A stretch of DNA of 60,274 nucleotides, taken from the IMG/VR virus record IMGVR_UViG_3300045988_172523; one strand, written 5' to 3'. This document shows, one piece after another, positions 1 through 60,274 of this stretch (positions are counted from its first letter, which is position 1; every line of letters begins with the position of its first letter). The position numbers and the translations under genes were made by a program. The DNA comes from a virus. The notes under the pieces were generated by a model. The model was not told where the DNA came from. It made no database searches and worked only from the letters and a program-made list of their open reading frames with translations.

Positions 1-164
1 AAAAATCATCGGCCATACAATAAATCTCTGTAACTTTAGACTCTGGAAACATAGTGGTAATCGTTTAAATGTTATAATTCAGCACTATAAATTTAATACT
101 TTTATCGCTATGTTTCTAATTATAAGTGAAATATATTTATTCTTATTTCGAACTCACGTTATTT
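1..164. repeat. Left copy of a perfect 164-bp terminal inverted repeat (reverse complement of 60111..60274)
   Basis: Hand comparison. Bases 1-164 are the exact reverse complement of the last 164 bases. The match breaks at 165 versus 60110. Confidence 0.9.
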
Positions 165-432
165 AAGTAGTACTTGTGGTGTAATCCGGAGATTATTTAT
201 GTTTTTGATTATGTAACAAAATCAAAAAAAAGTAAGACGATATTACATCATTATCATTTGGAACTTAATTTTTTTCTATGTTGTTTCCTGTTTAGGATAC
301 TTGGTCGTATGTTTACTATTTAAGGTGGACGTAGCAAGCGGTAGGATATTGAAAATAGATAAAGTACTAATATTTTAATGTGTGACTTTTCATTTTTATA
401 TATAAGAATTTATTGATTCTCAATAATATTCG

Positions 433-440
433 TAACTTTG
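433..440 (+). promoter_or_regulatory. Candidate Bacteroides-type -7 promoter box (TAACTTTG, consensus TAnnTTTG)
   Basis: Motif match in an AT-rich non-coding leader. A hairpin terminator lies about 215 nt downstream. Confidence 0.3.
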
Positions 441-652
441 CAGCCTAATTTATATATAACTACGATGCAACAGAATAGAATGAACATACCTGCAAATATA
501 TTATATCGAAGCACAGAATGCTTTGAGCGTGTGTCGTATGTCCATACATCAAGCATTGAATCATTGAATAAATTCAAATACACTTTCCAACGATTTTTAT
601 GTATATTATTGAGGGTACAATGATGCTGATAACCCTCTGACAATGACAATAG

Positions 653-697
653 AAAGTCGTCGGAAAGTCCTGATTAAAACTTTTCGACGACTTTTTC
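653..697 (+). terminator. Rho-independent terminator-like hairpin (AAAGTCGTCG ... CGACGACTTT followed by a T run)
   Basis: 10-bp inverted arms at 653-662 and 685-694, followed by TTTTC. Confidence 0.45.
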
Positions 698-797
698 TTT
701 ATGCCTTTTGGTGACATTCGCTCGATGCGTCCTTCTCCGTCAATTCCGTCTATGGGCAGAATACAATGTATTATTAACTGCGCAGTGATGCGCATAA

Positions 798-1322
798 ATG
801 AACAAAATTATGAATTATAAATTTGATGGAAGCAGGGTGTTCCACATGAATGAAACGATAATAGCCAACTGGAACAGCGTGGTTGGTCCTGATGATATAA
901 TATTTCATTTGGGAGACTTTTGTTTGGGAGATTCTGCCGAATGGATAAATGTATTAAACAGATTGAATGGGAAAATATATCTTATAGCTGGCAATCATGA
1001 TATAAAGGATCTCAGGCAGAATTATACGAAGTACTTTGAACAGATAACGATGCAGATGCATATTGAAGTAGATAAACAGAAAATTTATCTGAGCCATTGT
1101 CCCTTCCTTTGTTATGGAGGAGTATATCGCGATACATGGCAACTTTTCGGACATGTACATACCAGCAGGTATAACACCGGAAAGGATGTTCCGCGGTTGA
1201 AAATGCTTTTCCCGACTCAGTATGATGTAGGTGTAGATAACAATAATTTCACATCGGAATCATTTGCACAGGTAAAGATGATAATAGAGAAACAGATAGA
1301 ACAATCAAAGGAAGGAGAATAA
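798..1322 (+). CDS. Calcineurin-like metallophosphoesterase lacking N-terminal motif I (DxH); possibly truncated or degenerate
   Basis: Motifs GD (HLGDF), GNHD, an internal His and GHVH are present. No DxH motif precedes NETIIANWN. 4-nt gap to the next gene. Confidence 0.7.
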   Translation: MNKIMNYKFDGSRVFHMNETIIANWNSVVGPDDIIFHLGDFCLGDSAEWINVLNRLNGKIYLIAGNHDIKDLRQNYTKYFEQITMQMHIEVDKQKIYLSHCPFLCYGGVYRDTWQLFGHVHTSRYNTGKDVPRLKMLFPTQYDVGVDNNNFTSESFAQVKMIIEKQIEQSKEGE

Positions 1323-1326
1323 TAAA

Positions 1327-2097
1327 ATGAGAATACAATATATGAGTGATTTGCATCTCGAATTTCAGGAGAATAGCAGATATCTGAGATATAATGAATT
1401 GCCTGTAACAGGTGATGTACTGGTGCTGGCAGGAGATATTTTCTATCTCAAGGATAAGACTGCTCCAGTTATGAATTTCTGGAAGTGGGCATCCAAAAAT
1501 TACCGTCAGGTATTGATTGTTCCTGGTAATCATGAATACTATAACTATTCGGATGTGATGGAACGCGGTTTTCAATGGAAGTGGATGTTGCGGGAGAATG
1601 TGGGTTACTATCAGAATCAGGCTGTCCGCATCGATGATACGGACTTTATACTGAGTACGCTTTGGTCGCATATCAATCCGAATGATGAATATTTTGTATG
1701 GAAAGGTATGAACGACTTCCGTCAGATTAAGTTTGGCGGGAAGCTGTTGCAGGTGGAGGAGTTCAACTGGATGCACGAGATCTGTATTGGCTTTATTCGG
1801 AAAAACATTGAAGAGAGCACAGCAAACCATATTGTGGTGGTCACACATCATTTGCCTACACTCCAAGTGGTAGCTGCGCACCATAGAGGATCTGTTCTGA
1901 ACAATGCATTTGCAAGTGATTACGATAATTTAATTGCCAATAGTAGGATTGATGCATGGATATATGGACATTCGCGTACCAATATTGACACGGAAATAGG
2001 AGGGACCAGGGTAATCTCTAATCAGATGGGATATATTTTTGCAAATGAGCATCTGATGAATGGATTTGAATCGGGCAAGTTTATTGAAATTAAATGA
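1327..2097 (+). CDS. Calcineurin-like metallophosphoesterase (all five motifs present)
   Basis: SDLHLE (DxH), AGDIF (GD), GNHEYY, THH and YGHSR motifs appear in the canonical order. Confidence 0.8.
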   Translation: MRIQYMSDLHLEFQENSRYLRYNELPVTGDVLVLAGDIFYLKDKTAPVMNFWKWASKNYRQVLIVPGNHEYYNYSDVMERGFQWKWMLRENVGYYQNQAVRIDDTDFILSTLWSHINPNDEYFVWKGMNDFRQIKFGGKLLQVEEFNWMHEICIGFIRKNIEESTANHIVVVTHHLPTLQVVAAHHRGSVLNNAFASDYDNLIANSRIDAWIYGHSRTNIDTEIGGTRVISNQMGYIFANEHLMNGFESGKFIEIK

Positions 2098-3422
2098 GTA
2101 CAGCGATGAATGAAAGAAAAATCATAGATAGAAAATACCTTTGCAATTTAGCTAAGGAAGTTGGTCTGACTATATTAGATCTGGAAGCATTAGGCGAAAA
2201 TCATCATTGGGAAATTGTTGTGGAAGGAAATTTACTGGAAAGGATGATTGAGACTCAGCGTCAGTTTGAGCGTCTTGCCGTGATTAGCGATGAAGAGTGT
2301 CGTGGGTTTTATATAGAGGTGCCTCGGCCAACACCAGAAGATTGGACTAACGCTGAGGAACTGATTGCTTCGGGAGAGTACAGCAGCATGGATGCATACC
2401 TGTCAGATTGGTTTGCATTCAATCCGATGGAAACGTTGTGGTTCTATGTAACCTCAAGAAAGCATGGGAATAACCGGTCGATTTATGTTACCGACCGGAA
2501 ATTTACCCACTTTGTTATTTCTAACCGCTCCTCGTATAATGAAAAGGAGTTCGATAATGCGTGTTGTAAGGAGAACCTTACACGTTTTTTCGACTTTTTG
2601 GATCTTATGATTGGTGTTATTGTAGCAGATTCCGACGGGTTTAATGAGTATGTAGCAAACAATCTGCCATACCAGCAACGTACAGGTCGGATTTCCAGAA
2701 AGAACCTGGTTCGCATAGTTCCGAGCCTCAAGATTGATGTAGAGGATCGGGAAATGACAGTTAAGGCTTTAGAGGACTCAATACAAGGGCGTTCTTTATC
2801 TCCTATGGAGACTATGACCATACGAAAGTATTGTAAATTTTATCGTATTGCTAACGAAGCTTATAAGGCTTGCCATAGGAAACGGGGTATTGGTGGGCAT
2901 ATCAATAAGGATTCAAAAAGGGATTTCCCAAAAATGTCGGATGTGACTTACTATAAGTATATGAAGTATGTGGATGTGGAGAACCTTTATAACGTCGACA
3001 GCCAGGAGGATTTCATACGTTTTGCAACGGATCATTACGGTGAACTTGGGCTTTCACGTCTGAATATCTTAGCTTCAAATGTTCAATATCAGGGATGGAA
3101 GATTGTTATTTCCAACAGTTATTCATCCAATGTCGGATTGGCTATGGAGGTGGCTGTTTCCTTATATAAGGCTGATGCTCCATTACATATTTACGATGCA
3201 GAGAAACTTCTGAGTTTTCTGAGGGAAGAGGATTTTGTCAGATTGGTTTCTGATTCATACCATAACTATATGGGATATCAGGAAGAAGGTACCGTCTATG
3301 AGCTTCCTTGGGAATATGAATGTTCTGACGAGAAAAACTCTTTTTTTACTCTGGAGCAATATCATGATATTATTTCTCATACCGAATGGGAGTCTGAGAA
3401 ACGTGTAGAGCCTATTTTTTAA
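2094..3422 (+). CDS. Hypothetical protein (442 aa), translationally coupled to the phosphoesterases
   Basis: Long ORF whose ATGA start overlaps the upstream stop. I recognise no motif. Confidence 0.6.
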   Translation: MSTAMNERKIIDRKYLCNLAKEVGLTILDLEALGENHHWEIVVEGNLLERMIETQRQFERLAVISDEECRGFYIEVPRPTPEDWTNAEELIASGEYSSMDAYLSDWFAFNPMETLWFYVTSRKHGNNRSIYVTDRKFTHFVISNRSSYNEKEFDNACCKENLTRFFDFLDLMIGVIVADSDGFNEYVANNLPYQQRTGRISRKNLVRIVPSLKIDVEDREMTVKALEDSIQGRSLSPMETMTIRKYCKFYRIANEAYKACHRKRGIGGHINKDSKRDFPKMSDVTYYKYMKYVDVENLYNVDSQEDFIRFATDHYGELGLSRLNILASNVQYQGWKIVISNSYSSNVGLAMEVAVSLYKADAPLHIYDAEKLLSFLREEDFVRLVSDSYHNYMGYQEEGTVYELPWEYECSDEKNSFFTLEQYHDIISHTEWESEKRVEPIF

Positions 3423-3443
3423 TGGAACGTCGTAATTAAAAGT

Positions 3444-3489
3444 TGGCTTATCTCCATGTTTATGCGTGGTTGATAAGCCATTTTTTTTT
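3444..3489 (+). terminator. Rho-independent terminator (TGGCTTATC ... GATAAGCCA followed by T9)
   Basis: 9-bp stem at 3444-3452 and 3472-3480, followed by nine T. Lies directly after the 442-aa ORF. Confidence 0.75.
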
Positions 3490-3621
3490 GCAATCAAAAC
3501 TTTAAGATGGAAATAGCGAAATTGGATATAGAACAAATATAAAATATAGGATTTATAATCAGTTTTTATAATCTGACAATAAGTTTTCAAGTAAAAATTA
3601 GTTTTATTCTCAGAAATTACA

Positions 3622-3629
3622 TAGCTTTG
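3622..3629 (+). promoter_or_regulatory. Candidate -7 promoter box TAGCTTTG upstream of hipB-like gene
   Basis: Match to TAnnTTTG about 85 nt upstream of the ATG at 3713. Confidence 0.35.
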
Positions 3630-3712
3630 TGTTTATAATCTTCATAATATTGAAGATTAATGCTTAAAAATATATTTAACTGTCATTATAATGATATATA
3701 AATACGGTTTAT

Positions 3713-4021
3713 ATGGTAGATTTCTATGAATACTCCACGCCTGAGCTTGTAAGGCTATTAGGTAACAGATTTAAAGAATATAGAATTCGTTGCAATCTCA
3801 CTCAGAAAGATGTTTCTGAGCAATCCGGTATTGGACTTACAACCATCCACAAATTTGAGAATGGTACAGCTGGCAACATTTCATTGTCAACATTTATTGT
3901 GTTGTTGAAAGTGGTCGGACAGATTAATACTATAGACAATATTTTTCCGGAATTGCCTGAATCTCCTTACCTGATGCGTAGGGATGATAAAAAAGTACAG
4001 CGTGTCAGACACTCTAAATAG
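3713..4021 (+). CDS. hipB: XRE-family HTH protein, HipB-like antitoxin
   Basis: Cro/C1-type HTH (LTQKDVSEQSGIGLTTIHKFENG), located 9 nt upstream of a HipA-like kinase. Confidence 0.75.
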   Translation: MVDFYEYSTPELVRLLGNRFKEYRIRCNLTQKDVSEQSGIGLTTIHKFENGTAGNISLSTFIVLLKVVGQINTIDNIFPELPESPYLMRRDDKKVQRVRHSK

Positions 4022-4029
4022 TATAAATT

Positions 4030-5520
4030 ATGGTACAGTCGTTAAAAGTAATACTTTGGGGTGAGGAAATAGGTAGATTGGCATGGGATGTCAAACGTAG
4101 GTTATCCTATTTTATGTATAATCCGGCCTTCTTGAAGAAAGGTCTTAACATTTCTCCATTAGCGGCACCGGTTGATGGAGTGGGGCTTATGCCTGTATGG
4201 GGAGAAGAGGCCAAGATTTATCAAAAATTACCGGCATTTTTAGCAGATTCGTTGCCTGACGCATGGGGTAATCAACTTTTTGAATTATGGCGCCAACAGA
4301 ATCACTTGTCAAATGCAGATATTACTCCCCTTGACAAACTGTCATTTATAGGAAAACGCGGAATGGGAGCTTTGGAATTTTTGCCTGAGGTTTCAAGAGA
4401 GCGTAAGGCCGAAAAAATAGATATCAAATCATTGGCAAATTTAGCAAAGCGTATATTTTCAGAAAGAGAAAATGCCAGAATCCTACCCGAAGAGTCGGTA
4501 ACAATGCAATCATTACTTACGGTTGGTACTTCAGCCGGTGGTCGTCAACCTAAGGTAATTGTTGCCATTAATCAAAAGAATGGTGAGGTTTGTAGCGGGC
4601 AGATTTCCGAATTAGAGGAATTTGATTACTATCTGATCAAATTTGGTAATTCGCAATACAGCTCGGCAGAATTGGAGATGTCTTACTATGAACTTGCTAC
4701 AATGGCAGGGATAAATATGATGCCTTCAAAACTCTATCAGGTAGACGGGAATAATCATTTCATGACAAAACGTTTTGACCGTAATAATGGAAAAAAGATT
4801 CATACACAAACTTTGGCCGCAGTTAGCCCTGATGCGGACAGTTACGAACAATTAATTACAGTATGTCGGAAGCTCCATTTGCCAGAAACAGACTGCTATG
4901 AGGTATTCCGCAGAATGGTCTTTAATGTATTGGCAAACAATACGGATGATCACAATAAGAATTTTTCATTCGTTATGAGTGAGGACGGTACTTGGCGTCT
5001 GTCTCCTGCATACGATGTAACTTATATATTTGACAATGGAGGATTCTTACCCAATGAAGATCATTGTATGTATATTAGGGCAAAACTTAGGGATATAACA
5101 CGGGATGATGTTATTCAATTTGCTAAAGATAATGGAATACGTAGGCCTGATGCAATAATACGTGATATAGTTAATGCCATAAAACAATTTCGTGTGGTTG
5201 CCACTAAATATGGTGTTGCGGAACAGTGGATAGGACGTGTTGAAAACACTATGGTTGACCATCTGAAATCATGGGGAGAGTTAGAGGAAATGGCTCCTGA
5301 AATATGCGAATTTGTCATAAACGGACATATTATAAAGAATATCCGTATGGAGCAGGCGTATAAGGAAAATTATCATTTGCTTATTGAAATAGATGGTCAT
5401 GAACGTAAGTTTATTATTGGTAAGAATAGAGAAGAGTTTTCACTTATTGAATCAATGGGCATAGCAAATCTGTCATCGGAGCGGCTTAAAGATATGGTTG
5501 AAAAGTATTTTATTCTTTAA
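4030..5520 (+). CDS. hipA: HipA-family serine/threonine kinase toxin with extra C-terminal ~90 aa
   Basis: HipA N-terminal coupling region (WGEEIGRLAWD), GTSAGGRQPK P-loop-like motif and NTDDHNKNFSF catalytic loop. Confidence 0.85.
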   Translation: MVQSLKVILWGEEIGRLAWDVKRRLSYFMYNPAFLKKGLNISPLAAPVDGVGLMPVWGEEAKIYQKLPAFLADSLPDAWGNQLFELWRQQNHLSNADITPLDKLSFIGKRGMGALEFLPEVSRERKAEKIDIKSLANLAKRIFSERENARILPEESVTMQSLLTVGTSAGGRQPKVIVAINQKNGEVCSGQISELEEFDYYLIKFGNSQYSSAELEMSYYELATMAGINMMPSKLYQVDGNNHFMTKRFDRNNGKKIHTQTLAAVSPDADSYEQLITVCRKLHLPETDCYEVFRRMVFNVLANNTDDHNKNFSFVMSEDGTWRLSPAYDVTYIFDNGGFLPNEDHCMYIRAKLRDITRDDVIQFAKDNGIRRPDAIIRDIVNAIKQFRVVATKYGVAEQWIGRVENTMVDHLKSWGELEEMAPEICEFVINGHIIKNIRMEQAYKENYHLLIEIDGHERKFIIGKNREEFSLIESMGIANLSSERLKDMVEKYFIL

Positions 5521-5565
5521 ATTCGTAGCCATCATTTCAGTAATAATTCTTATAACACTTGAACA

Positions 5566-6762
5566 ATGAATGACTTTAAATCTATTGATGAGCTTTTGCG
5601 TGTACTTGAAAGAGAGAAACTTCTGCTGAAACAGATGTTTCAGAAAAGACCTTCAACTTCCCTGAAATATGATTATACACTCGAACTCACGGAATATAAA
5701 GAGGAAAGAATTAAATATCTCATTGACTACGGAATAATAAGAGATAGCGGAAATTTCCTTGAAATGGAGGATGTATATCTTAAATTCTTCGAGGAGGTTT
5801 TACAAGTCAATGAGAACATAAATGTTTCGTTTGTGGATGATTATCTGGGGCGTCTGAATGAAAATATAGATTATTATCTTAAAGAAGATAATGAGCAGCG
5901 GAAATATAATTATCATAAAGAGGTAAGGCGGTGTCTGAAAAATATTGCAATGATGACAGTGCGTAATGTAATAGACTTGAAACGCAACATTGACAATACT
6001 TACAAGAACGAACCAAACTATCGTGTAAAGCTCTCAAAACTGAAGAATCTTGATGAAAAACGCAAGAACATAGCGCTTCTCATCAATAGGAGTGAAGATA
6101 TAATAGACAACACTCAGCCTGTGTTTTTCAGAGTTGCCATGGACACTCAAATGCGTATAGTGGTGAATGACGTGAAGCTTCAGCTTAATGATTCTTATCA
6201 TAATCTCATTGAGATAGAGAAGCAGATTATTCATTACCTGAATCTTATAGCTTATCAGAACAGGATATTCGAGAAAGTTCGACGTTTGAAATACCTTCGT
6301 GACCAGTTTCTTTTAGAAGAAAAAACTGATATACGTCATGTTGTCAGTATGAGAAATCCTGTATGGATGGAGCCTCAGACCAATTACAGGATAAAACTCT
6401 CGGTAGATAATCTGCGTACTTCTGCAGTGGCGTTGGAGATAATAAGAAAAATCATATCAAAAAGGAAGAACCGGGCTAAAGGTCCTAAGAATATGGCCGA
6501 TGCTATACCGCAGGAATATATGAAAACAGAAGGTGAAGTTCTTGACCAGATAAATTTACAGGAAATTTATAATGCTTTCTCGGCATCAAGCAGTCATCTG
6601 TTTAAGTTTGTAATGAGCTACAATTATCATAAGCAACTGAGCACAGACGACAGAATCTTGTTTTTCTGCCAGATAGCATCGCAGTATGCCGAAGGACTGA
6701 ATTTCACTGACAAGTATGAAACAAGTTATGACGTGGAATATCCTTTGATATATTCCAAATAA
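5566..6762 (+). CDS. jetA: Wadjet JetA-like (kleisin-like/MksF-like) subunit, compact variant
   Basis: Called from position as first gene of a 4-gene operon ending in an SMC-like ATPase and a Toprim protein. Mostly helical and charged. No direct motif. Confidence 0.45.
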   Translation: MNDFKSIDELLRVLEREKLLLKQMFQKRPSTSLKYDYTLELTEYKEERIKYLIDYGIIRDSGNFLEMEDVYLKFFEEVLQVNENINVSFVDDYLGRLNENIDYYLKEDNEQRKYNYHKEVRRCLKNIAMMTVRNVIDLKRNIDNTYKNEPNYRVKLSKLKNLDEKRKNIALLINRSEDIIDNTQPVFFRVAMDTQMRIVVNDVKLQLNDSYHNLIEIEKQIIHYLNLIAYQNRIFEKVRRLKYLRDQFLLEEKTDIRHVVSMRNPVWMEPQTNYRIKLSVDNLRTSAVALEIIRKIISKRKNRAKGPKNMADAIPQEYMKTEGEVLDQINLQEIYNAFSASSSHLFKFVMSYNYHKQLSTDDRILFFCQIASQYAEGLNFTDKYETSYDVEYPLIYSK

Positions 6763-6801
6763 CTCTAGATAATTTCCGATAATTACATAATCAGAATAAG
6801 C

Positions 6802-7353
6802 ATGAAATATACAGAAGAAATATTCAATATATTGAGTAAGGGCGGATTTATTTCTGCAAATAGCGTTTCTCCTGCAATAAAACGATACTATGATGCCATA
6901 GAAGAGGATTTGACCGACTATTACGAATATTATAAAGGTATTGGTTTTTATCTCGAAGGTGGTGACGGATATTATATGTTCACCCGTCAGGAGGCGAAAG
7001 TCGACCTCGAACGCAAACTTGAAGCAGTTATGAAGTGGATAGACTACCTTAGTTTCCTTAAAACGTATGATGCTACATTCGGTCCCGGATTTAAGTTCCG
7101 TCCGGCAGACATTGAAGTTCAGATAAGTTGCCAGATGGAACTGAAGGATAAGGCTTCCAAACTGTTTCAGGATAAGAAGAAATATAATGAGGTTGTGGAG
7201 AAACTTGTTTTTGAACTTGAAAAGGCAGGAATGATAGAACTTGAGAATGAACATGATAACACTTATAAAGTATTAACGGCATTTCACTATATGGAGGATT
7301 TGGTGGACTGCATAACAATATCGGAGGAAATGAACGATGAGATATCTCAATAA
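6802..7353 (+). CDS. jetB: Wadjet JetB-like (MksE/MukE-like, DUF4194-like) small acidic subunit
   Basis: 183-aa acidic protein with YYKGIGFYLEGGDGYYMF, resembling the JetB core. Overlaps the ATPase gene by 17 nt. Confidence 0.5.
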   Translation: MKYTEEIFNILSKGGFISANSVSPAIKRYYDAIEEDLTDYYEYYKGIGFYLEGGDGYYMFTRQEAKVDLERKLEAVMKWIDYLSFLKTYDATFGPGFKFRPADIEVQISCQMELKDKASKLFQDKKKYNEVVEKLVFELEKAGMIELENEHDNTYKVLTAFHYMEDLVDCITISEEMNDEISQ

Positions 7354-10300
7354 GATAATATTTCTGAACAGCGCACATGTACCGTATGCTGAAGTGAAGC
7401 TGGATGGCAATGTACATTTTATTGGTACTCAGGGAGTAGGTAAAAGTACCCTTCTGCGGGCTGTCTTGTTTTTCTATAATGCAGACAAACTCAGATTGGG
7501 TATACCGAAAGAAAAGAAAAATTTTGATTCTTTCTATCTTCCGTTTGCCAACTCATATATAGTTTATGAAGTAATGCGCGAAAACGGTGCTTATACCATA
7601 GTTGTAACAAAGTCGATGGGCAGGGCTGCTTTCCGCTTTATTGATGCTCCATATAGTAAGGAGTGGTTTGTTGACGGCAAAAACGAGGTCTCGGCCGATT
7701 GGAGTGTGATTCGTACAAGAGTGTCGGAATCGGGTGCAAATGTGTCGTCGCTGGTTACAGGCTATGATATGTTTCGTGATATAATATTCGGCAACAACAG
7801 AAAGCCGGATTTGCTTCAGTTCCGTAAGTATGCAATTGTAGAGAGTTCGCGATATCAGAATATACCGCGTACAATTCAGAATGTATTCCTTAACTCAAAG
7901 CTTGATGCCGATTTTATCAAGGATACCATCATACAGTCAATGGATGATAATGAGTTTGTTGTCGACCTGAGTTATTATCGGAATCAGATAGAAACTTTCG
8001 AACAGGAATATTCCGATGTAATGTTGTGGATAAAGCAGGATAAGAATGGTGTGGTACCTGTCAGAAAACAGGCCGATATAGTAATAAAAGGTTATAGAAT
8101 GCTTTTGTTTGCTGAAAAGCAGATTAAAAACGGAAGACAGCAGCTTAACTACTCTGAAAGGGTGGCACGTCTGAAATTTCCCGAATTGGAGGAATTGCTT
8201 CTGCAACTTAAAGAGGAAGCCGAACGATTTACACGTTTACTTGGGGAAGAAAAATACAAGTTTGACAGTGAGCGCGACAAACTTGTAAAGTTAAGCGGCA
8301 TTGTAGAATCTGACCTTAAGAAGATAAGGGAAAAGCGTAAATATTATGAACAGGAACACATTGATGAGGTTATATCAAGAGTAAATAGGGAACCGGCACT
8401 GAAATACGAACTGGAGTCTCTGAATAAGGTATATAATGAACTCACGAGTACATACCGGGATGTAATAAGCAAATACTCTTTGATGGAACAGGGCATTGAT
8501 GCCGATCTTGCAAGATTTGAGAATGAAATCAACAAAAGGGTATTATGCCTTAAAGATGAACTTGGTAAAAGGATTTCAGAATTGACAAAGAAAAGCAACA
8601 GTCAGACTGAAGAAATACGCTCTGTTTATGAAGAGAAACTTAAAACACTAGCCGACAGCAAGGAGCAGTTACTGGAAGAAATATCCAATCTGAAACAACA
8701 GAAAACAAGGGTTGAGTGTACTGTTCATTTCAAGGAGGAGATAGGTGACTGTGAGGAACGGTTGAGAAACATATCTTCCGAAGAAAAGGATACCGCTGTG
8801 AAAGTCGACCGTTTGAAGTTGGAGTGCGACCGCCTTAGACAGAAGTCGGATGCGGAAACTATGGTAGTTGAAAAAGAGTATGATGCGAAAATTGATGAGA
8901 TTTTACGCTGCAGGAAACAGGTGGACACAGAAATAGAATCGTTGAATGTCCTGATAAACAACAGCAAAGGCTCTTTTTGCGAGTGGCTCGACAAGAACAG
9001 GTCAGGATGGCAGGAAAGTATAGGTAAGATTGCCGATGAAAAACTTATACTCTATAATCAGAATCTTTCTCCTGAACTCTCAACCGATGGGGAAAGCTCT
9101 TTCTATGGCGTAAAAATTAATTTAGCTGAAGTGCAGCGTGAGTTACGCTCACCGGAACAGCTTAAAGCTGAATTTAAGGCCAAATCTTCCGAAAGAGATG
9201 AATATACGAGAAAAATAAGCCTTCTGAATGAAGAAAAAACAAAGCGTACTGAAGAGATAAAGAATAAGTACAGAAAACAGATTTCAGCCATATCGGGCGA
9301 AAGGCATCTTCTTGAAATCCAGTTACAGCAATATCCTCTTCAGATAAAGAATATTAAGGCAGAACAGGCTTCATGGGAACGCAAAGAATCGGAGTGGAAA
9401 AGAAACAGGATTGAGGAGATAGAAACATTTATTGGAGGCAAGGAAAAGGAAAGACAAAAATGTTGTAACAATGAAGAACTTCTGAAACAGGAAAGGGAAA
9501 AGCGGATTCTTCAGATTTCTGACGAGCAGAGAAAGGCGGAAAAGAAAGAACGCAGTGCTGTTGATGTTGAGATACAGGCAGTACACAAGGAACTGTCCGA
9601 CCGGCGTATGGATATGGATAACAGAAAAAAAGAACTTCACAAGTTGCAGAATGAGGAGTTAAACGGTAAGGGAGCTGATACATCGGTTATAAATTCCTAT
9701 AAATCAAAAATTGATACAATAAAGTCTGAGTTGGATTATATATCACAAAAACAGTCGTTTGTGTGGAATTATGAAAAAGATAAGAGAGAACTGTTTGATC
9801 GTGAGCCGGAGTTGCGCGACAACAAGAAGAACAATGAGATGCATTTAGATGAGCTTGAAGAAAAATACGCATTGCGGAAAAACAAGCTCACCGGTCAGTA
9901 TGAAACTGTAAAAAACAGTATAAAGGAAAAGACAGCCGAACGTGATGCCATAAAGAACGATTTTTCCGTTCTTGAGAATTTCCGCAAAGATGAAGGCTTC
10001 TGTCCGCCGGAGTCGTACACTCCCGAAGAACTTCCTACCAATAAACCTTGCGGTAAGATAGTGGAAGAGCTGAAAAGTCTGATTGTTTCTCTTGGCAAGG
10101 ATACTGAGAATTTCAAGAAATCGATCAATCTGTTTAACAGTAATTTTACTGCAAGAAATACTTTCAGTTTCCCTCAGTCATTGTCGTGTGATTCCGATTA
10201 CATGGATTTTGCATCCAATTTATGTGAGTTTGTGGAAAACAATAAAATTATCGAATACCAGAACCGCATAAGTGAAAGGTATGTAAACATAATAAGACGC

Positions 10301-10999
10301 ATATCAAAGGAAACAGGAGAACTTACCCAAAGCGAAAGTCTTATTAATAAGACCATTAAAGATATTAATGACGATTTTGTCAAACGTAATTTCGCAGGAG
10401 TTATCCGCAGTATCGAACTCAGGCCTTTGCCGAGTAACGACAAGCTTATGCAGCTTCTTATAGAAATAAAGAATTTTAATGATGAGAACACCTTCAACAT
10501 GGGTGGAATGGACTTATTCTCACAGGATTCGCGCGAGAACGTGAATCTCAGGGCTGTAAAATATCTTAATGCTTTCAGCAAACTGCTAAAGGATGAGCCT
10601 TCCAGAAAGAGTCTTGTCGTTTCTGATACCTTTAATCTGCAGTTCCGCATTATCGAAAATGATAACGACACAGGCTGGGTAGAGAAAATAGCGAATGTAG
10701 GTTCCGATGGTACAGACATACTGGTTAAGGCTATGGTGAACATCATGCTTATCAATGTTTTCAAGGAAAAAGTCTCAAGGAAATTCGGAGATTTCAAGGT
10801 ACATTGTATGATGGATGAAATCGGTAAGTTGCATCCTAATAATGTGAAAGGCATACTTGAATTTGCCAATTGTCGCAACATATTACTTATCAACAGTTCG
10901 CCTACCACTTATAATGTTGAGGATTATAAATATACTTATCTGTTAAGCAAAGATGCGAAAAGCAATACAAGGGTAGTGTCATTGCTTACACGGAAATAA
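7337..10999 (+). CDS. jetC: Wadjet JetC-like SMC/MukB-family ATPase (1220 aa)
   Basis: N-terminal Walker A GTQGVGKST, a roughly 700-aa charged coiled-coil middle, a C-terminal signature-like GSDGT and Walker B HCMMDEIG. Confidence 0.7.
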   Translation: MRYLNKIIFLNSAHVPYAEVKLDGNVHFIGTQGVGKSTLLRAVLFFYNADKLRLGIPKEKKNFDSFYLPFANSYIVYEVMRENGAYTIVVTKSMGRAAFRFIDAPYSKEWFVDGKNEVSADWSVIRTRVSESGANVSSLVTGYDMFRDIIFGNNRKPDLLQFRKYAIVESSRYQNIPRTIQNVFLNSKLDADFIKDTIIQSMDDNEFVVDLSYYRNQIETFEQEYSDVMLWIKQDKNGVVPVRKQADIVIKGYRMLLFAEKQIKNGRQQLNYSERVARLKFPELEELLLQLKEEAERFTRLLGEEKYKFDSERDKLVKLSGIVESDLKKIREKRKYYEQEHIDEVISRVNREPALKYELESLNKVYNELTSTYRDVISKYSLMEQGIDADLARFENEINKRVLCLKDELGKRISELTKKSNSQTEEIRSVYEEKLKTLADSKEQLLEEISNLKQQKTRVECTVHFKEEIGDCEERLRNISSEEKDTAVKVDRLKLECDRLRQKSDAETMVVEKEYDAKIDEILRCRKQVDTEIESLNVLINNSKGSFCEWLDKNRSGWQESIGKIADEKLILYNQNLSPELSTDGESSFYGVKINLAEVQRELRSPEQLKAEFKAKSSERDEYTRKISLLNEEKTKRTEEIKNKYRKQISAISGERHLLEIQLQQYPLQIKNIKAEQASWERKESEWKRNRIEEIETFIGGKEKERQKCCNNEELLKQEREKRILQISDEQRKAEKKERSAVDVEIQAVHKELSDRRMDMDNRKKELHKLQNEELNGKGADTSVINSYKSKIDTIKSELDYISQKQSFVWNYEKDKRELFDREPELRDNKKNNEMHLDELEEKYALRKNKLTGQYETVKNSIKEKTAERDAIKNDFSVLENFRKDEGFCPPESYTPEELPTNKPCGKIVEELKSLIVSLGKDTENFKKSINLFNSNFTARNTFSFPQSLSCDSDYMDFASNLCEFVENNKIIEYQNRISERYVNIIRRISKETGELTQSESLINKTIKDINDDFVKRNFAGVIRSIELRPLPSNDKLMQLLIEIKNFNDENTFNMGGMDLFSQDSRENVNLRAVKYLNAFSKLLKDEPSRKSLVVSDTFNLQFRIIENDNDTGWVEKIANVGSDGTDILVKAMVNIMLINVFKEKVSRKFGDFKVHCMMDEIGKLHPNNVKGILEFANCRNILLINSSPTTYNVEDYKYTYLLSKDAKSNTRVVSLLTRK

Positions 11000-11001
11000 A
11001 A

Positions 11002-11895
11002 ATGTCTTGTAATAATATGGATATAAACAAAAAACGATTTACAATATCTATTGCGAAAAAGTTGCTTTATATACTTGAAGGAAGAACTCTTCCTTCAAGC
11101 TCACTTCCGCGATGGATAGTTGATGAATTTAGGATAGAGGGTCTTATAACCGGAATAACCAGTGGCAGCAGAATTTCCTATCGCCTTACGGATTCTGTGG
11201 CATTCAGCAGATATATTTCAGATAATTATACATCCGGCACTTCTCTCGAAAGATGGATTGAAATCTTTTCTGGCGATAACAAAGACTTGCAGCGCAGTAC
11301 GCTTGTGCAGGAAACCGGCGACTCCAAAACTGTAAAGCTTCGAACTTTCAGGGGTTTTCTTGTCAACTGTTACGAACCTATTCATGCAAGAATAAGGAAT
11401 AGTGAGTTTGTTATATCCCCCCCGGAAGGAAGTGCTGTTTTCATACAAAACCCTGATGAATTTTATATACCGTCAGACGTGATAGTGGTGGGAGTGGAAA
11501 ATGGTGAAAACTTCTGTCGTATACGGAGTCAGAAATATCTGTTTGGAGATAATAAAGTTTTGTTTGTTTCCAGATATCCCCAGTCGGCAGATTTAAGGGA
11601 ATGGCTTATCAAAATTCCTAATAGATATATACATTTCGGAGATTTTGATCTGGCAGGTATATGTATATATCAGTCAGAGTTTTATAAGTTTTTGGGCGAC
11701 AGAGCAGGTTTCCTTATTCCCGAAGATATAGAAGAGAGGTTGAAATCTGGAAATGCGGGACTGTATGATACTCAATATCTTAGATATAAAAATCTGAATA
11801 TTATAGATTCACGTTTGAATGGGTTGGTTGAAATGATTCATCACTATGGTAGGGTGTATGAACAGGAAGGATACATTGAAAATTGTGCATACTAA
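11002..11895 (+). CDS. jetD: Wadjet JetD-like Toprim nuclease subunit (short, 297 aa)
   Basis: Toprim signature: VVGVENGENF (Glu) and HFGDFDLAGICIY (DxD). Starts 3 nt after the ATPase stop. Confidence 0.65.
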   Translation: MSCNNMDINKKRFTISIAKKLLYILEGRTLPSSSLPRWIVDEFRIEGLITGITSGSRISYRLTDSVAFSRYISDNYTSGTSLERWIEIFSGDNKDLQRSTLVQETGDSKTVKLRTFRGFLVNCYEPIHARIRNSEFVISPPEGSAVFIQNPDEFYIPSDVIVVGVENGENFCRIRSQKYLFGDNKVLFVSRYPQSADLREWLIKIPNRYIHFGDFDLAGICIYQSEFYKFLGDRAGFLIPEDIEERLKSGNAGLYDTQYLRYKNLNIIDSRLNGLVEMIHHYGRVYEQEGYIENCAY

Positions 11896-11930
11896 ATAAA
11901 TTGTAAATCAATTTGATTTCTAATAATTCT

Positions 11931-12745
11931 CTATATATTCCGCATCAATGATGCTGATTTTGTTCTGACTATATTGGGATCATATTTCTTTTTCTTCTTA
12001 GGCTTGGGATTCAGATTTTCCGTAAGCTGTATGCCTTTGAGTTCTTTTTCCCTTATCGGTTGAAGTGTATCGAAGATACTCTGATAGACCTTGTCAAAGA
12101 CTGGTGTAACGATAGCGGCCTGCATATCCAGTGCTGCCATGGTACTGAAACGTTCCATATCCGCACGTTTGGGAATCTTTGCTGTAACATACCCATAGTT
12201 GGAGAAGGTATCCCTTGCATTGTCCCAGATAAGCAGTTCGGAACGCTTGCCGATTCTTCCGTCATTCAGATTGGGAATGATGAAGAGTCTGGCTTTCATC
12301 CTTTCACCGACAGCCTTTTTCAGCCGGTCAACAAACATGAGGAAACTGGCCGTTGACGGAACGGTTACCAGGTCATAATGAAATGGAACAATAATGATAT
12401 CCGAGTTGACGAACAAGGGTATCAGCCCTTCCGTTTTCAGACTACCTGGAGAGTCCATAAGCACAACGTCAATTTCAGGATCGTTGTGCAGTTTCTCCAT
12501 AAGGGAAGTTATCATCGCCTTGTCATTGGCTTCGTATGCCCATACCTCGTATGGCATATCCTGTTCGCCGTATTTTCTGATGTCGGCTTTTCGGCACTTC
12601 ATAATGGAGTGCTGAAAGTCGCGTCTATTACCACAACTCTAACGCCCTTTGTCACCAGATAGTTGGCAAAGGTGACGCAAAGGGTAGTCTTTCCTACACC
12701 TCCCTTCTGATTGGCAAATGTCACTATAACCGGAGTCTGTATCAT
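11931..12745 (-). pseudogene. ParA/TraA-like partition ATPase, frameshifted
   Basis: ATG at 12745 gives MIQTPVIVTFANQKGGVGKTTLCVTFANYLV... (Walker A) and stops at 12599. The rest of the protein (MKCRKADIRKY...) continues in another frame as ORF 11931..12602. This is consistent with a 1-nt indel near 12610-12620. Confidence 0.8.
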
Positions 12746-12769
12746 TTCAAGTATTGATTGATTTTGTGA

Positions 12770-12777
12770 CAAATGTA
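12770..12777 (-). promoter_or_regulatory. Candidate -7 box (TACATTTG on minus strand) for the ParA-like gene
   Basis: Match to TAnnTTTG about 25 nt upstream of the ATG at 12745. Confidence 0.35.
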
Positions 12778-13063
12778 TTAACCAAGATTCTCAAGTAAGA
12801 AATGCGCAACACAATTGTGATTTTGGTTATACAAACCGAAATAGTTTGATATTATTTATTGAGTATTATAATTATACTAACTAAAAATGTTACATTAAAG
12901 TATACTTTCTATAATCCCGTCAATTTATAATATCTACAAAGAAACTTGCAAATAGGTATGTTTTCTCTTTAGAAATTACCTCACCATGTAACGTTAAAGA
13001 TTGAAAAAGGAAAGAACAAATTACAAAATCTTTTTATCACGGCAATATACAAATAATAATAGT

Positions 13064-13071
13064 TAAATTTG
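13064..13071 (+). promoter_or_regulatory. Candidate -7 box TAAATTTG upstream of the GHKL-helicase gene
   Basis: Match to TAnnTTTG about 95 nt upstream of the ATG at 13167. Confidence 0.3.
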
Positions 13072-13166
13072 TGGACTCCGCAATAGATAGATAATTAACT
13101 AATATGGAGCTCACAGTAATTATGAGTTTATTAGTGCTAAAATAAAAAATCAAACCAATACTAAAT

Positions 13167-13844
13167 ATGGCATCGCTTACTATAGATCAAATAAAACTAT
13201 TCGAAATACTTCACAACTCTCGTATGGAGGATTTTAAAACTTTCAACAAGAGATCTTACCGTGGTGTATGGAGTAGTATCATAGATAAATACCCAGAATC
13301 TGCACATTTTGTATATGAGTTATTGCAGAATGCAGATGATGCGGAAGCAACGGAAGTATATATAATTTTAAGACAAGACCAAATGCTGTTCAAGCATAAT
13401 GGAAAGAAGCATTTCAATATTACATTAGAAGATGAAGAGCCTGTTGGCGACATTAACTCCATCACAGGTATCGGTGACTCTTCAAAAATAAACACGCAGA
13501 ATAAAATTGGTAAATTTGGTGTTGGATTTAAAGCTGTATTCCAATATACTGATACGCCTGAGATTTACGATGATATTTTCAAATTTAAGATTGAGAACTA
13601 CATAGTACCAACACTTCTGCCATACGACCATCCAGAACGGCAGGAAGGTGAGACCTTGTTTGTGTTTCCTTTTAAGAATGGTGAACAATCCTACCAGGAT
13701 ATTTTGAGACGATTGGAGAATCTTAAGAATCCGATTCTTTTCTTACATAATATTCATCGTATAGTTTGGAGAATTGACAGAATAGAAAATGGTACTGGTA
13801 AAGAAACCAAGTATTCAAAAGAAATAATTGACTCTGAGGTATAA
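13167..13844 (+). pseudogene. 5-prime fragment of a sacsin-like GHKL ATPase / SF1 helicase fusion gene, cut by prophage insertion
   Basis: YELLQNADDAEA and GKFGVGFKAVFQYTD motifs (sacsin/Hsp90-like GHKL). The ORF ends two codons into GC-richer phage DNA. The frame continues at 55859. Confidence 0.8.
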
Positions 13845-13920
13845 TCCGCAAATCCAAATTTCCGCAGAATCCGAAACGAAGCGTTCGATTTTCAGGAAAA
13901 GGGACAAAACGAAGCGTTCA
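13840..13920. repeat. Prophage end (late-gene side) with two ACGAAGCGTT transposase-binding-like motifs (13876..13885, 13909..13918) and TCCGCA(A/G)AATCC x2
   Basis: The same core is found inverted at the other end (55745..55752, 55836..55845). Confidence 0.6.
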
Positions 13921-13942
13921 AAAAAGGAAAGCGCGCAACACT

Positions 13943-13984
13943 CAAAAAGCCGAAACAAAAGTTTTGTAATGACCTCTGTTTCGG
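13943..13984 (-). terminator. Rho-independent terminator (GCCGAAACA ... TGTTTCGGC, T run on minus strand)
   Basis: 9-bp arms at 13948-13956 and 13976-13984, with AAAAA at 13943-13947 on the plus strand. Lies downstream of the methyltransferase gene. Confidence 0.6.
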
Positions 13985-14077
13985 CTTTATAATTTCATAA
14001 AAAATGGCTTTATAACGGCATTAAAATAAGGCTCAAAATTTGGCCTTCTGCTTGAAAAATTGTATCTTTGTTCAGTG

Positions 14078-14938
14078 CTAAGCAGCTGTTTTATGAACTA
14101 ATTTTTCCTGTTTTTTATACAGCATCATGTCTGTATATTCGGCAGAATAATTCATGTGGGCATTGAATTCCTTTTTTGTACAACCCTCAAAAGGATTGCC
14201 AATGGTTCTGTTTGCTCCAATCCATTCACACAGTTCAAGTATGGAGGATTTATTGGATGTGAAATAAACGAAGGAATGCTTTTCGAGTATCTTTAAAACA
14301 TCCAAATAATCAGACAAGCGCCAATACATATTGTACGTACCAACATCAGTGGAAAGATAAGGCGGATCAATTAAAAAGACGACTCCGGGAACATCCTTAT
14401 ATTGGTTGAATACTGCTTTGTAGTCGCATGATACAATTTCAAGCCCTTTTAAGTAGTCAGAAGACTCCGGATAACCGGTCTTGCGAATGTTGTTATAAAG
14501 GACTTCCTTGCGCATTTCGGCTACAGACAATTTATACTTCATGGAGAACATTAGTGAGGATGATAAGGTTATAAAATCCACGTACCCAACATTTAGTTCT
14601 TCTTCCTCGATACGTTTAAAAATGCGTTCTCTAAGTTCCCCTTTAATTGGTTTATGTTTGGGTATCGAATTACCCACCAGCTCCCTAATATCGGCAAGCA
14701 GTTTATTTGTCTGTGGGATATTTTTCAGTCTGAACCGGTAGTTGTCGAAATCATTGTAGACAACAGTAGCATCGGGCTTGCTTCTTTTGGCTATATGCGA
14801 AAGAAGTCCGGAACCGCCAAACAAGTCCACAAACACGGTATCTTCAGGGAACTGTTCCAAAACTTTAATAAACTCTTTAGCAAACATTCTTTTTTGGCCT
14901 ACAAATGGCAGTGGTGCAGATAAATTCATATTCTTCAT
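14078..14938 (-). CDS. N6-adenine DNA methyltransferase (Dam-like, DPPY class)
   Basis: PFVGQKR, FGGSGLL (AdoMet motif I) and LIDPPYL (motif IV). Confidence 0.8.
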   Translation of the reverse strand: MKNMNLSAPLPFVGQKRMFAKEFIKVLEQFPEDTVFVDLFGGSGLLSHIAKRSKPDATVVYNDFDNYRFRLKNIPQTNKLLADIRELVGNSIPKHKPIKGELRERIFKRIEEEELNVGYVDFITLSSSLMFSMKYKLSVAEMRKEVLYNNIRKTGYPESSDYLKGLEIVSCDYKAVFNQYKDVPGVVFLIDPPYLSTDVGTYNMYWRLSDYLDVLKILEKHSFVYFTSNKSSILELCEWIGANRTIGNPFEGCTKKEFNAHMNYSAEYTDMMLYKKQEKLVHKTAA

Positions 14939-15573
14939 ACGTTCAAGTCAAATTTAATGTTTTCAACTCCGGATAACAGTTCCAGAGTCCGGTCAATGTT
15001 ATTTTCATATATATGCACATTTCCAAGGTCAAGGGTTATGGACTTCAGGGGAAGCTCCACCTGCCTTGCCATCAGATAAAGATGATAAATATCAGCCGGA
15101 AGCCCAAGGTTCGCATCAGAACTACGCTGATATGCAGATAGCACCAGTTCTCCCTCATCAATTTGGAACTGCACAAGGCTCAGGCAGGGTGCCTGGTTGC
15201 TTTCCACCCCGGTTTCTCCAAGAAACAGGACATAATTCTTGCTGTTGCGCTTTTCCCGGTTAATCCTGGTTATGAGGGGTGGAAGCTTTTCAAAGTAAGT
15301 TGGATAGCTGTTTACAAGGGTATGGCCGCAATAATCCCACCAGGTAATCCCTGCCTCTTTGTATTTTTCCACATCCCGGACTCCTTGCATAAACAGTTTC
15401 AATTCCTCTTTCAGCTTTTTCCTGGCTATCCCGTGGCTTTCAAATATGTCAAGTAAATCAGCGGGGGTCAGCATGAGCCTTTCGTTTAATAGATACTTGA
15501 TACGGCCTTTCCTATTGGTCTGGATTTTGCCCGTTTGGAGTATCTTGTCTAATGTCTGGTAATACTTATTCAT
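14935..15573 (-). CDS. Thymidylate synthase-family protein (short; possible pyrimidine C5-modifying enzyme)
   Basis: APCLSLVQFQ (catalytic Pro-Cys), AYQRSSDANLGLPADI and LGNVHIYENN match the order of the ThyA core motifs. Start chosen at MNKYYQ (15573) rather than the 15639 in the ORF track. Confidence 0.6.
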   Translation of the reverse strand: MNKYYQTLDKILQTGKIQTNRKGRIKYLLNERLMLTPADLLDIFESHGIARKKLKEELKLFMQGVRDVEKYKEAGITWWDYCGHTLVNSYPTYFEKLPPLITRINREKRNSKNYVLFLGETGVESNQAPCLSLVQFQIDEGELVLSAYQRSSDANLGLPADIYHLYLMARQVELPLKSITLDLGNVHIYENNIDRTLELLSGVENIKFDLNV

Positions 15574-15639
15574 GAGCTTTATTTTTGGTTGTACAAAGGT
15601 AGCTCTACCGGACAACACAAGACATCCCCGGCACATCAA

Positions 15640-15888
15640 TCACACTGCACCGAGCGTGCAGTGCTTTCCAAACCGTTTGATAACATCATACACCTTACGT
15701 TCGCTTACCGAATATTTATTTGCCAAAAACGCCACTGCATAAGTGGTCTTTTCACCTTGTTTTTTCATGACCTCATACTCCGTATATAAGTCTATGAATC
15801 GAAGGTCATCCTGCTTGCCGCCCAAACTTATAAGCATTTCAAGCGGTTCTCTGTTAAATTTAAGTGCTTCAAACAATGTCATATCCAA
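15640..15888 (-). CDS. Small HTH DNA-binding protein
   Basis: C-terminal AFLANKYSVSERKVYDVIKRF resembles an HTH. The gene has its own upstream region after a terminator. Confidence 0.4.
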   Translation of the reverse strand: MDMTLFEALKFNREPLEMLISLGGKQDDLRFIDLYTEYEVMKKQGEKTTYAVAFLANKYSVSERKVYDVIKRFGKHCTLGAV

Positions 15889-15931
15889 TCATTTTTGTAC
15901 TTTTGCAATGCCAATCATTTATTTAATGCGT

Positions 15932-15993
15932 AAAAACGCCACGAGAGTGCGGCAGAGGGCATTGCCCCCGGTCGCGCACTCTCGTGGCGTTTT
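15932..15993 (-). terminator. Strong 15-bp-stem hairpin (CGCCACGAGAGTGCG ... CGCACTCTCGTGGCG) flanked by A5 and T4; bidirectional terminator
   Basis: Arms at 15937-15951 and 15975-15989. Lies after the tail/DGR operon on the minus strand. Confidence 0.7.
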
Positions 15994-16067
15994 GTGTTAA
16001 TAAATGATTGGCGTCTATATTAACAGGCCGGGGGCTTTTTTTATCCCTCCCCCGAAGGGATTGTCAA

Positions 16068-16553
16068 TCACTCAATCCGATATAATTCCAAATTGAACTT
16101 ATCCTTTTTTTCCCAGCCTTCAGCCAGAACCTTCTGGATATACCTTACCGCTTTCGTATAGAAGTCTTTCAACTCATCTAACCGACTAAAAGTATGGTAT
16201 TCGGGCTGTTCATCCGAACCAAACTTGAATGTGACCGGTAGGGTTTCTCCGCCCGTCTGAACAGCCAGATCGTATGCTGCCTTATAGTTGTACTGGTTCT
16301 CCGTGGAAAGCCATACAGGGGCACCATTATAGGCGAATCCGGATAGGATAGCTGCATCAGTCTGGCTGTTATACCAGGACATAACCAATGTGCGGATTTC
16401 CTCATCAGTAGGCTTATGCCCGAACTCCTCTTCCATGTAGGAGGCAGAGCCGTTCTCTTTTTCCTGCACATCCCATCGGATGCGCCATTTGTCTTTAACC
16501 GGGTTCGTGCATTCCATCAGCGAAACCCCGGAACTTCCTTCAACTCTTCTCAT
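16068..16553 (-). CDS. Hypothetical phage protein (DUF4376-like), coupled to the RT gene
   Basis: 4-nt overlap with the RT stop. Resemblance to the DUF4376 phage family is by eye only. Confidence 0.5.
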   Translation of the reverse strand: MRRVEGSSGVSLMECTNPVKDKWRIRWDVQEKENGSASYMEEEFGHKPTDEEIRTLVMSWYNSQTDAAILSGFAYNGAPVWLSTENQYNYKAAYDLAVQTGGETLPVTFKFGSDEQPEYHTFSRLDELKDFYTKAVRYIQKVLAEGWEKKDKFNLELYRIE

Positions 16554-17851
16554 GTAAACACGTATTTGGTTCTACCTTTGCCGAATGTCTCTGTCTTGAT
16601 GGTCGTTTCAAACGGGAAACCATCCGGCATTTCCTTTACTTGTGCGAGAATATTCTTCATTTCCTCGCTGTTGGTGAAGAACTTCTTTGCCTCGCCGTTC
16701 ACTTCGATGGCCACAATACAGCGGTCTTCTCCCTGCTCGGTTTTGATACCGGTCTCAAAGTCCTTCACTACAATGGGTAAGTTTACCAGTTCCCGGATGC
16801 TTACCACCACTCCGGGGAATCGCTTTTTACCGTCTTCCGGCTTGTAAGCGACATTCAAGTCTTTAAAACTTCTCATTTCTTTGCCTGTTAATTTTTTAAA
16901 CAACTTATTACAGTCGGCGTGCTTCGTCATGCCGTAGAAACTGGCAATCAGTTCCCGCCGTCTTTTTCTCGATTTTACCTCGTGCATCTTCCGGGCAAAC
17001 CTCTGTTTGATGCGTTTCCGCAATCTTACATAGTCGGGACGGATAACATAGCCAAGGAAATCAATGCCTTCTTCTACAGGGAACACCCGTTCATTCGGCT
17101 TTATTTCCAAGTCTATTTTTCCCATTTGCCCGTGAACAGCATCACGAATCTTCCACAATTCCGCTTTCGTTTTACCGAGTACCAGTCCGTCATCGCAATA
17201 GCGATAGTAATAACGAACCCCGTACTTATCCTTCAGATAGTGGTCTAAAAATACAGACAGAAGCAGATTTCCTGCCCCTTGTGAACTGCGCAGTCCGAAA
17301 CTGATACCTTCCGGCAGCAGCTTAACAAACCGCTCCAACAAGACCAACAGCCTTTTGTCCTTGAACACCCTCCGGAAGCACCATATAACAAAGTCCTGCC
17401 GCGCATTGTCGTAAAACCTCCGGATGTCAAATTTGTATGCGTAAAGCGTGCCTTCCGGATCTTTTTGCAAATCGGTACGTATGCAGTTCATCAGGTCATG
17501 AGTACCGCGCCTTTTGATGCTTGCACCGGTTGTCCGGATATAACGTTTTTGCAGGTGGCGGTCCACCACATTCATGATGGCAAACACAGCGATGCGGTCT
17601 TTCATGGACAGGATCTGCAAAATACGTTTTTTACCGTATTCTTCAATTTCCCTCTCATGGTAGCCGCCCAGCCGGAATGAGCCGTCCGCAATGGAAGCCG
17701 TCAGTTCGGCGATAATCTTCTCCCTATGGGCAAGCAGGAATCGTCCCTGCCTTGACCTCTTACGATCGGTTCCGCGAAGTACCGAATCGAATGCCTCCGA
17801 CATATTGGAGTATTCGATGATTTCCTCGATAATATATCCTTCCCTGCGCAT
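16550..17851 (-). CDS. DGR-type reverse transcriptase with ~110-aa C-terminal extension
   Basis: KKRILQILSMKDRIAVFAIMNVV (RT motifs 1-2), GLRSSQ (GxxxSQ, DGR hallmark) and YCDDGLVLG (YxDD). The TR lies immediately upstream. Confidence 0.85.
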   Translation of the reverse strand: MRREGYIIEEIIEYSNMSEAFDSVLRGTDRKRSRQGRFLLAHREKIIAELTASIADGSFRLGGYHEREIEEYGKKRILQILSMKDRIAVFAIMNVVDRHLQKRYIRTTGASIKRRGTHDLMNCIRTDLQKDPEGTLYAYKFDIRRFYDNARQDFVIWCFRRVFKDKRLLVLLERFVKLLPEGISFGLRSSQGAGNLLLSVFLDHYLKDKYGVRYYYRYCDDGLVLGKTKAELWKIRDAVHGQMGKIDLEIKPNERVFPVEEGIDFLGYVIRPDYVRLRKRIKQRFARKMHEVKSRKRRRELIASFYGMTKHADCNKLFKKLTGKEMRSFKDLNVAYKPEDGKKRFPGVVVSIRELVNLPIVVKDFETGIKTEQGEDRCIVAIEVNGEAKKFFTNSEEMKNILAQVKEMPDGFPFETTIKTETFGKGRTKYVFT

Positions 17852-18054
17852 AAGCTATTGGTTAATAAACATGGAAGATGAGGGCCTTCCTTTCCCCGGG
17901 TCTGACTTCTTCGAACTGATAACAGCCTACCAAACTCCACCCGACGCGTGATTTTTCAGCTTTCCACCTTTTCTGGTGCTGTTGCTGTGGCTTGCTCCCC
18001 TCGGCACCGCTTCGGGGACACGTCCCCGCTGCTGTACGCCGATTTGTTAGATTT

Positions 18055-18167
18055 CCAGACGCGAGCCGATATTCGCATTCGTATTCGAAGCATCGTTATT
18101 CGCATTCGCATTCGACACACCGCCATTCGCATTCGCATTGTTGTACCCGCGATAGACCACACGGACT
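18055..18167 (-). repeat. DGR template repeat (TR), 113 nt, AAT/AAC-codon rich on the minus strand
   Basis: 113-nt homolog of 18662..18774. Non-coding, between the target gene and the RT. Would read ...YNNANANGGVSNANANNDASNTNANIG... Confidence 0.75.
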
Positions 18168-18227
18168 ATCGGGAAGCTCTACCAATTACAAAGGTACTTA
18201 TTTCAAGGCAAAAGAAATCTATAATGC

Positions 18228-18461
18228 TCAGAAGAATAACCATAACAGAGCAGCAAAAGCACCGCCAAACACGGTTAATCCCCAATCTATCCAGTCCCAA
18301 CAGCCTCCATGCTGCTTGTCCTTCAGTTCCAAGCATGAAGCCGCAACAACGCTTGCATACAGTGATACGCCTGGATTTATTGCCAACAAACCTACAAGGA
18401 ATCCGCCTAACAGATGCTTGCATCGGTTACTCTCTCTCAAAAAATCAATAACTGTTCCCAT
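18228..18461 (-). CDS. Small predicted membrane protein in the position normally occupied by DGR Avd
   Basis: 77 aa with hydrophobic segments (LLGGFLVGLLAI, WGLTVFGGAFAALLWLFF). Lies between the VR and the TR. Confidence 0.45.
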   Translation of the reverse strand: MGTVIDFLRESNRCKHLLGGFLVGLLAINPGVSLYASVVAASCLELKDKQHGGCWDWIDWGLTVFGGAFAALLWLFF

Positions 18462-18593
18462 AATGATGATGTCTTTAATTCTTAAAAAATTCGGCCGGCT
18501 TCGCCGGTATTTGAATACCTTTTAAACGGAATTCGGAAACCATCCGAATCCCGTTCTTTCGTTTTAGTCGCTTCGCTCCACGCTTTTTTGCGC

Positions 18594-21500
18594 TTACGCC
18601 ACCTCGCGTATCGCCTTATACGCTGCCACGCTTTGCGCCCGGACGATTTTGCCGCGGAAGGCCAGACGAGAACCGATGTACGTGCTCGCATTCGAGGAAT
18701 CGTTGTTCGCATTCGACATCGAAACACCGCCATACGGGTTCGCGTTGTGGCTGCCACGATAGACCACACGGACTGTGGCGGTGCTTATCCAATACTTATC
18801 GGAATAGTAGGTAGAAGAAGATCCGTTCAGATTACCCACCGGAACCATGTCCATATACTTGCCGTGTGCCACGCCTGTTATCCATTGGTCACTGGCCGTT
18901 TTGCCCTGCACCCAGCGCACCGTGCCGTCCGGCATCCAGATGCGCCATTTGCCCACGTTGCCGCTGTTGTTCGGCAGATCCACGCCGTCCATCATGTCAT
19001 ACTTGTTGCCGTAGATGTCCTCATAGCCCAGGCAGCAGATATTGTTCACCTGCACCACGGTCGCCTGCCCGTATTCGTCCCGGCTCTTATACCAGGCAAA
19101 CTGGTGCACCAGGTCGTCAACCAGCGAATTCGTAATTTTGTTGTTGATGGCATACGCTTCATCGTAGCCTATGGTGTCTGTCATCCCATGCTCTGCCGTT
19201 CCGCCTGTTGTTCGGTTGTTGGTATGCTGTCCGGCACCGCACTGTTCCTGCATGTCCCTGCGCCCGTACCGTGCATAGCTCAGATTCGCGATGCGGCTGT
19301 GCATCAGCGAGTCTATCTGCTGCATGCCACGCTGCTGGCTGTAATAGTGGAAGTCCGTCCACGTCATGCTGGCAGTGGTCGAGCCGCCGGTTATGCAGGC
19401 GCGCAACTTGCTGCCCACTACAGAACTGCCCACAACGGCACACAGATGCTCCTCATTGGGCACCCAATCCGGTTCCATGTCCTCTATCTTGTCGCTGTTG
19501 CTCAGCACCACGCAGTCAAACTCTGCCGTGTTCAGAATGGAGAAATGCAGAGCCGTCGCACGCTCCGGAACGTCTGCTATCAGATACATGCCGGCTTCAA
19601 ATTTCAAGCCGATGGTCGGCACCACGATGCTCTTCAGGATGTTTCCTGCATCATCCACAAACACACTGCCGATAAGCCCCGTTCCTGGAACGCTCGGGAA
19701 GCGCACGCGCTTGTAGCCGGCTACGTCCACCTTACATACCGAATAGGTCTTGTCAGTCGTATAGGATTCCATCAACGTAGGCTTCCCGGTCATAATTTTG
19801 CGTTCACCCAGCCAGCCGCCCTGCGTTTCCTTAATGGTATCCAGTGTCAGCACTGTCGCCTCCGGAACAGGGGGCATTTCGTCCTCCGGATAACTGCTAT
19901 AGCAGGCGTACTTCTTGTTGTTCAGATAATCGTTGATACCCTTGCTCCAGTAGAACGGCTCATACATCATCCAGTCTCCCTCGCTGCCGTCCAGCTTCGC
20001 CACCGTGCAGTCGTTCATATCCTCCGCATCGGCATAGAAGTTCGAGCTTTCGTCATGCAGGGGGAAATAGGTCATCTCCCCGTCCGGGTTGTTCACTTCC
20101 ACCTGCTGCCCGGCCATCTCCACCTTCCGGCTCGTAGGCATCTTGGTCACCTTGGCCAATACGCGGTGGCGCTTGGACAGGATGGCATTCACATGCCCGC
20201 TCATTTTGTACGTATTGCCGAATTTGTACCCCGTCTTGTTGTCCAGGTTCGAAACATTGGCATCGTCGGCCACACTGTCGTCAAACTCAATCATCGTATA
20301 GGGCGGCTGCTTGATGGTCAGTTCCGGATAACGGGCGGCATACTTCTCCAGTTCCTCATCGGCCAGATACTTCGTCAGGGTCAGCTTACCGCGAAGGCCC
20401 GAGTGGCGGTCATCCACCGCACCCGTCTGCGTGTACGTTCCGTAGTCAAAATACTTCTTCAGCAGGCTTCCGTCGTCTTCCCGGTCTATCTCCAGCACAA
20501 AGCGCTCCAGCTTGCCGCTGCCGTTCAGTTTGGCCTGATGCAGGCGTTCCAGCATGGCAAATCCGTCGATGCCGGGGCAGTTGGTATAGCGGTAGCCCCG
20601 CACGTTGTTGATGCCTTCCAGCACCAGGCCGCTGTCCTGCAGCTTGGTCAGATACTCCAGGAACAGTTCCTCAATCGTGTCCGGCAGGCATAACTGCACA
20701 ACGGGCGCACCGGTGGCCAGCTTCACGCGGGTCAGCCCCGTACCTCTCACGTCCAGTTTCTTCAGTCGCCCCTGCCAGCTCAGGTCCAAGGTGGCCACGT
20801 TTCCGTTGTCCCCGTTCCGGGCCAGCAGGTTATTCCGCATGTTCACTTCTTCCAGCAGCAGCATCCCGTTGGTCGAAGCCATGAACGAGCCGTTCCGGTA
20901 ACCGCTGGCTTTCTCCACGCTCATGTCCAGTTTGACCAACGAGGTCAACAGACCGAAGTTGAAGCCGATGGCGAACGCATCCTCATGCCACACCAGTTCC
21001 TTGATTTTGGCCGCACCCACTATCTTCAGCGGGTCGTTCTCACCGAAGGCACGGGTCAGCTGCAGGGAGTGGAGCACGTCCGCATCCACCACACCGCTGT
21101 CGGCCTGTACGCCATTGCTGGTAGATAACTGCACACGGTACGGGATGGTCAGCCGGTACTGCATCGGTTTCAGCTTATAAGCCTTGTCCAGCGATGCCGT
21201 ACTCTGGTAGAACTGGGCACCCAGCGTAGATACATAGCCGTACTCCACCTGCTTCAGGTCGTACCGGCGCTGGATGAAGTAGTTCCGGTGCGCTTTCAGC
21301 GAACCCTTCAGACCGTAGATCTGCGGATAGGTCTGTTTCGCACCGTCCGCACCCACCGGCATTTCGTTCAGGAACGGATACACATACTTGAATATGCCGG
21401 ACTTGTTATACAGGCGCGAGCACCACTTCTTCATCTGCTCGGTATCGAAGTGGTCAATGGCTTTCTGGATACTGAAGGCACTCATGAAGCTGGTTCCGCC

Positions 21501-24500
21501 GTTCACGCCCTTGGTCATCACCTCCTCCAGCAGATTGCCCATGTTGCCCAGTATCAGGTTCCACAGCCAGCTGTTGTGCCCCTGCATCACATAGGCCCCG
21601 TCGCGCTTCGTCTGCCGGTTGTCGTCATACTTCCCGGTCAGGAACGACTTGTTGTCCGAACCCAGCTGGCAGTCACCATCGTAATAGGTTATCCACCACA
21701 TCACGCCGTCCCACGTCCGCACCAGCATGTTTTTTGCCAGCTGGTCCACGCCCAGGTTGAACTGTACATACAGGTAGTAGGCAGCCAGGTTGGGCAGGTT
21801 AAAATACTTCCCGGCTTCCTTCCTGAAGGTCGGGCTTGCCCACTTGGCGGTCGGGAACTTGTTTCCGTCATCCTCATAGTCCACCCCGTCAAATGTGTGC
21901 GACTCCTTGTTATAGGTCATGCCCTTGCCTGCAGGCGTTTCCTTCACACATCTGTAAAGGAAGCTCATCATGCGGTCCAGGGCCTTGTACATCTTGTCAT
22001 ACTTGTCACCGGTGCCCAGATGTTCCTTGATGTTCGGTTCTTCCTCGGCATCCCCACCGCCGTCGTTCCAGAACACGTCTTTCGGGTGGTTGAATTCGAA
22101 ACCGCCGTCAAAGTTGAAATCCATGAAGTCCGTATGGTCGGGCTCCGTGGACGGCAGCCAGCGGAACAGGCACAGGTCATTCGAGTTGTTCAGCGTCTCG
22201 ATGCAGATGGGCAGGTATTCCTTCGGCTGGTCGCCGTTCGCCTGCAGGTAGTTCAGGGTGTCGCCGGTTCCCCATTGCTCGCCGCCGATAGTCTTGTCCT
22301 GACCGAATATCGGGTAGCTGTCGCTCTTCTCGTTGTTCATGTTGTACTGGCCGTAATAGGTCAGGTCCTCATCCACGCTCTTGGCCACAAACAGGTCACA
22401 GGGCAAGCCGTCAATGGCCGAGCGTATATCTTCCTTGCACGTATCTGCATGGTCGGCGGCATACTGTTGGGCAGGGGTCAGGATTCCCATTTCCTTCATG
22501 CCGTCATGAATGAACTTCGCACCGCCCGTGTTGGTCGTCATGGAGGAGTCGGAAAAGTCACATTTCGCACAGGCAAGTTTCGCGCCCACCGAGTTGCCCC
22601 GCAACCGGAACAGGTTCTTCTTGCCCTCCGTAGCTGTCGGGTTGCTCTGCTGCCCGTTGCCGTCTATCTCGCCGTAGGTCATCCGTGCCGTATATCCGCT
22701 GGCTGTCTTCTGGAAGTAGAAGCGCAGGTTCTTGCGGGCATAGTTCACCGAACTGGTACCCTGGATGCGCAGATAGATGTCACGGGCTATCCAGTCCAGC
22801 GCCCGGTTCTCGCCGTTGTAGAATCTCACTTCCCGGCACAGCTTGTTGGCCTTCTTGTTGTTCAGCTGGGCCAGCGCATCCATCACGTTCAGCGTGTCGC
22901 TCTCGCTCGGCACCTCACTGCCCACGCTGCCCGTGCCTATCAGTACCAGGATCGAGTTCCGGCGTTTCTTCATCAGTCCCATCAGCTTCTCCATGCTCAC
23001 CGTGTCCCCCTCGTTCAGCACGCGGTTGTCCTCATCCAGCGAGCGCACGCCCGGTTCCCCGTCGGCATCTTCCAGGTGGTTGCGGTCCACGATATAGTTG
23101 TTCAGCACCTCGTCCGAGGTCAGCGCCTTGTTGTAGATGCGCACGCTCTTCACGTTCAGGTCCGCACCCGTTGACTTGAACTCCAGCTGGCTCTGGATGT
23201 TGAAGTTCACCTTGTCCAGCCACTTCGAGGCGGCACTTTCCTCACCGTTCACATAGAAGCCGATCAGCGTGCGCTGTTCGTTCGTTTGCACGTTCGGGTA
23301 GAACACATAGGTAATGCGGATGTTCGTGCCCGGCTGGAACTTCGTACCCACCGAGTCCTCATAGCGCAGCACCTGTCCGGCATCCATCGCCTCGGTCACC
23401 ACACCGGTCAGGAACTTGGCCTCTTCCGGGGTCACAATCAGCCCGTACCGGTTGCCGTTGTCCAGCTGCCCCAGGCAGGTGATCAGCTCGGCATTCGTGT
23501 CCGTCACGTTGGCCGTACTGTATTCTATCTCCAGCGTCATGCCCACGTCACGGATGGCAAATCCCTCGGGTTTGTCCGCCTCGTTGAAGGGACGATAACC
23601 GCCGTCGGCGGTCAGGGTCATGCCAGCACCGCCGGCCAGCAGCAGGCGGTCCTTGTGCCAGCCGCTACCTGCCCCGTATTCGTTCACGCTCCACAGCACG
23701 TCCCGGAACTCCATCCGCTTGTCACCGCTCACCCAGCTTGCCGGGTTGTTTTCCGTGTTGCTGCGCCCGAAGGCATCAAACGTACACACGGCATCCGGTG
23801 CCAGCGTAGCTTCAATGTCGGGGTGCGATGTCGTGTTCACCTTCACCTCAAGCACGGCATCACCGCACGACACGCGGTAGTCCAGCGGTTCCACATTTAC
23901 GTTCGTCCGCCCGTAGCTGCCGGTCTCGCCGCGCTGCAGCAGGTCTTCCTTCACCACACTGCCCTGATTCGTTACTTTCACGCGGGCCGTGTACGCATCG
24001 CGGTCATAGCCGGCATACGAAAAGCTCCATGCCGTAAATTGCTCTGCCTCCAGCACCGGGCGTTTCCAGTCGAGCTGGAATCCCGCAGCCCGGTGGCTGA
24101 ACATCATGCCGGCATAGGCCGTCACACCGCCGCCTGCCTTCAGTAGCGTAATGTAATGCACCCGGCTCACCACACCGGAGTTCTCATGCTGTGCGTAGGC
24201 TTCCACCACGTTCGTACCTTCCTGCATCTGCGTCAGGGGGATGGTCACGTTCTTCTGCTGCACCCCGCTGCCGGCAGAAAGACCGAGGGTAAAAGCCTGG
24301 CTGCCGTTCACACGGTAGTAGATGTTCTTCTCGCCGCTCGTACCCTTGGCCGTAAAGGGGATGTTCACGTCGTTCCGGTATCCGCCGTCGGCCAGCCCGT
24401 TGCCCACCGAGTAGGTCGTCTCCAGCGTCATGGCCACCATGGTCACCTTGGCCGTGGCTGTCTTAATTAGCGTGCCGCCCTGGTAGGTAGCCTGCGCCTC

Positions 24501-25151
24501 CACCTGCACGGTATAGGCGGTGGCATCCTTCAGGTAGGGCGATGCGTCAAAGGTGTAGCTCTGTCCGGCTGTCACACCCACAAATTCCGCATCCTGGAAC
24601 TCACTGATCACGGTCGAACCGCGTTTCACAATCACGCGGGCTTTCAGGTCGCTGTAGCCGTCCACCGTACCGCCACCGGCAGTACCCACGCCCACGGAGT
24701 ATTTCACCACAAAGCCGCTTCCCAGTGCCAGGTACTGCTGGGAGGGAAGTCCCGCGCCGCCGCTGTCTGTCAGGTCGATGTTCACCACCACCTTGTCGTC
24801 ATCCGTGTACTTGGAAAAGCGCACTTCCTTCGAGCTCTCGCCGCCCTGGTTATCCTTCTGCTTGACGGTCATCACATACTGGGTGCCGTCCTCACTGTCC
24901 TGCACATCCACGTCCGTCACCGTACCCACCATTGCATCAAACACCGTTCCGGATGTAGGGGGCTTCGTCTCGCCGCTCACCAGTTCCTCGGTTGGGGTAC
25001 GGTTTGACAGCTCTTTCTTCAGAAACGCTTCTACATCGTCCCCGGCATAGGCATGATAGGTGCCGTCCGGCTGTTTCTGGTTCCATGGTGTTTCAAGATT
25101 CATCGGATGTTCAGTCGCATTGATGATTCCGCTTATTTTCCTTTTTGCCAT
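18594..25151 (-). CDS. Giant tail fibre / receptor-binding protein (2185 aa), DGR target with C-terminal CLec/FGE-like VR
   Basis: The longest ORF in the window, located after the tail hub genes. Has a LamG-like segment (VRIYNKALTSDEVLNNY), an LRR-like segment (LKKLDVRGTGLTRVKL) and the VR in the last ~60 aa. Confidence 0.8.
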   Translation of the reverse strand: MAKRKISGIINATEHPMNLETPWNQKQPDGTYHAYAGDDVEAFLKKELSNRTPTEELVSGETKPPTSGTVFDAMVGTVTDVDVQDSEDGTQYVMTVKQKDNQGGESSKEVRFSKYTDDDKVVVNIDLTDSGGAGLPSQQYLALGSGFVVKYSVGVGTAGGGTVDGYSDLKARVIVKRGSTVISEFQDAEFVGVTAGQSYTFDASPYLKDATAYTVQVEAQATYQGGTLIKTATAKVTMVAMTLETTYSVGNGLADGGYRNDVNIPFTAKGTSGEKNIYYRVNGSQAFTLGLSAGSGVQQKNVTIPLTQMQEGTNVVEAYAQHENSGVVSRVHYITLLKAGGGVTAYAGMMFSHRAAGFQLDWKRPVLEAEQFTAWSFSYAGYDRDAYTARVKVTNQGSVVKEDLLQRGETGSYGRTNVNVEPLDYRVSCGDAVLEVKVNTTSHPDIEATLAPDAVCTFDAFGRSNTENNPASWVSGDKRMEFRDVLWSVNEYGAGSGWHKDRLLLAGGAGMTLTADGGYRPFNEADKPEGFAIRDVGMTLEIEYSTANVTDTNAELITCLGQLDNGNRYGLIVTPEEAKFLTGVVTEAMDAGQVLRYEDSVGTKFQPGTNIRITYVFYPNVQTNEQRTLIGFYVNGEESAASKWLDKVNFNIQSQLEFKSTGADLNVKSVRIYNKALTSDEVLNNYIVDRNHLEDADGEPGVRSLDEDNRVLNEGDTVSMEKLMGLMKKRRNSILVLIGTGSVGSEVPSESDTLNVMDALAQLNNKKANKLCREVRFYNGENRALDWIARDIYLRIQGTSSVNYARKNLRFYFQKTASGYTARMTYGEIDGNGQQSNPTATEGKKNLFRLRGNSVGAKLACAKCDFSDSSMTTNTGGAKFIHDGMKEMGILTPAQQYAADHADTCKEDIRSAIDGLPCDLFVAKSVDEDLTYYGQYNMNNEKSDSYPIFGQDKTIGGEQWGTGDTLNYLQANGDQPKEYLPICIETLNNSNDLCLFRWLPSTEPDHTDFMDFNFDGGFEFNHPKDVFWNDGGGDAEEEPNIKEHLGTGDKYDKMYKALDRMMSFLYRCVKETPAGKGMTYNKESHTFDGVDYEDDGNKFPTAKWASPTFRKEAGKYFNLPNLAAYYLYVQFNLGVDQLAKNMLVRTWDGVMWWITYYDGDCQLGSDNKSFLTGKYDDNRQTKRDGAYVMQGHNSWLWNLILGNMGNLLEEVMTKGVNGGTSFMSAFSIQKAIDHFDTEQMKKWCSRLYNKSGIFKYVYPFLNEMPVGADGAKQTYPQIYGLKGSLKAHRNYFIQRRYDLKQVEYGYVSTLGAQFYQSTASLDKAYKLKPMQYRLTIPYRVQLSTSNGVQADSGVVDADVLHSLQLTRAFGENDPLKIVGAAKIKELVWHEDAFAIGFNFGLLTSLVKLDMSVEKASGYRNGSFMASTNGMLLLEEVNMRNNLLARNGDNGNVATLDLSWQGRLKKLDVRGTGLTRVKLATGAPVVQLCLPDTIEELFLEYLTKLQDSGLVLEGINNVRGYRYTNCPGIDGFAMLERLHQAKLNGSGKLERFVLEIDREDDGSLLKKYFDYGTYTQTGAVDDRHSGLRGKLTLTKYLADEELEKYAARYPELTIKQPPYTMIEFDDSVADDANVSNLDNKTGYKFGNTYKMSGHVNAILSKRHRVLAKVTKMPTSRKVEMAGQQVEVNNPDGEMTYFPLHDESSNFYADAEDMNDCTVAKLDGSEGDWMMYEPFYWSKGINDYLNNKKYACYSSYPEDEMPPVPEATVLTLDTIKETQGGWLGERKIMTGKPTLMESYTTDKTYSVCKVDVAGYKRVRFPSVPGTGLIGSVFVDDAGNILKSIVVPTIGLKFEAGMYLIADVPERATALHFSILNTAEFDCVVLSNSDKIEDMEPDWVPNEEHLCAVVGSSVVGSKLRACITGGSTTASMTWTDFHYYSQQRGMQQIDSLMHSRIANLSYARYGRRDMQEQCGAGQHTNNRTTGGTAEHGMTDTIGYDEAYAINNKITNSLVDDLVHQFAWYKSRDEYGQATVVQVNNICCLGYEDIYGNKYDMMDGVDLPNNSGNVGKWRIWMPDGTVRWVQGKTASDQWITGVAHGKYMDMVPVGNLNGSSSTYYSDKYWISTATVRVVYRGSHNANPYGGVSMSNANNDSSNASTYIGSRLAFRGKIVRAQSVAAYKAIREVA
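18662..18774 (-). repeat. DGR variable repeat (VR) within the 3-prime end of the 2185-aa gene
   Basis: Encodes ...VRVVYRGSHNANPYGGVSMSNANNDSSNASTYIGSRL..., the same length as the TR and collinear with it. Confidence 0.75.
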
Positions 25152-25176
25152 AATACTGTCCTTTTATAATAATCAT

Positions 25177-25371
25177 TCATTTATCAGTTTTACTGCTACC
25201 GTTCCATGCGTCCGACCCGTTCCACGGCTCGTCGCCTTTCCAGTATCCAAGTCCGAAACAGCTGCTGATTGCGGACCATACCAGCCTTGCCCCGGCATAG
25301 ACAGCCGACAGGGCACGTTTTCCCACATACGCAGCCGTTATTTCCTTACCGCCTATGGTTATCATCGTCAC
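25177..25371 (-). CDS. Hypothetical small tail-region protein
   Basis: ORF coupled by a 4-nt overlap to the upstream gene. Confidence 0.4.
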   Translation of the reverse strand: MTMITIGGKEITAAYVGKRALSAVYAGARLVWSAISSCFGLGYWKGDEPWNGSDAWNGSSKTDK

Positions 25372-26093
25372 TCCTCCTCATAAATCAGATACAGCGTATT
25401 CGCATCCTTGTCCTGCAGTGCCTCATAGGCTTCCTCGCTCATCACCTCATGCCGGTAGGCCAAAAGTTTCAGAGCGCCTCCCGTGCCGGTATATATGGCA
25501 TCGCCCAGCAGGTAAAGCTTGTCCGGCAGGATGGCTGTCCGGTCCGCATTCATGAACATGCCGGCAGGGGGTACTCCCGCCACGTCCCAGTCCCCGTACA
25601 GGGTGGAGTCCATGTGGTAGGCAAATTTCCCGGCACCGGCCACATACACCACGTTGCCGCCCGGCTTGGTACTCTTGTCAGGCAAGACATTGCCTGTTTC
25701 CATCCATGAGGAAAAGCGTGCGGTAGCTCCGCCGACGGCTGCTGCCGTAGTCTGTTCCACCTTGGCAGCGGCATTTTCTGCCTTGGCTGCCGCTTCGTTG
25801 GCCTTGGTTGCGGCTTCCGTGGCGGCCTGGGTCTTTTCCTCCAGCCCGGCTACGGCTCCTTCCGCTTTCTTGGCGGCAGCCTCGGCTCGGGCGGCGGCAT
25901 CGCTCGCAGGCTTACCTATCAGTTCCAGGGGGACGTTCACCATTTTCCCGTCCTTCTCACCGGGCAGTGATTTCACACCGCTCAGCGAGGTGACGGTTTC
26001 CAGATCCTCCACACCGATAGAGGACTGGAGTACACGGTCCAGCACTTCCTGAACCATTTCTTCTTGCGTCATTTCTGCCATAAATCTATTCAT
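25368..26093 (-). CDS. Tail fibre-associated protein with Ala/Glu-rich coiled coil
   Basis: AAARAEAAAKKAEGAVAGLEEKTQAATEAATKANEAAAKAENAAAKVEQ segment. Synteny. Confidence 0.5.
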   Translation of the reverse strand: MNRFMAEMTQEEMVQEVLDRVLQSSIGVEDLETVTSLSGVKSLPGEKDGKMVNVPLELIGKPASDAAARAEAAAKKAEGAVAGLEEKTQAATEAATKANEAAAKAENAAAKVEQTTAAAVGGATARFSSWMETGNVLPDKSTKPGGNVVYVAGAGKFAYHMDSTLYGDWDVAGVPPAGMFMNADRTAILPDKLYLLGDAIYTGTGGALKLLAYRHEVMSEEAYEALQDKDANTLYLIYEEE

Positions 26094-26391
26094 CTATCAA
26101 TTTTACGATCTGTGAATAACATCCTGGGGTTAGCCCGATTACAGACTCTTTTATAAGTATAGCATCCTCAGCACTAATGGATAAATCCCCGTTTGCCTGT
26201 ATGAGACGCATGCACAATTCATACGAATGGATTTTACGGCTGCTATCCTTATTAGAATCACCGGATGATCGAGCACCTTCCCCATTAAAAAGGCATTGGG
26301 CTATAATATCTGTCATCAGCTGGACTTTTCCACCGACTATGAGGTCATTCCCTCTATAATCCTTAAACGTCTTGTTAAAATTCACCTTCAT
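26086..26391 (-). CDS. Hypothetical protein (AT-richer module)
   Basis: ORF of 101 aa that overlaps the next gene by 8 nt. Confidence 0.45.
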   Translation of the reverse strand: MKVNFNKTFKDYRGNDLIVGGKVQLMTDIIAQCLFNGEGARSSGDSNKDSSRKIHSYELCMRLIQANGDLSISAEDAILIKESVIGLTPGCYSQIVKLIDE

Positions 26392-26403
26392 AACTATTCA
26401 TTT

Positions 26404-29400
26404 TTATGACACGTTAATGATAATTCCATTCTGTACTTCTACTGTTTTACCCTTGAATCGCCCAGACCAACCATTTTGAGGAAGCATTTTATCAGCTTGT
26501 ACCACACCACCACTCACCAAAATATTCCCGGAATGCACCAACACATCGCCATCGAAATATCCTGCTGAAAATGTTAATGTGTCAGGATAAGTAGGCTTCT
26601 CACGACAACTTCCATAAATACCTGCTCCACCAAATGGAGCAATACCCATGATTGCATTACTAAAATTGTTTGCCTTAGCATAGATGCAGGTATCTCCGGT
26701 CCAATAGCCGTCATATCCCAATCGAATTTCAGCATCTCCATTACTCCAAAGCATGCAATTCCTTTCAACTGTAAATGTTCCTACCTTTCCTCCGTCCTCA
26801 ACAAATATTTTTCCATATACAGATGCATTCCGGCATTCCATGCTCCCGTCTTCCAGTATCTTGAAATTGCCGTTGGCTGTCACCAGTCCCTCCAGCTGTA
26901 TGTGGTCGGCTGTCAGCTTGATTTTGCTCACGGGCTTGCCGTATTCGTCTGTATCTTCCACACTGACCCCGATAAGGGCCACCTTTCCGCTGGCATCCTG
27001 GGCATACAGCCCGGCACCTTCCGGCTTGATCACCAGCCCGGTTTCTTTCAATGCAGCCCCGTCCTTGTCAAAAACCGCCGCTGAAATCTTTACCAGCCGG
27101 TCGCTCTGTTCGAACAGTGTACGGTACTTATAGGCCAGTGCGTCCGCCTTGTTGGTAGAGAATACCAGCAGCGAAATGTAAATCACGCCCGTAAACGACA
27201 GCTTGAAGTCTCCCGTACCGTTCCAAAGGCCGTCCAGCGTGAACATCTTCTCGCCGCCAACGGGCAGGTCTTCTTCATGGCCGAACAGGTTGAAGTTTTC
27301 AAACCCGGTCTTGTCAGCACCCACAAATTCGATTTTCAACCGTCCGGCCTTGATGACCCGGTAGCTGAAGGACAGATACACCACGCCGGGCACCCGTTCG
27401 CCCTGGCTGTTCGTCTGCCGGTACTCCGGTACCAGCCGGAAGTCCTCCAGTTTCTGCATGATATAGCTGTTCCGGATATAGGCATAAGGCACCTTGCCGT
27501 CGGTCCGTATCTCGGCATGCCCGTCCGGCTTCGTACCGTAAGGACCGCCGTTCGCCCAAATCCAGCGTCCGCCCAGGGTGAACAGCGTGGCCTTGCTGCC
27601 CGTCTTCCATTTGTCCATGCCGTCGGCAAAACTGCTGTTGTCCAGATAGCTCTGTTCTTCGCGTATTTCCTTGCGCAAGCTTTCCACGGCTGAATGGATT
27701 TTCCCCTCGGTTATCTCAAACCGCGTCAGGATGTCCTCGCCCGTCATCAACACGAACGTACCCTTCAGCCACACGTTGTCGGCATACAGGCCGTTTCCCT
27801 TCGGTTGGTTGTCTGCCGGGAAAGCGCTGCTCCTGATACCGTCCAGCTTGCCCAGCCGGCAGCGCAGGCAGCCGTTGAAGTTCTTGGCCTTCACCCCGTC
27901 CAGGATGTCGATACGGGGCTGCCCGTCCTCCGTGGCCGCAATGGATATAAGGTTCTGCCGGAGCGGGTTTTCCGTGTTGCCCATCAGCACGCACTCATCG
28001 CCTGCCTCCGGCTTCACCCCGCCAAACTCGCTCACCGGAACCATCACCCCGCCGGCTATCACCGAAGCCACCTCCACCCAGTATGCTTTTAGTTTCTTAC
28101 CACCCGTAACCGCACAGCGCATCAGGTCATGGGCCACAAAGCCTGATTCCTGCTCAAACACGATGCGGTAGTTGTCGCCCTGCTTCACCACGTCCTTGAT
28201 CTTGCCGTTGGCAGCGGACACCACCAGCTGGCCGCACACGCTGCGCACCTTCTCGATCAGCAGTTCCAGCGCCACCAAGCTTTGCCGGGCAGTCACTTTG
28301 TCCACCGTCAGGTTCGTCAGTCCCGTCAGCTGGTCAATCCACAGCTGCCAGCCCTCACCGGTCAGCCCGTCCACAAACTCCGTGCTGCGCAGCAGTTCGC
28401 GGATCACGGCAGTCAGATACTCGGCATTGCCCTCACCGTCCACGCTGCCGCAGGGCTTGCCGCCGGCAGCCTCGCCAAAGCTCACACCCTTCAGGAAGCG
28501 GATGGGCTCTTTGGCCGTGTCCGGCCGGTTCTTGCTCAGAAACTCTTTCTGGCTGCGCCGCGCGGAAAACAGGTTGTTGTCCGTGGGCAGCGTCTTGTCC
28601 CAGCTTCGTATGATGTCCGGAAGGGCAGCGCCTTCCGTCTTTGATTTCGTATAGCTTTTCAGCGCACCGATGCTGTCCGTCACCTTGTCGAACTTGCCCA
28701 CCTGCAGCGCATCACTTATCTCGATGTCCATCTGCCCGGGTTCGTTCACCTTGCGGCTGATTTTGGTGATACGGCTCTGACGGTAGCCTTTTTCCGGGAA
28801 ATACTTCCGGCTCTCCAGCTTCACCCTCCGGCCCACAAACAGGTCGATGCCGTGCTCCTCGATGTATACCGGGTCTGTCGGGGCTTTGTAGGCGGCAATG
28901 TCCAGCCAGTACTCCTTGTTGTACTCGTCCACCGCAACCGCAAACTCCTCTTCGGCCAGCCGGTAATACTCATCCGGCATCCGGATGTTCCACAGGATAT
29001 AGGTGTCGCCTGCTCGGGGCACCAGCTTGCCGCCCGGCAGCTGGGTGTCGTCATCATAGGGCCAGATGGTAATCAGTTCAAATTCCCTTGCCGCACTGTC
29101 GTAGTTCACCTTAAAGTAGTGGTCATCGCTTTCTCCCAGCCCGGCCAGGTCGCCCGTCTGGAACGACACACGTTTGGTCTCGTCGGCCAGCTCGTACAGG
29201 TTGGGGTCAAAGTTCAGTTCCCCGTCCCGGAAGTAATAGACGGTGAATTTGTTCCCTTCCTCGTCCGTCACCTCCTCGCTGCGTACCGAGCTCACCGTAC
29301 CCACCCGGTGGGGGTAGATACCGCTGAAGGCATCCTGTTCGTAATGGTCATAGATGCCGTATTCCTCCACACCCTGCTCGATGTACTTCCTGCCGCCGGG

Positions 29401-30099
29401 AAGCATCAGACGCGGGCTGCCGTATTTCTCCGCATCGATGTTGCGGGTCGAGCCTACCGGGAACAGGCGCGTATAGAATTTGGCCGTGTTGCTCGTATCT
29501 CTTTCCAGGGAGGTCAGCCCCTTGCCATAGCCAAGGGTGATTTCTTCCCCGTGCTCACAGCGGCACACGTTCACCGTCTGCCCCTCAACCCACCATTCCA
29601 CCTTGCCGCCGGCCTTTTCCGCAATGGCTTTCAGCGCTTCGTCGCAGTACATCCCCTCGTAGTCTATCGTGATCAGCTCCGTACCTTCCACCGTACCCGT
29701 CTTCCAGTCAGTAATGTGGCCCATGCCGTCATTGATGGCTTTCACCACCATCGCCACATGCTCGCGGGGCGTGGCCGTCAGGGTAAACAGGGGGTTCGTG
29801 TCCCCGTCCGTCGTCTCCAGCACCAGGAACCGCTTGATCAGGCTCTCCACACCGTACAGCTTCAGGTCATAGTCCCACTCGCCCTCGTTCACCTGCTTCG
29901 GCGTGTAGCGCTCCGTCAGCCAGTACCGTTCGCCCAGATAGTCCGTGTAGTCGTTCACGTCCAGGGGCAGGAAGTCATAGTAGCTGAACGACAGGGAAAG
30001 CACATTGTCTCCCTGTACCTCCTTGCTTTGCGTCGAGCTGTCGTTCACAGCCACGTCCGCACGCTTGGTCCCGGCTTTGTCATATATCGTTAGAAGCAT
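26404..30099 (-). CDS. Tail hub / Tal-like minor structural protein (1231 aa)
   Basis: The N-terminus (MLLTIYDKAGTKRADV...YWLTERYTP...YDLKLYG) resembles the siphovirus tail-endopeptidase N-terminal family. Follows the Dit-like gene and the TMP. Confidence 0.7.
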   Translation of the reverse strand: MLLTIYDKAGTKRADVAVNDSSTQSKEVQGDNVLSLSFSYYDFLPLDVNDYTDYLGERYWLTERYTPKQVNEGEWDYDLKLYGVESLIKRFLVLETTDGDTNPLFTLTATPREHVAMVVKAINDGMGHITDWKTGTVEGTELITIDYEGMYCDEALKAIAEKAGGKVEWWVEGQTVNVCRCEHGEEITLGYGKGLTSLERDTSNTAKFYTRLFPVGSTRNIDAEKYGSPRLMLPGGRKYIEQGVEEYGIYDHYEQDAFSGIYPHRVGTVSSVRSEEVTDEEGNKFTVYYFRDGELNFDPNLYELADETKRVSFQTGDLAGLGESDDHYFKVNYDSAAREFELITIWPYDDDTQLPGGKLVPRAGDTYILWNIRMPDEYYRLAEEEFAVAVDEYNKEYWLDIAAYKAPTDPVYIEEHGIDLFVGRRVKLESRKYFPEKGYRQSRITKISRKVNEPGQMDIEISDALQVGKFDKVTDSIGALKSYTKSKTEGAALPDIIRSWDKTLPTDNNLFSARRSQKEFLSKNRPDTAKEPIRFLKGVSFGEAAGGKPCGSVDGEGNAEYLTAVIRELLRSTEFVDGLTGEGWQLWIDQLTGLTNLTVDKVTARQSLVALELLIEKVRSVCGQLVVSAANGKIKDVVKQGDNYRIVFEQESGFVAHDLMRCAVTGGKKLKAYWVEVASVIAGGVMVPVSEFGGVKPEAGDECVLMGNTENPLRQNLISIAATEDGQPRIDILDGVKAKNFNGCLRCRLGKLDGIRSSAFPADNQPKGNGLYADNVWLKGTFVLMTGEDILTRFEITEGKIHSAVESLRKEIREEQSYLDNSSFADGMDKWKTGSKATLFTLGGRWIWANGGPYGTKPDGHAEIRTDGKVPYAYIRNSYIMQKLEDFRLVPEYRQTNSQGERVPGVVYLSFSYRVIKAGRLKIEFVGADKTGFENFNLFGHEEDLPVGGEKMFTLDGLWNGTGDFKLSFTGVIYISLLVFSTNKADALAYKYRTLFEQSDRLVKISAAVFDKDGAALKETGLVIKPEGAGLYAQDASGKVALIGVSVEDTDEYGKPVSKIKLTADHIQLEGLVTANGNFKILEDGSMECRNASVYGKIFVEDGGKVGTFTVERNCMLWSNGDAEIRLGYDGYWTGDTCIYAKANNFSNAIMGIAPFGGAGIYGSCREKPTYPDTLTFSAGYFDGDVLVHSGNILVSGGVVQADKMLPQNGWSGRFKGKTVEVQNGIIINVS

Positions 30100-30120
30100 A
30101 TTCTAATAGCGTTTGAATGG

Positions 30121-30585
30121 TTATATAATCGGTTTCGGTTCCCGGAACTTTACCCGGAACTTTCCGGCATGCACGCCTTCCGTCCACAGATAGGTCAGCG
30201 GGGTGAACTTCGTACAGTCGGCATACTTCACCCGCAGCTGCAGGTCCAGCTGGGGGAAACGGATTTCCAGCCAGCCGTCCTTCCCTTGCTTCAGGAAATT
30301 CACAAAGGCAAAGTACTGCTTCATCCAGCCTGCCTGGGTCTTGTTGTACAGCGCAAAGTGCAGCGTCACGTCACGTGCCTCATTCCGTGGGGTCAGCACG
30401 GGGCTGTATTTCTCCCCGTGCTCCTCCCGTATGTCCACAGCCGTATCCTTCTTGGCCTTGCTCGGGGTCAGGATGGCCGTCAGGTTCTCCATGCCCCCGC
30501 GCCGGTCTTCCACCAGGAACACGCCGTATTCCGTCCAGATGTCCGTGCCGTTCACCAGCACCAGTCCGCTCAGTATACCAGCCAT
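30121..30585 (-). CDS. Distal tail protein (Dit-like)
   Basis: 154 aa, immediately downstream of the tape measure gene. Synteny. Confidence 0.55.
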   Translation of the reverse strand: MAGILSGLVLVNGTDIWTEYGVFLVEDRRGGMENLTAILTPSKAKKDTAVDIREEHGEKYSPVLTPRNEARDVTLHFALYNKTQAGWMKQYFAFVNFLKQGKDGWLEIRFPQLDLQLRVKYADCTKFTPLTYLWTEGVHAGKFRVKFREPKPII

Positions 30586-30586
30586 A

Positions 30587-33500
30587 TCACTTCACTTTTA
30601 GTCCGTCACGTATCATTTTCTTTATCACTTCCTTCAGCTCGCCCAGGTGTCCGGCGCTCACACCGGTGTTCTCGGCTATCCGGGCCAGATGGCCTTCGGC
30701 CGTGTCCATCTTCTCCGCCACACTTTCCAGCCGGTCATCCATGCTGCTCCAGTGCTGCAGCCCGCTGGTGAACATGCCCTCCAGCTTCGTCCCCTGGTCC
30801 TGCGTCATGGCCGTAAATCCGCCCGCTTTCGCACTCTGGCTGGTGCCGCCGGCTTCGGTCTTGTCGTAGCCCGTGGCTGCCGCCAGGTTGTCACGCAGGG
30901 CAAGGGCTTCGTCCACATACTGCATGTACTCTTCAGTCAGCGCGTTCCGTTCCGCCTCGGTCAGTTCGTTGTCCTCCATCGCCTTGCCGAACTTCTCCCA
31001 CCAGCCTTTCAGTTTTTCGCTGTACAGTTCACCGATCTTGTTACTCAGCATCGCCCGCATGAAGTACTCGGATATATCCTCCGCCGCATCCTTCGCGCCA
31101 TACTTCATGTTCATCAGGTTGTCAATGAAGCTGCTGTACATACCGTCGAATGAAATGCCCGTCAGCCCTTCATACAGCTGGTCGGTCAGTTCCTCCAGCT
31201 TGCCGGCCTGCGCTATGTAGTCATCCAGTTTATCGGTCAGTCGCCCGCCATAGCCGCCCTTACCGGTGTTCTGTATCTGCGTCCACATGTCCACGTTGCT
31301 GCGCAGCGCCTTCATCTCCTCCGGGCTCAGGCTCCACAGGTTCCCGTCCCACTGGCGGCCAATCTGTCCGCTCAGTTTGTCTATCTGTGCCTGGTTGAAA
31401 CCGCCCCAGTAGTAGTTCCAGCTGTGGTGACTTCCGCTGTAGCGTGCCTGTTCCTTCGCTATCTGCAGATAGTTTGCATTCGTTTCTTTCTGGTATTTGT
31501 AAGCATCCCGGTAAGCTTCCACCGATTTTGTCCCCTTGCTTGCCTTGATGGTATCGGTCAGGTCTTCGATGGAAGTCTGCAGTTTCTCGTTCCGGTCCGT
31601 AAAACGGTCTATAGCCGCCTGCACTTCCTTGGCGTTCCCGCCGATGCCGAACAGTTTGTTGAAACCTCCGAAAGACACTGTATTCAGCAATCCCCCGATA
31701 CCTTTCACAAGGGAACCGCCTATCTGTTTGAACAGGTCTCCGCTGAGGATATTGTCGAGTATTCCGGTTATCGCATTGAAAATGGTGTCTATCAATGATG
31801 AGATAATCGGGCCGATACCGTCTTTCAGCAAATCCAGTATGGAGAGAATGGCCGATATGATCTGCCCGATGACTCCGGCACTTGACAGGGTCTCGGACAT
31901 CTGACTGATGGCATCACCGACCTTGCCTCCGATATTCAGTTTTGAAAGACCGGTAAGCATGTTCTGGATTCCTTCAAATGATCCCTGCAAGGTTCCGCTC
32001 GCAAAGCCGTGCAACCCGTCGGATACCATGTTCAACCCGTCAACCGTGTCCTGGGAGGCACTTTTCACCTCCCCGGCAAGCGCCTTCATTTCAGAGGTGG
32101 CGTTCAGGTATTCTTCGTCAGCTGAAACGCTGGACGATTGGGCCGTTTGAAGAGCGATTTTGGTACGTTCTATTTCTGCCTGGTTACCGCTTTCAAGAGC
32201 CTTGTTGTAATCGGTCTGCGCCGCTTTTAACCGGGCGAATGCCGCTTCCTGCTGCAGTTCCGCATTTTGCACGCGTGTTACGGCATCTCCCAAAGCGTGC
32301 ATCTGCGTTTGCAGCCGGGCAAAATCCAATGTCCCGTTGCCACCGGGGAGCATGCTTTGAATACGTTCAATGGCATCGTAAACGACCTGCTGGTCTGCGG
32401 CTCCCGTTTTTTTGAACTCATCCGTCTTGACATACTGTTTAAGTTCGCCAAGCAGGTTCTTCATCTGGTCTGCAAGCAGACCGGTCAAATCCCCGAACGC
32501 TGCTCCCCAGTCTATCTTCTGGGTAAGGGCTTCCATGTCCACTTTGTGCACAGCCGCATCACGCTGCTTCTCCAAAGTCAGCCTTTCTCCCTGGGACTGT
32601 GCCTTGCGGATTTTCTCGGCATATTCTTCAGCGATGGCCAGTTTCTGCTGCTGGAAAGTACCGTATTCCTTCAGATAGTCACGCATGGCTTCCGCCTCTT
32701 CCCTGTACACGTCCGTCTCCGCTTTTTTCCGGGACTCGGTGTTTGAGGCACGGGCTTTTTCAAGTGCATCCTGTTGCTCCCGGGTAAGTCCGTTATCTCC
32801 GGTGGAAAGACCGGCTTCCTTGTTCTCACGCTTCCAGTCGGCTTCCTGCCGGTTAATTTCTTCTTTTCTCGCGTTATAGTCATATTCGATTTGTGCCAGT
32901 TTCTTTTCGGTACCGGCTTGCATGCGGTCTATCTCTTCCTTCCGGTTTTCAGCCTGCAAGACGGCAAGATCCTGCGCCAGCCTGCGCTCTGTGGCAAGCC
33001 GTTGCTTGGCTTCCGCTTCCGGATTCTTCCCGGACTGATTGGGGTCGATATGCCCGCCGATGCCTGACTTCTGTTCCAGTTTCAAGCGTTCCTTGGTTAA
33101 ATTCTCCGCTGCTAATATATACCCGTTATATTCTGATTTAAGCCGCTCTATTTCTTCCTTTTTTTTCCAACGTCCGTTATTATTCTGTTTATAGGATTGA
33201 TCAGAAGAAAAGAAACGGTCAACCTTTCCTCCATATCCCCACCAAGTATCAAATTCACTCTCGTCCTTAGCCTCTGCCTCGGCTATTTTCTCATCAACCT
33301 CTGACGCTTTTTTTACTAAATTCTGTACTTTCGCTTGGAGATAGAGAGACTGTACATAATCCTCACTCTTTTTTATGATGGCATCATACCATTCAGAAAG
33401 TGTTTTATAATACCCGAAAGATTCTCCGTATTTACGGTTCAGTGCTTCCACCTTGGCCTTTTCCTGTTCCTTGCTGCCGGTAAAGTTCTTTATCTCATCG

Positions 33501-34204
33501 ATGACCGATTTCAGTTCAAAGCGTGTACGCACCATCTGGGCACGGCCGTCCTTCTCTATCTCGGTCATTTCCTTCAGCGATATGTTGAATTCATCCACGC
33601 CTTTTTTGGCGCCGAACAGGCTCTTCGTCCAATCCCAGATTTCATCACCGTACATTACCAGCAGCATGATGCCGGTGGTCATGGCCGTCTGCCAGGAAAA
33701 GAGCGAGGACAGGACCTGTTTCCATACCGGTGTGCCTTTCTTGCCTGACTTCTGCAGCTCATCATATTCCTTACGGGCACGGGCCAGTTCGTCCGTAAAA
33801 ATCGGCAGGTTGTTGGAGATAGCCAGGAAGAACATCTGCAGACCCATGGCCAAGGAAGGCATTTCACGCGCCATCTGCTGAATACTGTTGTGCAAGCCAT
33901 TGAACTGGCGCTGTGCATTAGGTATATCTGCAGGAGTGACCTGCACGGATTCCGATTCGTTTTGCAACATTTTCAACTGCGCGTGCAGTTCCTCAAGCTG
34001 CTTCTCCAGTGCATGGATCTGCGCGATATTGGCACTCTGGTCCAGATTGGGGGCAGCTGTTTCTCCGGCAAGGCGCAGCCTTTCCAGTTCAGCCTCCAGC
34101 AGTCTGACGGTATTACGCAGTTCCAATGCCTCACGCTCGGCCTTATTCATGCCGGGCGTAAGTTTGTCCTTCATCAAAAATTCAACTTCTACAGGTTTAC
34201 TCAT
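30587..34204 (-). CDS. Tail tape measure protein (1205 aa)
   Basis: Long helical, coiled-coil-rich protein with internal hydrophobic segments, located between the chaperone ORFs and Dit. Confidence 0.8.
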   Translation of the reverse strand: MSKPVEVEFLMKDKLTPGMNKAEREALELRNTVRLLEAELERLRLAGETAAPNLDQSANIAQIHALEKQLEELHAQLKMLQNESESVQVTPADIPNAQRQFNGLHNSIQQMAREMPSLAMGLQMFFLAISNNLPIFTDELARARKEYDELQKSGKKGTPVWKQVLSSLFSWQTAMTTGIMLLVMYGDEIWDWTKSLFGAKKGVDEFNISLKEMTEIEKDGRAQMVRTRFELKSVIDEIKNFTGSKEQEKAKVEALNRKYGESFGYYKTLSEWYDAIIKKSEDYVQSLYLQAKVQNLVKKASEVDEKIAEAEAKDESEFDTWWGYGGKVDRFFSSDQSYKQNNNGRWKKKEEIERLKSEYNGYILAAENLTKERLKLEQKSGIGGHIDPNQSGKNPEAEAKQRLATERRLAQDLAVLQAENRKEEIDRMQAGTEKKLAQIEYDYNARKEEINRQEADWKRENKEAGLSTGDNGLTREQQDALEKARASNTESRKKAETDVYREEAEAMRDYLKEYGTFQQQKLAIAEEYAEKIRKAQSQGERLTLEKQRDAAVHKVDMEALTQKIDWGAAFGDLTGLLADQMKNLLGELKQYVKTDEFKKTGAADQQVVYDAIERIQSMLPGGNGTLDFARLQTQMHALGDAVTRVQNAELQQEAAFARLKAAQTDYNKALESGNQAEIERTKIALQTAQSSSVSADEEYLNATSEMKALAGEVKSASQDTVDGLNMVSDGLHGFASGTLQGSFEGIQNMLTGLSKLNIGGKVGDAISQMSETLSSAGVIGQIISAILSILDLLKDGIGPIISSLIDTIFNAITGILDNILSGDLFKQIGGSLVKGIGGLLNTVSFGGFNKLFGIGGNAKEVQAAIDRFTDRNEKLQTSIEDLTDTIKASKGTKSVEAYRDAYKYQKETNANYLQIAKEQARYSGSHHSWNYYWGGFNQAQIDKLSGQIGRQWDGNLWSLSPEEMKALRSNVDMWTQIQNTGKGGYGGRLTDKLDDYIAQAGKLEELTDQLYEGLTGISFDGMYSSFIDNLMNMKYGAKDAAEDISEYFMRAMLSNKIGELYSEKLKGWWEKFGKAMEDNELTEAERNALTEEYMQYVDEALALRDNLAAATGYDKTEAGGTSQSAKAGGFTAMTQDQGTKLEGMFTSGLQHWSSMDDRLESVAEKMDTAEGHLARIAENTGVSAGHLGELKEVIKKMIRDGLKVK

Positions 34205-34407
34205 TCCAGTTTGCTTTGAAAAAATCCTACTATATCGTTCGCTTCATCCTCGGCACTGCGCTCCGGGTGGCGGTCACACTTACCGCTGCCCCTCTTCTGC
34301 CGCACATACCGCGGCGCGTCGCTCAGCATCAGTATCAGTGTCTGGTAGTTCACACCGTCCAGAATGTAGTCCACACTCCAGCCCGTTGCCGATGCTATCT
34401 GCCACAC
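34201..34407 (-). CDS. Tail assembly chaperone, distal ORF (possible frameshift extension of 34446..34934)
   Basis: Sits in the -1 frame relative to the upstream ORF. That frame is open for about 50 codons upstream of the annotated GTG. Confidence 0.4.
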   Translation of the reverse strand: MWQIASATGWSVDYILDGVNYQTLILMLSDAPRYVRQKRGSGKCDRHPERSAEDEANDIVGFFQSKLE

Positions 34408-34445
34408 GAAACCGAAAGGGCTATGGGAACCCTCATACCGGGTCC

Positions 34446-34934
34446 TTAACTCCCCATCCTTGCCTGGCTCAGTCTCGGAGTCATCGGGTTCGCCCGCGCC
34501 GCCGAGCTGATAATACGCATAAAATCCTTCGTGCCCATCAGCCGCTCAAACGTTCGGAACAGCGCCATCAGATACTTCCACTCCACAAAGTTCCGAAGCA
34601 CCCACGCCGTCACCCCAATGCCTACATGTCGCGACACATAGCCCCGGCACACCGTATAGGCCAGCAAACGGCTCACAGCCTTGCCATGTTCCGCTACAAA
34701 GGCCAGTTCCTCGGTCTTGTCCTTCGGCTGCCAGCCGGGTTCAACACCCATCTTCAGGTATTCCCTGGCCAACAATATCTGTCCGCGCAGCCTCGGACGC
34801 TTCATCGTCACGCGTACCTCCAGCGGACGTTTCAGCCACGGGATCCTCCACCTTTTAAGAGGAACGGACACGCCGCTGTCCAGCAGCGCATCCGCACACT
34901 CCATCTCTATCAGTTGTTCCAGCCGGTTGTCCAT
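34446..34934 (-). CDS. Tail assembly chaperone-like protein
   Basis: Position between the major tail gene and the tape measure gene. Confidence 0.5.
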   Translation of the reverse strand: MDNRLEQLIEMECADALLDSGVSVPLKRWRIPWLKRPLEVRVTMKRPRLRGQILLAREYLKMGVEPGWQPKDKTEELAFVAEHGKAVSRLLAYTVCRGYVSRHVGIGVTAWVLRNFVEWKYLMALFRTFERLMGTKDFMRIISSAARANPMTPRLSQARMGS

Positions 34935-34937
34935 ACG

Positions 34938-35516
34938 TTAGCCTTTCTGGTTCAATGTCTGTACAGAGGCAGCCGCTGCTCCCGCTGCAGGCAGCTTGTG
35001 CTGCGCCCACTCTTCGGGCAGGGCTCCCGTATCGAATACACCGTAAGGCTGCGAACCATCCTCCGGCATAGCCACCTCCAGCGTACATTCTATCTTGGCC
35101 GTTTCCGTCAGCGTCAGCTTACCGCCCAGGTTGCTCAGCAGCGTGCCGTTCGGTATCAGGATGCTCCGTCCGCTCACCAGTGCCAGTTCGAAAGGACCTT
35201 GCATCAGCAGGGCGGCCTGCGGGGCGGTCCAGCCTGTCGGATTCTTCTTCTGGCTGTCTTCTTTCGCATAGTGCAGCGTGCCGCCCAGCAGGACATGCAT
35301 GTTCTTGTAGTCCGTCTGAATCACGTTGAACGTGGGGGCGATGCTGCCGTTGCTCTGCGGAATGATCAGCACGGGGGCACCCGGTGCCTGTTCCGCCTCA
35401 ATCTTGGCGGCTTCGGGCTTCTGGCCGTTCAGGTCAAACGAGCCTTTCTCGATATAGCCTATCACGAAGTCATTGTATTTCACGGCTCCCAGGCCGTACA
35501 TAAAATTCTTGTTCAT
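34938..35516 (-). CDS. Major tail (tube) protein
   Basis: 192 aa, first gene of the tail block upstream of the chaperones and the TMP. Confidence 0.55.
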   Translation of the reverse strand: MNKNFMYGLGAVKYNDFVIGYIEKGSFDLNGQKPEAAKIEAEQAPGAPVLIIPQSNGSIAPTFNVIQTDYKNMHVLLGGTLHYAKEDSQKKNPTGWTAPQAALLMQGPFELALVSGRSILIPNGTLLSNLGGKLTLTETAKIECTLEVAMPEDGSQPYGVFDTGALPEEWAQHKLPAAGAAAASVQTLNQKG

Positions 35517-35986
35517 CTTCTTTTCAGTTTCATGGTTAATAACACACCGGCCAAGATGCCGGCCAATACACCTGTCATAAACGTCCGCATCCGGTTCGGA
35601 AGGCGTTTTTCTACTGTTTGAACGTCATTTGAAATTTCGCTCTTGGTTTCGCTACGGATGCGCGCCAGCTCTTCTTCATACCATAGCACCAGCTGCTGCA
35701 GACTGTCACACGAGGCTTCGGCCACGATGTTCCCGCTGTCGTCGCTGCCTACGGTCAGATTCGCCTGTCCGCTCTTGCCACGGTACACGGCACCTTCAGG
35801 AAGCTTACGGAGGCTGTCCGCCGGTATCGTCAGCTTCACCGCACTCGCCGGTATCCCCGCCATCACCAGTCCCGCCCGTCGGCTTCCGCTCGCGCTGTCG
35901 GCGCTTGCCGTTTCCGTCTGTGTCTTCTCCACCGTCATGCTCTTCCTGCTGCTTGCGCAGCCCGCCAAGCACAGGACAGTCATCAT
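35513..35986 (-). CDS. Lipoprotein with C-terminal TM segment (outer-spanin-like / unimolecular-spanin-like)
   Basis: Start taken at MMTVLCLAGCASS (lipobox LAGC). C-terminal FMTGVLAGILAGVLLTM. Overlaps the 3-prime end of the upstream gene out of frame. Confidence 0.45.
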   Translation of the reverse strand: MMTVLCLAGCASSRKSMTVEKTQTETASADSASGSRRAGLVMAGIPASAVKLTIPADSLRKLPEGAVYRGKSGQANLTVGSDDSGNIVAEASCDSLQQLVLWYEEELARIRSETKSEISNDVQTVEKRLPNRMRTFMTGVLAGILAGVLLTMKLKRR

Positions 35987-36284
35987 GATGACGGCAACTG
36001 TTGGCAGTGTCAATGGCCTTGCGCAGTCGCGCCATTTCGCGCTTGTTGGCCTGCAGGTCTTTTCTTGTTGCATTCAGTTCTTCTTTTAAGGGTACCACAA
36101 TATTGCTCACCAAAACGCGGGTGGCATGTTCCGCGTTGTCCACACGCACACCCTCCGCGTCGGCTTCGGCCTTCATCGCTTCCGCTTTCGCTTTTCTCAC
36201 CGTGGCACGCAGGGAACCGATGGCCGCTGCGGTGCCCACAAGGCCGCCGCTAAGAATGATGTTCATGATCTCGCTAAAGTCCAT
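35805..36284 (-). CDS. N-terminal TM plus coiled-coil protein (inner-spanin-like)
   Basis: IILSGGLVGTAAAIGSL followed by a charged helical region. Follows the holin-like gene. Confidence 0.4.
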   Translation of the reverse strand: MDFSEIMNIILSGGLVGTAAAIGSLRATVRKAKAEAMKAEADAEGVRVDNAEHATRVLVSNIVVPLKEELNATRKDLQANKREMARLRKAIDTANSCRHHDDCPVLGGLRKQQEEHDGGEDTDGNGKRRQRERKPTGGTGDGGDTGECGEADDTGGQPP

Positions 36285-36313
36285 ACCACCCGTTTTTTTA
36301 GTCAGTCAACCTT

Positions 36314-36703
36314 TTATTCTGCTTCCTCGCGTTTCTTTCGGAATAGTCCGATAACCCATTGCACCAGTCCCGTGTCGGCTACCCCATTGGCTACAAGTGA
36401 GGCACCAAAACCATAGAGCAAGGCAATGTCCCAGCTCACATCACTCACAAACCCCGCATCAAGCCACCACAGCAGCATCACGCATACCAGGCCCACACAC
36501 CAGCTTACCAGCTGCGTCACCCAGCCTTTCATCTGGGGGAACAAGCCCTTCAAACCTTCGGTAAGCACCACCACACCGGCTGCAAAACCGGCAAAGGTGC
36601 CAATCATTGCGTCATAGTCCGTTGCCGGAACATCAGCCCCTTGGGCCATCACAGTCGATACCGCACCGAGCATCAGCATCATAAACAGCATAATTCGTTT
36701 CAT
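36314..36703 (-). CDS. Holin-like multi-pass membrane protein
   Basis: 129 aa with several hydrophobic helices and a charged C-terminus (RKKREEAE). Adjacent to the amidase. Confidence 0.5.
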   Translation of the reverse strand: MKRIMLFMMLMLGAVSTVMAQGADVPATDYDAMIGTFAGFAAGVVVLTEGLKGLFPQMKGWVTQLVSWCVGLVCVMLLWWLDAGFVSDVSWDIALLYGFGASLVANGVADTGLVQWVIGLFRKKREEAE

Positions 36704-36718
36704 TGATTGTTTCTTTTA

Positions 36719-37183
36719 TTATTGGTTAATACCTATTTCTTTCAGCCATTTCTGTACATCAAAGCTGGGGCAGGCCTTGGCCGCCAGCTCGTTGTGTCCC
36801 ACAATGCGCACATCAGGGAATCTGCGGTGGAAGTCCTTCACATACTTCTCCAGTGCCTTTTTCTGGCAGCCGGTGCGGGTGTCCTTCGGGGTCTTGCCAT
36901 CCTTGGCCACACCGCCGGCATACACAATGTGGCGGCTCACGCTGTTGTACCCCTTGGCTCCGTTGGTCACTTCCCACGGATCTACCTGCGCATCCTCGTT
37001 GTTGTCCACCAGACGTTCCACTCCGCCTTGCAAATGAAACAGGTCGGTATAGCCCACCTGTTTCCAGCCTCGACCGCCCTGGTTCACGGGCGAAGTGTGC
37101 CACTTCCGGATGTCCGCCGATGATACCTCACGCCCCTCCGGGGTTGCCGTACAATGAATTACCAGATACTTCAACTTTGCCAT
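36719..37183 (-). CDS. N-acetylmuramoyl-L-alanine amidase endolysin (Amidase_2/PGRP type)
   Basis: LVIHCTATPEG, GWKQVGYTD and HNELAAKACPSFD motifs. Confidence 0.8.
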   Translation of the reverse strand: MAKLKYLVIHCTATPEGREVSSADIRKWHTSPVNQGGRGWKQVGYTDLFHLQGGVERLVDNNEDAQVDPWEVTNGAKGYNSVSRHIVYAGGVAKDGKTPKDTRTGCQKKALEKYVKDFHRRFPDVRIVGHNELAAKACPSFDVQKWLKEIGINQ

Positions 37184-37189
37184 ATCATC

Positions 37190-38389
37190 TTATCCTTTCT
37201 GGTTTTGGGTAATGGTAATCTTGGCCGTCTTGCTGCGGTCGGCATTGAGCGTCAGGGTCAGCGTACCGGTTTTCTGACTGCCACTGTTTGCACCGGCCGA
37301 AATCTTCACACCATTATCCGTCGCTTCCACCTTGAAGCCGGCAGGGGCACTGCCTATCTCATATTCTCCACTCGCGGTCACAGTCACCTCCTCGCTGCCA
37401 CCGGTTGCCTCAAGGGTCACGCTGGTAGGACTTACTGAAATCTTCTTCTCGCTCGCCTTGAACACGGGGTTGCTTCGCTTGTCCAATACCACCACTTCTT
37501 CGCCGAAGGCAATGTTCGTGTCAGCCTTCATCAGCATCTTGAAGAAATACAGTTCGCTCGCGTTCGAAATCTTGTCAATCTGAATCACGTCTTCATCGTC
37601 CTGCAGGTTCACAGCCGCAAACAGGTTGCCGCCGGCATCGGGCGAACAGAGGGTACACACAATCAGATCATCGGGCCAGGCAGCAAGCGTCTCGATGGTA
37701 ATGCCCTTGTAGCGGCGGGCATTCACATCGGTTTCGCTCGTGTTCTTGGCCTCGCGCTGGGTCAGCTCGTCGTCATACTTGTCAAAGTCGTTCACACTCA
37801 TCAGGATGCGGAGGTCCGGGTTGTTGCGGATGGCCACGGGAATCTTCGCACGCATGGCTTTCAGTCTGCCCAGCATGGTCGATTCTGCGCTGTCCACCAC
37901 AATCACCTCAGTATCCTTGGCCATCTGGGTCAGGATGCCGTTAAACAGGTGGTCGTCATCATCCCCATATTCGCCGTTCACATAGTGGTCACCCAGTTCA
38001 AACTGCACCTGTTTGGCCAGCTCGGCAAGCAGGGCGTTCTGCGCTTCGGGCGGAAGTTCCGAGAATACCAGGTTGCCCTTCGGCTGCCATTTGCGCCAGA
38101 TGTTCTCGAACGTGCGGGGGTTAAATACGGTAAAGGCCATGAAGTCCACCGGGTCAAGGCTCTTTTCGTCGTAGTTGAAGTTGCCCTTCGAATCCTCCAC
38201 GCCGGGGTTCTCCTTGCGCTTCTGAAGCATCTTGCCGGTCTTCAGGCGCGGCAGGCTGATTTTCTTCTCCACACCGGGAATCACCATGATCAGCCCCTTT
38301 TCCACAATCTCATTGCTCGTAGCGGCAAGCGTCAGCAACTGTTCCAGTACCTCGCCGCTGTAATTCGTGTTTCTTACAATTATTGCCAT
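37190..38389 (-). CDS. Major capsid protein with C-terminal Ig-like/BACON-like domain
   Basis: Follows the protease/scaffold gene. The C-terminal ~90 aa (ISVSPTSVTLEATGGSEEVTVTASG...TGTLTLTLNADRSKTAKITITQ) has an Ig/BACON-like beta pattern. Confidence 0.65.
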   Translation of the reverse strand: MAIIVRNTNYSGEVLEQLLTLAATSNEIVEKGLIMVIPGVEKKISLPRLKTGKMLQKRKENPGVEDSKGNFNYDEKSLDPVDFMAFTVFNPRTFENIWRKWQPKGNLVFSELPPEAQNALLAELAKQVQFELGDHYVNGEYGDDDDHLFNGILTQMAKDTEVIVVDSAESTMLGRLKAMRAKIPVAIRNNPDLRILMSVNDFDKYDDELTQREAKNTSETDVNARRYKGITIETLAAWPDDLIVCTLCSPDAGGNLFAAVNLQDDEDVIQIDKISNASELYFFKMLMKADTNIAFGEEVVVLDKRSNPVFKASEKKISVSPTSVTLEATGGSEEVTVTASGEYEIGSAPAGFKVEATDNGVKISAGANSGSQKTGTLTLTLNADRSKTAKITITQNQKG

Positions 38390-38396
38390 AGTTCAA

Positions 38397-39443
38397 TCAC
38401 TTTTTACGTTTGTCCTTTATTTCTCGCATGCGCTTGGCCCAGGGACTCTCATCTCCGTTCGGTTCCAGGTGCAGGTCTTCCATCACACGGCGCTTCACCG
38501 GCAGTTGGGCCAGGGCCTTTTCGCCGTTCTCGCGGTCATTGGCCAAAAGGTTTTCGTAGATGGGGCGGGTGGTCGCATCGATGCGGCCGTCTTGCTCGGC
38601 TGCGTCAAGCAGCTGCTTGCGGGCGGCAAGGTCTTCGGCTGCAGCCTTGTCCTCGTAGGTCTTCACCTTGGCCTTCAGGTCGGTGTTCTCTTTCGTAAGG
38701 ACAGGTACCTTGCCGGCCTCTTCCTCCAGTTGGTCCATCAGGCGGAACACATCCGCATCACTCGCGCAGTCCTTGAAGCGCGGGCGTTTCTTTACGTCTT
38801 CCAGATTCATGTCTTCTCTGTTGTTTTGTGGCTCAATGAGCCGGTTATTGAATAAAGTATATATCTGTGCCGGCGTACTGTCGGCCGGCACGGGGTCTGC
38901 ATCATAGATGCCGTCTATGAAACCGAGGCCCAGGGCTTCCTGGGCAGTCAGCCAGTGGTCCTCGCCGTCAAAATAGGTCTGTTTCACTTCTTCCTGGCTC
39001 ATGCCCAGCCGCTCGGCATAGATTTCGCTCAAGCTGCCCTCCAGGCTTTCTATCTCTTCCATGCAGCGCTGCAGGTCCTGCTTGTTGCCGTAACACCCGC
39101 CGCTCACACTGTGCAGCATCAGACGGGCATATTTGCTCATTTCTACGGGCTTGCCGCAAAGGGCTATCACACTGGCCATGCTGGCGGCTATGCCATCCAC
39201 ATAAATGCGGATGTCGGCCTGGCTATGGCGCAGGGCGTTGAATATCGCAATGCCGCTGTACACTTCCCCGCCGTTGCTGTTGATACGCACATGGATGCGC
39301 CGGCTCACGCGTTCGGCTTCCATCAGTTCCTGGGCTATGCGCCCGCTTTGCACCTCCGTATAGTCTCCGATGTCCCCGTACAGGAATATCGTACTGGTGC
39401 CGTCGTCACTCGTTGTAATATTGAAAAATCTGCTCATCGTCAT
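38397..39443 (-). CDS. ClpP/S49-like head maturation protease fused to scaffold (Mu gpI-like)
   Basis: RINSNGGEVYSGIAIFNAL and YVDGIAASMASVI motifs, with a helical charged C-terminal half. Start chosen at MTMSRFF (39443). Confidence 0.75.
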   Translation of the reverse strand: MTMSRFFNITTSDDGTSTIFLYGDIGDYTEVQSGRIAQELMEAERVSRRIHVRINSNGGEVYSGIAIFNALRHSQADIRIYVDGIAASMASVIALCGKPVEMSKYARLMLHSVSGGCYGNKQDLQRCMEEIESLEGSLSEIYAERLGMSQEEVKQTYFDGEDHWLTAQEALGLGFIDGIYDADPVPADSTPAQIYTLFNNRLIEPQNNREDMNLEDVKKRPRFKDCASDADVFRLMDQLEEEAGKVPVLTKENTDLKAKVKTYEDKAAAEDLAARKQLLDAAEQDGRIDATTRPIYENLLANDRENGEKALAQLPVKRRVMEDLHLEPNGDESPWAKRMREIKDKRKK

Positions 39444-39640
39444 GTCTTTACCAGCGGTTTCCCCGCCTTTCGATGGTGCGAAAATAGAACATTCCCATGG
39501 CAACAAGAAACCGCGTCCGCATCATAACGTTTTCTGGCGTTATCATAACGCTGTAACCCGTCATCATGCGTACGCGCTTTTACAAACCCCGCTTTTTCAT
39601 GCAATTTTGTAACGTGATTTACAACTAAAAAGGACGATTT
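39444..39640. promoter_or_regulatory. Divergent late-gene control region with two ATCATAACG boxes 21 nt apart (39521..39529, 39542..39550)
   Basis: Intergenic region between oppositely oriented head operons. Direct repeats seen by eye. Confidence 0.4.
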
Positions 39641-40084
39641 ATGGCAGATTTGACGAATGCCCAGAAAAAGGAATGGGCAAAGACTTTGTACCTCAAGGAA
39701 AACCTCACACAGCAGGAAATTGCCGACCGGGTGGGCGTGTCACGGGTGTCCGTATCCAACTGGGTGCGGGCCGGGAAGTGGGAGGAACAGAAGGTGGGGC
39801 TTACGCTCACAAGGCAGGAACAGGTGGCTAACCTCTACCGACAGGTGGCCGAAATAAACAAGGCTATTGCCGAACGGCCCGAAGGGGAACGGTTCCCCTC
39901 ATCCAAGGAGGCGGACATTCTCGGAAAACTGTCGGCAGCCATACGCAACATGGAGCAGGAAGTGGGCATTGCCGACATCATCAGTGTCCTCACCGGGTTC
40001 ATCGATTGGGTGCGGGCAGCCGACCTCGAAAAGGCTAAGGAAATCACACGCCTGGCCGATGCGTACATTAAAGACAAATTATAA
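39641..40084 (+). CDS. Terminase small subunit-like HTH protein
   Basis: N-terminal HTH (LTQQEIADRVGVSRVSVSNWV), immediately upstream of the large terminase. Confidence 0.6.
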   Translation: MADLTNAQKKEWAKTLYLKENLTQQEIADRVGVSRVSVSNWVRAGKWEEQKVGLTLTRQEQVANLYRQVAEINKAIAERPEGERFPSSKEADILGKLSAAIRNMEQEVGIADIISVLTGFIDWVRAADLEKAKEITRLADAYIKDKL

Positions 40085-40096
40085 AGGAGACAGACC

Positions 40097-41629
40097 ATGA
40101 AACAGACTGACAGACTCGCTCTCCTCGATTGGGAGAAGTACAAAGAAGACATCGCAAGGGCTACACCGGTTGACCGGAACATGACGGCAGCCGAACGGGA
40201 AAAACACCGGGAATATCTGGAGAAACATCCCATAGAATGGATCAGGTTCTTTTTCCCGAATTATGCCAAATATGAATTTGCCGGCTTCCAGAAAAAGGCT
40301 ATCCGGCGGATCATTGCACACGACGAATGGTTTGAGGTGCTTTCCTGGAGCCGTGAGCTGGCCAAATCCACCGTCACCATGTTCATCGTCATGTATCTCA
40401 CGCTGACCGGACGCAAAAAGAATGTGATTCTGACCTCCAACAGCAAGGACAATGCGGTGCGCCTGCTCGATCCGTACCGGGCCAACCTCGAAGCCAACGG
40501 GCGCATCATGGCATACTACGGCAAACAGGAACTGCCGGGCTCATGGACCGAGGATGAATTCACCACCAAAGGAAAGGTTTCTTTCCGCGCACTGGGTGCC
40601 GGGCAGTCTCCACGTGGTTCGCGTAACGAGGCCATACGTCCCGACGTGCTGCTGGTCGATGACTTTGATACGGACGAGGACACCAAGAATCCGGACATCA
40701 TCCAGAAGCGTTGGGACTGGTGGGAAAATGCGCTGTACCCCACACGTTCCATTTCTGAACCTACACTGGTCATCTTCTGCGGCAACATCATTGCCAAGGA
40801 CTGCTGCGTGGTGAGGGCAGGCGAAATGGCCGACTCCTGGGACATCGTAAACATCCGCGACAAAAACGGATTTTCCACATGGCCGGAAAAGAACTCGGAA
40901 GAGGACATTGACCGTACACTGTCCAAAATATCCAAAAAGGCGGCACAGGGTGAATATTACAACAACCCCATTTCCGAGGGCGAGGTCTTCGAGAACATTT
41001 CATACGGCAAGATACCGCCTCTCTCCAAATTCAAGTTTCTCGTGGCGTATGGCGACCCGGCACCGGGCGAAAGCAAGGGGAAGAAAGGAAAATCATTCAA
41101 GACGGTTTCACTTTGTGGCAAATTGGGCACCAGGCTCTATGTCATCAAGACTTTCCTGGCGCAGGCACTCAATGCGGAGTTCATTGACTGGTATGTCCGG
41201 ATGCTTGATTTTGTCGGGGGCAAGACCAATGTTTATTGCTACATGGAAAACAACAAACTGCAGGACCCTTTTTTCCAGCAGGTGTTCAAACCGCTGGTGG
41301 CAAAGGTGCGACGGGAACAGAAGATTGCACTGTTCATCCGGGGCGACGAGGAGAAGAAGACGGACAAGGCTACACGTATCGAGGCCAACCTTGAACCGCT
41401 CAACCGCGAAGGGAACCTTATCCTCAACGAGGCTGAACGGGACAACCCGCACATGAAGGAACTGGAAGACCAGTTCAAGCTGTTCACCTTGACCATGCGC
41501 TATCCGGCCGACGGACCGGATGCGGTCGAAGGGGCTAACCGCATCATCGATGAGCTGATCAGGCGCATCGAACCGCCTGTTTTCCGCTCAAGGAAGGATC
41601 TAAGAAAACGGAACAAGAAAAGATTATGA
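40097..41629 (+). CDS. Terminase large subunit
   Basis: Size, position before the portal, a deviant Walker A region (SRELAKST), LLVDDFD Walker B and a C-terminal nuclease-like half. Confidence 0.75.
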   Translation: MKQTDRLALLDWEKYKEDIARATPVDRNMTAAEREKHREYLEKHPIEWIRFFFPNYAKYEFAGFQKKAIRRIIAHDEWFEVLSWSRELAKSTVTMFIVMYLTLTGRKKNVILTSNSKDNAVRLLDPYRANLEANGRIMAYYGKQELPGSWTEDEFTTKGKVSFRALGAGQSPRGSRNEAIRPDVLLVDDFDTDEDTKNPDIIQKRWDWWENALYPTRSISEPTLVIFCGNIIAKDCCVVRAGEMADSWDIVNIRDKNGFSTWPEKNSEEDIDRTLSKISKKAAQGEYYNNPISEGEVFENISYGKIPPLSKFKFLVAYGDPAPGESKGKKGKSFKTVSLCGKLGTRLYVIKTFLAQALNAEFIDWYVRMLDFVGGKTNVYCYMENNKLQDPFFQQVFKPLVAKVRREQKIALFIRGDEEKKTDKATRIEANLEPLNREGNLILNEAERDNPHMKELEDQFKLFTLTMRYPADGPDAVEGANRIIDELIRRIEPPVFRSRKDLRKRNKKRL

Positions 41630-41650
41630 CAACTCTAAAATATTAGGACT

Positions 41651-42076
41651 ATGAGCAAATTTGTAGAACTCACCGATTACGATGCGAGTATCCACCGCGA
41701 CATTCTTGACGCACTGGTGCGCGAAGACGAAACGGTCATTGAGGTTTGCGAGGACAGGGCCATTGCCGAAATGCGATGCTACTTGGGCAAACGCTACGAC
41801 TGCAACAAGATTTTTGCTGCCACCGGCGAGAACCGGAACCAGCTCGTGCTGATGATGGTCATTGACATGGCGGTCTATCACATCTTCTGCATCCACAACC
41901 CGCAGAAACTTTCCCAGGTACGCAAGGACCGATACGAACGGGCAGTGGAATGGATGAAGGCGGTGGCCGACGAGGACATTTCAATCGAAGGGGCTCCGCT
42001 GCTGCCTGAGGAACAAAGGGCGGGCAGGTCGGATTTCCGCATTCAAAGCAACCGCAAACGAACGAACCACTGGTAA
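41651..42076 (+). CDS. DUF1320-like (Mu gp36-like) head-tail connector protein
   Basis: Size and N-terminal pattern (LTDYDASI...AIAEMRCYLGKRYD) resemble gp36-family proteins. Confidence 0.5.
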   Translation: MSKFVELTDYDASIHRDILDALVREDETVIEVCEDRAIAEMRCYLGKRYDCNKIFAATGENRNQLVLMMVIDMAVYHIFCIHNPQKLSQVRKDRYERAVEWMKAVADEDISIEGAPLLPEEQRAGRSDFRIQSNRKRTNHW

Positions 42077-42088
42077 AAAGCAAGCATC

Positions 42089-43441
42089 ATGAAAAAGAAA
42101 AACAGAAAAAACAACAAAGCCGGTATCATCACCGTAGGGGGAAACTTTACGTTGCCGGGGCAGAAGAGACCGAATGTGATTGTACTCACACAGCCCAAAC
42201 GTTTCGGGCTGGACATTTCCGACTACATGGCAGCCGTCAAGGCAGCCGAGAATGTCGATTTCTCACGACGTTACAAACTCTATGACCTCTACGAGGATAT
42301 TCTGATGGATACCCACCTTTCCTGTGTGCTCGAAAAACGCAGGAATGCCGTGCTGTGCTCCAACATGGAGTTCCGGGTGGACGGGAAGCCCGACGATAAA
42401 ATCAACCAGCAGATTCAGTCGCCCTGGTTCAACCGACTGGTGGGTGACATCCTTGATGCGAAATTCTGGGGCTTTTCGCTCTGCCAGTTCTACAAGCTGC
42501 AGGAATGGGTGGACTACGACCTGGTACCGCGTAAGCATGTGGATCCGGTCAGGGAACTCATCTTGCGGCATCAGACAGACATCACCGGCCATTCCTGGGA
42601 TGAATATACCGACTTGCTTTTTGTAGGCTCTCCGTCCGATTTGGGGCTGCTGGCCAAGGCTGCACCTTGGGTCATCTACAAACGTAATACCACGGGCGAC
42701 TGGGCACAGTTCTCCGAGGTATTCGGCATGCCTATCCAGGAATATATCTATGACTCCGACGACGACGAGTCCCGACAGCGGGCTATGGAGGATGCAGCCA
42801 ACGCCGGAAGTCTGGCGCAGTTCTTTCATGCCAAGGACACAGAACTAAAACTCACGGAAGCCGGAAACAAGACGGGTTCAGCTGATGTGTACGAACGGTT
42901 ATGCGAACGGTGCAACAACGAAATTTCCAAGCTGATTCTGGGCAATACACTGACCACCGAATCGTCCGAAAAAGGCACACAGGCTTTGGGTACGGTTCAT
43001 AAGAAAGTAGAGGACAAGGTACTGGAGGCCGACCGGAAGTACGTGCTCAACGTGCTGAATTACGACATGACGGACATTCTGCTGCGCATGGGCATCAACA
43101 CCGAAGGGGGTACGTTCTGTTTCCCCGAACCGAAGGAAACGGATGCCGGTACCAAAATATCCATCCTCACGCAGCTGAAGAAGAACTTCAACATCCCCAT
43201 CGACGACGACTATCTCTATGAGGAATTCGGTATCGACAAACCGGCCAATTACGAGCAGCTGAAGGCGGAACAAAAGACGGCTGAACAAGCCGACCAGATT
43301 CCAAGCCCGAAGAAGGAACCGGAACCGGTAGATAAGGGACGGGATGATGAACCGACACCGAAACAGAAAAGAAACTTCCGGAACTGGCTCAAAGGTTTTT
43401 TCGTGAAAGCCCCGGATTCCGGGGCAGCTTTAGACTGGTAA
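42089..43441 (+). CDS. Portal protein (Mu gp29-like, DUF935-like)
   Basis: 450 aa located between the terminase and MuF genes. Acidic C-terminus. Confidence 0.75.
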   Translation: MKKKNRKNNKAGIITVGGNFTLPGQKRPNVIVLTQPKRFGLDISDYMAAVKAAENVDFSRRYKLYDLYEDILMDTHLSCVLEKRRNAVLCSNMEFRVDGKPDDKINQQIQSPWFNRLVGDILDAKFWGFSLCQFYKLQEWVDYDLVPRKHVDPVRELILRHQTDITGHSWDEYTDLLFVGSPSDLGLLAKAAPWVIYKRNTTGDWAQFSEVFGMPIQEYIYDSDDDESRQRAMEDAANAGSLAQFFHAKDTELKLTEAGNKTGSADVYERLCERCNNEISKLILGNTLTTESSEKGTQALGTVHKKVEDKVLEADRKYVLNVLNYDMTDILLRMGINTEGGTFCFPEPKETDAGTKISILTQLKKNFNIPIDDDYLYEEFGIDKPANYEQLKAEQKTAEQADQIPSPKKEPEPVDKGRDDEPTPKQKRNFRNWLKGFFVKAPDSGAALDW

Positions 43442-44790
43442 TGAACGACCTCTACCAAAACAAAGGGGAAGAGGTACAGACTTCGTTCAGTTTCAGCAGC
43501 GACGTGTTGGCCAAGGCACTGCAGCGCATCTACAGTCAGAAAATGGACGTGGAGGGCGAAATCGAGCCGAATCTATTTCACGAAATCTGCCGCATACTGG
43601 ACGATGCTGCTGCCGATGGGGTTGCACAGTCTGAGGTGAAGCAAGTGGACGATTTCCTGCAGCAGCTGCAAACCAACAATGAGGTCTTTGCGGCATTCAA
43701 GGTTCACCGCATGCAGCGCGATATGGCGCGGTTATTATTCGATTCGAACGGCACTCTAAAGCCATTCGAGAAATGGGTGCAGGAGGTCACACCCATCGCA
43801 TCTCACCAGGTGCGGCACTGGCTGCAGACTGAATATGACACGGCGGTGCTGAGGGCACATCAGGCAGCCGACTGGCAGCAGTTCCTCCGCGAACGCGATG
43901 TCTTGCCCAACCTCAAATGGATGCCTTCCACCTCCCTGCACCCGAGTGCTGATCATCGGCCGTATTGGAATACCATACGGCCCATCGACGACCCGTTCTG
44001 GAGCATACACCGGCCGGGCGACCGATGGAACTGCAAGTGCGACCTCACGGCCACCGACGAGGAACCGACGCAACTGCCGGATGAGGACGATAATAGTAAA
44101 CCGCAACCGGGGCTGGATAACAACCCGGGAACGGATGGCATCCTCTTTTCCGATTCCCATCCTTATTTCCCGAACGACTGCAGGCACTGTGCTTTCTATA
44201 AACCGGGCTTCAAGGACCAGCTGAAACACATCTTCAGTAATCGGGCAAAGGATTGCTACGACTGCCCATACATCAAGGCATGTATGGAACGGATGGCACA
44301 AAACGGGTTTAAACTTGAAAAATCATTCTCCAACGGCGGTGTACTTTATGTACATCCGAAGGTTGATAAGGATAAGGCCGACTACAAGGATATGAAACGT
44401 ATCTGCCTCCAATTGGCAAGAATGGGGCATCAAGTCAAAATGACACCACGCTTGCACTATCTGTCGGATGATTACCAACGTATCTACGCAAACTTGATAG
44501 ATACCAGATATTACAGAAAATGCCCGGATTTTGAAGTGGATGGCTTGTTTTACGAATTTGAAGGCTTCATCAAGCCATGGAACAAAAGAAAAGTAAAAAG
44601 CATGATTTCTCACGGGCTGGAGCAATCTTCCAGAATTGTAATCAAGAACACAAAAGGCTGTTCTGACCGTTTTATAAGAAGGGCTATCATGGCAAGACGG
44701 AATTTGCCTAATCAAAACATCGATGAAGTATGGATTTATGAAAAAGGGGAAATCAGGTTGTTCTATAAGGATGGTAAGTTCTACTACTAA
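43441..44790 (+). CDS. MuF-like minor head protein with AT-rich C-terminal cargo domain
   Basis: MuF core (AFKVHRMQRDMARLL...WLQTEYDTAVLRAHQAADWQQF...RWNCKC), followed by a linker and a ~165-aa extra domain. Confidence 0.75.
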   Translation: MNDLYQNKGEEVQTSFSFSSDVLAKALQRIYSQKMDVEGEIEPNLFHEICRILDDAAADGVAQSEVKQVDDFLQQLQTNNEVFAAFKVHRMQRDMARLLFDSNGTLKPFEKWVQEVTPIASHQVRHWLQTEYDTAVLRAHQAADWQQFLRERDVLPNLKWMPSTSLHPSADHRPYWNTIRPIDDPFWSIHRPGDRWNCKCDLTATDEEPTQLPDEDDNSKPQPGLDNNPGTDGILFSDSHPYFPNDCRHCAFYKPGFKDQLKHIFSNRAKDCYDCPYIKACMERMAQNGFKLEKSFSNGGVLYVHPKVDKDKADYKDMKRICLQLARMGHQVKMTPRLHYLSDDYQRIYANLIDTRYYRKCPDFEVDGLFYEFEGFIKPWNKRKVKSMISHGLEQSSRIVIKNTKGCSDRFIRRAIMARRNLPNQNIDEVWIYEKGEIRLFYKDGKFYY

Positions 44791-44868
44791 AAAGACAACA
44801 GGGAAGCCTGCGAACAGACTTCCCTGCGATGCGACGTGCCGCAGCACACGCTAACTCCTTATGGAGCT

Positions 44869-44884
44869 GCTGCAAATATAGTGA
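44869..44884 (-). promoter_or_regulatory. 16-nt element GCTGCAAATATAGTGA identical to the early-promoter element at 53935..53950 (minus-strand TATATTTGCAGC -7 box)
   Basis: Exact 16-nt repeat. Contains TAnnTTTG on the minus strand. Confidence 0.4.
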
Positions 44885-44906
44885 TTTATTTTAAAACGGT
44901 ATCACA

Positions 44907-45530
44907 ATGGACTTGAAAGATTTTGATAACTTGATAAAATCCAAGCGTAAACGGCTGGAAACGCTCATGCGACGCAAACTCCCCGTTACAGTCGGACGTA
45001 TGGCCAAAGACCATTTTCAGGAGAATTTCCGCCAGGGTGGATTTGTCAATGGCGGTCTTCACCCTTGGCCAAAATCCAAACGGCTGTCTTCGGGGGGTAC
45101 CGATGCCGCCAGCAATTATGGTACGCTGCTCTCCGGCAGGAAGCATCTTTTCAAATCGGTCGGATATACACCTGCAGACTACCGGGTAAGGGTGTTCAAC
45201 GAGGTGGTCTATGCACCCGTCCACAACTGGGGCGGCGAAATCGATGTCACCGTCACAGACCGCATGAGGCGCTTTGCATGGGCCAAGTTCTACAAGGCTT
45301 CGGGGAAAAGACAAAAAACCGGCACAGGGCAAAAGAAACGCGTTAAACGATGCACCAAACCGAAGGAACTGAATCCGCAGGCGCAGTTCTGGAGGAACAT
45401 GGCGCTTACCAAGAAAAAGAAACTGCACATCCGCATCCCGCAGCGCCAGTTCATGGGCGAAAGCGAAGAATTGAACAGCCGCATAAGGGAGAAGGTGGAT
45501 CAGGAAATTACCAACATTTTAAACAGTTAA
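44907..45530 (+). CDS. Virion morphogenesis / head-completion protein (Mu G-like / HK97 gp10-like)
   Basis: HFQENFRQGGF...PWPK...VYAPVHNWGG pattern. Synteny after MuF. Confidence 0.55.
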   Translation: MDLKDFDNLIKSKRKRLETLMRRKLPVTVGRMAKDHFQENFRQGGFVNGGLHPWPKSKRLSSGGTDAASNYGTLLSGRKHLFKSVGYTPADYRVRVFNEVVYAPVHNWGGEIDVTVTDRMRRFAWAKFYKASGKRQKTGTGQKKRVKRCTKPKELNPQAQFWRNMALTKKKKLHIRIPQRQFMGESEELNSRIREKVDQEITNILNS

Positions 45531-45534
45531 GGAT

Positions 45535-45984
45535 ATGGACGAAATTTTTATCGCAATCATGGAACAGATTGCACAGGAAATGCCGGAACTCTCGCTCATC
45601 GACGAGGACTACGGACAATTGGAAATGGGGGCAGAAGAAGACCAGTACCCGGTCACCTTCCCTTGTGTATTGATTGGAAATACCAGTTCCGACTGGCACG
45701 ACCTCGGATATGGGGCACAGAAAAGCGAATCGATGGTCACAGTACGTCTGGCTGTTGATTGTTACGACGATACGCACTATGCCTCGGGCACGTATGACAA
45801 GGTGAGAGAACGGATGCAACTGGCCGGAAAACTTTACAAGTCGCTGCAGTGTCTGCAATGCACGGACAACGCTTCGCCGCTGGTGCGCGAGAAAAGCCGT
45901 TCGTATGCCATGCCGGGGGGCATCAAGGTGTTCGAGCTGGTCTTTTCGTTCACACTGCACGATGAGACGGCTATGCCGGTATAG
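45535..45984 (+). CDS. Hypothetical head/tail-joining protein
   Basis: ORF starting 5 nt after the previous stop. No motif recognised. Confidence 0.45.
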   Translation: MDEIFIAIMEQIAQEMPELSLIDEDYGQLEMGAEEDQYPVTFPCVLIGNTSSDWHDLGYGAQKSESMVTVRLAVDCYDDTHYASGTYDKVRERMQLAGKLYKSLQCLQCTDNASPLVREKSRSYAMPGGIKVFELVFSFTLHDETAMPV

Positions 45985-45990
45985 GAGGAG

Positions 45991-46260
45991 TCACTGGGCA
46001 GGAAAAAGTTCCAGTTGGGCAGCGGTCAGACGAGGAGCCTTGACCTTGGGTATGGGACGGATGGGGCGGTCGCTTCCTTCCCGCGTCTTCCGGCGGATGA
46101 TGGTCATGATACGCTCCTCGGATATAAAGAATTCACGCTCCGACAACACTTTCAAAGCATCGTCGAACCGCAGCCGCTGCACTTCGGTCCAATAGTAGTA
46201 ACGACGGCACAGTGCCTCGTCACGCAGCTTGATCAGTTCTTTATCCCGTCCTTTACCCAT
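45991..46260 (-). CDS. Small DNA-binding regulator, candidate middle/late activator (Mor/C-like by position)
   Basis: Has its own TATTTTTG promoter after the early-operon terminator. Sigma-region-4-like pattern (RDEALCRRYYYW...VLSEREFFISEERIMTII). Confidence 0.4.
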   Translation of the reverse strand: MGKGRDKELIKLRDEALCRRYYYWTEVQRLRFDDALKVLSEREFFISEERIMTIIRRKTREGSDRPIRPIPKVKAPRLTAAQLELFPAQ

Positions 46261-46277
46261 ATACTTGTTTTCTCTTA

Positions 46278-46285
46278 CAAAAATA
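46278..46285 (-). promoter_or_regulatory. -7 promoter box (TATTTTTG on minus strand)
   Basis: Match to TAnnTTTG about 18 nt upstream of the ATG at 46260. Confidence 0.45.
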
Positions 46286-46310
46286 GCTGATTTTCATCGA
46301 ATTTAAGAAC

Positions 46311-46341
46311 AAAAGCGCCGCAATTATAACAACTGCGGCGC
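46311..46341 (-). terminator. Rho-independent terminator ending the early operon (GCGCCGCA ... TGCGGCGC, T run on minus strand)
   Basis: 8-bp GC-rich arms at 46315-46322 and 46334-46341, with AAAA at 46311-46314 on the plus strand. Confidence 0.7.
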
Positions 46342-46370
46342 TTTCTGTTTACAGGGTTAACGGTTTCCGG

Positions 46371-47057
46371 TTACAAACGGCAGAAACTGGGTTCAATGCG
46401 GGTCCATACACCGTTTTCAGGGTTACGGCGGCTGAAGTAGTAGTTGGTGGCATTGCGCTGCACCACGTTGGCTTCCTTGAACAGGCGCATGATGTCTGCG
46501 TACTCTTCATCGAACTTGTCTTCCAGTTCGTAGAGCTTCGAAATGCTCTTGTAGTCCAGATCGCCCATCTTGTTGCGCTCCAGCAGGGTCATGGCCATCT
46601 GATACATCGGATCATCCGAACCTTTCTCACTGTTCTGCATGTAGCGCTTCAGGTAGTCAATCAGACGGTCGGCTGCCATGTCGGCTCGTTCATCGAAGCC
46701 TTTCACCTTGTTGCTTTTCACCTCCAGCCGGAAGTCTCCGTCCGTAATGGTGTAGCTGCGCTGTTCGTCGCTTTTCACCTGGCCGTATTCCTTCATCACC
46801 TTGGTAAAGGCATCGGCTTCTTTTTCCAGCCATCCGCGGAACCCGGTCACGGCATTCACCATCTCAAGGACGTTGGTCTTTACTTCGTGCATAAACTCAC
46901 CGCGTAATGCCTCGTAAGTTTCACGACGGGCGATGCGGTCTTCTTTCTCTTCTTGCTGCAGCTGGGCCATCAGGGCTGCTCGCTGTTCTTTACTCAGGGA
47001 CTTGACGTCCACACTTTGATTGTTCTTTTCCATGTTTAAATCATTTTGAATGTTCAT
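46371..47057 (-). CDS. DUF3164-like Mu-family early protein
   Basis: By-eye similarity to the family (GFDERADMAADRLIDYL..., NYYFSRRNPENGVWTRIEPSF). Early-region position. Confidence 0.45.
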   Translation of the reverse strand: MNIQNDLNMEKNNQSVDVKSLSKEQRAALMAQLQQEEKEDRIARRETYEALRGEFMHEVKTNVLEMVNAVTGFRGWLEKEADAFTKVMKEYGQVKSDEQRSYTITDGDFRLEVKSNKVKGFDERADMAADRLIDYLKRYMQNSEKGSDDPMYQMAMTLLERNKMGDLDYKSISKLYELEDKFDEEYADIMRLFKEANVVQRNATNYYFSRRNPENGVWTRIEPSFCRL

Positions 47058-47071
47058 TACTTGTTTTTATT

Positions 47072-47248
47072 CCTACTCGTTATCCTGCGATTCTGGTTCA
47101 TCGTCTATCAGCATGGCCTCCCCGTTGGCATACGCCCAGTCAGCCAGCTCGTTGAAAAACTCCGCTGCATCCTGGTTCTCCAGATCGGATGTCGTAAGAG
47201 TCACGTCTTTTCTTATGCGCTCAAGCGCTTCATGTGCTTTTTTATCCA
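47072..47248 (-). CDS. Small acidic hypothetical protein (58 aa, below ORF-track cutoff)
   Basis: Hand translation gives MDKKAHEALERIRKDVTLTTSDLENQDAAEFFNELADWAYANGEAMLIDDEPESQDNE. It fills an otherwise empty gap in the operon. Confidence 0.4.
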
Positions 47249-47255
47249 TATTGTT

Positions 47256-47690
47256 CTATTTATCGGTTAAACCTCCTTTTCGTTGGATAGCCCGCAGTTT
47301 GATGGCCAGTTGTTCCAGCTCCGCTGTACTAATCTGAACAAAGGGTTTGCCGGCTATCCGAGGGTTGTTGCAGAATTCGTTCACCCGGTTCCAGTCAGTG
47401 GTGTCTATACCCAACTGTTGCATCAGCTTCAGACATACGCTGCGTTTCCGTCGCAGTTCCTCGCGAAGTTTCTGCCGCCATTCATCCTGCCCGGTCAGTT
47501 TCTCCAAGGCACAGCAGCAGGCTTCATATTCCTTGGAAGTCATTTCACGGAGGCTTTCCGTACGGTCCCACGTGTACTGCAGAACGATTTGCTTCTTTAG
47601 CCCTTCCCGGTCTCCTGTACAGGGCAGCTTGTTGAACAATGCGTAGAACCGGGCGAAATTGGTTACTTCCTGTGCCATGTCATTTACCAT
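47256..47690 (-). CDS. GemA/gp16-like (DUF1018-like) early regulatory protein
   Basis: Size, position and pattern (SLREMTSKEYEACCCALEKL...LGIDTTDW). Confidence 0.4.
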   Translation of the reverse strand: MVNDMAQEVTNFARFYALFNKLPCTGDREGLKKQIVLQYTWDRTESLREMTSKEYEACCCALEKLTGQDEWRQKLREELRRKRSVCLKLMQQLGIDTTDWNRVNEFCNNPRIAGKPFVQISTAELEQLAIKLRAIQRKGGLTDK

Positions 47691-47952
47691 TAAGAATCAT
47701 TTCACATTCCGTTGATTTGGTACTGACACGATAAATTATCTTATCCGGCTTCACTGATTTACCTTTGTATTCAGCCTCAATTTGCTTAGCAAATATCTTT
47801 TTGAACTCATCACCCATTTTAGAAAGTATTTCTTTATTGTACTCCCCGCAAAAACCTATGCGTGAAGATTGGATTTCACGAATTGTTCCTCTATATACCG
47901 TAGCGGTCAACTTCATCACCACAACACCGGTTTCCATTTTTATTTTTCCCAT
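47680..47952 (-). CDS. Hypothetical early protein
   Basis: ORF within the operon, in an AT-richer patch. Confidence 0.4.
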   Translation of the reverse strand: MGKIKMETGVVVMKLTATVYRGTIREIQSSRIGFCGEYNKEILSKMGDEFKKIFAKQIEAEYKGKSVKPDKIIYRVSTKSTECEMILNGK

Positions 47953-47963
47953 ATCGTCTAATT

Positions 47964-48437
47964 TTATTCAAACAACACTTTAATGCCACACGAACTGGCC
48001 ACGTCAAGTTCCAGTTTGGCTCCCTTGCTCAGTTCCCAGTCCTTCAGCATATAGATATAGTCACAAGCCAGCAACTGGGCAATGTCGGCCCGCATGTGGG
48101 CTCTCCAATGAGCTTCATCCGGCAATCCGTTCCTGAAAGGGTTTACAGGATCATAGCCTTGTGCCATCAGTTTCTCCTCGGCACGGCTGAAGGCTTCCTT
48201 GCGCTCATTCATATCATAGTGCGCGATGGCTCCGCTGATGTACACTTTCCCGGCACCGGTCACTTCACCACGTTGAAAAGCCTTGTGTCGTTCCCACCGT
48301 TCTGGAACCACCACACTGTAGTTGCACGATTGGCAGCAGCAGCCTTCTTCTTTCACCGGGAACGGATTGTATCCGTAGCCCTCATACTCTTTGCCGCAGA
48401 TGCAGCACACTTTCTTTTCTTCTTTCTTTTCCATCAC
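47964..48437 (-). CDS. Zn-ribbon plus DUF4406-like (nucleoside deoxyribosyltransferase-like fold) protein
   Basis: CCICGKEY...CCCQSC cysteine pairs, then KVYISGAIAHYDMNERKEAFSRAEEKL. Confidence 0.45.
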   Translation of the reverse strand: MMEKKEEKKVCCICGKEYEGYGYNPFPVKEEGCCCQSCNYSVVVPERWERHKAFQRGEVTGAGKVYISGAIAHYDMNERKEAFSRAEEKLMAQGYDPVNPFRNGLPDEAHWRAHMRADIAQLLACDYIYMLKDWELSKGAKLELDVASSCGIKVLFE

Positions 48438-48655
48438 TTCAAATCTTTAATGTTTATTTGGCAGGACGGATGCCATACCTGGATATTCCGGGCAAACATC
48501 ACATCCCTGGTTTCTATCACTACGTGTCCCTTTGTCTTGGCCCTGCGCAGACGGAGGTCGCTTTGTATGTTACGCTCTACCCAATCGTCCACCACGGCCT
48601 CCGCCTCCTGTCCTTTCAGGAGTATCTGGTACAGCTTATTCTCCCATTCCATCAT
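48434..48655 (-). CDS. Hypothetical early protein
   Basis: Coupled ORF that overlaps at both ends. Confidence 0.4.
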   Translation of the reverse strand: MMEWENKLYQILLKGQEAEAVVDDWVERNIQSDLRLRRAKTKGHVVIETRDVMFARNIQVWHPSCQINIKDLK

Positions 48656-49298
48656 TCAAATAATCCTCCATATTATCGTCCTTCAATGTTTTGGCAGCAC
48701 CTTCTTCCCATATCACGTAGGGTTCACCGGGCTTTTCCATAAAGCGGCTTTTGCACCAGGCTTTGAAACAGCTTACCATGATTTTCACATCGGCATCATA
48801 TTCCACCTTGCGGGCGCTTCTACCTGCCGGATGAAGTCCCTCGGCATGGCTGATGAAGATAAACAGTTTCTTGGGATGACGTTCCTTGAACTCCTTGTAG
48901 GTCTTGTAGTTCAAGCCGCTGTATTGGAAGCTGTCGATAATCACGATGCCGGGACTGCCCCGGCGCTGCAGACGTTCCTCCAGCTGGTCCATCGACTCGC
49001 GGTCAAGGATAACCAACCGCTTGCGCACTTCGTCCATCTTATGCCGTTTCAGGCTCATCTGGAACGAAAGGCCAGTGCTTTCTTCCAGGCTGTCATAGAT
49101 GACACGTCCGAAGCCGCACAGGTACTTGGCCAGCTGCATCACAAAGCTGCTCTTTCCGTTCCCGCTGGCACCCCAGATAATCCAAACGCCGCTCTTGGCA
49201 GGGTTGCCAATCGAGGCTTGCCAAGCCCCGGTAAATTCATACCGGGGTATCTTCATATTCAGCACCTCACCGGGGCTGTAGGCTCTTTTCAGTTTCAT
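48636..49298 (-). CDS. P-loop NTPase (RecA/KaiC-like small ATPase)
   Basis: Walker A GASGNGKSS and Walker B IVIIDSFQ. Confidence 0.6.
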   Translation of the reverse strand: MKLKRAYSPGEVLNMKIPRYEFTGAWQASIGNPAKSGVWIIWGASGNGKSSFVMQLAKYLCGFGRVIYDSLEESTGLSFQMSLKRHKMDEVRKRLVILDRESMDQLEERLQRRGSPGIVIIDSFQYSGLNYKTYKEFKERHPKKLFIFISHAEGLHPAGRSARKVEYDADVKIMVSCFKAWCKSRFMEKPGEPYVIWEEGAAKTLKDDNMEDYLNDGMGE

Positions 49299-50176
49299 GC
49301 TTGCATCCTCCTTAATTTTTCGATTTCGGTATATACGCGCCGCAAGCCGCCTCCGGTGCTGTGAACAATCTTGGCAATGTCGGCACCGTCCGGGGCATTG
49401 ATTTTGGCCACGATGGCAGCCTGTGCCTTCAGGAATTTTTCTCGTTCCTGTGCATCATCCGGGGTCACCTTGCTGTAGGAGTCACCGTAGCGACTCAACA
49501 TTTCGGTATAACCCACCTTCTTGCCTTCGATGGCGCGGTTGATCTTTTCCTTCAGCCCGTCTGCACCCATCATATACCACGCACAGCAGCGCTCGGTGGC
49601 GTTCCACAGGGCCTTCAGTTCAAGGAAGGCTTCATACTGCAGGTCCCCGGCTTCATCCAGAATAACCAGGGGCGTATCTATCGTGCGGAGGTAAGCCACC
49701 AGATCCTCATACACGTCGCTGTAGCGTCCGTTGCTGGTCACGCCGAATTCCTTGGCAATGTAGCGTATCAGCTTCAACTTGGTCTTCACTTGGCTGCAGT
49801 CCACATATACGGCGTGCTTGTGCTGCTTCACGTAAGCTTTGGCCGTAAAAGTCTTGCCGATATTGGGCATATCGCACAGGATGGCGCTCAGCCCGCTTCC
49901 CTGGCACACTTCCAGCTGCTTGCTCACAAACACATAGGTCGGGGTCTGTGCTGCCTGCCAGGGCATTTCCGTACGCAGTTGCACGCCCAGTCTTCGGGCT
50001 ATGCCTACCCAGTTGGCATCACTGACCTGCTTTTCATAATTGCCCCGCTTGATGGTATTGTACACACTGGGGGCTATGCCCAGTGCCGTAGCATGACGGT
50101 TGTCACTGGGATAATTTTCACGGTCGGCGGCTATCGCTGCCACAATACGTTGCTTTACTTCATTTGTTATTTCCAT
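49295..50176 (-). CDS. MuB-like AAA+ transposition ATPase
   Basis: N-terminal HTH-like region, Walker A MPNIGKT and Walker B LVILDEAGD. Lies directly downstream of the transposase. Confidence 0.75.
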   Translation of the reverse strand: MEITNEVKQRIVAAIAADRENYPSDNRHATALGIAPSVYNTIKRGNYEKQVSDANWVGIARRLGVQLRTEMPWQAAQTPTYVFVSKQLEVCQGSGLSAILCDMPNIGKTFTAKAYVKQHKHAVYVDCSQVKTKLKLIRYIAKEFGVTSNGRYSDVYEDLVAYLRTIDTPLVILDEAGDLQYEAFLELKALWNATERCCAWYMMGADGLKEKINRAIEGKKVGYTEMLSRYGDSYSKVTPDDAQEREKFLKAQAAIVAKINAPDGADIAKIVHSTGGGLRRVYTEIEKLRRMQA

Positions 50177-50212
50177 TTGAATGCTGTTTTAAATTCGTTC
50201 TAACGTCGTTAA

Positions 50213-52321
50213 TTATATCTTGGCTACTGCATCATGCTCGAAGGCACTGATGTCCATATAGGCTGAGTAATCTTCTTCCTCGGCTTGTGCAGGAAGGGGA
50301 ACGGCTTCCGCCTGTACCTCTGTTATCAGCTTTGCTTCCTCTTTGGCAAGGATACCCACACGCTTGATCTTTCCGTCCTTCATCATCTTGTCGAACTTGG
50401 CTACATACTTGGCCTGTTCGGTATAGGCTGCCTTGTCGTACTCGGTCTGCTCGGCGGTGGCTTCATTGTAACGTTTCACCTTCTGGCAGGTGTCTATTAA
50501 CCGGCCATGCTGATATACATAAATTTCCTGCACATTACCGTCTGCGCCTGCCAGCCAATAGGCATCCACTTGGTAGTTGCGCGGTTCCAACCGGTCTATT
50601 ACGTTCGGGTCGGACAGACGATATACTTCATGGTTTACCGTCAAATAGGCATTCTGCCGGATGGACGTTTCGGTATGCTCACCGATATACCGGTACAACA
50701 CCGCTTTATCCCAAGGACGAAGATCCGGGTTCTGTGTTCCACAAAGCACATCCCAACGCGTCATGCCAGGATATTTCTTTTGATTGGGGTGCGGCTGGTT
50801 GTTCCATTCTTTGATGGAAGCAATATCATCAGCCACAAGCTGCTCGTAAGTATAGGTAGGCACCCGATAGGTGTTGTTCAGTTCGTCATATACCTTTTCC
50901 ACTTTCGGACGGTTGGCTTCCAGTTTGGCCCACCAGCGGCCGATATTCTGCTGAGTCCGTTTTTCCACGCTGTACTTCTTGCCGCGGTTCACGTGCTCCT
51001 GGCGTTTCTCACGGCTGTTGCCGGGGTTGCACCAGTGTATGAGGGGAAAAACCACACCGGCTTGCATCAGGCCGTCTGTGAATTTGTTCACCAGATGGTG
51101 TTCCACCTCTATCTGTGCCGGCATATACCAGCCGTTCTGGTCGATGGTCTGAAACATGTTCCTCATACAATCCAGAAACAGGTCCTTGTTCTTGTTCCGG
51201 TTGTAGGCGTATCCTACAACGGCACCGCTTGCCACGTCGCTTACATAATAGGCATGCACATAGTTCCCATCGCGCATAGGTCGCGGAAGGTCTCGGTCGT
51301 CAGCGGAAATCTTGCTGAATGCATATTGCGGCAGGCTGCGCAGATGGTAGGGGCGCTGGGAGTTGTTGAAGTTCCATTGGGTCTGATGAACTTTGGCCAG
51401 CAAGGCAATGGTCTTGGGCTGTTTCAATATGTTGGCTATCGTAGCTTTGCTCAAAACCACCGGATTCCCGCTTTTGTCAGTGAAGTCTTCAGGGTTGAAG
51501 ATTTCACCCGTTTCCGGATCGTAGGCTTCGCAGTTCCCTGTCACAAACTGGTTATACATTTCTGCCACTACGGTATCATAAGGGTGCTCCGCTTGGGCGG
51601 CAAGACCACGGACCAGGTCTTCAATCTTATAAGTCACCTTCCTTCGGTTCTGGTTCATGAACTTGCGGCTGATAAGGCTTTCATAGCCGTTGGACTTGAA
51701 GTCATTCACACGCTTCTTGAAGCGGTTGGAACTCACGGGCAGGGTATGCCCGAACTCTGCCTGATAGTAGCTGATGGCTCCTGCCAGCTCGCCCCAGTTC
51801 ACCGGACCGGCCTTCATGGCCTTGCGCATAAAGGTGGCATCGTCCATCGCACGAAGCACGGCTTCAATGACCGAAGCGTTCACCGTATATTCCTGGATGT
51901 GTTCCGGCGGCAGGGTGTCGCCGTTGTCAAAGCGGAACCGGGTGTAGAATTCCCGGGCTTTCGCATCGATGTGGTAATGACCGATAAACCAGTTTCTCAA
52001 AATATCTTCTTTCATTTCTCCGTATTTTAATTTTATCCGTTCCTGAAATCGCAGGGGCATGGTGGCAATCTCTATCAGTGCATAACTTCCAAGCCCCTTG
52101 CCTTGTCGCACTACGTTGATTTCTTTCCTGGCCGCCAGCTTCTTGTAATTGGGTACCGACATGATGGGAGCAAGTTCTTCCATGGAAAGCATGGAGGGAT
52201 GATGTCCTCGCAGCGCACGGCTCTTGCTGTAGTCGGCCTTTCCGTCTTCCCGAATCACCGGGCGGTCATCGTAGGTCAAATCCTTGTATGATATGCACAA
52301 TATCTTTCCATAATACTCCAT
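50213..52321 (-). CDS. MuA-like DDE transposase (702 aa)
   Basis: The largest early gene. Candidate DDE residues lie in SADDRDL, YYVSDVASG and PGNSREKRQEH contexts. Paired with the MuB-like ATPase and the repeated end motifs. Confidence 0.75.
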   Translation of the reverse strand: MEYYGKILCISYKDLTYDDRPVIREDGKADYSKSRALRGHHPSMLSMEELAPIMSVPNYKKLAARKEINVVRQGKGLGSYALIEIATMPLRFQERIKLKYGEMKEDILRNWFIGHYHIDAKAREFYTRFRFDNGDTLPPEHIQEYTVNASVIEAVLRAMDDATFMRKAMKAGPVNWGELAGAISYYQAEFGHTLPVSSNRFKKRVNDFKSNGYESLISRKFMNQNRRKVTYKIEDLVRGLAAQAEHPYDTVVAEMYNQFVTGNCEAYDPETGEIFNPEDFTDKSGNPVVLSKATIANILKQPKTIALLAKVHQTQWNFNNSQRPYHLRSLPQYAFSKISADDRDLPRPMRDGNYVHAYYVSDVASGAVVGYAYNRNKNKDLFLDCMRNMFQTIDQNGWYMPAQIEVEHHLVNKFTDGLMQAGVVFPLIHWCNPGNSREKRQEHVNRGKKYSVEKRTQQNIGRWWAKLEANRPKVEKVYDELNNTYRVPTYTYEQLVADDIASIKEWNNQPHPNQKKYPGMTRWDVLCGTQNPDLRPWDKAVLYRYIGEHTETSIRQNAYLTVNHEVYRLSDPNVIDRLEPRNYQVDAYWLAGADGNVQEIYVYQHGRLIDTCQKVKRYNEATAEQTEYDKAAYTEQAKYVAKFDKMMKDGKIKRVGILAKEEAKLITEVQAEAVPLPAQAEEEDYSAYMDISAFEHDAVAKI

Positions 52322-52332
52322 TTCATTGCTGT

Positions 52333-52758
52333 TTATAAGGCAGCTGCCATCTGTTGGGTCTCGTGCTGCAGCTGCATGAAGTCTGATACAAACTCACATT
52401 GGTAGGTTTCGGTCCGTTTTCCGTCCACGTACACGTCCACATCGTTGGTCTTCCGGTGGACTACCAGCTTTACACGGGGACCGAAGGTGCAGGTCATGGT
52501 ATGCTCACACTCCTCGAAGGTGGTTTCGCAGTTCGGAATGAAGTTCCCGTCAGTCAGTTTGCCGCCTCGCTTCAGGGCAAGAGTGCGTATCCGGCGCGCC
52601 TGATCGCTGTCACGGACAAAATTCAGTGCTTGCCACACAGCCTGACGGCTGCATCCGAATGTCTTCATCAAGAAGGTCTTGGTCTCGTTATCTGTCAAAA
52701 TCTGCTTTCTCATATCGTCATACTTTTTAATCGTTATCGTTCGTTCAAAGGTTTTCAA
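52333..52758 (-). CDS. Ner-like/HTH early protein
   Basis: FLMKTFGCSRQAVWQALNF HTH-like segment. Lies immediately upstream of the transposase. Confidence 0.45.
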   Translation of the reverse strand: MKTFERTITIKKYDDMRKQILTDNETKTFLMKTFGCSRQAVWQALNFVRDSDQARRIRTLALKRGGKLTDGNFIPNCETTFEECEHTMTCTFGPRVKLVVHRKTNDVDVYVDGKRTETYQCEFVSDFMQLQHETQQMAAAL

Positions 52759-52774
52759 CGGCTTCCGCTATTTC

Positions 52775-53041
52775 CTAATCACCCGTCAGTATTTCATGAA
52801 GGCGTGTCCCTTTCTGCAGTTCTTCGACCAGCACCTGCATCGCTTCCTCACACACACAGCTCACATTCTCTATCACCCGGTAGGCATCCGAGTTGCTTAT
52901 CTCATCCTCCGTCATGAATTGTCCAACCAGCTCCATCGCCTGGTCGGCAATATTCTGCGTATGTGCCGTACTGCCTATCATCGTGCGCAACTTCTGTTTG
53001 AACAGACTCTCTGCTGTTCTCGGATTGAAATTCTTTGCCAT
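52775..53041 (-). CDS. Hypothetical early protein
   Basis: ORF in the early operon. Confidence 0.4.
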   Translation of the reverse strand: MAKNFNPRTAESLFKQKLRTMIGSTAHTQNIADQAMELVGQFMTEDEISNSDAYRVIENVSCVCEEAMQVLVEELQKGTRLHEILTGD

Positions 53042-53200
53042 AACTCTAAATTTTAAAAGTTTATATCGTGGGGCGCGGGGAATCGAACCCCGGCGGCTTT
53101 CTACGCTTTCTTATTTCGCTTTCTCATTTTCTATTTACCAACTTTCCGGCCGTGCCTGCCGCCCCTGCCCGTCTTTCCGGGCTGCCAGTTATCCGGCAAT

Positions 53201-53623
53201 CTATTTGCCTTGTTCTTCTATCATCGAAAGGACAACCTTCCTGTCTTCATCCCAAAGCGGAAGCCCCAATTCGATGGTTCGTTTCACCACTTCCACCTCA
53301 CCGGCCAGCCTTACCGCTTCTTTGCGGAAATCGGTATCGTCATACGCATGTGCCTTGCCAATCAGAAAGTCGGCAAGGTCGCTGTTACGTTGCCGCATGG
53401 ACTCCTTCAGGTTGGCGTTTGTGTCCTCCAACACCCCTAAGCGAATGCCGATTTCTTGGAGCGACCGCCGGATTCCTCCGCTCGTTGGGTCGTTCATCTC
53501 TTTAAACTCCTTGCAGAAGTCATCCTTATACATATCTGTGGCCATATAAAGCCGGTCTATAATGGCAAATGTTTCTGCATTTACCGCGCATTGGGTTCTT
53601 TCCTCAAATTCTTGCTGTGTCAT
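53201..53623 (-). CDS. Hypothetical early protein
   Basis: ORF in the early operon. Confidence 0.4.
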   Translation of the reverse strand: MTQQEFEERTQCAVNAETFAIIDRLYMATDMYKDDFCKEFKEMNDPTSGGIRRSLQEIGIRLGVLEDTNANLKESMRQRNSDLADFLIGKAHAYDDTDFRKEAVRLAGEVEVVKRTIELGLPLWDEDRKVVLSMIEEQGK

Positions 53624-53644
53624 AATCTCACTTATTTTATTGTA

Positions 53645-53860
53645 TTATTCTGCATCTTCAATTTTGAAAGAAAAGCACTTATCCGCCAATACTTTTTTTA
53701 CAAAGTCTAAGTCGTATCTATCAGCCGAAAAGAAAACTGCCTGATAATCTACACTGGGATAAGCCTTGATTGCTGTTGTATCCACCATCTTCTTGACCAG
53801 CCCGTAAAGAGTTTCGGCGGTCTCAGCTGTTGCTTGAGCTATAATTACTTTTGCTTTCAT
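53645..53860 (-). CDS. First early-operon protein (hypothetical)
   Basis: ORF divergent from the repressor gene. Confidence 0.4.
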   Translation of the reverse strand: MKAKVIIAQATAETAETLYGLVKKMVDTTAIKAYPSVDYQAVFFSADRYDLDFVKKVLADKCFSFKIEDAE

Positions 53861-53902
53861 TTACTTTAATCCTTAAAATTCGCTAATCACACGCCTTTTT
53901 TG

Positions 53903-53950
53903 TATATTTGGCGCGCTGTTTACATCTTAAACACGCTGCAAATATAGTGA
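53903..53950. promoter_or_regulatory. Repressor/early switch region: plus-strand TATATTTG (53903..53910) and minus-strand TATATTTG (53939..53946) boxes
   Basis: Two oppositely oriented TAnnTTTG matches lie in the 152-nt gap between divergent genes. Confidence 0.5.
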
Positions 53951-54012
53951 CTTCTCACGAATAAACAAATAAAATATCGAGAAATGTCACGACTAATTTA
54001 AATTATTAAGCT

Positions 54013-54780
54013 ATGAAGTCAACAATTCACGATAGAATAAGTGAGATAGTAGAACATTTTGGCAACGGAAAGAATACTGTAATCGCTTCGAAATTAGGCG
54101 TAAGCGAAGGTAATATACGAGGATATGTAAAGAATGTCATGCCAAAGCATGATTTTTTGGAGAAAATAGTGAGATGTTTCGATGTAGATTCAACTTGGCT
54201 TCTTACAGGTATTGGAACTATGCTTAAAGAGGATTCTAACAGCATTCAAACAACAAAAGAATCAACCCCTTCTGAGCTACCTGCTACTTCTGATGACGCA
54301 TCTGCCGACACACCTGGCACCGCCCATGCACCCGAAGCCGTCGCTGTTTCAATTTCCCAAAAAGAAAAGCAGACCATGAAGCCAATCCCGTTGGTCACGG
54401 AAACCGCAGCAGCTGGTTTTGGCAACTGTGACTTTGCCATCGCAGAACAGGATGTCAAGGATTACTATGTCATCCCGAAATTCCGCTACAGCCGAGTCGA
54501 TTTCATGATCGAAATATCCGGACTATCCATGCACCCTCATTTCAATCCCGGAGACATCATAGCCTGCACCATCCTCACCGATCGAAAGTTCCTTCAGTGG
54601 AACAAGTGCCACGTCATTGCCACTCGCGAGCAAGGCATTCTTGTCAAACGTCTTATGCCAAGCAAGCAGAAAAACTGCCTCACTGCCATATCCGACAACA
54701 AGGACTACCCTCCATTCGATATTCCGCTGGATGAAATCACAGGCATCGCACTTGTGGTCGGATCTGTCAGCCTCGAATAA
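54013..54780 (+). CDS. Phage repressor, HTH plus S24 (LexA/CI-like) autopeptidase domain
   Basis: N-terminal HTH (VIASKLGVSEGNIRGYV). C-terminal GLSMHPHFNPGD (Ser) and ILVKRL (Lys). Confidence 0.8.
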   Translation: MKSTIHDRISEIVEHFGNGKNTVIASKLGVSEGNIRGYVKNVMPKHDFLEKIVRCFDVDSTWLLTGIGTMLKEDSNSIQTTKESTPSELPATSDDASADTPGTAHAPEAVAVSISQKEKQTMKPIPLVTETAAAGFGNCDFAIAEQDVKDYYVIPKFRYSRVDFMIEISGLSMHPHFNPGDIIACTILTDRKFLQWNKCHVIATREQGILVKRLMPSKQKNCLTAISDNKDYPPFDIPLDEITGIALVVGSVSLE

Positions 54781-55025
54781 GCCTTCCACACTCAGGCATC
54801 AACACATAGGCGCATTTCACACGATACACGCAGCCGCCTCCCAAACACGGCGCACGCACACTCTTTGGAAGGCTATTTCAGGATACCAGAGCGTAAAATC
54901 GCTGAAAATCAAAGGTTTCATGCTTATATATATAATGTATGCCAACAAATAAATGTCGTTTTTCCTATCTGAAAACAGCAAAAAACGGCACTTATTTACA
55001 TTGGCAACCCTTTTTCCTATTTCGG

Positions 55026-55119
55026 GTGTACCCTCTAAAAACCGAAAAAGTAACCCTAAAAGTAACCCTAAACTCATTAAAGTAGTAACCCTAAACAGTA
55101 ACCGTAATAGTAACCCTAA
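55026..55119 (+). repeat. Array of five phased GTAACC(C/G)TAA direct repeats plus one degenerate copy
   Basis: Copies at 55050, 55062, 55085, 55098 and 55110, spaced 12, 23, 13 and 12 nt. A degenerate GTACCCTCTAA sits at 55028. Confidence 0.75.
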
Positions 55120-55230
55120 ACTCAAAATTACCACCCGTAAGGGCATAAAAAAAGGGGAGCCGTAAGCTCCCCAATCAGCATTCAAAGAAATAACGCCTAC
55201 AAGCCTTTCTAACGGCGTTATTATGTCGTT

Positions 55231-55464
55231 CTAACCATTGCCCTTACTACCGCCAGAAATGAGCGTAGATTGCTTAATTATAGCCTTTTTCGTGCATATT
55301 GTGCCGTTACCAGACAGCCCGGCATGAAGCAGGTAATTCTTGGTTGCCCCCACCTGATCTGCCGTCAGAACCGTATAAACAGCCGATATACTGCTGAAAT
55401 ACCAATCTTTCTGCTTCGTCCCGTCTATTTTATGCAGCAAATGCACATGAATCACTTTTGCCAT
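55231..55464 (-). CDS. Small hypothetical protein (77 aa from MAKVIHVHLL)
   Basis: Start chosen downstream of the TATATTTGCAGC promoter box at 55480..55491. Confidence 0.45.
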   Translation of the reverse strand: MAKVIHVHLLHKIDGTKQKDWYFSSISAVYTVLTADQVGATKNYLLHAGLSGNGTICTKKAIIKQSTLISGGSKGNG

Positions 55465-55479
55465 ATTCGTTTCTATTAT

Positions 55480-55491
55480 GCTGCAAATATA
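55480..55491 (-). promoter_or_regulatory. -7 promoter box TATATTTGCAGC (minus strand)
   Basis: The same 12-mer as at 53935..53946 and 44869..44880. Lies about 20 nt upstream of the ATG at 55464. Confidence 0.45.
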
Positions 55492-55734
55492 CCAAATAAT
55501 GTCTATTTGGAAGAATTTCAAGGCACTATATTTTAAAATAGGCACAAAAAACGGCCACACAGCCGTTCACACCATCATATAACAAAATCCATCAACCCAG
55601 CCACAAAACGGCCACACAGCCGAAAATAAAACCCTTCCAGGCCGTTTTAGCCCCATCTGCAAGCCCCATGTAAAGCAATCGCCCAAAATTCCGAGGAAAA
55701 GCCCCCATTTTGTAAAAGGCATGTAAAAATCATG

Positions 55735-55858
55735 TAAAAGAAAACCGCTTCGAAATATTCAGCCCATTTTCCCGAACATGCCTAAATCATTTGGCTTTCA
55801 AAGCCTTTCACCCATTTTTCCCGACCATTGAAAAAACCGCTTCGTTCTATGCCCCATA
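55735..55858. repeat. Prophage end (early-gene side) with inverted CGAAGCGG motifs (55745..55752, 55836..55845) and CCCATTTT(T)CCCGA x2
   Basis: Reverse complements match the ACGAAGCG core at the other end. Confidence 0.6.
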
Positions 55859-58800
55859 GAGGATTATGATGATAATATAACTATGGAACATTATGTCCTC
55901 CATGAGCCATCAAAGACCAGCAATGTGTTCTTGTTTTCAGAAAAAATTGTAATAACAAACGATGGTAAAAGTACATAACACCTAATAAATGTTGGTTATT
56001 ACTATGATTCTGAAAAGAAAAAGTTGATAACTAATATTACTCAGAATATTTATTGTTTTTTCCCAACAAAGGAGTCATTTAAAACATGCTTTGTTTCACA
56101 TGCTCCATTTCTTCTAACAGATAATCGACAGAATCTAAAACCAAATGAAAACATAAATGAAGAACTTATCAACCTTTTGGCAGAATTAGCTGCAAAGGCT
56201 GTAGTGCATCTTCGTGATTATGGTGTAAAACACAAGAAATTGCTTATAGATGAAAATATTACGGAGATTATTCCTAACTATGTGCGGCATTATTGGCAAT
56301 CTCTTGATGAAAGATTCGAGGAACCAATTGTTAATGCGTTCAAGAAACTACTTGAAACAGAAAGAATCCTGTTGTCAAGAAATGGAAAGTATCTATCTAT
56401 GAGGGAAGCATATAAAGGTTCACCAAGAGAACTCGTAGAATTATTATCTCAAAAACAGTTGGTAATGCTCACAAATAAAGCCTATAAGCATGATTACTAT
56501 AATAATAAAGAAGATAAAATGCTGAATCCTAAGGATGTTGATTTTTTGAAATGGGAGTTGGCACAGAATATCATTAAACAGGATAACAATATATACAACA
56601 AACTTGGAGAATATACTTCAGAGAGCTTTGCCAGGGATATTACTCTTGACTTTATGAAAGCACAGGATTTGAAATGGGTCACAAGGATGTACACATTTCT
56701 TAGAACTGCAGCACCAAAATTGTGGAAGTTGACGGATAAAGATAGTAATAAATTAGCATCGTCTCTTCCTTTCAGAGAGGCTCCCATCATCAAAACACAA
56801 AAAGGCGAATGGGTAAAGCCTTTTGTTGATGTGACTTCACCAAATATTTATCTGCCTTTAAAGGATGACAATAAATCCGATTATAATTTTGTTGCTAATG
56901 AGTATCTACAGAACGAAATGGCTAAAAAGTTCTTTATGGAACTTGATTTGAAGGAACCAGATGAGTATGACTATATACGTCAGGTAATTCTTGGAAAGTT
57001 TGAGAGTGATGAAATAGATATTGAGAATGACGAGTTGTCTTCTGACTTTATGGTTATTTTACGTTATTACCAAAAGGTTAAAGAAAAGTATCAAGGTCAG
57101 AAACTTATACAAGAGGTTAAAGAGAAAATTTTGTTAGTTGATAAGGATGGCATATTATGTAGGTCGCATGAATTGTATTTTCACAGTCATAATCTTGAAC
57201 TTTATCTCTCTGGGGTTAACGACATCCACTATATTGATTTAGATATTTATAAGGATGCTACTAAAGAGTTTGGAATAGAAACTGTAAGAATGTTTTTATT
57301 AATGCTTGGAGTAAAATTGTATCCGAAAATAGAAAGTTTTATGCGCTGGGATAAATCTTATCTTAGTGAAAGATTGAAAAGTCAAATTTTAATAACAAAC
57401 ATATATGATTATCGTTTTGAAGACTATGCTTTGCAAGGATTTAACGAATTCAAAAAACATAAAATACATAAAGAAACATCTCATTATCTATGGAATGTAG
57501 TATTACCAGCTTTGAAATTTGGTAATTACGAACATATGGCCATGATATATCGTAGGAAGTATGCCCGTTCCTATGATACAGTTTATTATGATTCAACATT
57601 CAAGGATTCCCTTCAATACAGCAAGTGGATTCTTGATAAAAATGGCAATGTCCTGTCTTCTAATGAAATTGCTCTTGAAGACCTTGATTCTGAGTATGAC
57701 CGTAATAATGGCTTAATTCAATTTCTTGGTATAGAGAAACGTGAAAAAAGCATTTTAGAATTAGGTGGCACTGAGGAACAACAGGAACAATTGGATTTGG
57801 GGAAACGCGTCAAGCAACTTGCTGGAGATGACTTGACTGAAGAAGAAATAATTCAAGCCTTATCTTATGCCAAAGCTCAGAAAAAAGCTAAAAAACATAT
57901 TTATGAAGAAACTGAAAATCCTACCATCAGTGATAATGGTTCAGATGAAAAAGATTACTCTGACATTGATAGAAAACCACGAGAACGAAAAAACAGTCAT
58001 AATTCAACTAATTTAGGCGATGAAAGTAATGATTCTTCTGACATAAAGAAATATAATGAAGATGATGATTTTGATTTGGATACACCGTTCAATCGTGAGG
58101 AACTCAGGAAGACCGAACTTTCAGATATGTTTATCAACAATAATCATAAACCTCCTGTAAAGAAAGAAAAGGAGGTTACTGATGAAGTACAGGCAGATGA
58201 ATTAAAACAAAAACTGCTTGAGCAGGAGGAAAAGCATAACAAAATAATTGAACTTCGAGAGGCAGCTTCAAATGCAGAAAGGTATTCAAAAGAGTGGTTC
58301 GATGCATTGATAGAATTGGAGTATCGTGGCGGCACAGAAGAAACAAAGGGAGACTTCGGTAAATCCATCAATATCACGTTTAACTCAGTGAACAAAGAGC
58401 AAGGATCTGAGCGTATCTATGTACTCAGAAATCCTTCTCGTAGTATTCCTCTATGGCTTGAAGAAATTGGAGATATTGAGATTAAATTTACCTTCTCAGA
58501 TCGTGATGAATTGAAACTAAAATTTGAAGTTGCAAATGTACGTGAAAATAGTTTACGTCTAAAAGCAAGCAAGGCCTTTGAAGATGTCTTGAACAAAATT
58601 GCTTGGAATAAGTGTACTAAGGCATCGATAACTTTGAAAAATCAGATAGACCTTATGGGTAAACTACGCAGTGCATTTAACGGTCTAGGTTTGGAGGATG
58701 GATTTAATCTTAAAGAAAACCTTGATGATAACCTGAAGTTTATATTTGGTCCTCCAGAAACTGGTAAAACAACAACTCTTGCCAAGAAGATTATTGGAAT

Positions 58801-60121
58801 GATGAATGAATATTCGACATGTAGGATACTTGTTCTAGCACCAACTAATACAGCTTGTGACGAACTTGCAAAAAAGATAAAGGAGTGTAGTAAGGATGAC
58901 TGTGCATGGTTGTACCGTTTTGTATCAACAGCAGATGAATCGTTGGAAGATATTGTTGTTGACCGTGAATCAATGGTATACGAAGATGAGCAATGCTGTG
59001 TCATTTCAACAATGGCACGTCTGCCTTTTGACGGTTTTAATGGCGAGGGTGGTTACAATAAGTTACTAGATATTGTATGGGACATGATTTTATGCGACGA
59101 AGCCTCAATGATTCCTTTAGCAGAAATGGCACTGGCTATTTATAATTTTGTCAATACTCCTATTCTTATAGCTGGTGATCCTTTGCAAATAAAGCCAATA
59201 CTTCATGAAGAAGAATGGAAGGATGAAAATATTTACACAATGGTGAATCTTGACAGGGTTGAGAACCCTGTGACTGAACCAATTCAATTTGCGATTGAAA
59301 ACCTTAGTATGCAGTACCGCAGTTTACCAGCTATTGGCGAATTGTTTAGTCAATATGCATACGATGGTAAATTGCGACACTATCGTTCGGCGATGGAAAA
59401 TCATATGAAGTTTGGTAAGCTTAATCTTAAACCTATAAACTTTATACCATTCAAAGTGGAAAGATATGATAGTGTATTTGGTATAAAGAAACTAGATGGT
59501 TCCAATGTACACATTTATTCTGTACTGTTTACGTTAGAGATATTTAAATATATCGTTCGTGAGTATGCCAAAAATCATGAAGAAGAGTACTCGATTGGTA
59601 TTGTTTGTCCTTATTCTCCACAGGCGCAGCTTATTGAGAGTCTTATTATGCAGACTCCCAATATACCAGTTAATGTTAAAATTACAGTTGGTACAGTGCA
59701 TAGATTTCAAGGAGGTCAATGTAACTTCATGTTTGTGGTACTTAATCCTCCAGCAGGGATGAAAGTTGCAGCTGATAGAATATTCCTGAACAACAAAAAT
59801 ATTCTTAATGTGGCTATAAGTCGTGCTCAGGATTTCTTATGCATACTACTCCCTCACTGTGATACTGACGGGTATGAGAATCTTTATGAAATAAATAAAA
59901 TCGGTAGAATTGCAATGAAGGATTCTGCAAATGTAGCACATTATACCTGTGACCAGATAGAGGAAATCATATTGGGGCGTAAGTTCTTCATTGAGAATAA
60001 TACATTTGTTACCTCACATCAGCTTACTAATGTTTATACAAAGGCAGTAAAGCGTTATGAGGTTAGAATAGATGAAAATTCAGTTGATATTCAGTTGGGG
60101 GATAATAATAAAATAACGTGA
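55859..60121 (+). pseudogene. 3-prime part of the GHKL ATPase / Upf1-like SF1 helicase gene; in-frame TAA at 55976..55978; longest intact ORF 56024..60121
   Basis: Same frame as the 13167 fragment when joined at GAGG. Sacsin-like IYCFFPT...HAPFLLTDNRQNL. Helicase motifs GPPETGKT, LCDEASMI, IAGDPLQIKP, MQYRSLPAI, VGTVHRFQGGQ and LNVAISRAQ. Confidence 0.8.
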
Positions 60122-60274
60122 GTTCGAAATAAGAATAAATATATTTCACTTATAATTAGAAACATAGCGATAAAAGTATTAAATTTATAGTGCTGAATTA
60201 TAACATTTAAACGATTACCACTATGTTTCCAGAGTCTAAAGTTACAGAGATTTATTGTATGGCCGATGATTTTT
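60111..60274. repeat. Right copy of the 164-bp terminal inverted repeat; overlaps the last 11 nt of the helicase ORF
   Basis: Exact reverse complement of 1..164. Confidence 0.9.

Follow-up and report, generated by a model that had tools for sequence, protein, structure and literature searches.

The window, that is, the whole 60,274-nt stretch of DNA analysed here, holds an apparently complete temperate prophage of siphovirus type that moves in the style of Mu and belongs to Ca. Mubacviridae. It would have entered by DDE transposition, as a probably neutral landing in an allele of a Phocaeicola vulgatus-like host that already carried a premature TAA stop codon, and we assign this reading a probability of about 0.93. 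The features on which it is based are collected in Table 1.

Table 1. Features of the prophage and of its insertion site, in window positions
Feature	Position	Strand	Basis
Target gene 5' fragment, codons 1-224 + 1 nt; sacsin/TmtA-like ATPase N-terminus	13167..13839	+	Pfam, PADLOC
Left target-site duplication copy GAGG, 4 bp	13836..13839	.	Empty site holds single GAGG
Complete hankyphage-like transposable prophage	13840..55858	-	Ends set by 66 + 45 host junctions; synteny with BK010646
Candidate transposase-binding sites, AAACGAAGCGTTC x2, direct	13874-13886, 13907-13919	+	DGR-side end; putative binding
D12-class N6-adenine DNA methyltransferase	14078..14938	-	Pfam PF02086; 67% identity to p00 homologue
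Thymidylate-synthase-like protein	14935..15639	-	Pfam PF00303; 81% identity to p00
DGR reverse transcriptase (RT)	16550..17851	-	Pfam RVT_1; 76% identity to p00 RT
RT-3 RNA motif RF03068, between TR and RT	17897..18044	-	Rfam, 150 bits vs gathering score 40.5
DGR template repeat (TR), resident type	18055..18186	-	TR/VR comparison
DGR target protein, 2185 aa, tail fibre-like	18594..25151	-	43% identity to p00 31489-38226 ORF
DGR variable repeat (VR), C-terminus of 2185-aa tail protein	18662..18793	-	TR/VR comparison
Minor tail protein (tail module 26404..34204)	26404-30099	-	p00 annotation
Hub-like protein (tail module)	30121-30585	-	p00 annotation
Tape-measure protein (tail module)	30587-34204	-	p00 annotation
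Amidase lysin	36719-37183	-	Pfam Amidase_2
Major capsid protein	37190-38389	-	p00 identity
ClpP-type prohead protease	38397-39506	-	CLP_protease 1e-33
Mu-type head/packaging module: small and large terminase, gp36-like, Mu portal, Mu F-like, virion morphogenesis protein, one further ORF	39641..45984	+	Pfam, p00
DUF3164 early protein	46371..47057	-	Pfam PF11363
MuB-like AAA+ transposition ATPase	49295..50176	-	Pfam AAA_22; phrog_296 'DNA transposition protein' 8e-37
DDE-type transposase, 702 aa, MuA/TnsB fold	50213..52321	-	phrog_310 1e-38; predicted fold
HTH + S24-peptidase (LexA/CI-like) repressor	54013..54780	+	Pfam Peptidase_S24; phrog_4
CGAAGCGGTTTT x2, inverted vs other end	55741-55752, 55833-55844	-	Motif positions
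Right duplication copy GAGG, 4 bp	55859..55862	.	Empty-site comparison
Target gene 3' part, codons 225-1643, C-terminal SF1 helicase (AAA_11/AAA_12)	55863..60121	+	ORF, domain matches
In-frame TAA, codon 263; intact alleles GAA	55976..55978	+	Also in phage-free locus copies

The prophage spans 42,019 bp with 52.1% GC in a context of 34-40% GC, and the profile changes from about 0.34 left of the insert to 0.45-0.61 within it and to about 0.33 past 55862, which agrees with the abrupt switch at the two GAGG copies described in the initial annotation. Among the IMG/VR contigs, 68 carry a 28-mer from the left end and 48 a 25-mer from the right end, giving 66 and 45 distinct host flanks, respectively, that start exactly at TATAATCC... 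or after ...CCCCATA. The termini are thus 5'-TATAATCC...CCCCATA-3', i.e., TA...TA, and the left end by the Mu convention (repressor/transposase) lies at the right side of the window. Two motifs per end in inverted orientation, as noticed previously, were located: AAACGAAGCGTTC at the DGR-side end and AAAACCGCTTCG at the other (55741 and 55833). Similar AACGAWGCG motifs are present in the ends of Hankyphage p00 (BK010646).

The target-site duplication is exactly 4 bp, and the earlier alternative of a 5-bp repeat (TGAGG/AGAGG), close to that of Mu, is rejected. Besides the GAGG of the window, copies of the window-type phage are flanked by GATG (same-contig pair L085/L102) and by AATT, TTAC, AATA and TACC (same-sample junction pairs), and p00-type copies by CTTT and GATG (same contig) and CAAC and GATT (same sample); the same-sample pairs, four out of six for the window-type phage and two out of four for the p00 type, are inferred across separate contigs. 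The host junctions compared show an N-A-T-G bias on both flanks in one 4-nt register. Both phages accordingly give 4 bp as measured here, in conflict with the 5-bp repeats stated for Hankyphage in the literature (Benler et al. 2018, PMC6199706).

Removal of 13840..55862 fuses the two flanking ORFs in frame (...KEIIDSE|DYDDNITMEHYVL...), whereas in the window the 5' ORF reads two codons (GTA TAA) into the phage, stopping at 13844. A 29-mer across the reconstructed empty site has exact matches in 17 contigs from human-gut metagenomes. These contigs are colinear with the two flanks for up to 10.6 kb (99.3-99.96% identity), and four of them (L002, L005, L007 and L016) contain an uninterrupted 1643-aa ORF. 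MAGs of Muribaculaceae and Bacteroidales likewise contain uninterrupted, colinear homologues of the joined ORF, about 50% identical to it. The two ORFs are therefore not naturally separate, and the insertion split one gene. That the insertion was "frame-preserving", as first emphasized, is uninformative as evidence, because removing any insertion together with one duplication copy restores the original sequence.

The intact gene is a single ORF that joins a sacsin/TmtA-like N-terminus to an SF1 helicase. SACS (PF25794) is matched at residues 37-134, the N-terminal 800 residues match the TmtA models of Tiamat (PADLOC, 1.4e-46), and the C-terminal helicase matches MkoA of Mokosh (6.8e-26); however, no single model in PADLOC-DB spans the whole protein, which has a candidate defence architecture, and the window allele is disrupted twice. 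The in-frame join proposed initially is borne out, but the joined frame is not fully open: a TAA lying 38 codons beyond the junction had been overlooked.

L241-L246, among them an NCBI genome, combine this TAA with an empty site, and the window and L247, i.e., all occupied copies that could be checked, have both the TAA and the phage. By parsimony, the TAA came first and the phage later: the TAA allele exists without the phage, and the phage therefore landed in an allele that was already truncated. The insertion is consequently best read as one quasi-random, probably neutral landing, and not as a targeted or selected knock-out. The opposite proposal, that the phage inactivated a working defence gene and was perhaps selected for freeing itself or other mobile elements from restriction, draws on the resemblance of the target to defence proteins, on its location in an IS-flanked defence island that also encodes HipBA and an Mks/Wadjet-like condensin operon, and on the shortening of the product to 225 aa. 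It is unlikely, since the same premature stop occurs in phage-free copies of the locus and in every checkable occupied copy; furthermore, the 1365-aa ORF downstream of the TAA has an exact match indexed in 119 blocks of the collection, and the more than 100 other insertion sites share only a weak N-A-T-G preference.

Proteins encoded in the flanks match Phocaeicola vulgatus entries exactly, which identifies the host, as judged from sequence, as P. vulgatus-like. Nine contigs from at least six other samples encode exactly the truncated 225-aa product, and the lysogen lineage in which the phage occupies this same site has since spread among people. It is very improbable that the element is a defective remnant or an assembly chimera of phage and host contigs, even though the window is a single metagenome-assembled contig and p00-type hankyphages form defective particles in the laboratory (PMC12135933), considering that the duplication is present at both junctions, that the left junction recurs in nine contigs of independent assemblies (100% identical across it in L237-L240) and the right one in L247, that every p00 gene has an intact counterpart, that the transposase is identical to a protein on 583 contigs, and that another copy with both ends on one contig spans 42,163 bp.

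The identification as a Mu-like transposable prophage holds, with the many host junctions, the MuA/TnsB fold, the MuB-like ATPase and the synteny with p00 all pointing in the same direction. A search of the 40 ORFs brought up no integrase or recombinase domain, and there is no att system; the lack of an integrase had been noted initially. The AlphaFold model of the 702-aa transposase (pLDDT 85.7) retrieves TnsB (8e-15) and the Mu transpososome (4fcy, 2e-12) with Foldseek. By sequence, the protein has no significant Pfam match (2 of its 70 homologues give a weak rve match), and neither sequence nor profile searches matched the PDB; its assignment as MuA-like, suggested earlier, is hence supported by the PHROG profile and the predicted fold and not by Pfam. 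All 70 homologues retain D341, D342, E407, K439 and E442, and the catalytic acidic residues would be D341/D342, E407 and E442; the candidate second catalytic position appears to be Glu, not Asp. The adjoining gene encodes the MuB-like protein that was also recognized before.

In the mechanism that we propose, entry would proceed by DDE transposition and not by site-specific recombination. The transposase would bind the repeated CGAAGCG-containing sites in both inverted ends, assisted by the MuB-like AAA+ ATPase, and the TA-3' termini would be joined to a target cut with a 4-nt stagger at codon 224/225 of the 1643-aa gene, with the TAA at codon 263 already in place; repair of the stagger would then yield the GAGG duplication. 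This copy may be inducible today and may transpose replicatively, the latter as demonstrated experimentally for p00-type hankyphages only (PMC12135933).

Escherichia phage Mu shares with the prophage the order of repressor, transposase and MuB at one end, a DDE transposase of the same fold, quasi-random insertion with a short duplication and without an integrase, Mu-type portal, F, gp36 and G-like head genes, and a DNA-modification gene at the far end. It differs in its 5-bp duplication, TG...CA termini and contractile tail (here, siphovirus-type tail genes), and in varying its tail fibre by a G-segment invertase instead of a DGR; moreover, the transposase described here lacks detectable similarity to the Pfam Mu and rve models. 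In structure, the 702-aa protein comes closest to TnsB proteins of Tn7/CAST systems (PDB 9bw1, 8aa5 and 7svw; E 8e-15 to 5e-13), which have in common with it the RNase-H-like core, the β-barrel and an AAA+ partner; however, the sequences are only 10-12% identical, and the element, a phage, lacks TnsA, TnsC, TnsD and any CRISPR targeting module.

The S24 repressor, the DUF3164-like gene and the Mu-type head module of the initial annotation are confirmed by Pfam and PHROG matches, whereas no match was found for its GemA-like early gene. The 255-aa repressor is transcribed divergently from the early operon. Pfam matches in the head module comprise Portal_Mu (7e-81), Phage_Mu_F, Phage_Mu_Gp36 and Phage_tail_S, and the terminase is named by p00 annotation (58-61% identity). 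Tail-module proteins are 56-81% identical to the p00 genes so annotated, and the lysin/capsid/protease block (36719..39506) shows 65-88% identity to p00 and a weak BACON match.

The DGR noted earlier is present with its reverse transcriptase and a TR/VR pair. The RT-3 motif probably represents the DGR spacer RNA, given its matching position. About 40 further copies of the phage lineage carry the resident TR at 97-100% identity, and the p00 ORF homologous to the 2185-aa target carries the p00 VR. Bordetella phage BPP-1 has a DGR with RT, TR and VR at the 3' end of its tail-fibre gene, and the arrangement here is alike, including a GC-rich element directly after the VR and adenine-specific differences among sister copies of the phage. 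The VR in this copy is written from a p00-type TR and not from the resident TR, which sets it apart from BPP-1, and an Avd homologue was not confirmed in this phage.

The resemblance to Hankyphage, a transposable siphovirus of about 42 kb from Bacteroidota, is that of a syntenic relative and not of the same phage. Both (PMC6199706, PMC12135933) are about 42-43 kb long with about 53% GC (52.1% vs 53.0%), reside in gut Bacteroidales and have homologous ends starting with TA. Synteny extends over the whole prophage, with 32 of the 40 ORFs matching p00 colinearly at 27-88% amino-acid identity in the same order: MuA/MuB early region, Mu-type head, ClpP protease, capsid, tail, 2,200-aa DGR target, RT, thymidylate synthase and N6-methyltransferase. 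In spite of these similarities and of 73-75% identity of the DGR region in megablast, the element is scarcely to be taken for Hankyphage itself, whether at species or at genus level: a VIRIDIC-like comparison with p00 aligns 55% of the genome at about 70% identity and gives a similarity of about 0.39, under the genus cut-off of 70% (PMC12135933). The first 8 kb (repressor, transposase and MuB) have essentially no nucleotide similarity to p00, identity is about 28% for the transposase (N-terminus only, 242 aa) and 28% for MuB, no homologue of the S24 repressor was detected in p00, and the resident TR is of another sequence type.

The phage is instead a new member of the described family that includes the hankyphages, Ca. 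Mubacviridae (SA-vFAM1), all stated features of which are present in it: a MuA/MuB module, a DGR, nucleotide-metabolism/modification genes, a conserved TerS-TerL-adaptor and head module, and Bacteroidales hosts (bioRxiv 10.64898/2026.05.11.724261). By the blastn criterion for 'hanky-like' phages (at least 10% coverage of p00) it may or may not qualify. The prophage is a clear yet fairly ordinary example of a known phage family.

In the window, the reading frame that opens at position 13167 terminates two codons inside GC-rich DNA (GAG GTA TAA), and removal of 13840..55862 joins it in frame with the sequence past a second GAGG. The GC content is 0.32-0.41 up to 14 kb, 0.44-0.61 over most of 15-53 kb and 0.32-0.36 past 56 kb. 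The initial annotation, which had described a Mu-like prophage framed by GAGG copies, placed the repeats, the compositional switch and the in-frame join correctly. The phage proper is assigned to the interval between the two GAGG copies, because beyond TATAATCC... on one side and ...CCCCATA on the other the adjoining DNA changes from copy to copy almost without exception. A 29-mer across the reconstructed junction has exact matches in 17 human-gut metagenome contigs, which align colinearly with the joined flanks (window 1..13839 and 55863..60274), 13 of them at 99.3-99.96% identity and four at 96-98%; contig L005 is colinear with the joined flanks over 10.6 kb. The 29-mer was not found in an exact scan of the genome contigs of GTDB species representatives, from which this allele is absent.

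Coordinates of features in the window and its prophage
Feature	Position	Strand	Remarks
Terminal inverted copies	1-164 and 60111-60274		164 bp, perfect
OKZ12613.1 protein	798-1322		
HipB/HipA	3713-5520		upstream of target
Mks/Wadjet-like operon	5566-11895		upstream of target
Target gene, upstream ORF	13167-13844		
GAGG, left copy	13836-13839		
Phage proper	13840-55858		42,019 bp
Reverse transcriptase (RT)	16550-17851		RVT_1
RT-3 RNA	17897-18044	-	Rfam RF03068, 150 bits
Template repeat (TR)	18055-18186		
Variable repeat (VR)	18662-18793		end of 2185-aa tail gene
AAA+ protein	49295-50176	-	next to transposase
Transposase	50213-52321	-	702 aa
Repressor	54013-54780		255 aa
GAGG, right copy	55859-55862		
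In-frame TAA	55976-55978		codon 263 of joined ORF
Target gene, long ORF	56024-60121		downstream of TAA, same frame

The empty site reads CTCTGAGGATTATG, and the occupied site reads CTCTGAGG, followed by TATAATCC...CCCCATA and then by GAGGATTATG. Compared with the empty site, the target duplication in the window is exactly 4 bp, since neither TGAGG nor GAGGA is duplicated. The GAGG proposed in the initial annotation therefore stands, but its alternative, a 5-bp duplication with one mismatch (TGAGG/AGAGG), is ruled out together with GAGGT/GAGGA by the empty site and by paired junctions. The only other copy with both ends on one contig (junctions L085/L102) has the duplication GATG, and four window-type pairs, each from a single sample, have AATT, TTAC, AATA and TACC, so that the 4-bp count covers the window and five further pairs. 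As a control, the junction analysis was repeated for the ends of Hankyphage p00 (Bacteroides phage BK010646), where the same-contig pairs (CTTT, GATG) and the same-sample pairs (CAAC, GATT) are all 4 bp long with a mismatched fifth base. The 5-bp duplication of Mu-type elements is thus seen neither in the window, nor in the five further window-type pairs, nor in the four p00-type pairs, and these measurements are at odds with the "5 bp direct repeats" stated for Hankyphage, sequences not shown, by Benler et al. 2018 (PMC6199706). The 5'-TG...CA-3' termini of Mu are likewise not present. The ends are 5'-TATAATCC...CCCCATA-3' here and 5'-TAAGGGG...GGATTTA-3' in p00; both phages end in TA, whereas Mu ends in CA. 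Hankyphage-type transposases appear to be characterized by 4-bp duplications and TA termini, against the published 5 bp.

The host sequence next to the ends is biased in the same register. In the last four left-flank and the first four right-flank bases, respectively, A occupies position 2 in 64% and 67% and T occupies position 3 in 73% and 58%, with G favoured at position 4; a shared position-specific bias on both flanks fits the prediction of a 4-nt register. A weak N-A-T-G target preference is seen in both hankyphage lineages (junctions L018-L133, window-type; L135-L231, p00-type).

Gene content and the spread of insertion sites identify the insert as a transposable phage. In IMG/VR, 68 contigs contain the left-end 28-mer and 48 contain the right-end 25-mer, joined to 66 and 45 distinct host flanks, respectively, and none of the 40 phage ORFs carries an integrase, resolvase or recombinase domain; many unrelated insertion sites in combination with no integrase is a Mu-type feature. 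The transposase matches phrog_310 ("transposase", 1.2e-38) and has no Pfam match; searches of the PDB by sequence and with a 70-sequence profile returned only noise, and Pfam over the 70 homologues gave two weak rve matches and nothing else. Sequence searches having come up empty, a predicted structure was required. The AlphaFold model based on the 70-sequence alignment (mean pLDDT 85.7) has, at residues 338-456, a core of RNase-H-like beta-beta-beta-alpha-beta-alpha-beta-alpha topology, and a beta-barrel comes next. Foldseek comparison of the model with the PDB returned TnsB of Tn7 and CAST (8e-15 to 5e-13) and the Mu transpososome (4fcy, 2e-12), and also the MuA core (1bcm/1bco), IstA and retroviral integrases. 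Residues D341, D342, E407, K439 and E442 are invariant in the 70 homologues, which are 25-81% identical, and we infer that D341/D342, E407 and E442 are candidate catalytic residues, the spacing of which fits a D...(D/E)...35...E triad. The phrog_310 match and the predicted fold, with Pfam and PDB sequence searches negative, thus identify a MuA-type DDE transposase. The adjacent gene encodes an AAA+ protein (AAA_22, 8.8e-13; phrog_296 "DNA transposition protein", 8e-37), as in the MuB-like target-capture ATPase of Mu-type phages. A CGAAGCG-containing repeat is present in two copies per end, inverted between the ends, and the p00 ends carry related AACGAWGCG motifs.

Further domain matches were found to DUF3164, Mu portal, Mu F, gp36, a G-like morphogenesis protein, ClpP protease, amidase, N6-methyltransferase and a thymidylate synthase-like protein, and there is a weak Mor-like hit. 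The repressor combines an HTH domain with an S24 peptidase (LexA/CI-like, potentially self-cleaving) and has no homologue in Hankyphage p00. Replicative transposition in the lytic phase and headful packaging that takes in host DNA have been experimentally shown for p00-type hankyphages only, and a CI-like master repressor has been shown experimentally for them as well (PMC12135933). The control of immunity and induction in the window lineage probably differs from the RepC_HP system of p00. Most of what the initial annotation had read from the sequence is borne out by these searches, i.e., the MuA-like and MuB-like proteins, the lack of an integrase, the inverted motifs occurring twice per end, DUF3164, the Mu-type head genes and the S24 repressor; its GemA-like gene is not, with no match among the phage ORFs even at E up to 5.

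The gene order of BK010646 is that of the reverse complement of the insert, and 32 of the 40 ORFs have colinear tblastn matches to it. Identity to p00 is 55-88% for structural proteins, 76% for the RT, 43% for the target of the diversity-generating retroelement (DGR) and 28% for MuB; the transposase is 28% identical over its first 242 residues only. The GC content is 52.1% in the insert and 53.0% in p00, and the terminal 20 nt have recognizable homology at both ends. At the nucleotide level, megablast aligns the DGR region only, the first 8 kb have essentially no similarity to p00, and in a VIRIDIC-like blastn comparison 55% of the genome can be aligned, with an identity of about 70%. The resulting similarity of about 0.39 lies below the hankyphage genus (>=70%) and species (>=95%) limits for intergenomic similarity to BK010646 and rules out assignment to the same genus or species. 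The initial annotation's remark that the phage recalls Hankyphage accordingly holds for gene order and family; identity with p00, which it did not claim, is ruled out. The nearest GenBank phage records are gut-virome fragments without annotation, MT836083 (91.5%), MT836398 (91.6%) and MT836131 (83%), and the transposase type is found in no named phage among GenBank phage records. An identical transposase, annotated as hypothetical, is present in Phocaeicola vulgatus (WP_087394471.1) and on 583 contigs, with near-identical copies in Odoribacter and Bacteroides.

A 2026 preprint has proposed the hankyphage-inclusive family Ca. Mubacviridae (10.64898/2026.05.11.724261), defined by features found here: a Bacteroidales host, the MuA/MuB module, a DGR, and conserved head and packaging genes with homology to those of hankyphages. 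Because these features are shared, the prophage is a further member of a known family. The placement follows the stated family features. The prophage had been correctly read in outline, and the feature is real.

The DGR of the initial annotation is present, with an RT and a TR/VR pair in which the VR lies at the 3' end of the tail gene. The RT-3 RNA lies between TR and RT, at the position of a DGR spacer RNA. A candidate for the Avd accessory protein is an ORF of 77-85 aa in the VR-TR interval (called as a gene in L234, a contig of a different sample that carries this insertion too); Pfam returned no match for it. The resident TR and the VR show 24 differences in 112 nt, only 7 of which are at TR adenines; the differences are thus not confined to adenines as expected for a DGR. 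Compared with the p00-type TR, GGCAACAACAACGCGAACCCGAATGG, the window VR differs at 7 adenines and one boundary base only, and all 15 of its diagnostic non-adenine sites agree with the p00 TR. In twelve sister copies the VRs match the resident TR, and in the majority of these the changes fall at adenines alone, with A/non-A counts of 15/0, 14/0, 12/0, 7/0 and 3/0. Sister copy L020 shares 96.7% identity with the window over 2.4 kb; its flanking sequence to either side of the VR equals that of the window, and the differences are confined to a TR-homologous tract of roughly 95 nt. The GC-rich stretch just downstream of the VR is common to the window lineage and p00, and the VR in L234 is identical to that of the window. 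Contig L134 is listed with L020 and L234 for the VR/TR comparison.

We put at about even odds that the DGR of a p00-type hankyphage, once resident in the same cell, rewrote the window VR in trans through mutagenic retrohoming across lineages. The footprint in the VR would look no different after short-patch gene conversion with a p00-type VR. The first view, a degenerate DGR with TR/VR mismatches that are not A-specific, has been replaced by the foreign-TR explanation. Two contigs with a p00-type right end (L181, L207) carry the window-like TR type at 13 of 15 diagnostic sites, which points to an exchange of DGR cassettes between lineages. In contig L049 the VR continues directly into TR-downstream sequence, reflecting either a deletion between the repeats or assembly collapse.

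The target gene is a single ORF of 1643 aa in four contigs (L002, L005, L007, L016), and a protein-based scan of genome contigs returned distant uninterrupted homologues in Muribaculaceae and Bacteroidales MAGs, with 48-51% identity and colinearity across residues 1-716. The target has about 1,300 matches among database proteins at E 1e-10 or better. Since the intact ORF and uninterrupted homologues exist, the two ORFs of the window are the halves of one gene, as the joined frame of the initial annotation implied. Pfam assigns a sacsin-type ATPase domain to residues 37-134 and an SF1 helicase (AAA_11, AAA_12, AAA_19) to residues 1177-1553. The best PADLOC models for TmtA (Tiamat) cover only residues 42-830 of 1643 (1.4e-46), whereas the C-terminal helicase resembles MkoA of Mokosh instead (6.8e-26); a literature search on Tiamat/TmtA returned unrelated papers only. 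Given these matches and the neighbourhood, the target can fairly be called a candidate defence gene within a defence island.

The initial annotation, in describing a continuous frame, overlooked the in-frame TAA 38 codons past the junction. Exact copies of the truncated 225-aa product, the last codons of which are phage-derived, are found on 9 contigs that come from six or more further samples; four of the 9 match the junction at 100% identity at the DNA level, and the right junction is also present in contig L247. Samples with this insertion include ERR912034, ERR3451329, JGI 3300029709 and ERZ28657729. With the same junctions in other samples, a lysogen lineage with this insertion is therefore circulating in the human population. 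For the 1365-aa downstream ORF, exact copies are indexed in 119 blocks of the collection, and six of the seven places shown (L241-L246, one of which is NCBI assembly GCA_039760425.1) are phage-free. These six carry the empty-site 29-mer and the TAA together, the gene being called as 262 aa plus 1365 aa. Gut metagenomes thus contain three allelic states (the intact gene, the TAA alone, and the TAA together with the phage), and by parsimony the nonsense mutation would precede the phage. The first view, that the TAA reflects decay after insertion, drew on GAA in all 13 probe-matching empty-site contigs of the 17 and is refuted by the phage-free TAA alleles. The most parsimonious reading is that the phage landed in an already truncated allele; this takes away the argument for a knock-out that was functional or selected, provided that the split form is inactive.

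Upstream of the target lie two metallophosphoesterases, the HipB/HipA pair, a truncated ParA and the Mks/Wadjet-like operon, which encodes a 398-aa protein without hits, MksE (PF21980), a 1220-aa DUF3584/JetC-like SMC protein and a 297-aa DUF7281 protein, and which PADLOC barely recognizes (JetC, 1.4e-4, N-terminus only). Exact protein look-ups match the host-flank proteins to P. vulgatus entries; the genome-contig protein scan gave no host identity, returning only homologues of about 50% identity in Muribaculaceae/Bacteroidales MAGs. Despite the P. vulgatus matches, OKZ12613.1 is labelled "MAG: Bacteroides oleiciplenus", which may be a binning or labelling error or may reflect a mobile island. 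To the right of the window, other contigs (L004, L016, and L241 at 7200-8105) carry a gene for a 301-aa DDE_Tnp_1/DDE_Tnp_1_3 (IS982-like) transposase. The terminal inverted copies form the end of this IS, so that inverted IS copies bound the window on both sides and probably account for the contig stopping at its edges. The 18-kb island and the prophage are bracketed by these copies like a composite transposon. No tRNA genes were found in the window.

The 4-bp duplication and TA...TA ends of both lineages are relevant to how a highly divergent MuA/TnsB-like transpososome is arranged in space. Since the transposase escapes Pfam, a prophage recovered along with its two junctions, its empty site and the allele as it stood before insertion provides an annotation reference in Bacteroidales. 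A prophage within a defence gene need not mean counter-defence, and here the gene would have been truncated beforehand. If the foreign-TR signature did arise by homing in trans, phages sharing a cell would be able to diversify one another's receptor-binding proteins through their DGRs.

Follow-up and report, generated by a model that had tools for sequence, protein, structure and literature searches.

DGRs of Hankyphages and other described systems

Among the described DGRs, that of Hankyphage p00 ('Hankyvirus' of Bacteroides/Phocaeicola; Benler 2018, PMC6199706; PMC12135933; PMC12629997) is the closest to the locus discussed herein. The published p00 genomes carry identical TRs together with VRs altered at adenines only, and a mismatch between the lineages of TR and VR is not described there. 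Hankyphage DGRs are active, and more so upon induction, and prophages can be de-repressed by directing dCas9 to repC (PMC12135933). In BPP-1, avd, TR and brt work in trans from a plasmid (PMC5758913). A heterologous gene becomes a target of this DGR once the IMH and the hairpin region have been transplanted (Guo et al. 2011, PMC3240598), and at least 8 bp of 5′ identity is enough to complete homing (PMC3240598). Trans-acting DGRs have also been reported from Thiohalocapsa PB-PSB1 (PMC10907252) and from Treponema and others with remote VRs (PMC5758913). These were recognized by the same criterion as is used here, namely a VR that fits a non-adjacent TR wherever the base is not an adenine. Their targets are incomplete or remote targets of one chromosomal DGR. 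No description of DGR homing from one phage into another was found in the literature searched.

The window, i.e., the whole stretch of 60,274 nucleotides of viral DNA analysed here, represents a Hankyphage-like prophage from the gut and shares its gene order with p00: an MTase, ThyA, a small ORF, a DUF4376 'Avd', the RT, an RT-3 RNA, the TR, a further small ORF and a tail fibre of ~2200 aa whose C-terminal part contains the VR. The two are 73–77% identical in DNA where a 4-kb query could be matched, and the VR boundary sequences are the same. They differ in the TR–VR spacing, which is 607 nt in the window, with an intervening ORF of 77 aa, and about 370 nt in p00.

The resident DGR and its target

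The features of the locus are compiled in Table 1. Judged by its parts, the DGR of the window is complete and apparently functional. The RT protein is 100% identical in five other loci of the comparison set (L030, L036, L039, L046 and L060), contains no residue unique to the window, and is 99.1–99.3% identical to RTs that lie beside adenine-only VRs. It is also homologous to the experimentally active RT of the Hankyphage DGR, at about 76% DNA identity (PMC12135933). The accessory ORF is placed as it is in jmh42_hp and p00 and is 100% identical in four other contigs; it matches DUF4376 and not a Pfam Avd family, the 'Avd' label in Hankyphage records being an annotation transfer. The RT-3 RNA, which presumably acts as the spacer within the DGR RNA, adjoins the TR in the same manner in p00 (L002), L020 and L004.

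Table 1. Features of the DGR locus, in window coordinates
Feature	Position	Strand	Description
Accessory ORF	16068..16553	-	161 aa, overlaps RT stop; Pfam DUF4376 3.8e-6, phrog_19239 3e-74
DGR reverse transcriptase (RT)	16550..17851	-	433 aa, intact; Pfam RVT_1 4e-11, phrog_1423 1e-103
RT-3 RNA (Rfam RF03068)	17897..18044	-	Structured, between TR and RT; full-length match, 150.3 bits, E = 8.7e-38
TR	18055..18167	-	'w-type' AAT-rich allele, non-coding; 27 adenines in 109-nt core
Small ORF	18228..18461	-	77 aa, between tail-fibre gene and TR; phrog_38535 1.6e-25; Hankyphage 'hp41' position by synteny
Tail-fibre target gene	18594..25151	-	2185 aa, intact ORF, VR near C-terminus
GCCTTCCGCGG	18652..18662	-	Immediately 3′ of the VR stretch homologous to the TR; candidate IMH-like element for target recognition, common to all lineages
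VR	18662..18774	-	113 nt, about residues 2127–2163 of the 2185-aa tail fibre; p00-type content

The resident TR lacks the invariant p00 sequence reported for Hankyphage genomes and represents another TR lineage, the second one, which is also widespread. Its differences from the p00 TR comprise 16 non-adenine positions, 2 adenine positions and the 3′ tail, p00 carrying one of its own (…GGTTCTCGTCTGAACAACAATCG). Base for base, it equals the TRs of L011, L020, L043 and L089; cognate VRs are known for the last three, and only the TR is visible in L011. The best GenBank match to the TR, MT839296.1 (L004), was rejected as a VR comparator: it has no adjoining tail fibre, and its TR and small ORF are followed by head/portal genes.

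The last 400 aa of the tail fibre match phrog_14959 (3e-154) with no Pfam match, and its DNA is 73–77% identical to that of the Hankyphage tail fibre. Two short blocks are shared between the lineages: the 5′ end of the VR, 15–18 nt long (CCGTGTGGTCTATCG), and the 3′ junction, CGTCTG followed by GCCTTCCGCGG. The DNA around them is only about 75% identical. GCCTTCCGCGG is invariant, synonymous sites included, in 68 distinct VR flank contexts with varying neighbouring codons, and it is missing from the TR flanks. DNA folding of 120 nt on the 3′ side of the VR gave no BPP-1-like hairpin in the window or in p00, the folds being no better than those of shuffled sequences (z = +1.46 and +0.85).

The VR is a copy of the p00 template

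An earlier note on this DNA had described the TR and VR as non-cognate or no longer homing, based on a hand alignment with 24 mismatches in 113 nt, 7 at TR adenines and 17 at other bases. Ungapped computational alignment on the minus strand returned the same counts, with the 17 mismatches at template G, C or T standing, so that the differences are not confined to adenines. The identical ends of the repeat (first 18 nt, AGTCCGTGTGGTCTATCG; last 7 nt, CGTCTGG) were likewise recovered, as were all of the synonymous third-position differences listed in the note (CGC/CGT, GGG/GGC, AAT/AAC, GTG/GTT, GGC/GGT and TCG/TCT). The 18-mer AGTCCGTGTGGTCTATCG occurs twice in the window against 0.04 occurrences expected by chance. 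Beyond CGTCTGG, the TR continues with AAATCT and the VR with CCTTCC, i.e., no IMH-like homology follows, as had been stated. The absence of an IMH/IMH* pair is family-wide, extends to canonical p00 and does not indicate decay.

Comparison with the canonical p00 TR, which is present in 44 loci of the comparison set, gives a different picture. The VR differs from it at 6 positions, all of them adenines, and at 0 of 81 non-adenine positions. At each of the 17 non-adenine mismatches with the resident TR, the VR base is the p00 allele, for which the chance under random differences is roughly (1/3)^17, and all 15 sites that discriminate between the two templates carry the p00 allele. Differences at TR adenines only, the mark of a DGR pair, are thus not found for the adjacent pair and appear solely against the foreign p00 TR. 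The VR is an adenine-mutagenised copy of the p00 TR and not of the adjacent one, and the resident TR and VR are non-cognate. Of the earlier description, 'non-cognate' holds, whereas long inactivity does not.

The 60-kb window holds no second VR that fits the resident TR (TR pattern with A→N, up to 3 mismatches), and a search for further TR or VR copies anchored on the 18-mer found the known pair only. No p00-type TR or second RT lies within these 60 kb. The VRs of relatives were another check proposed in the note, and those of L020, L043 and L089 do fit this TR, with 1–3 non-adenine mismatches.

Exchange of VRs between TR lineages

Sibling comparisons show how narrow the replaced patch is. Between 18030 and 19500, the window and L020, which has the same TR, are separated by a single SNP, an indel of 5 nt and 31 differing positions, the latter inside 18669–18761; upstream of the VR, 600 of 600 nt are identical. 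The hp41 region and the TR are also identical in the two, L020 carries a w-type VR, and the 5′ half of the window's RT is mosaic relative to that of L020. Similar relations hold for L092 against L051, L025 and L090 (598/600 nt identical upstream, 249–250/250 downstream), for L104 against L164 and L002 (593/600 and 244/250) and for L006 against L174 (599/600 and 250/250). In every sibling comparison the flanks are of the recipient type right up to the VR, and the replaced patch is confined to the VR. The same VR as in the window is found in two ENA assemblies, ERZ28657729 and ERZ27256439, of the source metagenome SAMEA3449229, in which the resident DGR has not visibly re-homed.

Across 104 TR–VR pairs, the number of non-adenine mismatches is bimodal, with 0–1 in 75 pairs and at least 10 in 19. 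All 19 high-mismatch pairs are explained by a foreign catalogued TR, 16 of them with 0 and 3 with 2–4 non-adenine mismatches. Among the p00-TR loci of IMG/VR with a visible VR, 8 of 36 carry w-like VRs (about 22% cross-typed), the only frequency given here that stems from an unbiased complete set. Conversely, p00-type VRs lie beside w-type TRs in at least 12 loci, and several per cent of the w-TR loci are cross-typed, the sampling of mixed loci having been partly targeted. VR exchange between the TR lineages runs both ways, at what seems to be an appreciable rate. The lineage of the TR and that of the tail-fibre flank are never uncoupled from one another; VR content alone is.

Some backbones carry several foreign VRs. 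The same backbone and the same w-type TR recur in L256, L268 and L276, next to p00-type VRs that differ from one another (10–15 differences apart), and L085, L110 and L132, on a common p00-like backbone, hold VRs from at least two w sub-alleles. A p00-type VR in a non-p00 flank is also present in GenBank MT836131.1 (L006), with the TR out of view.

The two types of phage can share one genome and one sample. In Bacteroides finegoldii JCM 13345, the one complete genome with both types, the chromosome has a p00-type prophage at 2.05 Mb and a w-type prophage at 4.77 Mb, both with cognate VRs, and sample 3300014550 contains the mixed locus L092 together with a canonical p00 phage (L235), whose VR differs.

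The only multi-marker chimera found is L196, which is w-type at the two 5′-most markers and p00-type at the other 13. This pattern fits 3′-anchored homing, but successive events could yield either polarity. Two loci were considered as clean single-crossover hybrids and set aside: L254, a truncated element followed by unrelated DNA, and L196 itself, which is essentially of p00 lineage.

Origin of the mixed locus

The reading that we favour, with a probability of roughly 0.6, is that the VR of the window was rewritten in trans by a co-resident DGR of the p00 type. A p00-type Hankyphage would have been in the same cell, either as a co-resident prophage or as a co-infecting phage, and its TR RNA, its RT and its accessory protein would all have been expressed. 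Adenine-mutagenised p00 cDNA would then have integrated into the VR of this phage, replacing only the ~90 nt between the shared end blocks, and the phage's own DGR would not have rewritten the VR since. Such writing in trans would be feasible because both lineages share the target cis elements (CCGTGTGGTCTATCG; CGTCTG-GCCTTCCGCGG). We infer that the transfer proceeded via cDNA, i.e., as retrohoming in trans, rather than by DNA recombination, and that donor and recipient shared a cell; for this particular genome, the donor is hypothetical. Counting against this reading are the lack of a p00-type TR or second RT in the 60-kb window, the cognate VRs of both prophages in B. finegoldii, the missing BPP-1-like hairpin and the occurrence of the same VR in two ENA assemblies.

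The known systems offer partial parallels. As with the 3′ cis elements and short 5′ identity of BPP-1, the patch in the window is limited to the VR, between blocks of 15–18 nt and 17 nt. However, retargeting was engineered in BPP-1, whereas the donor inferred here is a different natural phage, and neither an IMH/IMH* pair nor a GC-rich hairpin was found in the Hankyphage-like family. Unlike the remote VRs of the Thiohalocapsa and Treponema type, the target in the window adjoins its own intact DGR, the donor TR comes from a separate mobile phage lineage, and the exchange is bidirectional.

The outcome would look no different if the VR had been acquired by short-patch homologous recombination (gene conversion) with the diversified VR of a co-infecting p00-type phage, with crossovers in the conserved blocks that bound the VR and without any involvement of reverse transcription. 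This too would leave a p00-type, adenine-varied VR in foreign flanks, and the case for cDNA therefore rests on the patch boundaries and the short identity blocks. Mosaicism is indeed pronounced in this group, breakpoints lying close to the TR and within the RT; w and p markers are mixed within some TR alleles, and co-residence is documented. We nonetheless regard gene conversion as rather unlikely. It would require that both exchanges were confined to identity islands of 15–17 nt amid ~75% identical DNA, while longer conserved islands 190–250 nt upstream were never used, and that ~19 or more VR-limited patches arose alongside zero clean single-crossover hybrids. Moreover, the p00 phage that shares a sample with L092 does not have its VR, and the exact 85-nt VR core of the window, sought as a donor VR or a p00-lineage twin, had 0 matches in IMG/VR and 0 in JGI metagenomes. 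A still less probable course of events, which the earlier note had put forward as a TR-RT module swapped in but not yet homed, is that a former p00-type TR-RT was replaced by a w-type module through recombination, with the junction between VR and TR, the VR being a leftover that has not been overwritten. It is a possible reading: many contigs are 98–99.7% identical to the window over 13840–18213, with megablast-level similarity ending immediately 5′ of the TR, which shows that different tail-fibre modules have been combined with the MTase-ThyA-RT-TR block by shuffling; and the RT is mosaic in its 5′ half. It is disfavoured by the failure to find the ancestor that it needs, since 0 of the 36 p00-TR loci in IMG/VR have a w-lineage flank, and in all contigs in which this flank surrounds a p00-type VR and the TR is visible, the TR is other than canonical p00, mostly w-type. 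The hp41 region and TR that the window has in common with L020 lie beside a w-type VR there, the differing p00-type VRs on the backbone of L256, L268 and L276 imply that p00-type writing was repeated, and reciprocal cases such as L104 would demand two successive swaps.

The remaining explanations fare worse. Reads of a co-occurring p00 Hankyphage could have been built into a w-type contig at its VR during assembly; in favour of this, the matches to the window are metagenome assemblies, and VRs are hypervariable and form the ends of many contigs. Such a chimera is very improbable, however, given that two ENA assemblies which differ in name and construction (a k119 contig and a scaffold) are 100% identical to the window over 15594–28151 (12,558 nt), that dozens of independent assemblies show the architecture again, and that the junction blocks of 15–17 nt are shorter than assembler k-mers, so that the reads must contain junction k-mers. 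The GenBank record of L006 speaks against it as well. Finally, 17 non-adenine mismatches in 113 nt would, if taken alone, point to a decayed or long-inactive DGR with drift between TR and VR, or to an RT with a non-adenine mutational spectrum, both of which had been suggested before. To these we assign next to no weight, since every one of the mismatches is a p00 allele. Long inactivity is refuted by the TR, which is identical to active-looking TRs elsewhere, by the shared RT without a residue of its own, and by VR flanks that do not differ from the flanks around the cognate VR of a sibling, which leaves no time for drift. An unusual spectrum is refuted by identical or 99%-identical RTs that adjoin adenine-only VRs.

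Implications for Hankyphage-like phages

If writing in trans by a p00-type DGR is the true origin of this VR, then DGR-driven host-range evolution in one of the most widespread groups of gut phages would not be limited to a phage's own cassette, and related co-resident phages would overwrite each other's tail-fibre tips and receptor-binding sequences. This would amount to a route of horizontal exchange of ~100 nt, mediated by RNA and cDNA, with no recombination scar in the flanks. A new diversification scaffold could be gained in this way through cDNA without genome recombination, the scaffolds differing in fixed residues (e.g., Pro, Met-Ser, Ser, Thr versus Ala, Asn-Ala, Ala, Ala) as well as in variable codons. 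The loci would further constitute a natural experiment on target recognition, pointing to CCGTGTGGTCTATCG and CGTCTG-GCCTTCCGCGG as what a target probably needs in cis where, as in this family, the IMH and hairpin of BPP-1 are missing. On the practical side, DGR finders that demand adenine-biased TR–VR pairs would drop such loci or mislabel them as degenerate, which concerns 8 of the 36 p00-type loci.

Extending this reading to the group at large is more tentative. The Hankyphage-like phages of gut Bacteroidales might form a template-sharing network, in which co-resident DGRs overwrite each other's receptor-binding VRs; such overwriting across members would be possible because the target-recognition sequences are conserved across lineages.

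Not all elements of the group carry a full DGR. The TR is corrupted in L281, and the TR-RT is absent in L127; elements of this kind may rely on helper DGRs.

Template and variable repeats of the window

Positions 14-25 kb of the window correspond, on the minus strand, to the right-end module of a Hankyphage-like prophage, which contains a diversity-generating retroelement (DGR) with its template repeat (TR) and a variable repeat (VR). Genes are ordered as in Bacteroides phage p00 (Hankyphage, locus L002) and its relatives, the DNA identity being 73-77%.

Features of the DGR module and neighbouring genes
Feature	Position	Strand	Remarks
DNA methyltransferase	14078-14938	(-)	
Thymidylate synthase	14935-15639	(-)	
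Small ORF	15640-15888	(-)	
Accessory ORF	16068-16553	(-)	161 aa, DUF4376
Reverse transcriptase (RT)	16550-17851	(-)	433 aa
RT-3 RNA	17897-18044	(-)	Rfam RF03068, full length, 150 bits
TR	18055-18167	(-)	
Small ORF	18228-18461	(-)	77 aa
Tail-fibre gene	18594-25151	(-)	2185 aa
VR	18662-18774	(-)	inside tail-fibre gene

The RT-3 RNA separates the TR from the start of the RT, is also TR-adjacent in p00 and in the related loci L020 and L004, and probably forms the structured spacer within this family's DGR RNA.

Aligned without gaps over 113 nt, TR and VR mismatch at 24 sites; 7 of these are adenines in the TR and the other 17 are G, C or T, the same counts as in an earlier note based on the sequence alone. 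As described there, the first 18 and last 7 nt match exactly and homology stops at CGTCTGG. No further copy of either repeat is present in the 60-kb window. The proposal that the two repeats are non-cognate is borne out by comparison with the Hankyphage TR in published records (BK010646.1, PV107404.1 and many more), from which the window TR differs at 16 non-adenine sites. The window VR differs from this p00 TR at six positions, every one an adenine (AAC>AGC, AAC>CAC, AAT>TAT, ACG>GCG, AAC>AGC, AAC>TAC), and at none of 81 non-adenine positions. Where both templates are non-adenine and differ from each other, it carries the p00 allele (15/15 sites), and its protein scaffold is of p00 type (…ANP.GGVSMSNANNDSSN…), unlike that of its own TR (…ANANGGVSNANANNDASN…). 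The adenine-only match and the p00 alleles indicate that the VR is an ordinary DGR product of a foreign template, last written from a Hankyphage p00-type TR, most likely in trans.

State of the resident DGR

The resident DGR itself appears neither broken nor unusual. Its TR is identical to those of L011, L020, L043 and L089, and the VRs of the last three differ from it by 10-13 adenine and 1-3 non-adenine changes. The RT protein recurs with 100% identity in five other contigs, w-type (that is, of the window's own AAT-rich TR lineage) adenine-varied VR ends being present in two of them, L039 and L060, and it is 99.1-99.3% identical to RTs whose adjoining VRs carry as many as 18 adenine changes and no non-adenine ones. 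Compared with the RTs of related contigs, it has no unique residues. These shared alleles, together with the intact RT and full-length RT-3 RNA, remove two explanations offered earlier, long inactivity and an odd RT mutational spectrum.

An assembly chimera is an unlikely source of the p00-type VR. Window positions 15594-28151 are 100% identical to contigs from two ENA assemblies of human-gut metagenomes that were built differently (ERZ27256439 k119_85109; ERZ28657729 XIEH16-1_SAMEA3449229 scaffold_546), the identity blocks at the junctions are shorter than assembler k-mers, and the same cross-typed architecture, with VR content from a TR lineage other than the adjacent one, recurs in many independent assemblies. 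The window, with host flanks at 1-13 kb and 54-60 kb, is itself probably of metagenomic origin.

Recurrence among related loci

Related loci were drawn from GenBank phages, IMG/VR, JGI/ENA metagenomes and GTDB genomes, and 104 pairs of a VR and its own TR were scored by non-adenine mismatches. There were 0-1 in 75 pairs, 2-4 in eight, 5-9 in two and 10 or more in 19. A foreign catalogued TR accounts for all 19 of the last group, 16 with zero and three with 2-4 non-adenine mismatches. A p00-type VR lies beside a w-type or w-related TR in the window, L092, L130, L256, L267, L268, L276, L272, L275 and L281, with truncated-VR members of the class in L048, L262, L263 and L279; the reverse, a w-like VR beside a p00-type TR, occurs in L085, L104, L110, L120, L238, L201, L229, L242 and L088. 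All IMG/VR stretches with a p00-tailed TR were taken (74); the VR is visible in 36 of them and cross-typed in 8. The best-matching donor TR is L004-type for L085, L088 and L120, L015-type for L132 and L027/L018-type for L104, so that different TR sub-alleles appear to have served as donors. L256, L268 and L276 share a backbone and a w-type TR, yet their p00-type VRs differ, which means that the events were independent and repeated. Judging by these loci, VR exchange between the lineages is recurrent and runs in both directions.

Over about 100 loci, TR lineage is fully coupled to tail-fibre flank lineage, and VR content alone is uncoupled. On several backbones, siblings with near-identical flanks carry opposite VR types: L092 versus L051/L025/L090 (598/600 upstream, 249-250/250 downstream), L104 versus L164/L002 (593/600, 244/250), L006 versus L174 (599/600, 250/250) and L127 versus L083 (599/600 upstream, the downstream side being unusable because the ungapped comparison is disrupted after the VR).

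Limits of the exchanged patch and possible routes

L020 (IMGVR_UViG_3300029065_000014) and the window share 97.1% identity across an alignment of 12.5 kb. In the stretch 18030-19500 the two differ by a SNP at 18494, a 5-nt indel at ~18586 and 31 positions within 18669-18761, and by nothing else; no difference falls in the TR, the small ORF or the 600 nt lying upstream of the VR. Since the p00 lineage is ~25% diverged directly outside the VR on both sides, these recipient-type flanks place the exchange junctions within CCGTGTGGTCTATCG (5') and CGTCTGGCCTTCCGCGG (3'). The cis blocks at the VR ends are conserved at the nucleotide level, synonymous sites included, in 68 distinct flank contexts.

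We favour, with a probability of about 0.6, a route in which a co-resident p00-type DGR would have rewritten the window VR by mutagenic retrohoming in trans, because the patch boundaries it predicts are exactly those observed. It is consistent with work on BPP-1, in which DGR components can be provided in trans (PMC5758913) and the target requires no more than its 3' cis element, 8 bp or more of 5' identity being enough (PMC3240598). Opportunity for contact exists: Bacteroides finegoldii JCM 13345 (complete genome) carries p00-type and w-type prophages on one chromosome (L140 and L175; AP027244.1 at 2.05 and 4.77 Mb), each with a cognate VR, and in sample 3300014550 the mixed locus L092 occurs alongside a canonical p00 phage (L235). 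Weaknesses of this route are that no p00-type donor was found in the 60-kb window, that transfer by cDNA and by DNA would leave the same sequence, and that neither IMH* nor a hairpin is detectable in the Hankyphage-like family.

Gene conversion from the VR of a p00 phage is less probable, as both exchanges would have to fall within 15-17-nt identity blocks in DNA otherwise ~75% identical, with the same narrow limits in ~19 or more cases, while longer conserved islands 190-250 nt upstream were never used; clean single-crossover hybrids are also absent among the collected loci. Least probable of these three routes is replacement of the TR-RT module in an ancestor that combined the window's tail-fibre lineage with a p00 TR. 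That ancestor was not seen, the w-lineage flank occurring in 0/36 p00-TR loci; contigs with this flank, a p00-type VR and a visible TR never have the canonical p00 TR and mostly have a w-type one, and the perfect coupling of TR and flank, not shared by VR content, also argues against it. Of the readings in the earlier note, that of non-cognate repeats is correct, and that of a module swapped in and not yet homed is unlikely.

In the Hankyphage literature, TRs are reported as identical and VRs as varying at adenines only, and DGR activity is shown to rise on induction (PMC6199706, PMC12135933); a proposal for a genus 'Hankyvirus' comprising several species has been made (PMC12629997). Inside a single bacterial genome, a locus has been inferred to use in trans the TR of a different one (PMC10907252), and remote VRs are known (PMC5758913). 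Our literature searches found no account of a phage VR written from a different phage's TR. The mechanism is therefore known and its proposed cross-phage form new, a variation rather than a new kind of element.

Additional observations

In the window, GCGCC is missing at ~18586 (18567-18593, minus strand) from a conserved AAAGCG-repeat element just past the tail-fibre stop, which reads GCGCAAAGCGCCAAAGCGTGGAGCGAAGCGAC in all other w-lineage loci. The neighbouring sequence is mosaic: window and L020 diverge by ~15% in the RT 5' half and RT-3 RNA (17250-18029) and are then identical from the TR on. For many contigs, identity to window 13840-18213 is 98-99.7%, and similarity at megablast level ends close to the 5' side of the TR, near 18213; a recombination hotspot may lie between TR and small ORF.

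The VRs of L113 and L151 (also L201 and L229) depart from the w-type TR beside them by the same 6-7 non-adenine changes (positions 45, 75, 81, 87, 88 and 102). No collected TR explains these changes, which points to a further, unsampled TR lineage as donor. L196 (IMGVR_UViG_3300008260_000375), a p00-lineage phage with the canonical p00 TR, has a VR in which the two discriminating sites nearest the 5' end are w-type and the other 13 p00-type, which fits partial, 3'-anchored re-conversion of a formerly w-type VR. One TR sub-allele, found in 21 or more contigs and the best-fitting donor of several cross-typed VRs, is carried by L004 (MT839296.1) and L171/L156 (Paraprevotella clara YIT 11840, NZ_JH376605.1). 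In these phages, head and portal genes come next after RT, TR and small ORF; the VR that matches this TR in P. clara YIT 11840 lies ~26 kb off on the same contig.

TR-locus copies with TR-type flanks and 8-17 adenine-to-N changes (L034, L052, L077, L081, L129, L177, L281) give the impression that the template was itself a target of homing by mutagenised cDNA; in L281, a TR corrupted in this way accompanies a p00-type VR. In L154 (Bacteroides MAG CANSEY010000007.1), a VR-type 5' flank (CTCCAG) runs into p00 TR content free of mutations and then the 3' tail of the TR, which looks like a VR-TR recombination deletion truncating the tail fibre. L127 and L254 are truncated elements, in which tail-fibre 3' ends with a p00-type VR run into unrelated AT-rich or non-phage DNA without small ORF, TR or RT downstream, leaving a VR without a resident template.

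Follow-up and report, generated by a model that had tools for sequence, protein, structure and literature searches.

Tiamat is listed as a single-gene defense system that contains a PD-(D/E)XK nuclease (10.1101/2024.10.26.620412). In Mokosh, an Upf1-like helicase is required for defense, and a PLD-family nuclease is encoded either by an adjacent gene (type I) or within the helicase protein itself (type II; 10.1101/2022.05.11.491447). MORC and paraMORC proteins (Iyer, Abhiman, Aravind 2008) combine a GHKL ATPase with a second, transducer-like domain and work beside helicases in R-M and defense neighborhoods. A preliminary description of a viral DNA stretch of 60,274 nucleotides (IMGVR_UViG_3300045988_172523, here called the window) had proposed that two distant reading frames encode one candidate defense protein, and had recognized no named defense system in it. 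This last statement calls for a correction: the first ~880 residues are homologous to Tiamat (TmtA)-type proteins, and the helicase resembles that of Mokosh. Judged by profile matches and alignments, the protein is best read as a Tiamat-like module in which the nuclease is replaced by a helicase.

The segments 13167-13838 and 55859-60121 are two parts of a single gene (Table 1). The upstream ORF (13167..13844, plus strand) comprises 224 native residues and one foreign codon before a stop, and the plus-strand frame at 55859..60121 carries on the protein begun there. The reconstruction matches a full-length protein of 1,643 residues from gut metagenomes (P0001; 90% cluster with 2,032 members), apart from one duplicated Glu at the joint, a stop codon and three missense changes. 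DNA of an intact allele (L001) matches the window with 100% identity on one side of the gap (12876-13839 to 986-1949 of L001) and with 99.88% identity on the other (55859-60168 to 1946-6255). The two matches overlap by 4 bp, GAGG, and the same overlap is found with L169, a 21-kb contig with an uninterrupted allele and the entire HipBA–Wadjet island. P0001 and these two empty sites thus bear out the proposed joining of both frames to a protein of ~1640 residues. All motifs quoted in the preliminary description were also found (ELLQNADDA, GVGFKAVFQYTD, IYCFFPT, HAPFLLTDNRQNL, GPPETGKT, DEAS, GDPLQIKP, QYRS, FQGGQ, NVAISRA), and HMMs and predicted structure agree with its three-part layout of a sacsin-like GHKL ATPase, a long middle region with an acidic linker, and a complete SF1 helicase.

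Table 1. Features of the disrupted gene, the inserted prophage and the upstream genes (window coordinates; residue numbers refer to the 1,643-residue protein).
Feature	Position	Strand	Remarks
HipB	about 3713-4021	+	position transferred from L169
HipA	4030-5520	+	
398-aa ORF	5566-6762	+	JetA position; no Pfam match
MksE/JetB	6802-7353	+	
SMC-like protein	7337-10999	+	1220 aa
JetD-like protein	11002-11895	+	
Gene part 1, codons 1-224	13167..13838	+	N-terminal helix and ATP-binding lobe of sacsin-type GHKL ATPase
GAGG duplication, left copy	13836..13839		4 bp at insertion site; empty sites L001 and L169 overlap by exactly 4 bp
Mu-like transposable prophage	13840..55858		42,019 bp, between codons 224 and 225
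End of part 1 ORF, stop	13842-13844	+	preceded by one phage-derived codon
Prophage Dam-type methyltransferase	14078-14938	-	
Prophage reverse transcriptase	16550-17851	-	
Prophage tape measure and tail genes	18594-34204	-	
Prophage large terminase	40097-41629	+	
Prophage Mu portal	42089-43441	+	
Prophage Mu F	43441-44790	+	
Prophage MuB-like transposition ATPase	49295-50176	-	
Prophage transposase	50213-52321	-	
Prophage S24 repressor	54013-54780	+	
Gene part 2	55859..60121	+	duplicated codon 224, codons 225-1643, stop
GAGG duplication, right copy	55859-55862		empty sites L001, L169
GHKL second part, aa 225-345	55862..56224	+	beta-rich, transducer-like; family-invariant CFFPT, HAPFLL...R313...K317
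In-frame TAA, codon 263	55976-55978	+	nonsense; GAA (Glu) in intact alleles
Longest uninterrupted ORF in part 2	56024-60121	+	
Middle region, aa 346-880	56225..57829	+	mixed alpha/beta; common to Tiamat-type SACS+NOV_C proteins
Linker, aa 881-1000	57830..58189	+	variable, acidic/basic, low complexity; gapped in ~half of homologs
Upf1-like SF1B helicase, aa 1001-1560	58190..59869	+	stalk helices, beta-barrel (1B-like), RecA1/RecA2
Walker A GPPETGKT, aa 1187-1194	58748..58771	+	Glu1190 where nearly all homologs have Gly
C-terminal tail, aa 1561-1643	59870..60118	+	conserved small alpha/beta domain; invariant N..VT.H...NVY...R...D

A Mu-like phage that transposed at random into codon 224/225 destroyed the gene; the identical phage end adjoins 65 different sequences in 68 viral contigs. 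Compared with the intact allele, the right part (4.3 kb) shows five differences, four of which change the protein (one nonsense, three missense), and the left part (964 bp) is identical. Since the prophage splits the gene and the remainder contains a nonsense codon, the copy in the window is a pseudogene, non-functional in this genome. What had been described as a candidate defense gene is therefore real as a joined gene, but this copy cannot work. Neither the in-frame TAA nor the prophage nature of the 42-kb gap appears in the preliminary description. For the annotation of this genome, the two ORFs and the 1,365-residue 'AAA ATPase' ORF should be merged into one pseudogene, and the intervening 42 kb should be recorded as a transposable prophage and no component of a defense island. 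It is highly improbable that the disrupted copy still yields a useful product by translation of the 1,365-residue ORF from a TTG at 56024, driven by a phage-end or internal promoter. This long frame persists up to position 60121 with every helicase motif intact save the Gly-to-Glu exchange in Walker A, but its TTG start was chosen mechanically by the ORF lister. The predicted product, helicase and middle region without the ATP-binding lobe, would lack residues 1-278 and with them every GHKL ATP-binding motif. The changes relative to the intact allele, four of five on the right altering the protein and none on the left, also fit relaxed constraint, albeit in small numbers.

Residues 1-345 form a sacsin/Hsp90-type GHKL ATPase domain followed by a transducer-like second domain. 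HMM searches, as suggested earlier, support this assignment with Pfam SACS (PF25794; 66.3 bits against a cutoff of 32.8, 4.7e-18) and NCBIfam P_loop_sacsin (77.9 against 50, 5.9e-22), and a sequence search of the PDB returned sacsin SR1 at 6e-7. The AF2 model of this module (pLDDT 86.1) matched Hsp90/TRAP1, sacsin SR1, GyrB/ParE and MutL in Foldseek. The ATP motifs of the Bergerat fold are present (E51, N55, D58; GKFGVGFK at 115-122). Among 61-120 homologs the residues of both ATP sites (E51/N55/D58 and GKFGVGFK in the GHKL domain; GPPGTGKTT, DEASM, GDPxQ, QxR and NVAxSRA in the helicase) are invariant or nearly so. For eukaryotic sacsin it is disputed whether the isolated SR1 domain binds nucleotides, so that ATP hydrolysis by the GHKL module cannot be taken for granted.

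The middle region matched no Pfam family and, by sequence, no solved structure. It is conserved, and is common only to Tiamat-type (TmtA) proteins. The PADLOC profile TmtA PDLC03972 aligns residues 42-830 with profile positions 38-806 of 1302 (2.2e-48), and eight more TmtA models match as well; the last ~500 positions of the best-matching profile find no counterpart in the 1,643-residue protein. Three distant homologs gave the same result. As a Tiamat-type comparator we used a SACS+NOV_C protein from a Sulfuricurvum plasmid, encoded next to Qat and NERD, that scores 2.5e-83 against TmtA. Residues 38 to ~860 are collinear with this comparator (BLASTP 2e-44), and the middle region alone aligns with it at an hhalign probability of 98.8%. 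More generally, the collinearity of residues 1-880 extends to proteins whose C-terminus is a NOV_C/DUF3883 domain of the restriction-endonuclease fold. Among the best 150 representative clusters that share the middle region, 64 contain the helicase, 36 short ones contain NOV_C as detected with jackhmmer, and none contains both; the 1,643-residue protein has no NOV_C match in Pfam. The family thus shares with Tiamat the N-terminal sacsin-type GHKL ATPase, some 500 further residues of conserved middle region, the organization as one large polypeptide and the setting in defense islands, but not the C-terminal PD-(D/E)XK-type nuclease. Whereas the Tiamat-type comparators end in NOV_C/DUF3883 at about 1,000-1,150 residues, the helicase family continues with a disordered linker, a 560-residue Upf1-like helicase, which is covered by no TmtA profile, and an 80-residue tail, to reach ~1,600 residues. 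The linker (residues ~881-1000) is the only non-conserved, gap-rich segment of the family; the acidic stretch reported at about 57900..58200 is real, and the disordered segment spans 57830-58189.

The C-terminal module is a complete Upf1-like SF1B helicase with stalk and 1B barrel; as in that class, it may translocate or unwind 5'-to-3' on RNA or ssDNA at the expense of ATP. Motifs I, II (DEAS, D1303 and E1304), III (GDPLQ), IV (QYRS), V and VI are all present, and the Pfam matches exceed their cutoffs (AAA_12 78.6 bits, 5.8e-22; AAA_19 34.3; AAA_11 30.9). Upf1/NAM7 was found by PDB sequence search (5.5e-12) and, with the AF2 model (pLDDT 85.8), by Foldseek (1.9e-27 over ~660 columns, covering about all 644 residues), which also returned Sen1, IGHMBP2, Dna2, ZNFX1 and nsp13. 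The unusual Walker A sequence GPPETGKT, pointed out in the preliminary description, is indeed present in this allele, but it is no family feature: GPPGTGKT occurs in 119 of 120 close homologs and in 61 of the 64 helicase-type representatives. GPPETGKT is a polymorphism of this Phocaeicola lineage; in the Phocaeicola vulgatus cluster both G and E alleles exist as full-length ORFs.

Comparison with the other known systems gives a similar picture of partial likeness. Like Mokosh (MkoA/MkoB in type I, MkoC in type II), the family contains an Upf1-like (COG1112) SF1 helicase, which is an essential defense component there, and like type II it consists of a single gene. PADLOC models for MkoA (7.4e-26 and 2.1e-21) and MkoC (1.9e-16) match exclusively in the helicase core, with the MkoA models covering the RecA2 half. 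The helicase of Mokosh is accompanied by a PLD nuclease, to which type I adds a Ser/Thr kinase domain, whereas the 1,643-residue protein has neither and its helicase is partnered by a GHKL ATPase on the N-terminal side. No PLD family occurs among the Pfam, NCBIfam and PADLOC matches, and the neighbors in the window are a ParA-like gene and the Wadjet cluster. MORC and paraMORC proteins have a MutL/MORC-type GHKL+S5 module with a MORC-specific S5 motif and act with separate superfamily II helicases and nucleases. The 1,643-residue protein also has a second domain behind its GHKL domain, and genes of its family are frequently located immediately behind R-M genes of type I or type III; its GHKL domain, however, is sacsin/Hsp90-type by profile and is covalently fused to a superfamily I (Upf1-like) helicase. 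With eukaryotic sacsin SR1 the protein shares near-identical N-terminal motifs (ELLQNAxDA, K(I/V)G(K/R)FG(V/I)GF), but not the DnaJ and HEPN domains. Among the eukaryotic Upf1-like helicases (Upf1, ZNFX1, Sen1/SETX, IGHMBP2), the helicase module fits Upf1 over the module's entire length including stalk and barrel, but the CH and SQ domains of Upf1 are absent. A further link, to plants, is provided by the NOV_C domain of the Tiamat-type comparator, which is named after NO VEIN (Pfam PF13020, 'Protein NO VEIN, C-terminal'). In a non-exhaustive search, neither a solved structure nor a described protein of eukaryotes combined both modules.

The helicase form is widespread: it accounts for the 64 representative clusters mentioned above, from many phyla, and for 31 of 82 proteins from species-level genomes, again of many phyla. 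Within species the gene is patchy, and in Phocaeicola vulgatus several truncated or inactivated alleles have arisen recurrently. Since a one-genome-per-species scan returned no close match (>55% identity), the representative genome apparently lacks the gene. Together with the P-loop Gly-to-Glu allele, the truncated alleles may indicate that the gene is dispensable or costly. The defense-type neighborhood reported earlier is confirmed by HipB–HipA and a Wadjet-like MksE/SMC/JetD cluster directly upstream (3713..11895, plus strand). An allele of at least 90% identity lies in a different island, surrounded by SIR2_2, WYL, a RecD-like helicase and HsdR; the gene thus moves between defense islands as a single-gene cassette of ~5.35 kb. 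Beyond this island, the proposed enrichment among defense genes was checked qualitatively with a mixed outcome. Homologs often stand beside R-M or other defense genes, including SIR2_2, RhuM and McrBC, but many of the 107 immediate neighbors in 31 genomes are housekeeping genes (ValRS, TonB receptors, transporters, glycosyltransferases). Two close homologs stand alone amid such genes, and no partner gene was conserved across the Bacteroidota contexts examined.

The window thus contains the pseudogene of a two-motor protein made as a single polypeptide. We consider it moderately probable that the family of this protein is a Tiamat-like anti-phage or anti-mobile-element system with a helicase as its effector, and that the GHKL-plus-middle module is an ATP-dependent sensor or clamp that controls the helicase. 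This module would dimerize upon ATP binding like MutL, MORC and Hsp90 and thereby govern the C-terminal effector. The effector may be a 5'-to-3' translocase that loads on the invader's single-stranded DNA or RNA and strips or unwinds replication or transcription intermediates, or passes them to restriction nucleases encoded next door. Because the 1,643-residue protein shows no recognizable nuclease and no other toxic effector, the way in which a helicase alone would confer immunity is a conjecture. Our literature search found no paper on the helicase-bearing family.

The missing nuclease could also mean that the protein is an accessory motor of neighboring R-M systems, without effect alone, by analogy with the DNA looping or remodeling that MORC/paraMORC proteins have been suggested to perform on behalf of R-M nucleases. 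Homologs do lie 12-140 nt downstream of co-oriented type I hsdMSR genes and, three times in Bacteroidota genomes or plasmids, immediately downstream of type III res or mod+res. Moreover, comparative genomics has established that GHKL+S5 ATPases occur within R-M operons together with helicases and nucleases (PMC2292703). However, the R-M type varies from locus to locus (type I, type III, McrBC), R-M genes are missing from the vicinity of many loci (L005, L008, L013, L168 and the window itself), and the cassette in two unrelated islands traveled without an R-M partner. Nuclease-bearing Tiamat-type relatives are, furthermore, listed as single-gene defense (10.1101/2024.10.26.620412). We therefore regard this alternative as unlikely. 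An even less probable function is that of a non-immune quality-control or maintenance factor, for instance in RNA surveillance or in replication and partition of an integrative element. The eukaryotic kin of both halves do perform quality control (Upf1 in RNA decay, sacsin/Hsp90 as chaperones), the next gene upstream, in the window as well as in L001, is ParA-like, and some homologs have housekeeping neighbors exclusively. Against such a role speak the patchy presence within species and in the species scan, the recurrent inactivated alleles, the repeated placement in defense islands, and the homology of the N-terminal module to a named defense protein family.

A bolder version of the helicase-effector reading, which we find rather doubtful, is that Tiamat is one face of a modular family in which residues 1-880 serve as a shared sensor or clamp for interchangeable effectors, with the helicase branch providing nuclease-free, two-motor immunity. 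This branch would stop phages or plasmids purely by ATP-driven remodeling of replication or transcription intermediates. With its sacsin/MORC-like clamp, it would be a bacterial counterpart of those Upf1-like helicases that act against viruses in eukaryotes (ZNFX1, MOV10, Upf1). More speculatively, a costly system would have been selected against in Phocaeicola vulgatus, with the P-loop Gly-to-Glu allele and the repeated truncations as traces, and the Mu-like prophage could have gained a foothold here only through loss of the gene's function, brought about by its own insertion or by an earlier mutation. If intact alleles protect against phages or plasmids, a common single-gene system would join the defense arsenal of gut Bacteroidota and of many other phyla. 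The finding would also offer a way into the mechanism of Tiamat: since both branches contain the same 880-residue module but different effectors, their comparison separates sensing from execution. Such protection would place the protein among the rare helicases that confer immunity without a recognizable nuclease, and would connect a conflict system of bacteria with two types of eukaryotic proteins, sacsin/NO VEIN GHKL ATPases and Upf1/ZNFX1 helicases.

The sacsin-helicase gene is one gene in two pieces, as the preliminary description had proposed when it joined two distant stretches into a product of about 1640 residues. When 5.8 billion protein clusters were searched, an intact counterpart was found in P0001, a 1,643-aa protein that represents 2,032 members, and the joined translation shows only four differences from it (a duplicated Glu at the joint, a stop in place of Glu, and three missense changes). 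Intact alleles on two contigs cover both halves at the DNA level: L001 is nearly identical to the window on either side of the gap, and L169, a 21-kb contig carrying HipB, HipA, a Wadjet-like cluster and the intact gene, is collinear with it (table). On both contigs the two matches overlap by the same 4 bp, GAGG; therefore, the intervening DNA was inserted there and duplicated 4 bp of its target. The second half also contains an in-frame TAA, missed in the preliminary description, where intact alleles read GAA. Inactivation is thus established: in the window the gene is reduced to a pseudogene, with a Mu-like prophage between its halves and this stop codon in the second.

Shorter products of the same cluster are also on record (P0121, 780 aa, NCBI MCS2411916.1; P0133, 473 aa; P0124, 1,296 aa), and one of them sits on a 154-kb P. 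vulgatus contig. These products suggest repeated independent inactivation, and some may be contig-end artefacts.

Coordinates of the features discussed (window positions unless a locus or residues are named)
Feature	Location	Strand	Remark
Gene, first piece (ORF)	13167–13844	+	
Gene, second piece	55859–60121	+	stop codon 60119–60121
Premature TAA	55976–55978	+	codon 263
Walker A, GPPETGKT	58748–58771	+	
Match to L001	12876–13839		100% DNA identity
Match to L001	55859–60168		99.88% DNA identity
Match to L169	3167–13839 and 55859–60260		
Match to L168	12748–13839 and 55859–60117		99.4–99.6% identity
Mu-like prophage	13840–55858		42,019 bp
Prophage first 34 nt	13840–13873		
Reverse transcriptase	16550–17851	-	
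132-nt imperfect repeats	18055–18186 and 18662–18793		76% identity
ParA-like gene	11931–12772	-	
57-aa P-loop ORF	12599–12772	-	
223-aa ORF	11931–12602	-	
End repeats	1–165 and 60110–60274		exact inverted copies of each other
ORF start in end repeat	from 60224		insertion-sequence transposase-like
SACS (Pfam)	residues 37–134		4.7e-18
AAA_19/AAA_11 (Pfam)	residues 1178–1336		
AAA_12 (Pfam)	residues 1370–1554		5.8e-22
N-module ORF, L027	8034–10559		841 aa
Helicase-module ORF, L027	10619–12787		722 aa
UvrD-RNase_T gene, L010	11545–15063	-	
UvrD-RNase_T gene, L018	13833–16412	+	

The insert is a complete-looking Mu-like transposable prophage flanked by the GAGG duplication, and is not part of a defence island. 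It encodes a Mu-type portal, Mu F-like and Mu G-like proteins, DUF3164, a MuB-like AAA protein, an S24 repressor, a transposase (phrog_310, 1.2e-38), a "DNA transposition protein", a large terminase, tape measure and tail-fibre proteins, a ClpP-like protease, a reverse transcriptase, a Dam-class methyltransferase and a thymidylate-synthase-like gene. A repeat containing ACGAAGCG occurs in inverted copies at both ends, and the prophage is 90.6% identical to the human-faecal phage contig MT836083.1. Its first 34 nt are found exactly in 68 IMG/VR contigs (L100–L167) next to 65 different flanking sequences, among which the window's own flank does not occur. This diversity of flanks indicates near-random transposition of a common gut phage, so that the gene was, as far as the data show, struck by chance. 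Phage Mu duplicates 5 bp of its target; the duplication here is 4 bp. The 42-kb insert carries genes for a portal, Mu F, a transposase, a MuB-like protein, terminase and tail, which excludes a conjugative transposon. Likewise, the possibility of an assembly chimera is eliminated by the 4-bp duplication at the junctions, by alleles with an empty site, and by a phage end shared with the 68 viral contigs.

The prophage reverse transcriptase gene adjoins a pair of imperfect 132-nt repeats, one copy of which falls in the 3' end of a 2,185-aa tail-fibre-like gene. This layout resembles a diversity-generating retroelement; in an ungapped alignment the mismatches between the repeats are not adenine-specific.

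All motifs quoted in the preliminary description are present, and its GHKL and helicase assignments are borne out by profile matches to SACS, AAA_19/AAA_11 and AAA_12 (table) and to the NCBIfam model P_loop_sacsin, as well as by sequence matches in the PDB to Upf1/NAM7 and sacsin SR1. AlphaFold2 models built from 61-sequence alignments were confident, with a pLDDT of 86 for both halves. The model of residues 1–897 matches Hsp90/TRAP1, sacsin SR1 and the ATPase regions of GyrB, ParE and MutL. That of residues 1000–1643 superposes over essentially its full length on Upf1, Sen1, IGHMBP2, Dna2, ZNFX1 and nsp13, and therefore includes the stalk and barrel accessory domains. Among 120 homologs, the GHKL site (E51, N55, D58, GKFGVGFK) and the helicase site (GPPGTGKTT, DEASM, GDPxQ, QxR, GTxHxFQG, NVAxSRA) are conserved, as are the CFFPT and HAPFLL motifs and an 80-residue C-terminal tail; residues 901–1000 are variable and gapped. 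We consider the domain make-up and the conservation of both ATP sites established. In Siphonobacter (L027) the N-module and the helicase module are encoded by separate adjacent ORFs; the gene is either naturally split here or frameshifted.

The window's Walker A motif does read GPPETGKT instead of the usual GPPGTGKT, as had been pointed out. The fourth position, residue 1190, is Gly in 119 of 120 close homologs and in 61 of 64 helicase-type representatives, and Glu only in the present Phocaeicola lineage, which excludes GPPETGKT as a family signature. Within the Phocaeicola vulgatus cluster, both versions occur among full-length metagenomic ORFs of at least 90% identity (P0125–P0134); P0125 and P0132 have Gly, and P0127 has Glu.

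In the whole protein, matches to Pfam, NCBIfam and PADLOC revealed no hidden nuclease or other effector and nothing apart from the GHKL and helicase modules. For residues 385–880, a 17-sequence profile gave no match among all PDB sequences at E<=10, the same 17 members gave only scattered single-member noise in Pfam at E<=1, and no conserved D...(D/E)xK pattern was seen. Fold-search matches of the N-module are dominated by the GHKL domain.

The preliminary description did not recognise the architecture as any named defence system. This view has to be revised: residues 42–830 align with positions 38–806 of the 1302-position PADLOC model for the Tiamat protein TmtA (best model, 2.2e-48). The helicase core matches the Mokosh proteins MkoA and MkoC, and three distant homologs show the same pattern (TmtA N-terminal, Mokosh helicase). 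The literature lists Tiamat as a one-gene system that contains a PD-(D/E)XK nuclease (10.1101/2024.10.26.620412) and calls its mechanism unknown; the name is absent from the text of the Millman preprint (10.1101/2022.05.11.491447). A 1,006-aa Sulfuricurvum plasmid protein, encoded next to NERD and a Qat system, contains SACS and NOV_C (DUF3883, described in the literature as a restriction-endonuclease-fold domain) by Pfam and matches TmtA at 2.5e-83. It is collinear with the studied protein from residue 38 to about 860 (BLASTP 2e-44), and the profile of residues 385–880 finds it with 98.8% probability. Past residue ~860 this Tiamat-type protein continues with NOV_C, whereas the helicase family continues with linker, helicase and tail. 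An exhaustive search with the middle-region profile returned 1,981 representative clusters, 614 of them at E<=1e-30. The best 150 of the 1,981 comprise 64 with the helicase (median 1,597 aa), 36 with NOV_C (median 1,045 aa) and 50 fragments or unassigned proteins, and none with both helicase and NOV_C. Hence an N-module common to nuclease-bearing relatives and, in this set, mutually exclusive C-terminal modules are established. When contigs were limited to one genome per species, the helicase was present in 31 of 82 N-module proteins, from sources that include Bacteroidota, Bacillota, Desulfovibrio, Thiotrichaceae, Planctomycetota and Actinomycetota.

Mokosh combines a Upf1-like helicase with a PLD nuclease and needs the helicase ATP site for defence (10.1101/2022.05.11.491447); the studied protein has no PLD nuclease, which rules out membership. 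Nhi is set aside because no Nhi-named model appeared among the PADLOC matches (E<=0.1) and no nuclease domain was found. By sequence comparison the architecture is no orphan; it belongs to the Tiamat kind, with a helicase as the presumed effector. In the literature covered we found nothing on a fusion between sacsin/GHKL and Upf1-like helicase. The preliminary finding is real and was well described, and its interpretation requires two corrections: the copy is a pseudogene, and its architecture is of the Tiamat kind.

The reported Wadjet and HipBA surroundings are indeed present: HipB-HipA, a Wadjet-like cluster and a ParA-like gene precede the gene in the window, in L169 and in a further contig, L170. 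The ParA-like gene in the window seems split into a P-loop ORF and a 223-aa ORF, the latter also called on L001 and L169. An allele of at least 90% identity (P0132, locus L168) lies in an unrelated island, which also encodes SIR2_2, WYL, HsdR and a RecD-like helicase. L168 and the window are homologous only over the gene and the preceding ~420 bp; therefore, the gene moves as a single-gene cassette of ~5.35 kb, and we regard this mobility as established. The L168 ORF ends in ...NNKITSEL (1,646 aa), compared with ...NNKIT in the window; the 3' boundary of the cassette lies at the stop codon.

The end repeats of the window begin within the final codons of the gene and hold an ORF start, MFPESKVTEIYCMADDF. 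Two inverted IS copies probably form the ends of the contig. The corresponding stretch in L169 is diverged (93%).

The proposed defence context holds for homologs in part. Restriction-modification and defence genes are established as frequent neighbours: three loci have a homolog directly downstream of type III res or mod+res, one homolog lies beside SIR2_2, one beside RhuM, and another shares its island with T5orf172 and a UvrD-RNaseT fusion. Type I or type III restriction-modification genes adjoin homologs at L014, L018 and L025. However, two close homologs stand alone amid housekeeping genes, and the 107 genes immediately next to homologs in 31 genomes (Pfam assignments, raw counts) form a mixed set: SF1 helicases, ResIII, RE_endonuc and AbiEii-like ATPases are the most frequent families, and many members are housekeeping genes. 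A UvrD helicase into which an RNase_T exonuclease domain is inserted is encoded next to two distant homologs in unrelated genomes (L010, L018). A RecD-like SF1 helicase of about 1,220 aa (~1,200–1,233 aa) is encoded directly upstream at six loci, mostly of Bacillota (L028, L029, L042, L051, L057, L079); at these and at L078 only a few bases separate its end from the start of the sacsin-helicase gene, and the pair may represent a two-gene subtype. At L078, two N-module genes flank the RecD-like helicase. The Bacteroidota branch has no conserved partner gene.

By analogy with MutL, MORC and Hsp90 (PMC2292703), the N-module may serve as an ATP-dependent sensor or clamp, and the C-terminal module would be the effector. 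In the helicase branch this effector could be a 5'-to-3' translocase on invader ssDNA or RNA, which might work alone or feed co-resident nucleases. That the family works without any nuclease, its own or a neighbour's, appears doubtful. We consider it reasonably probable that the helicase-bearing family is an anti-phage or anti-mobile-element system, and the intact alleles of other strains are a good candidate for experimental testing.
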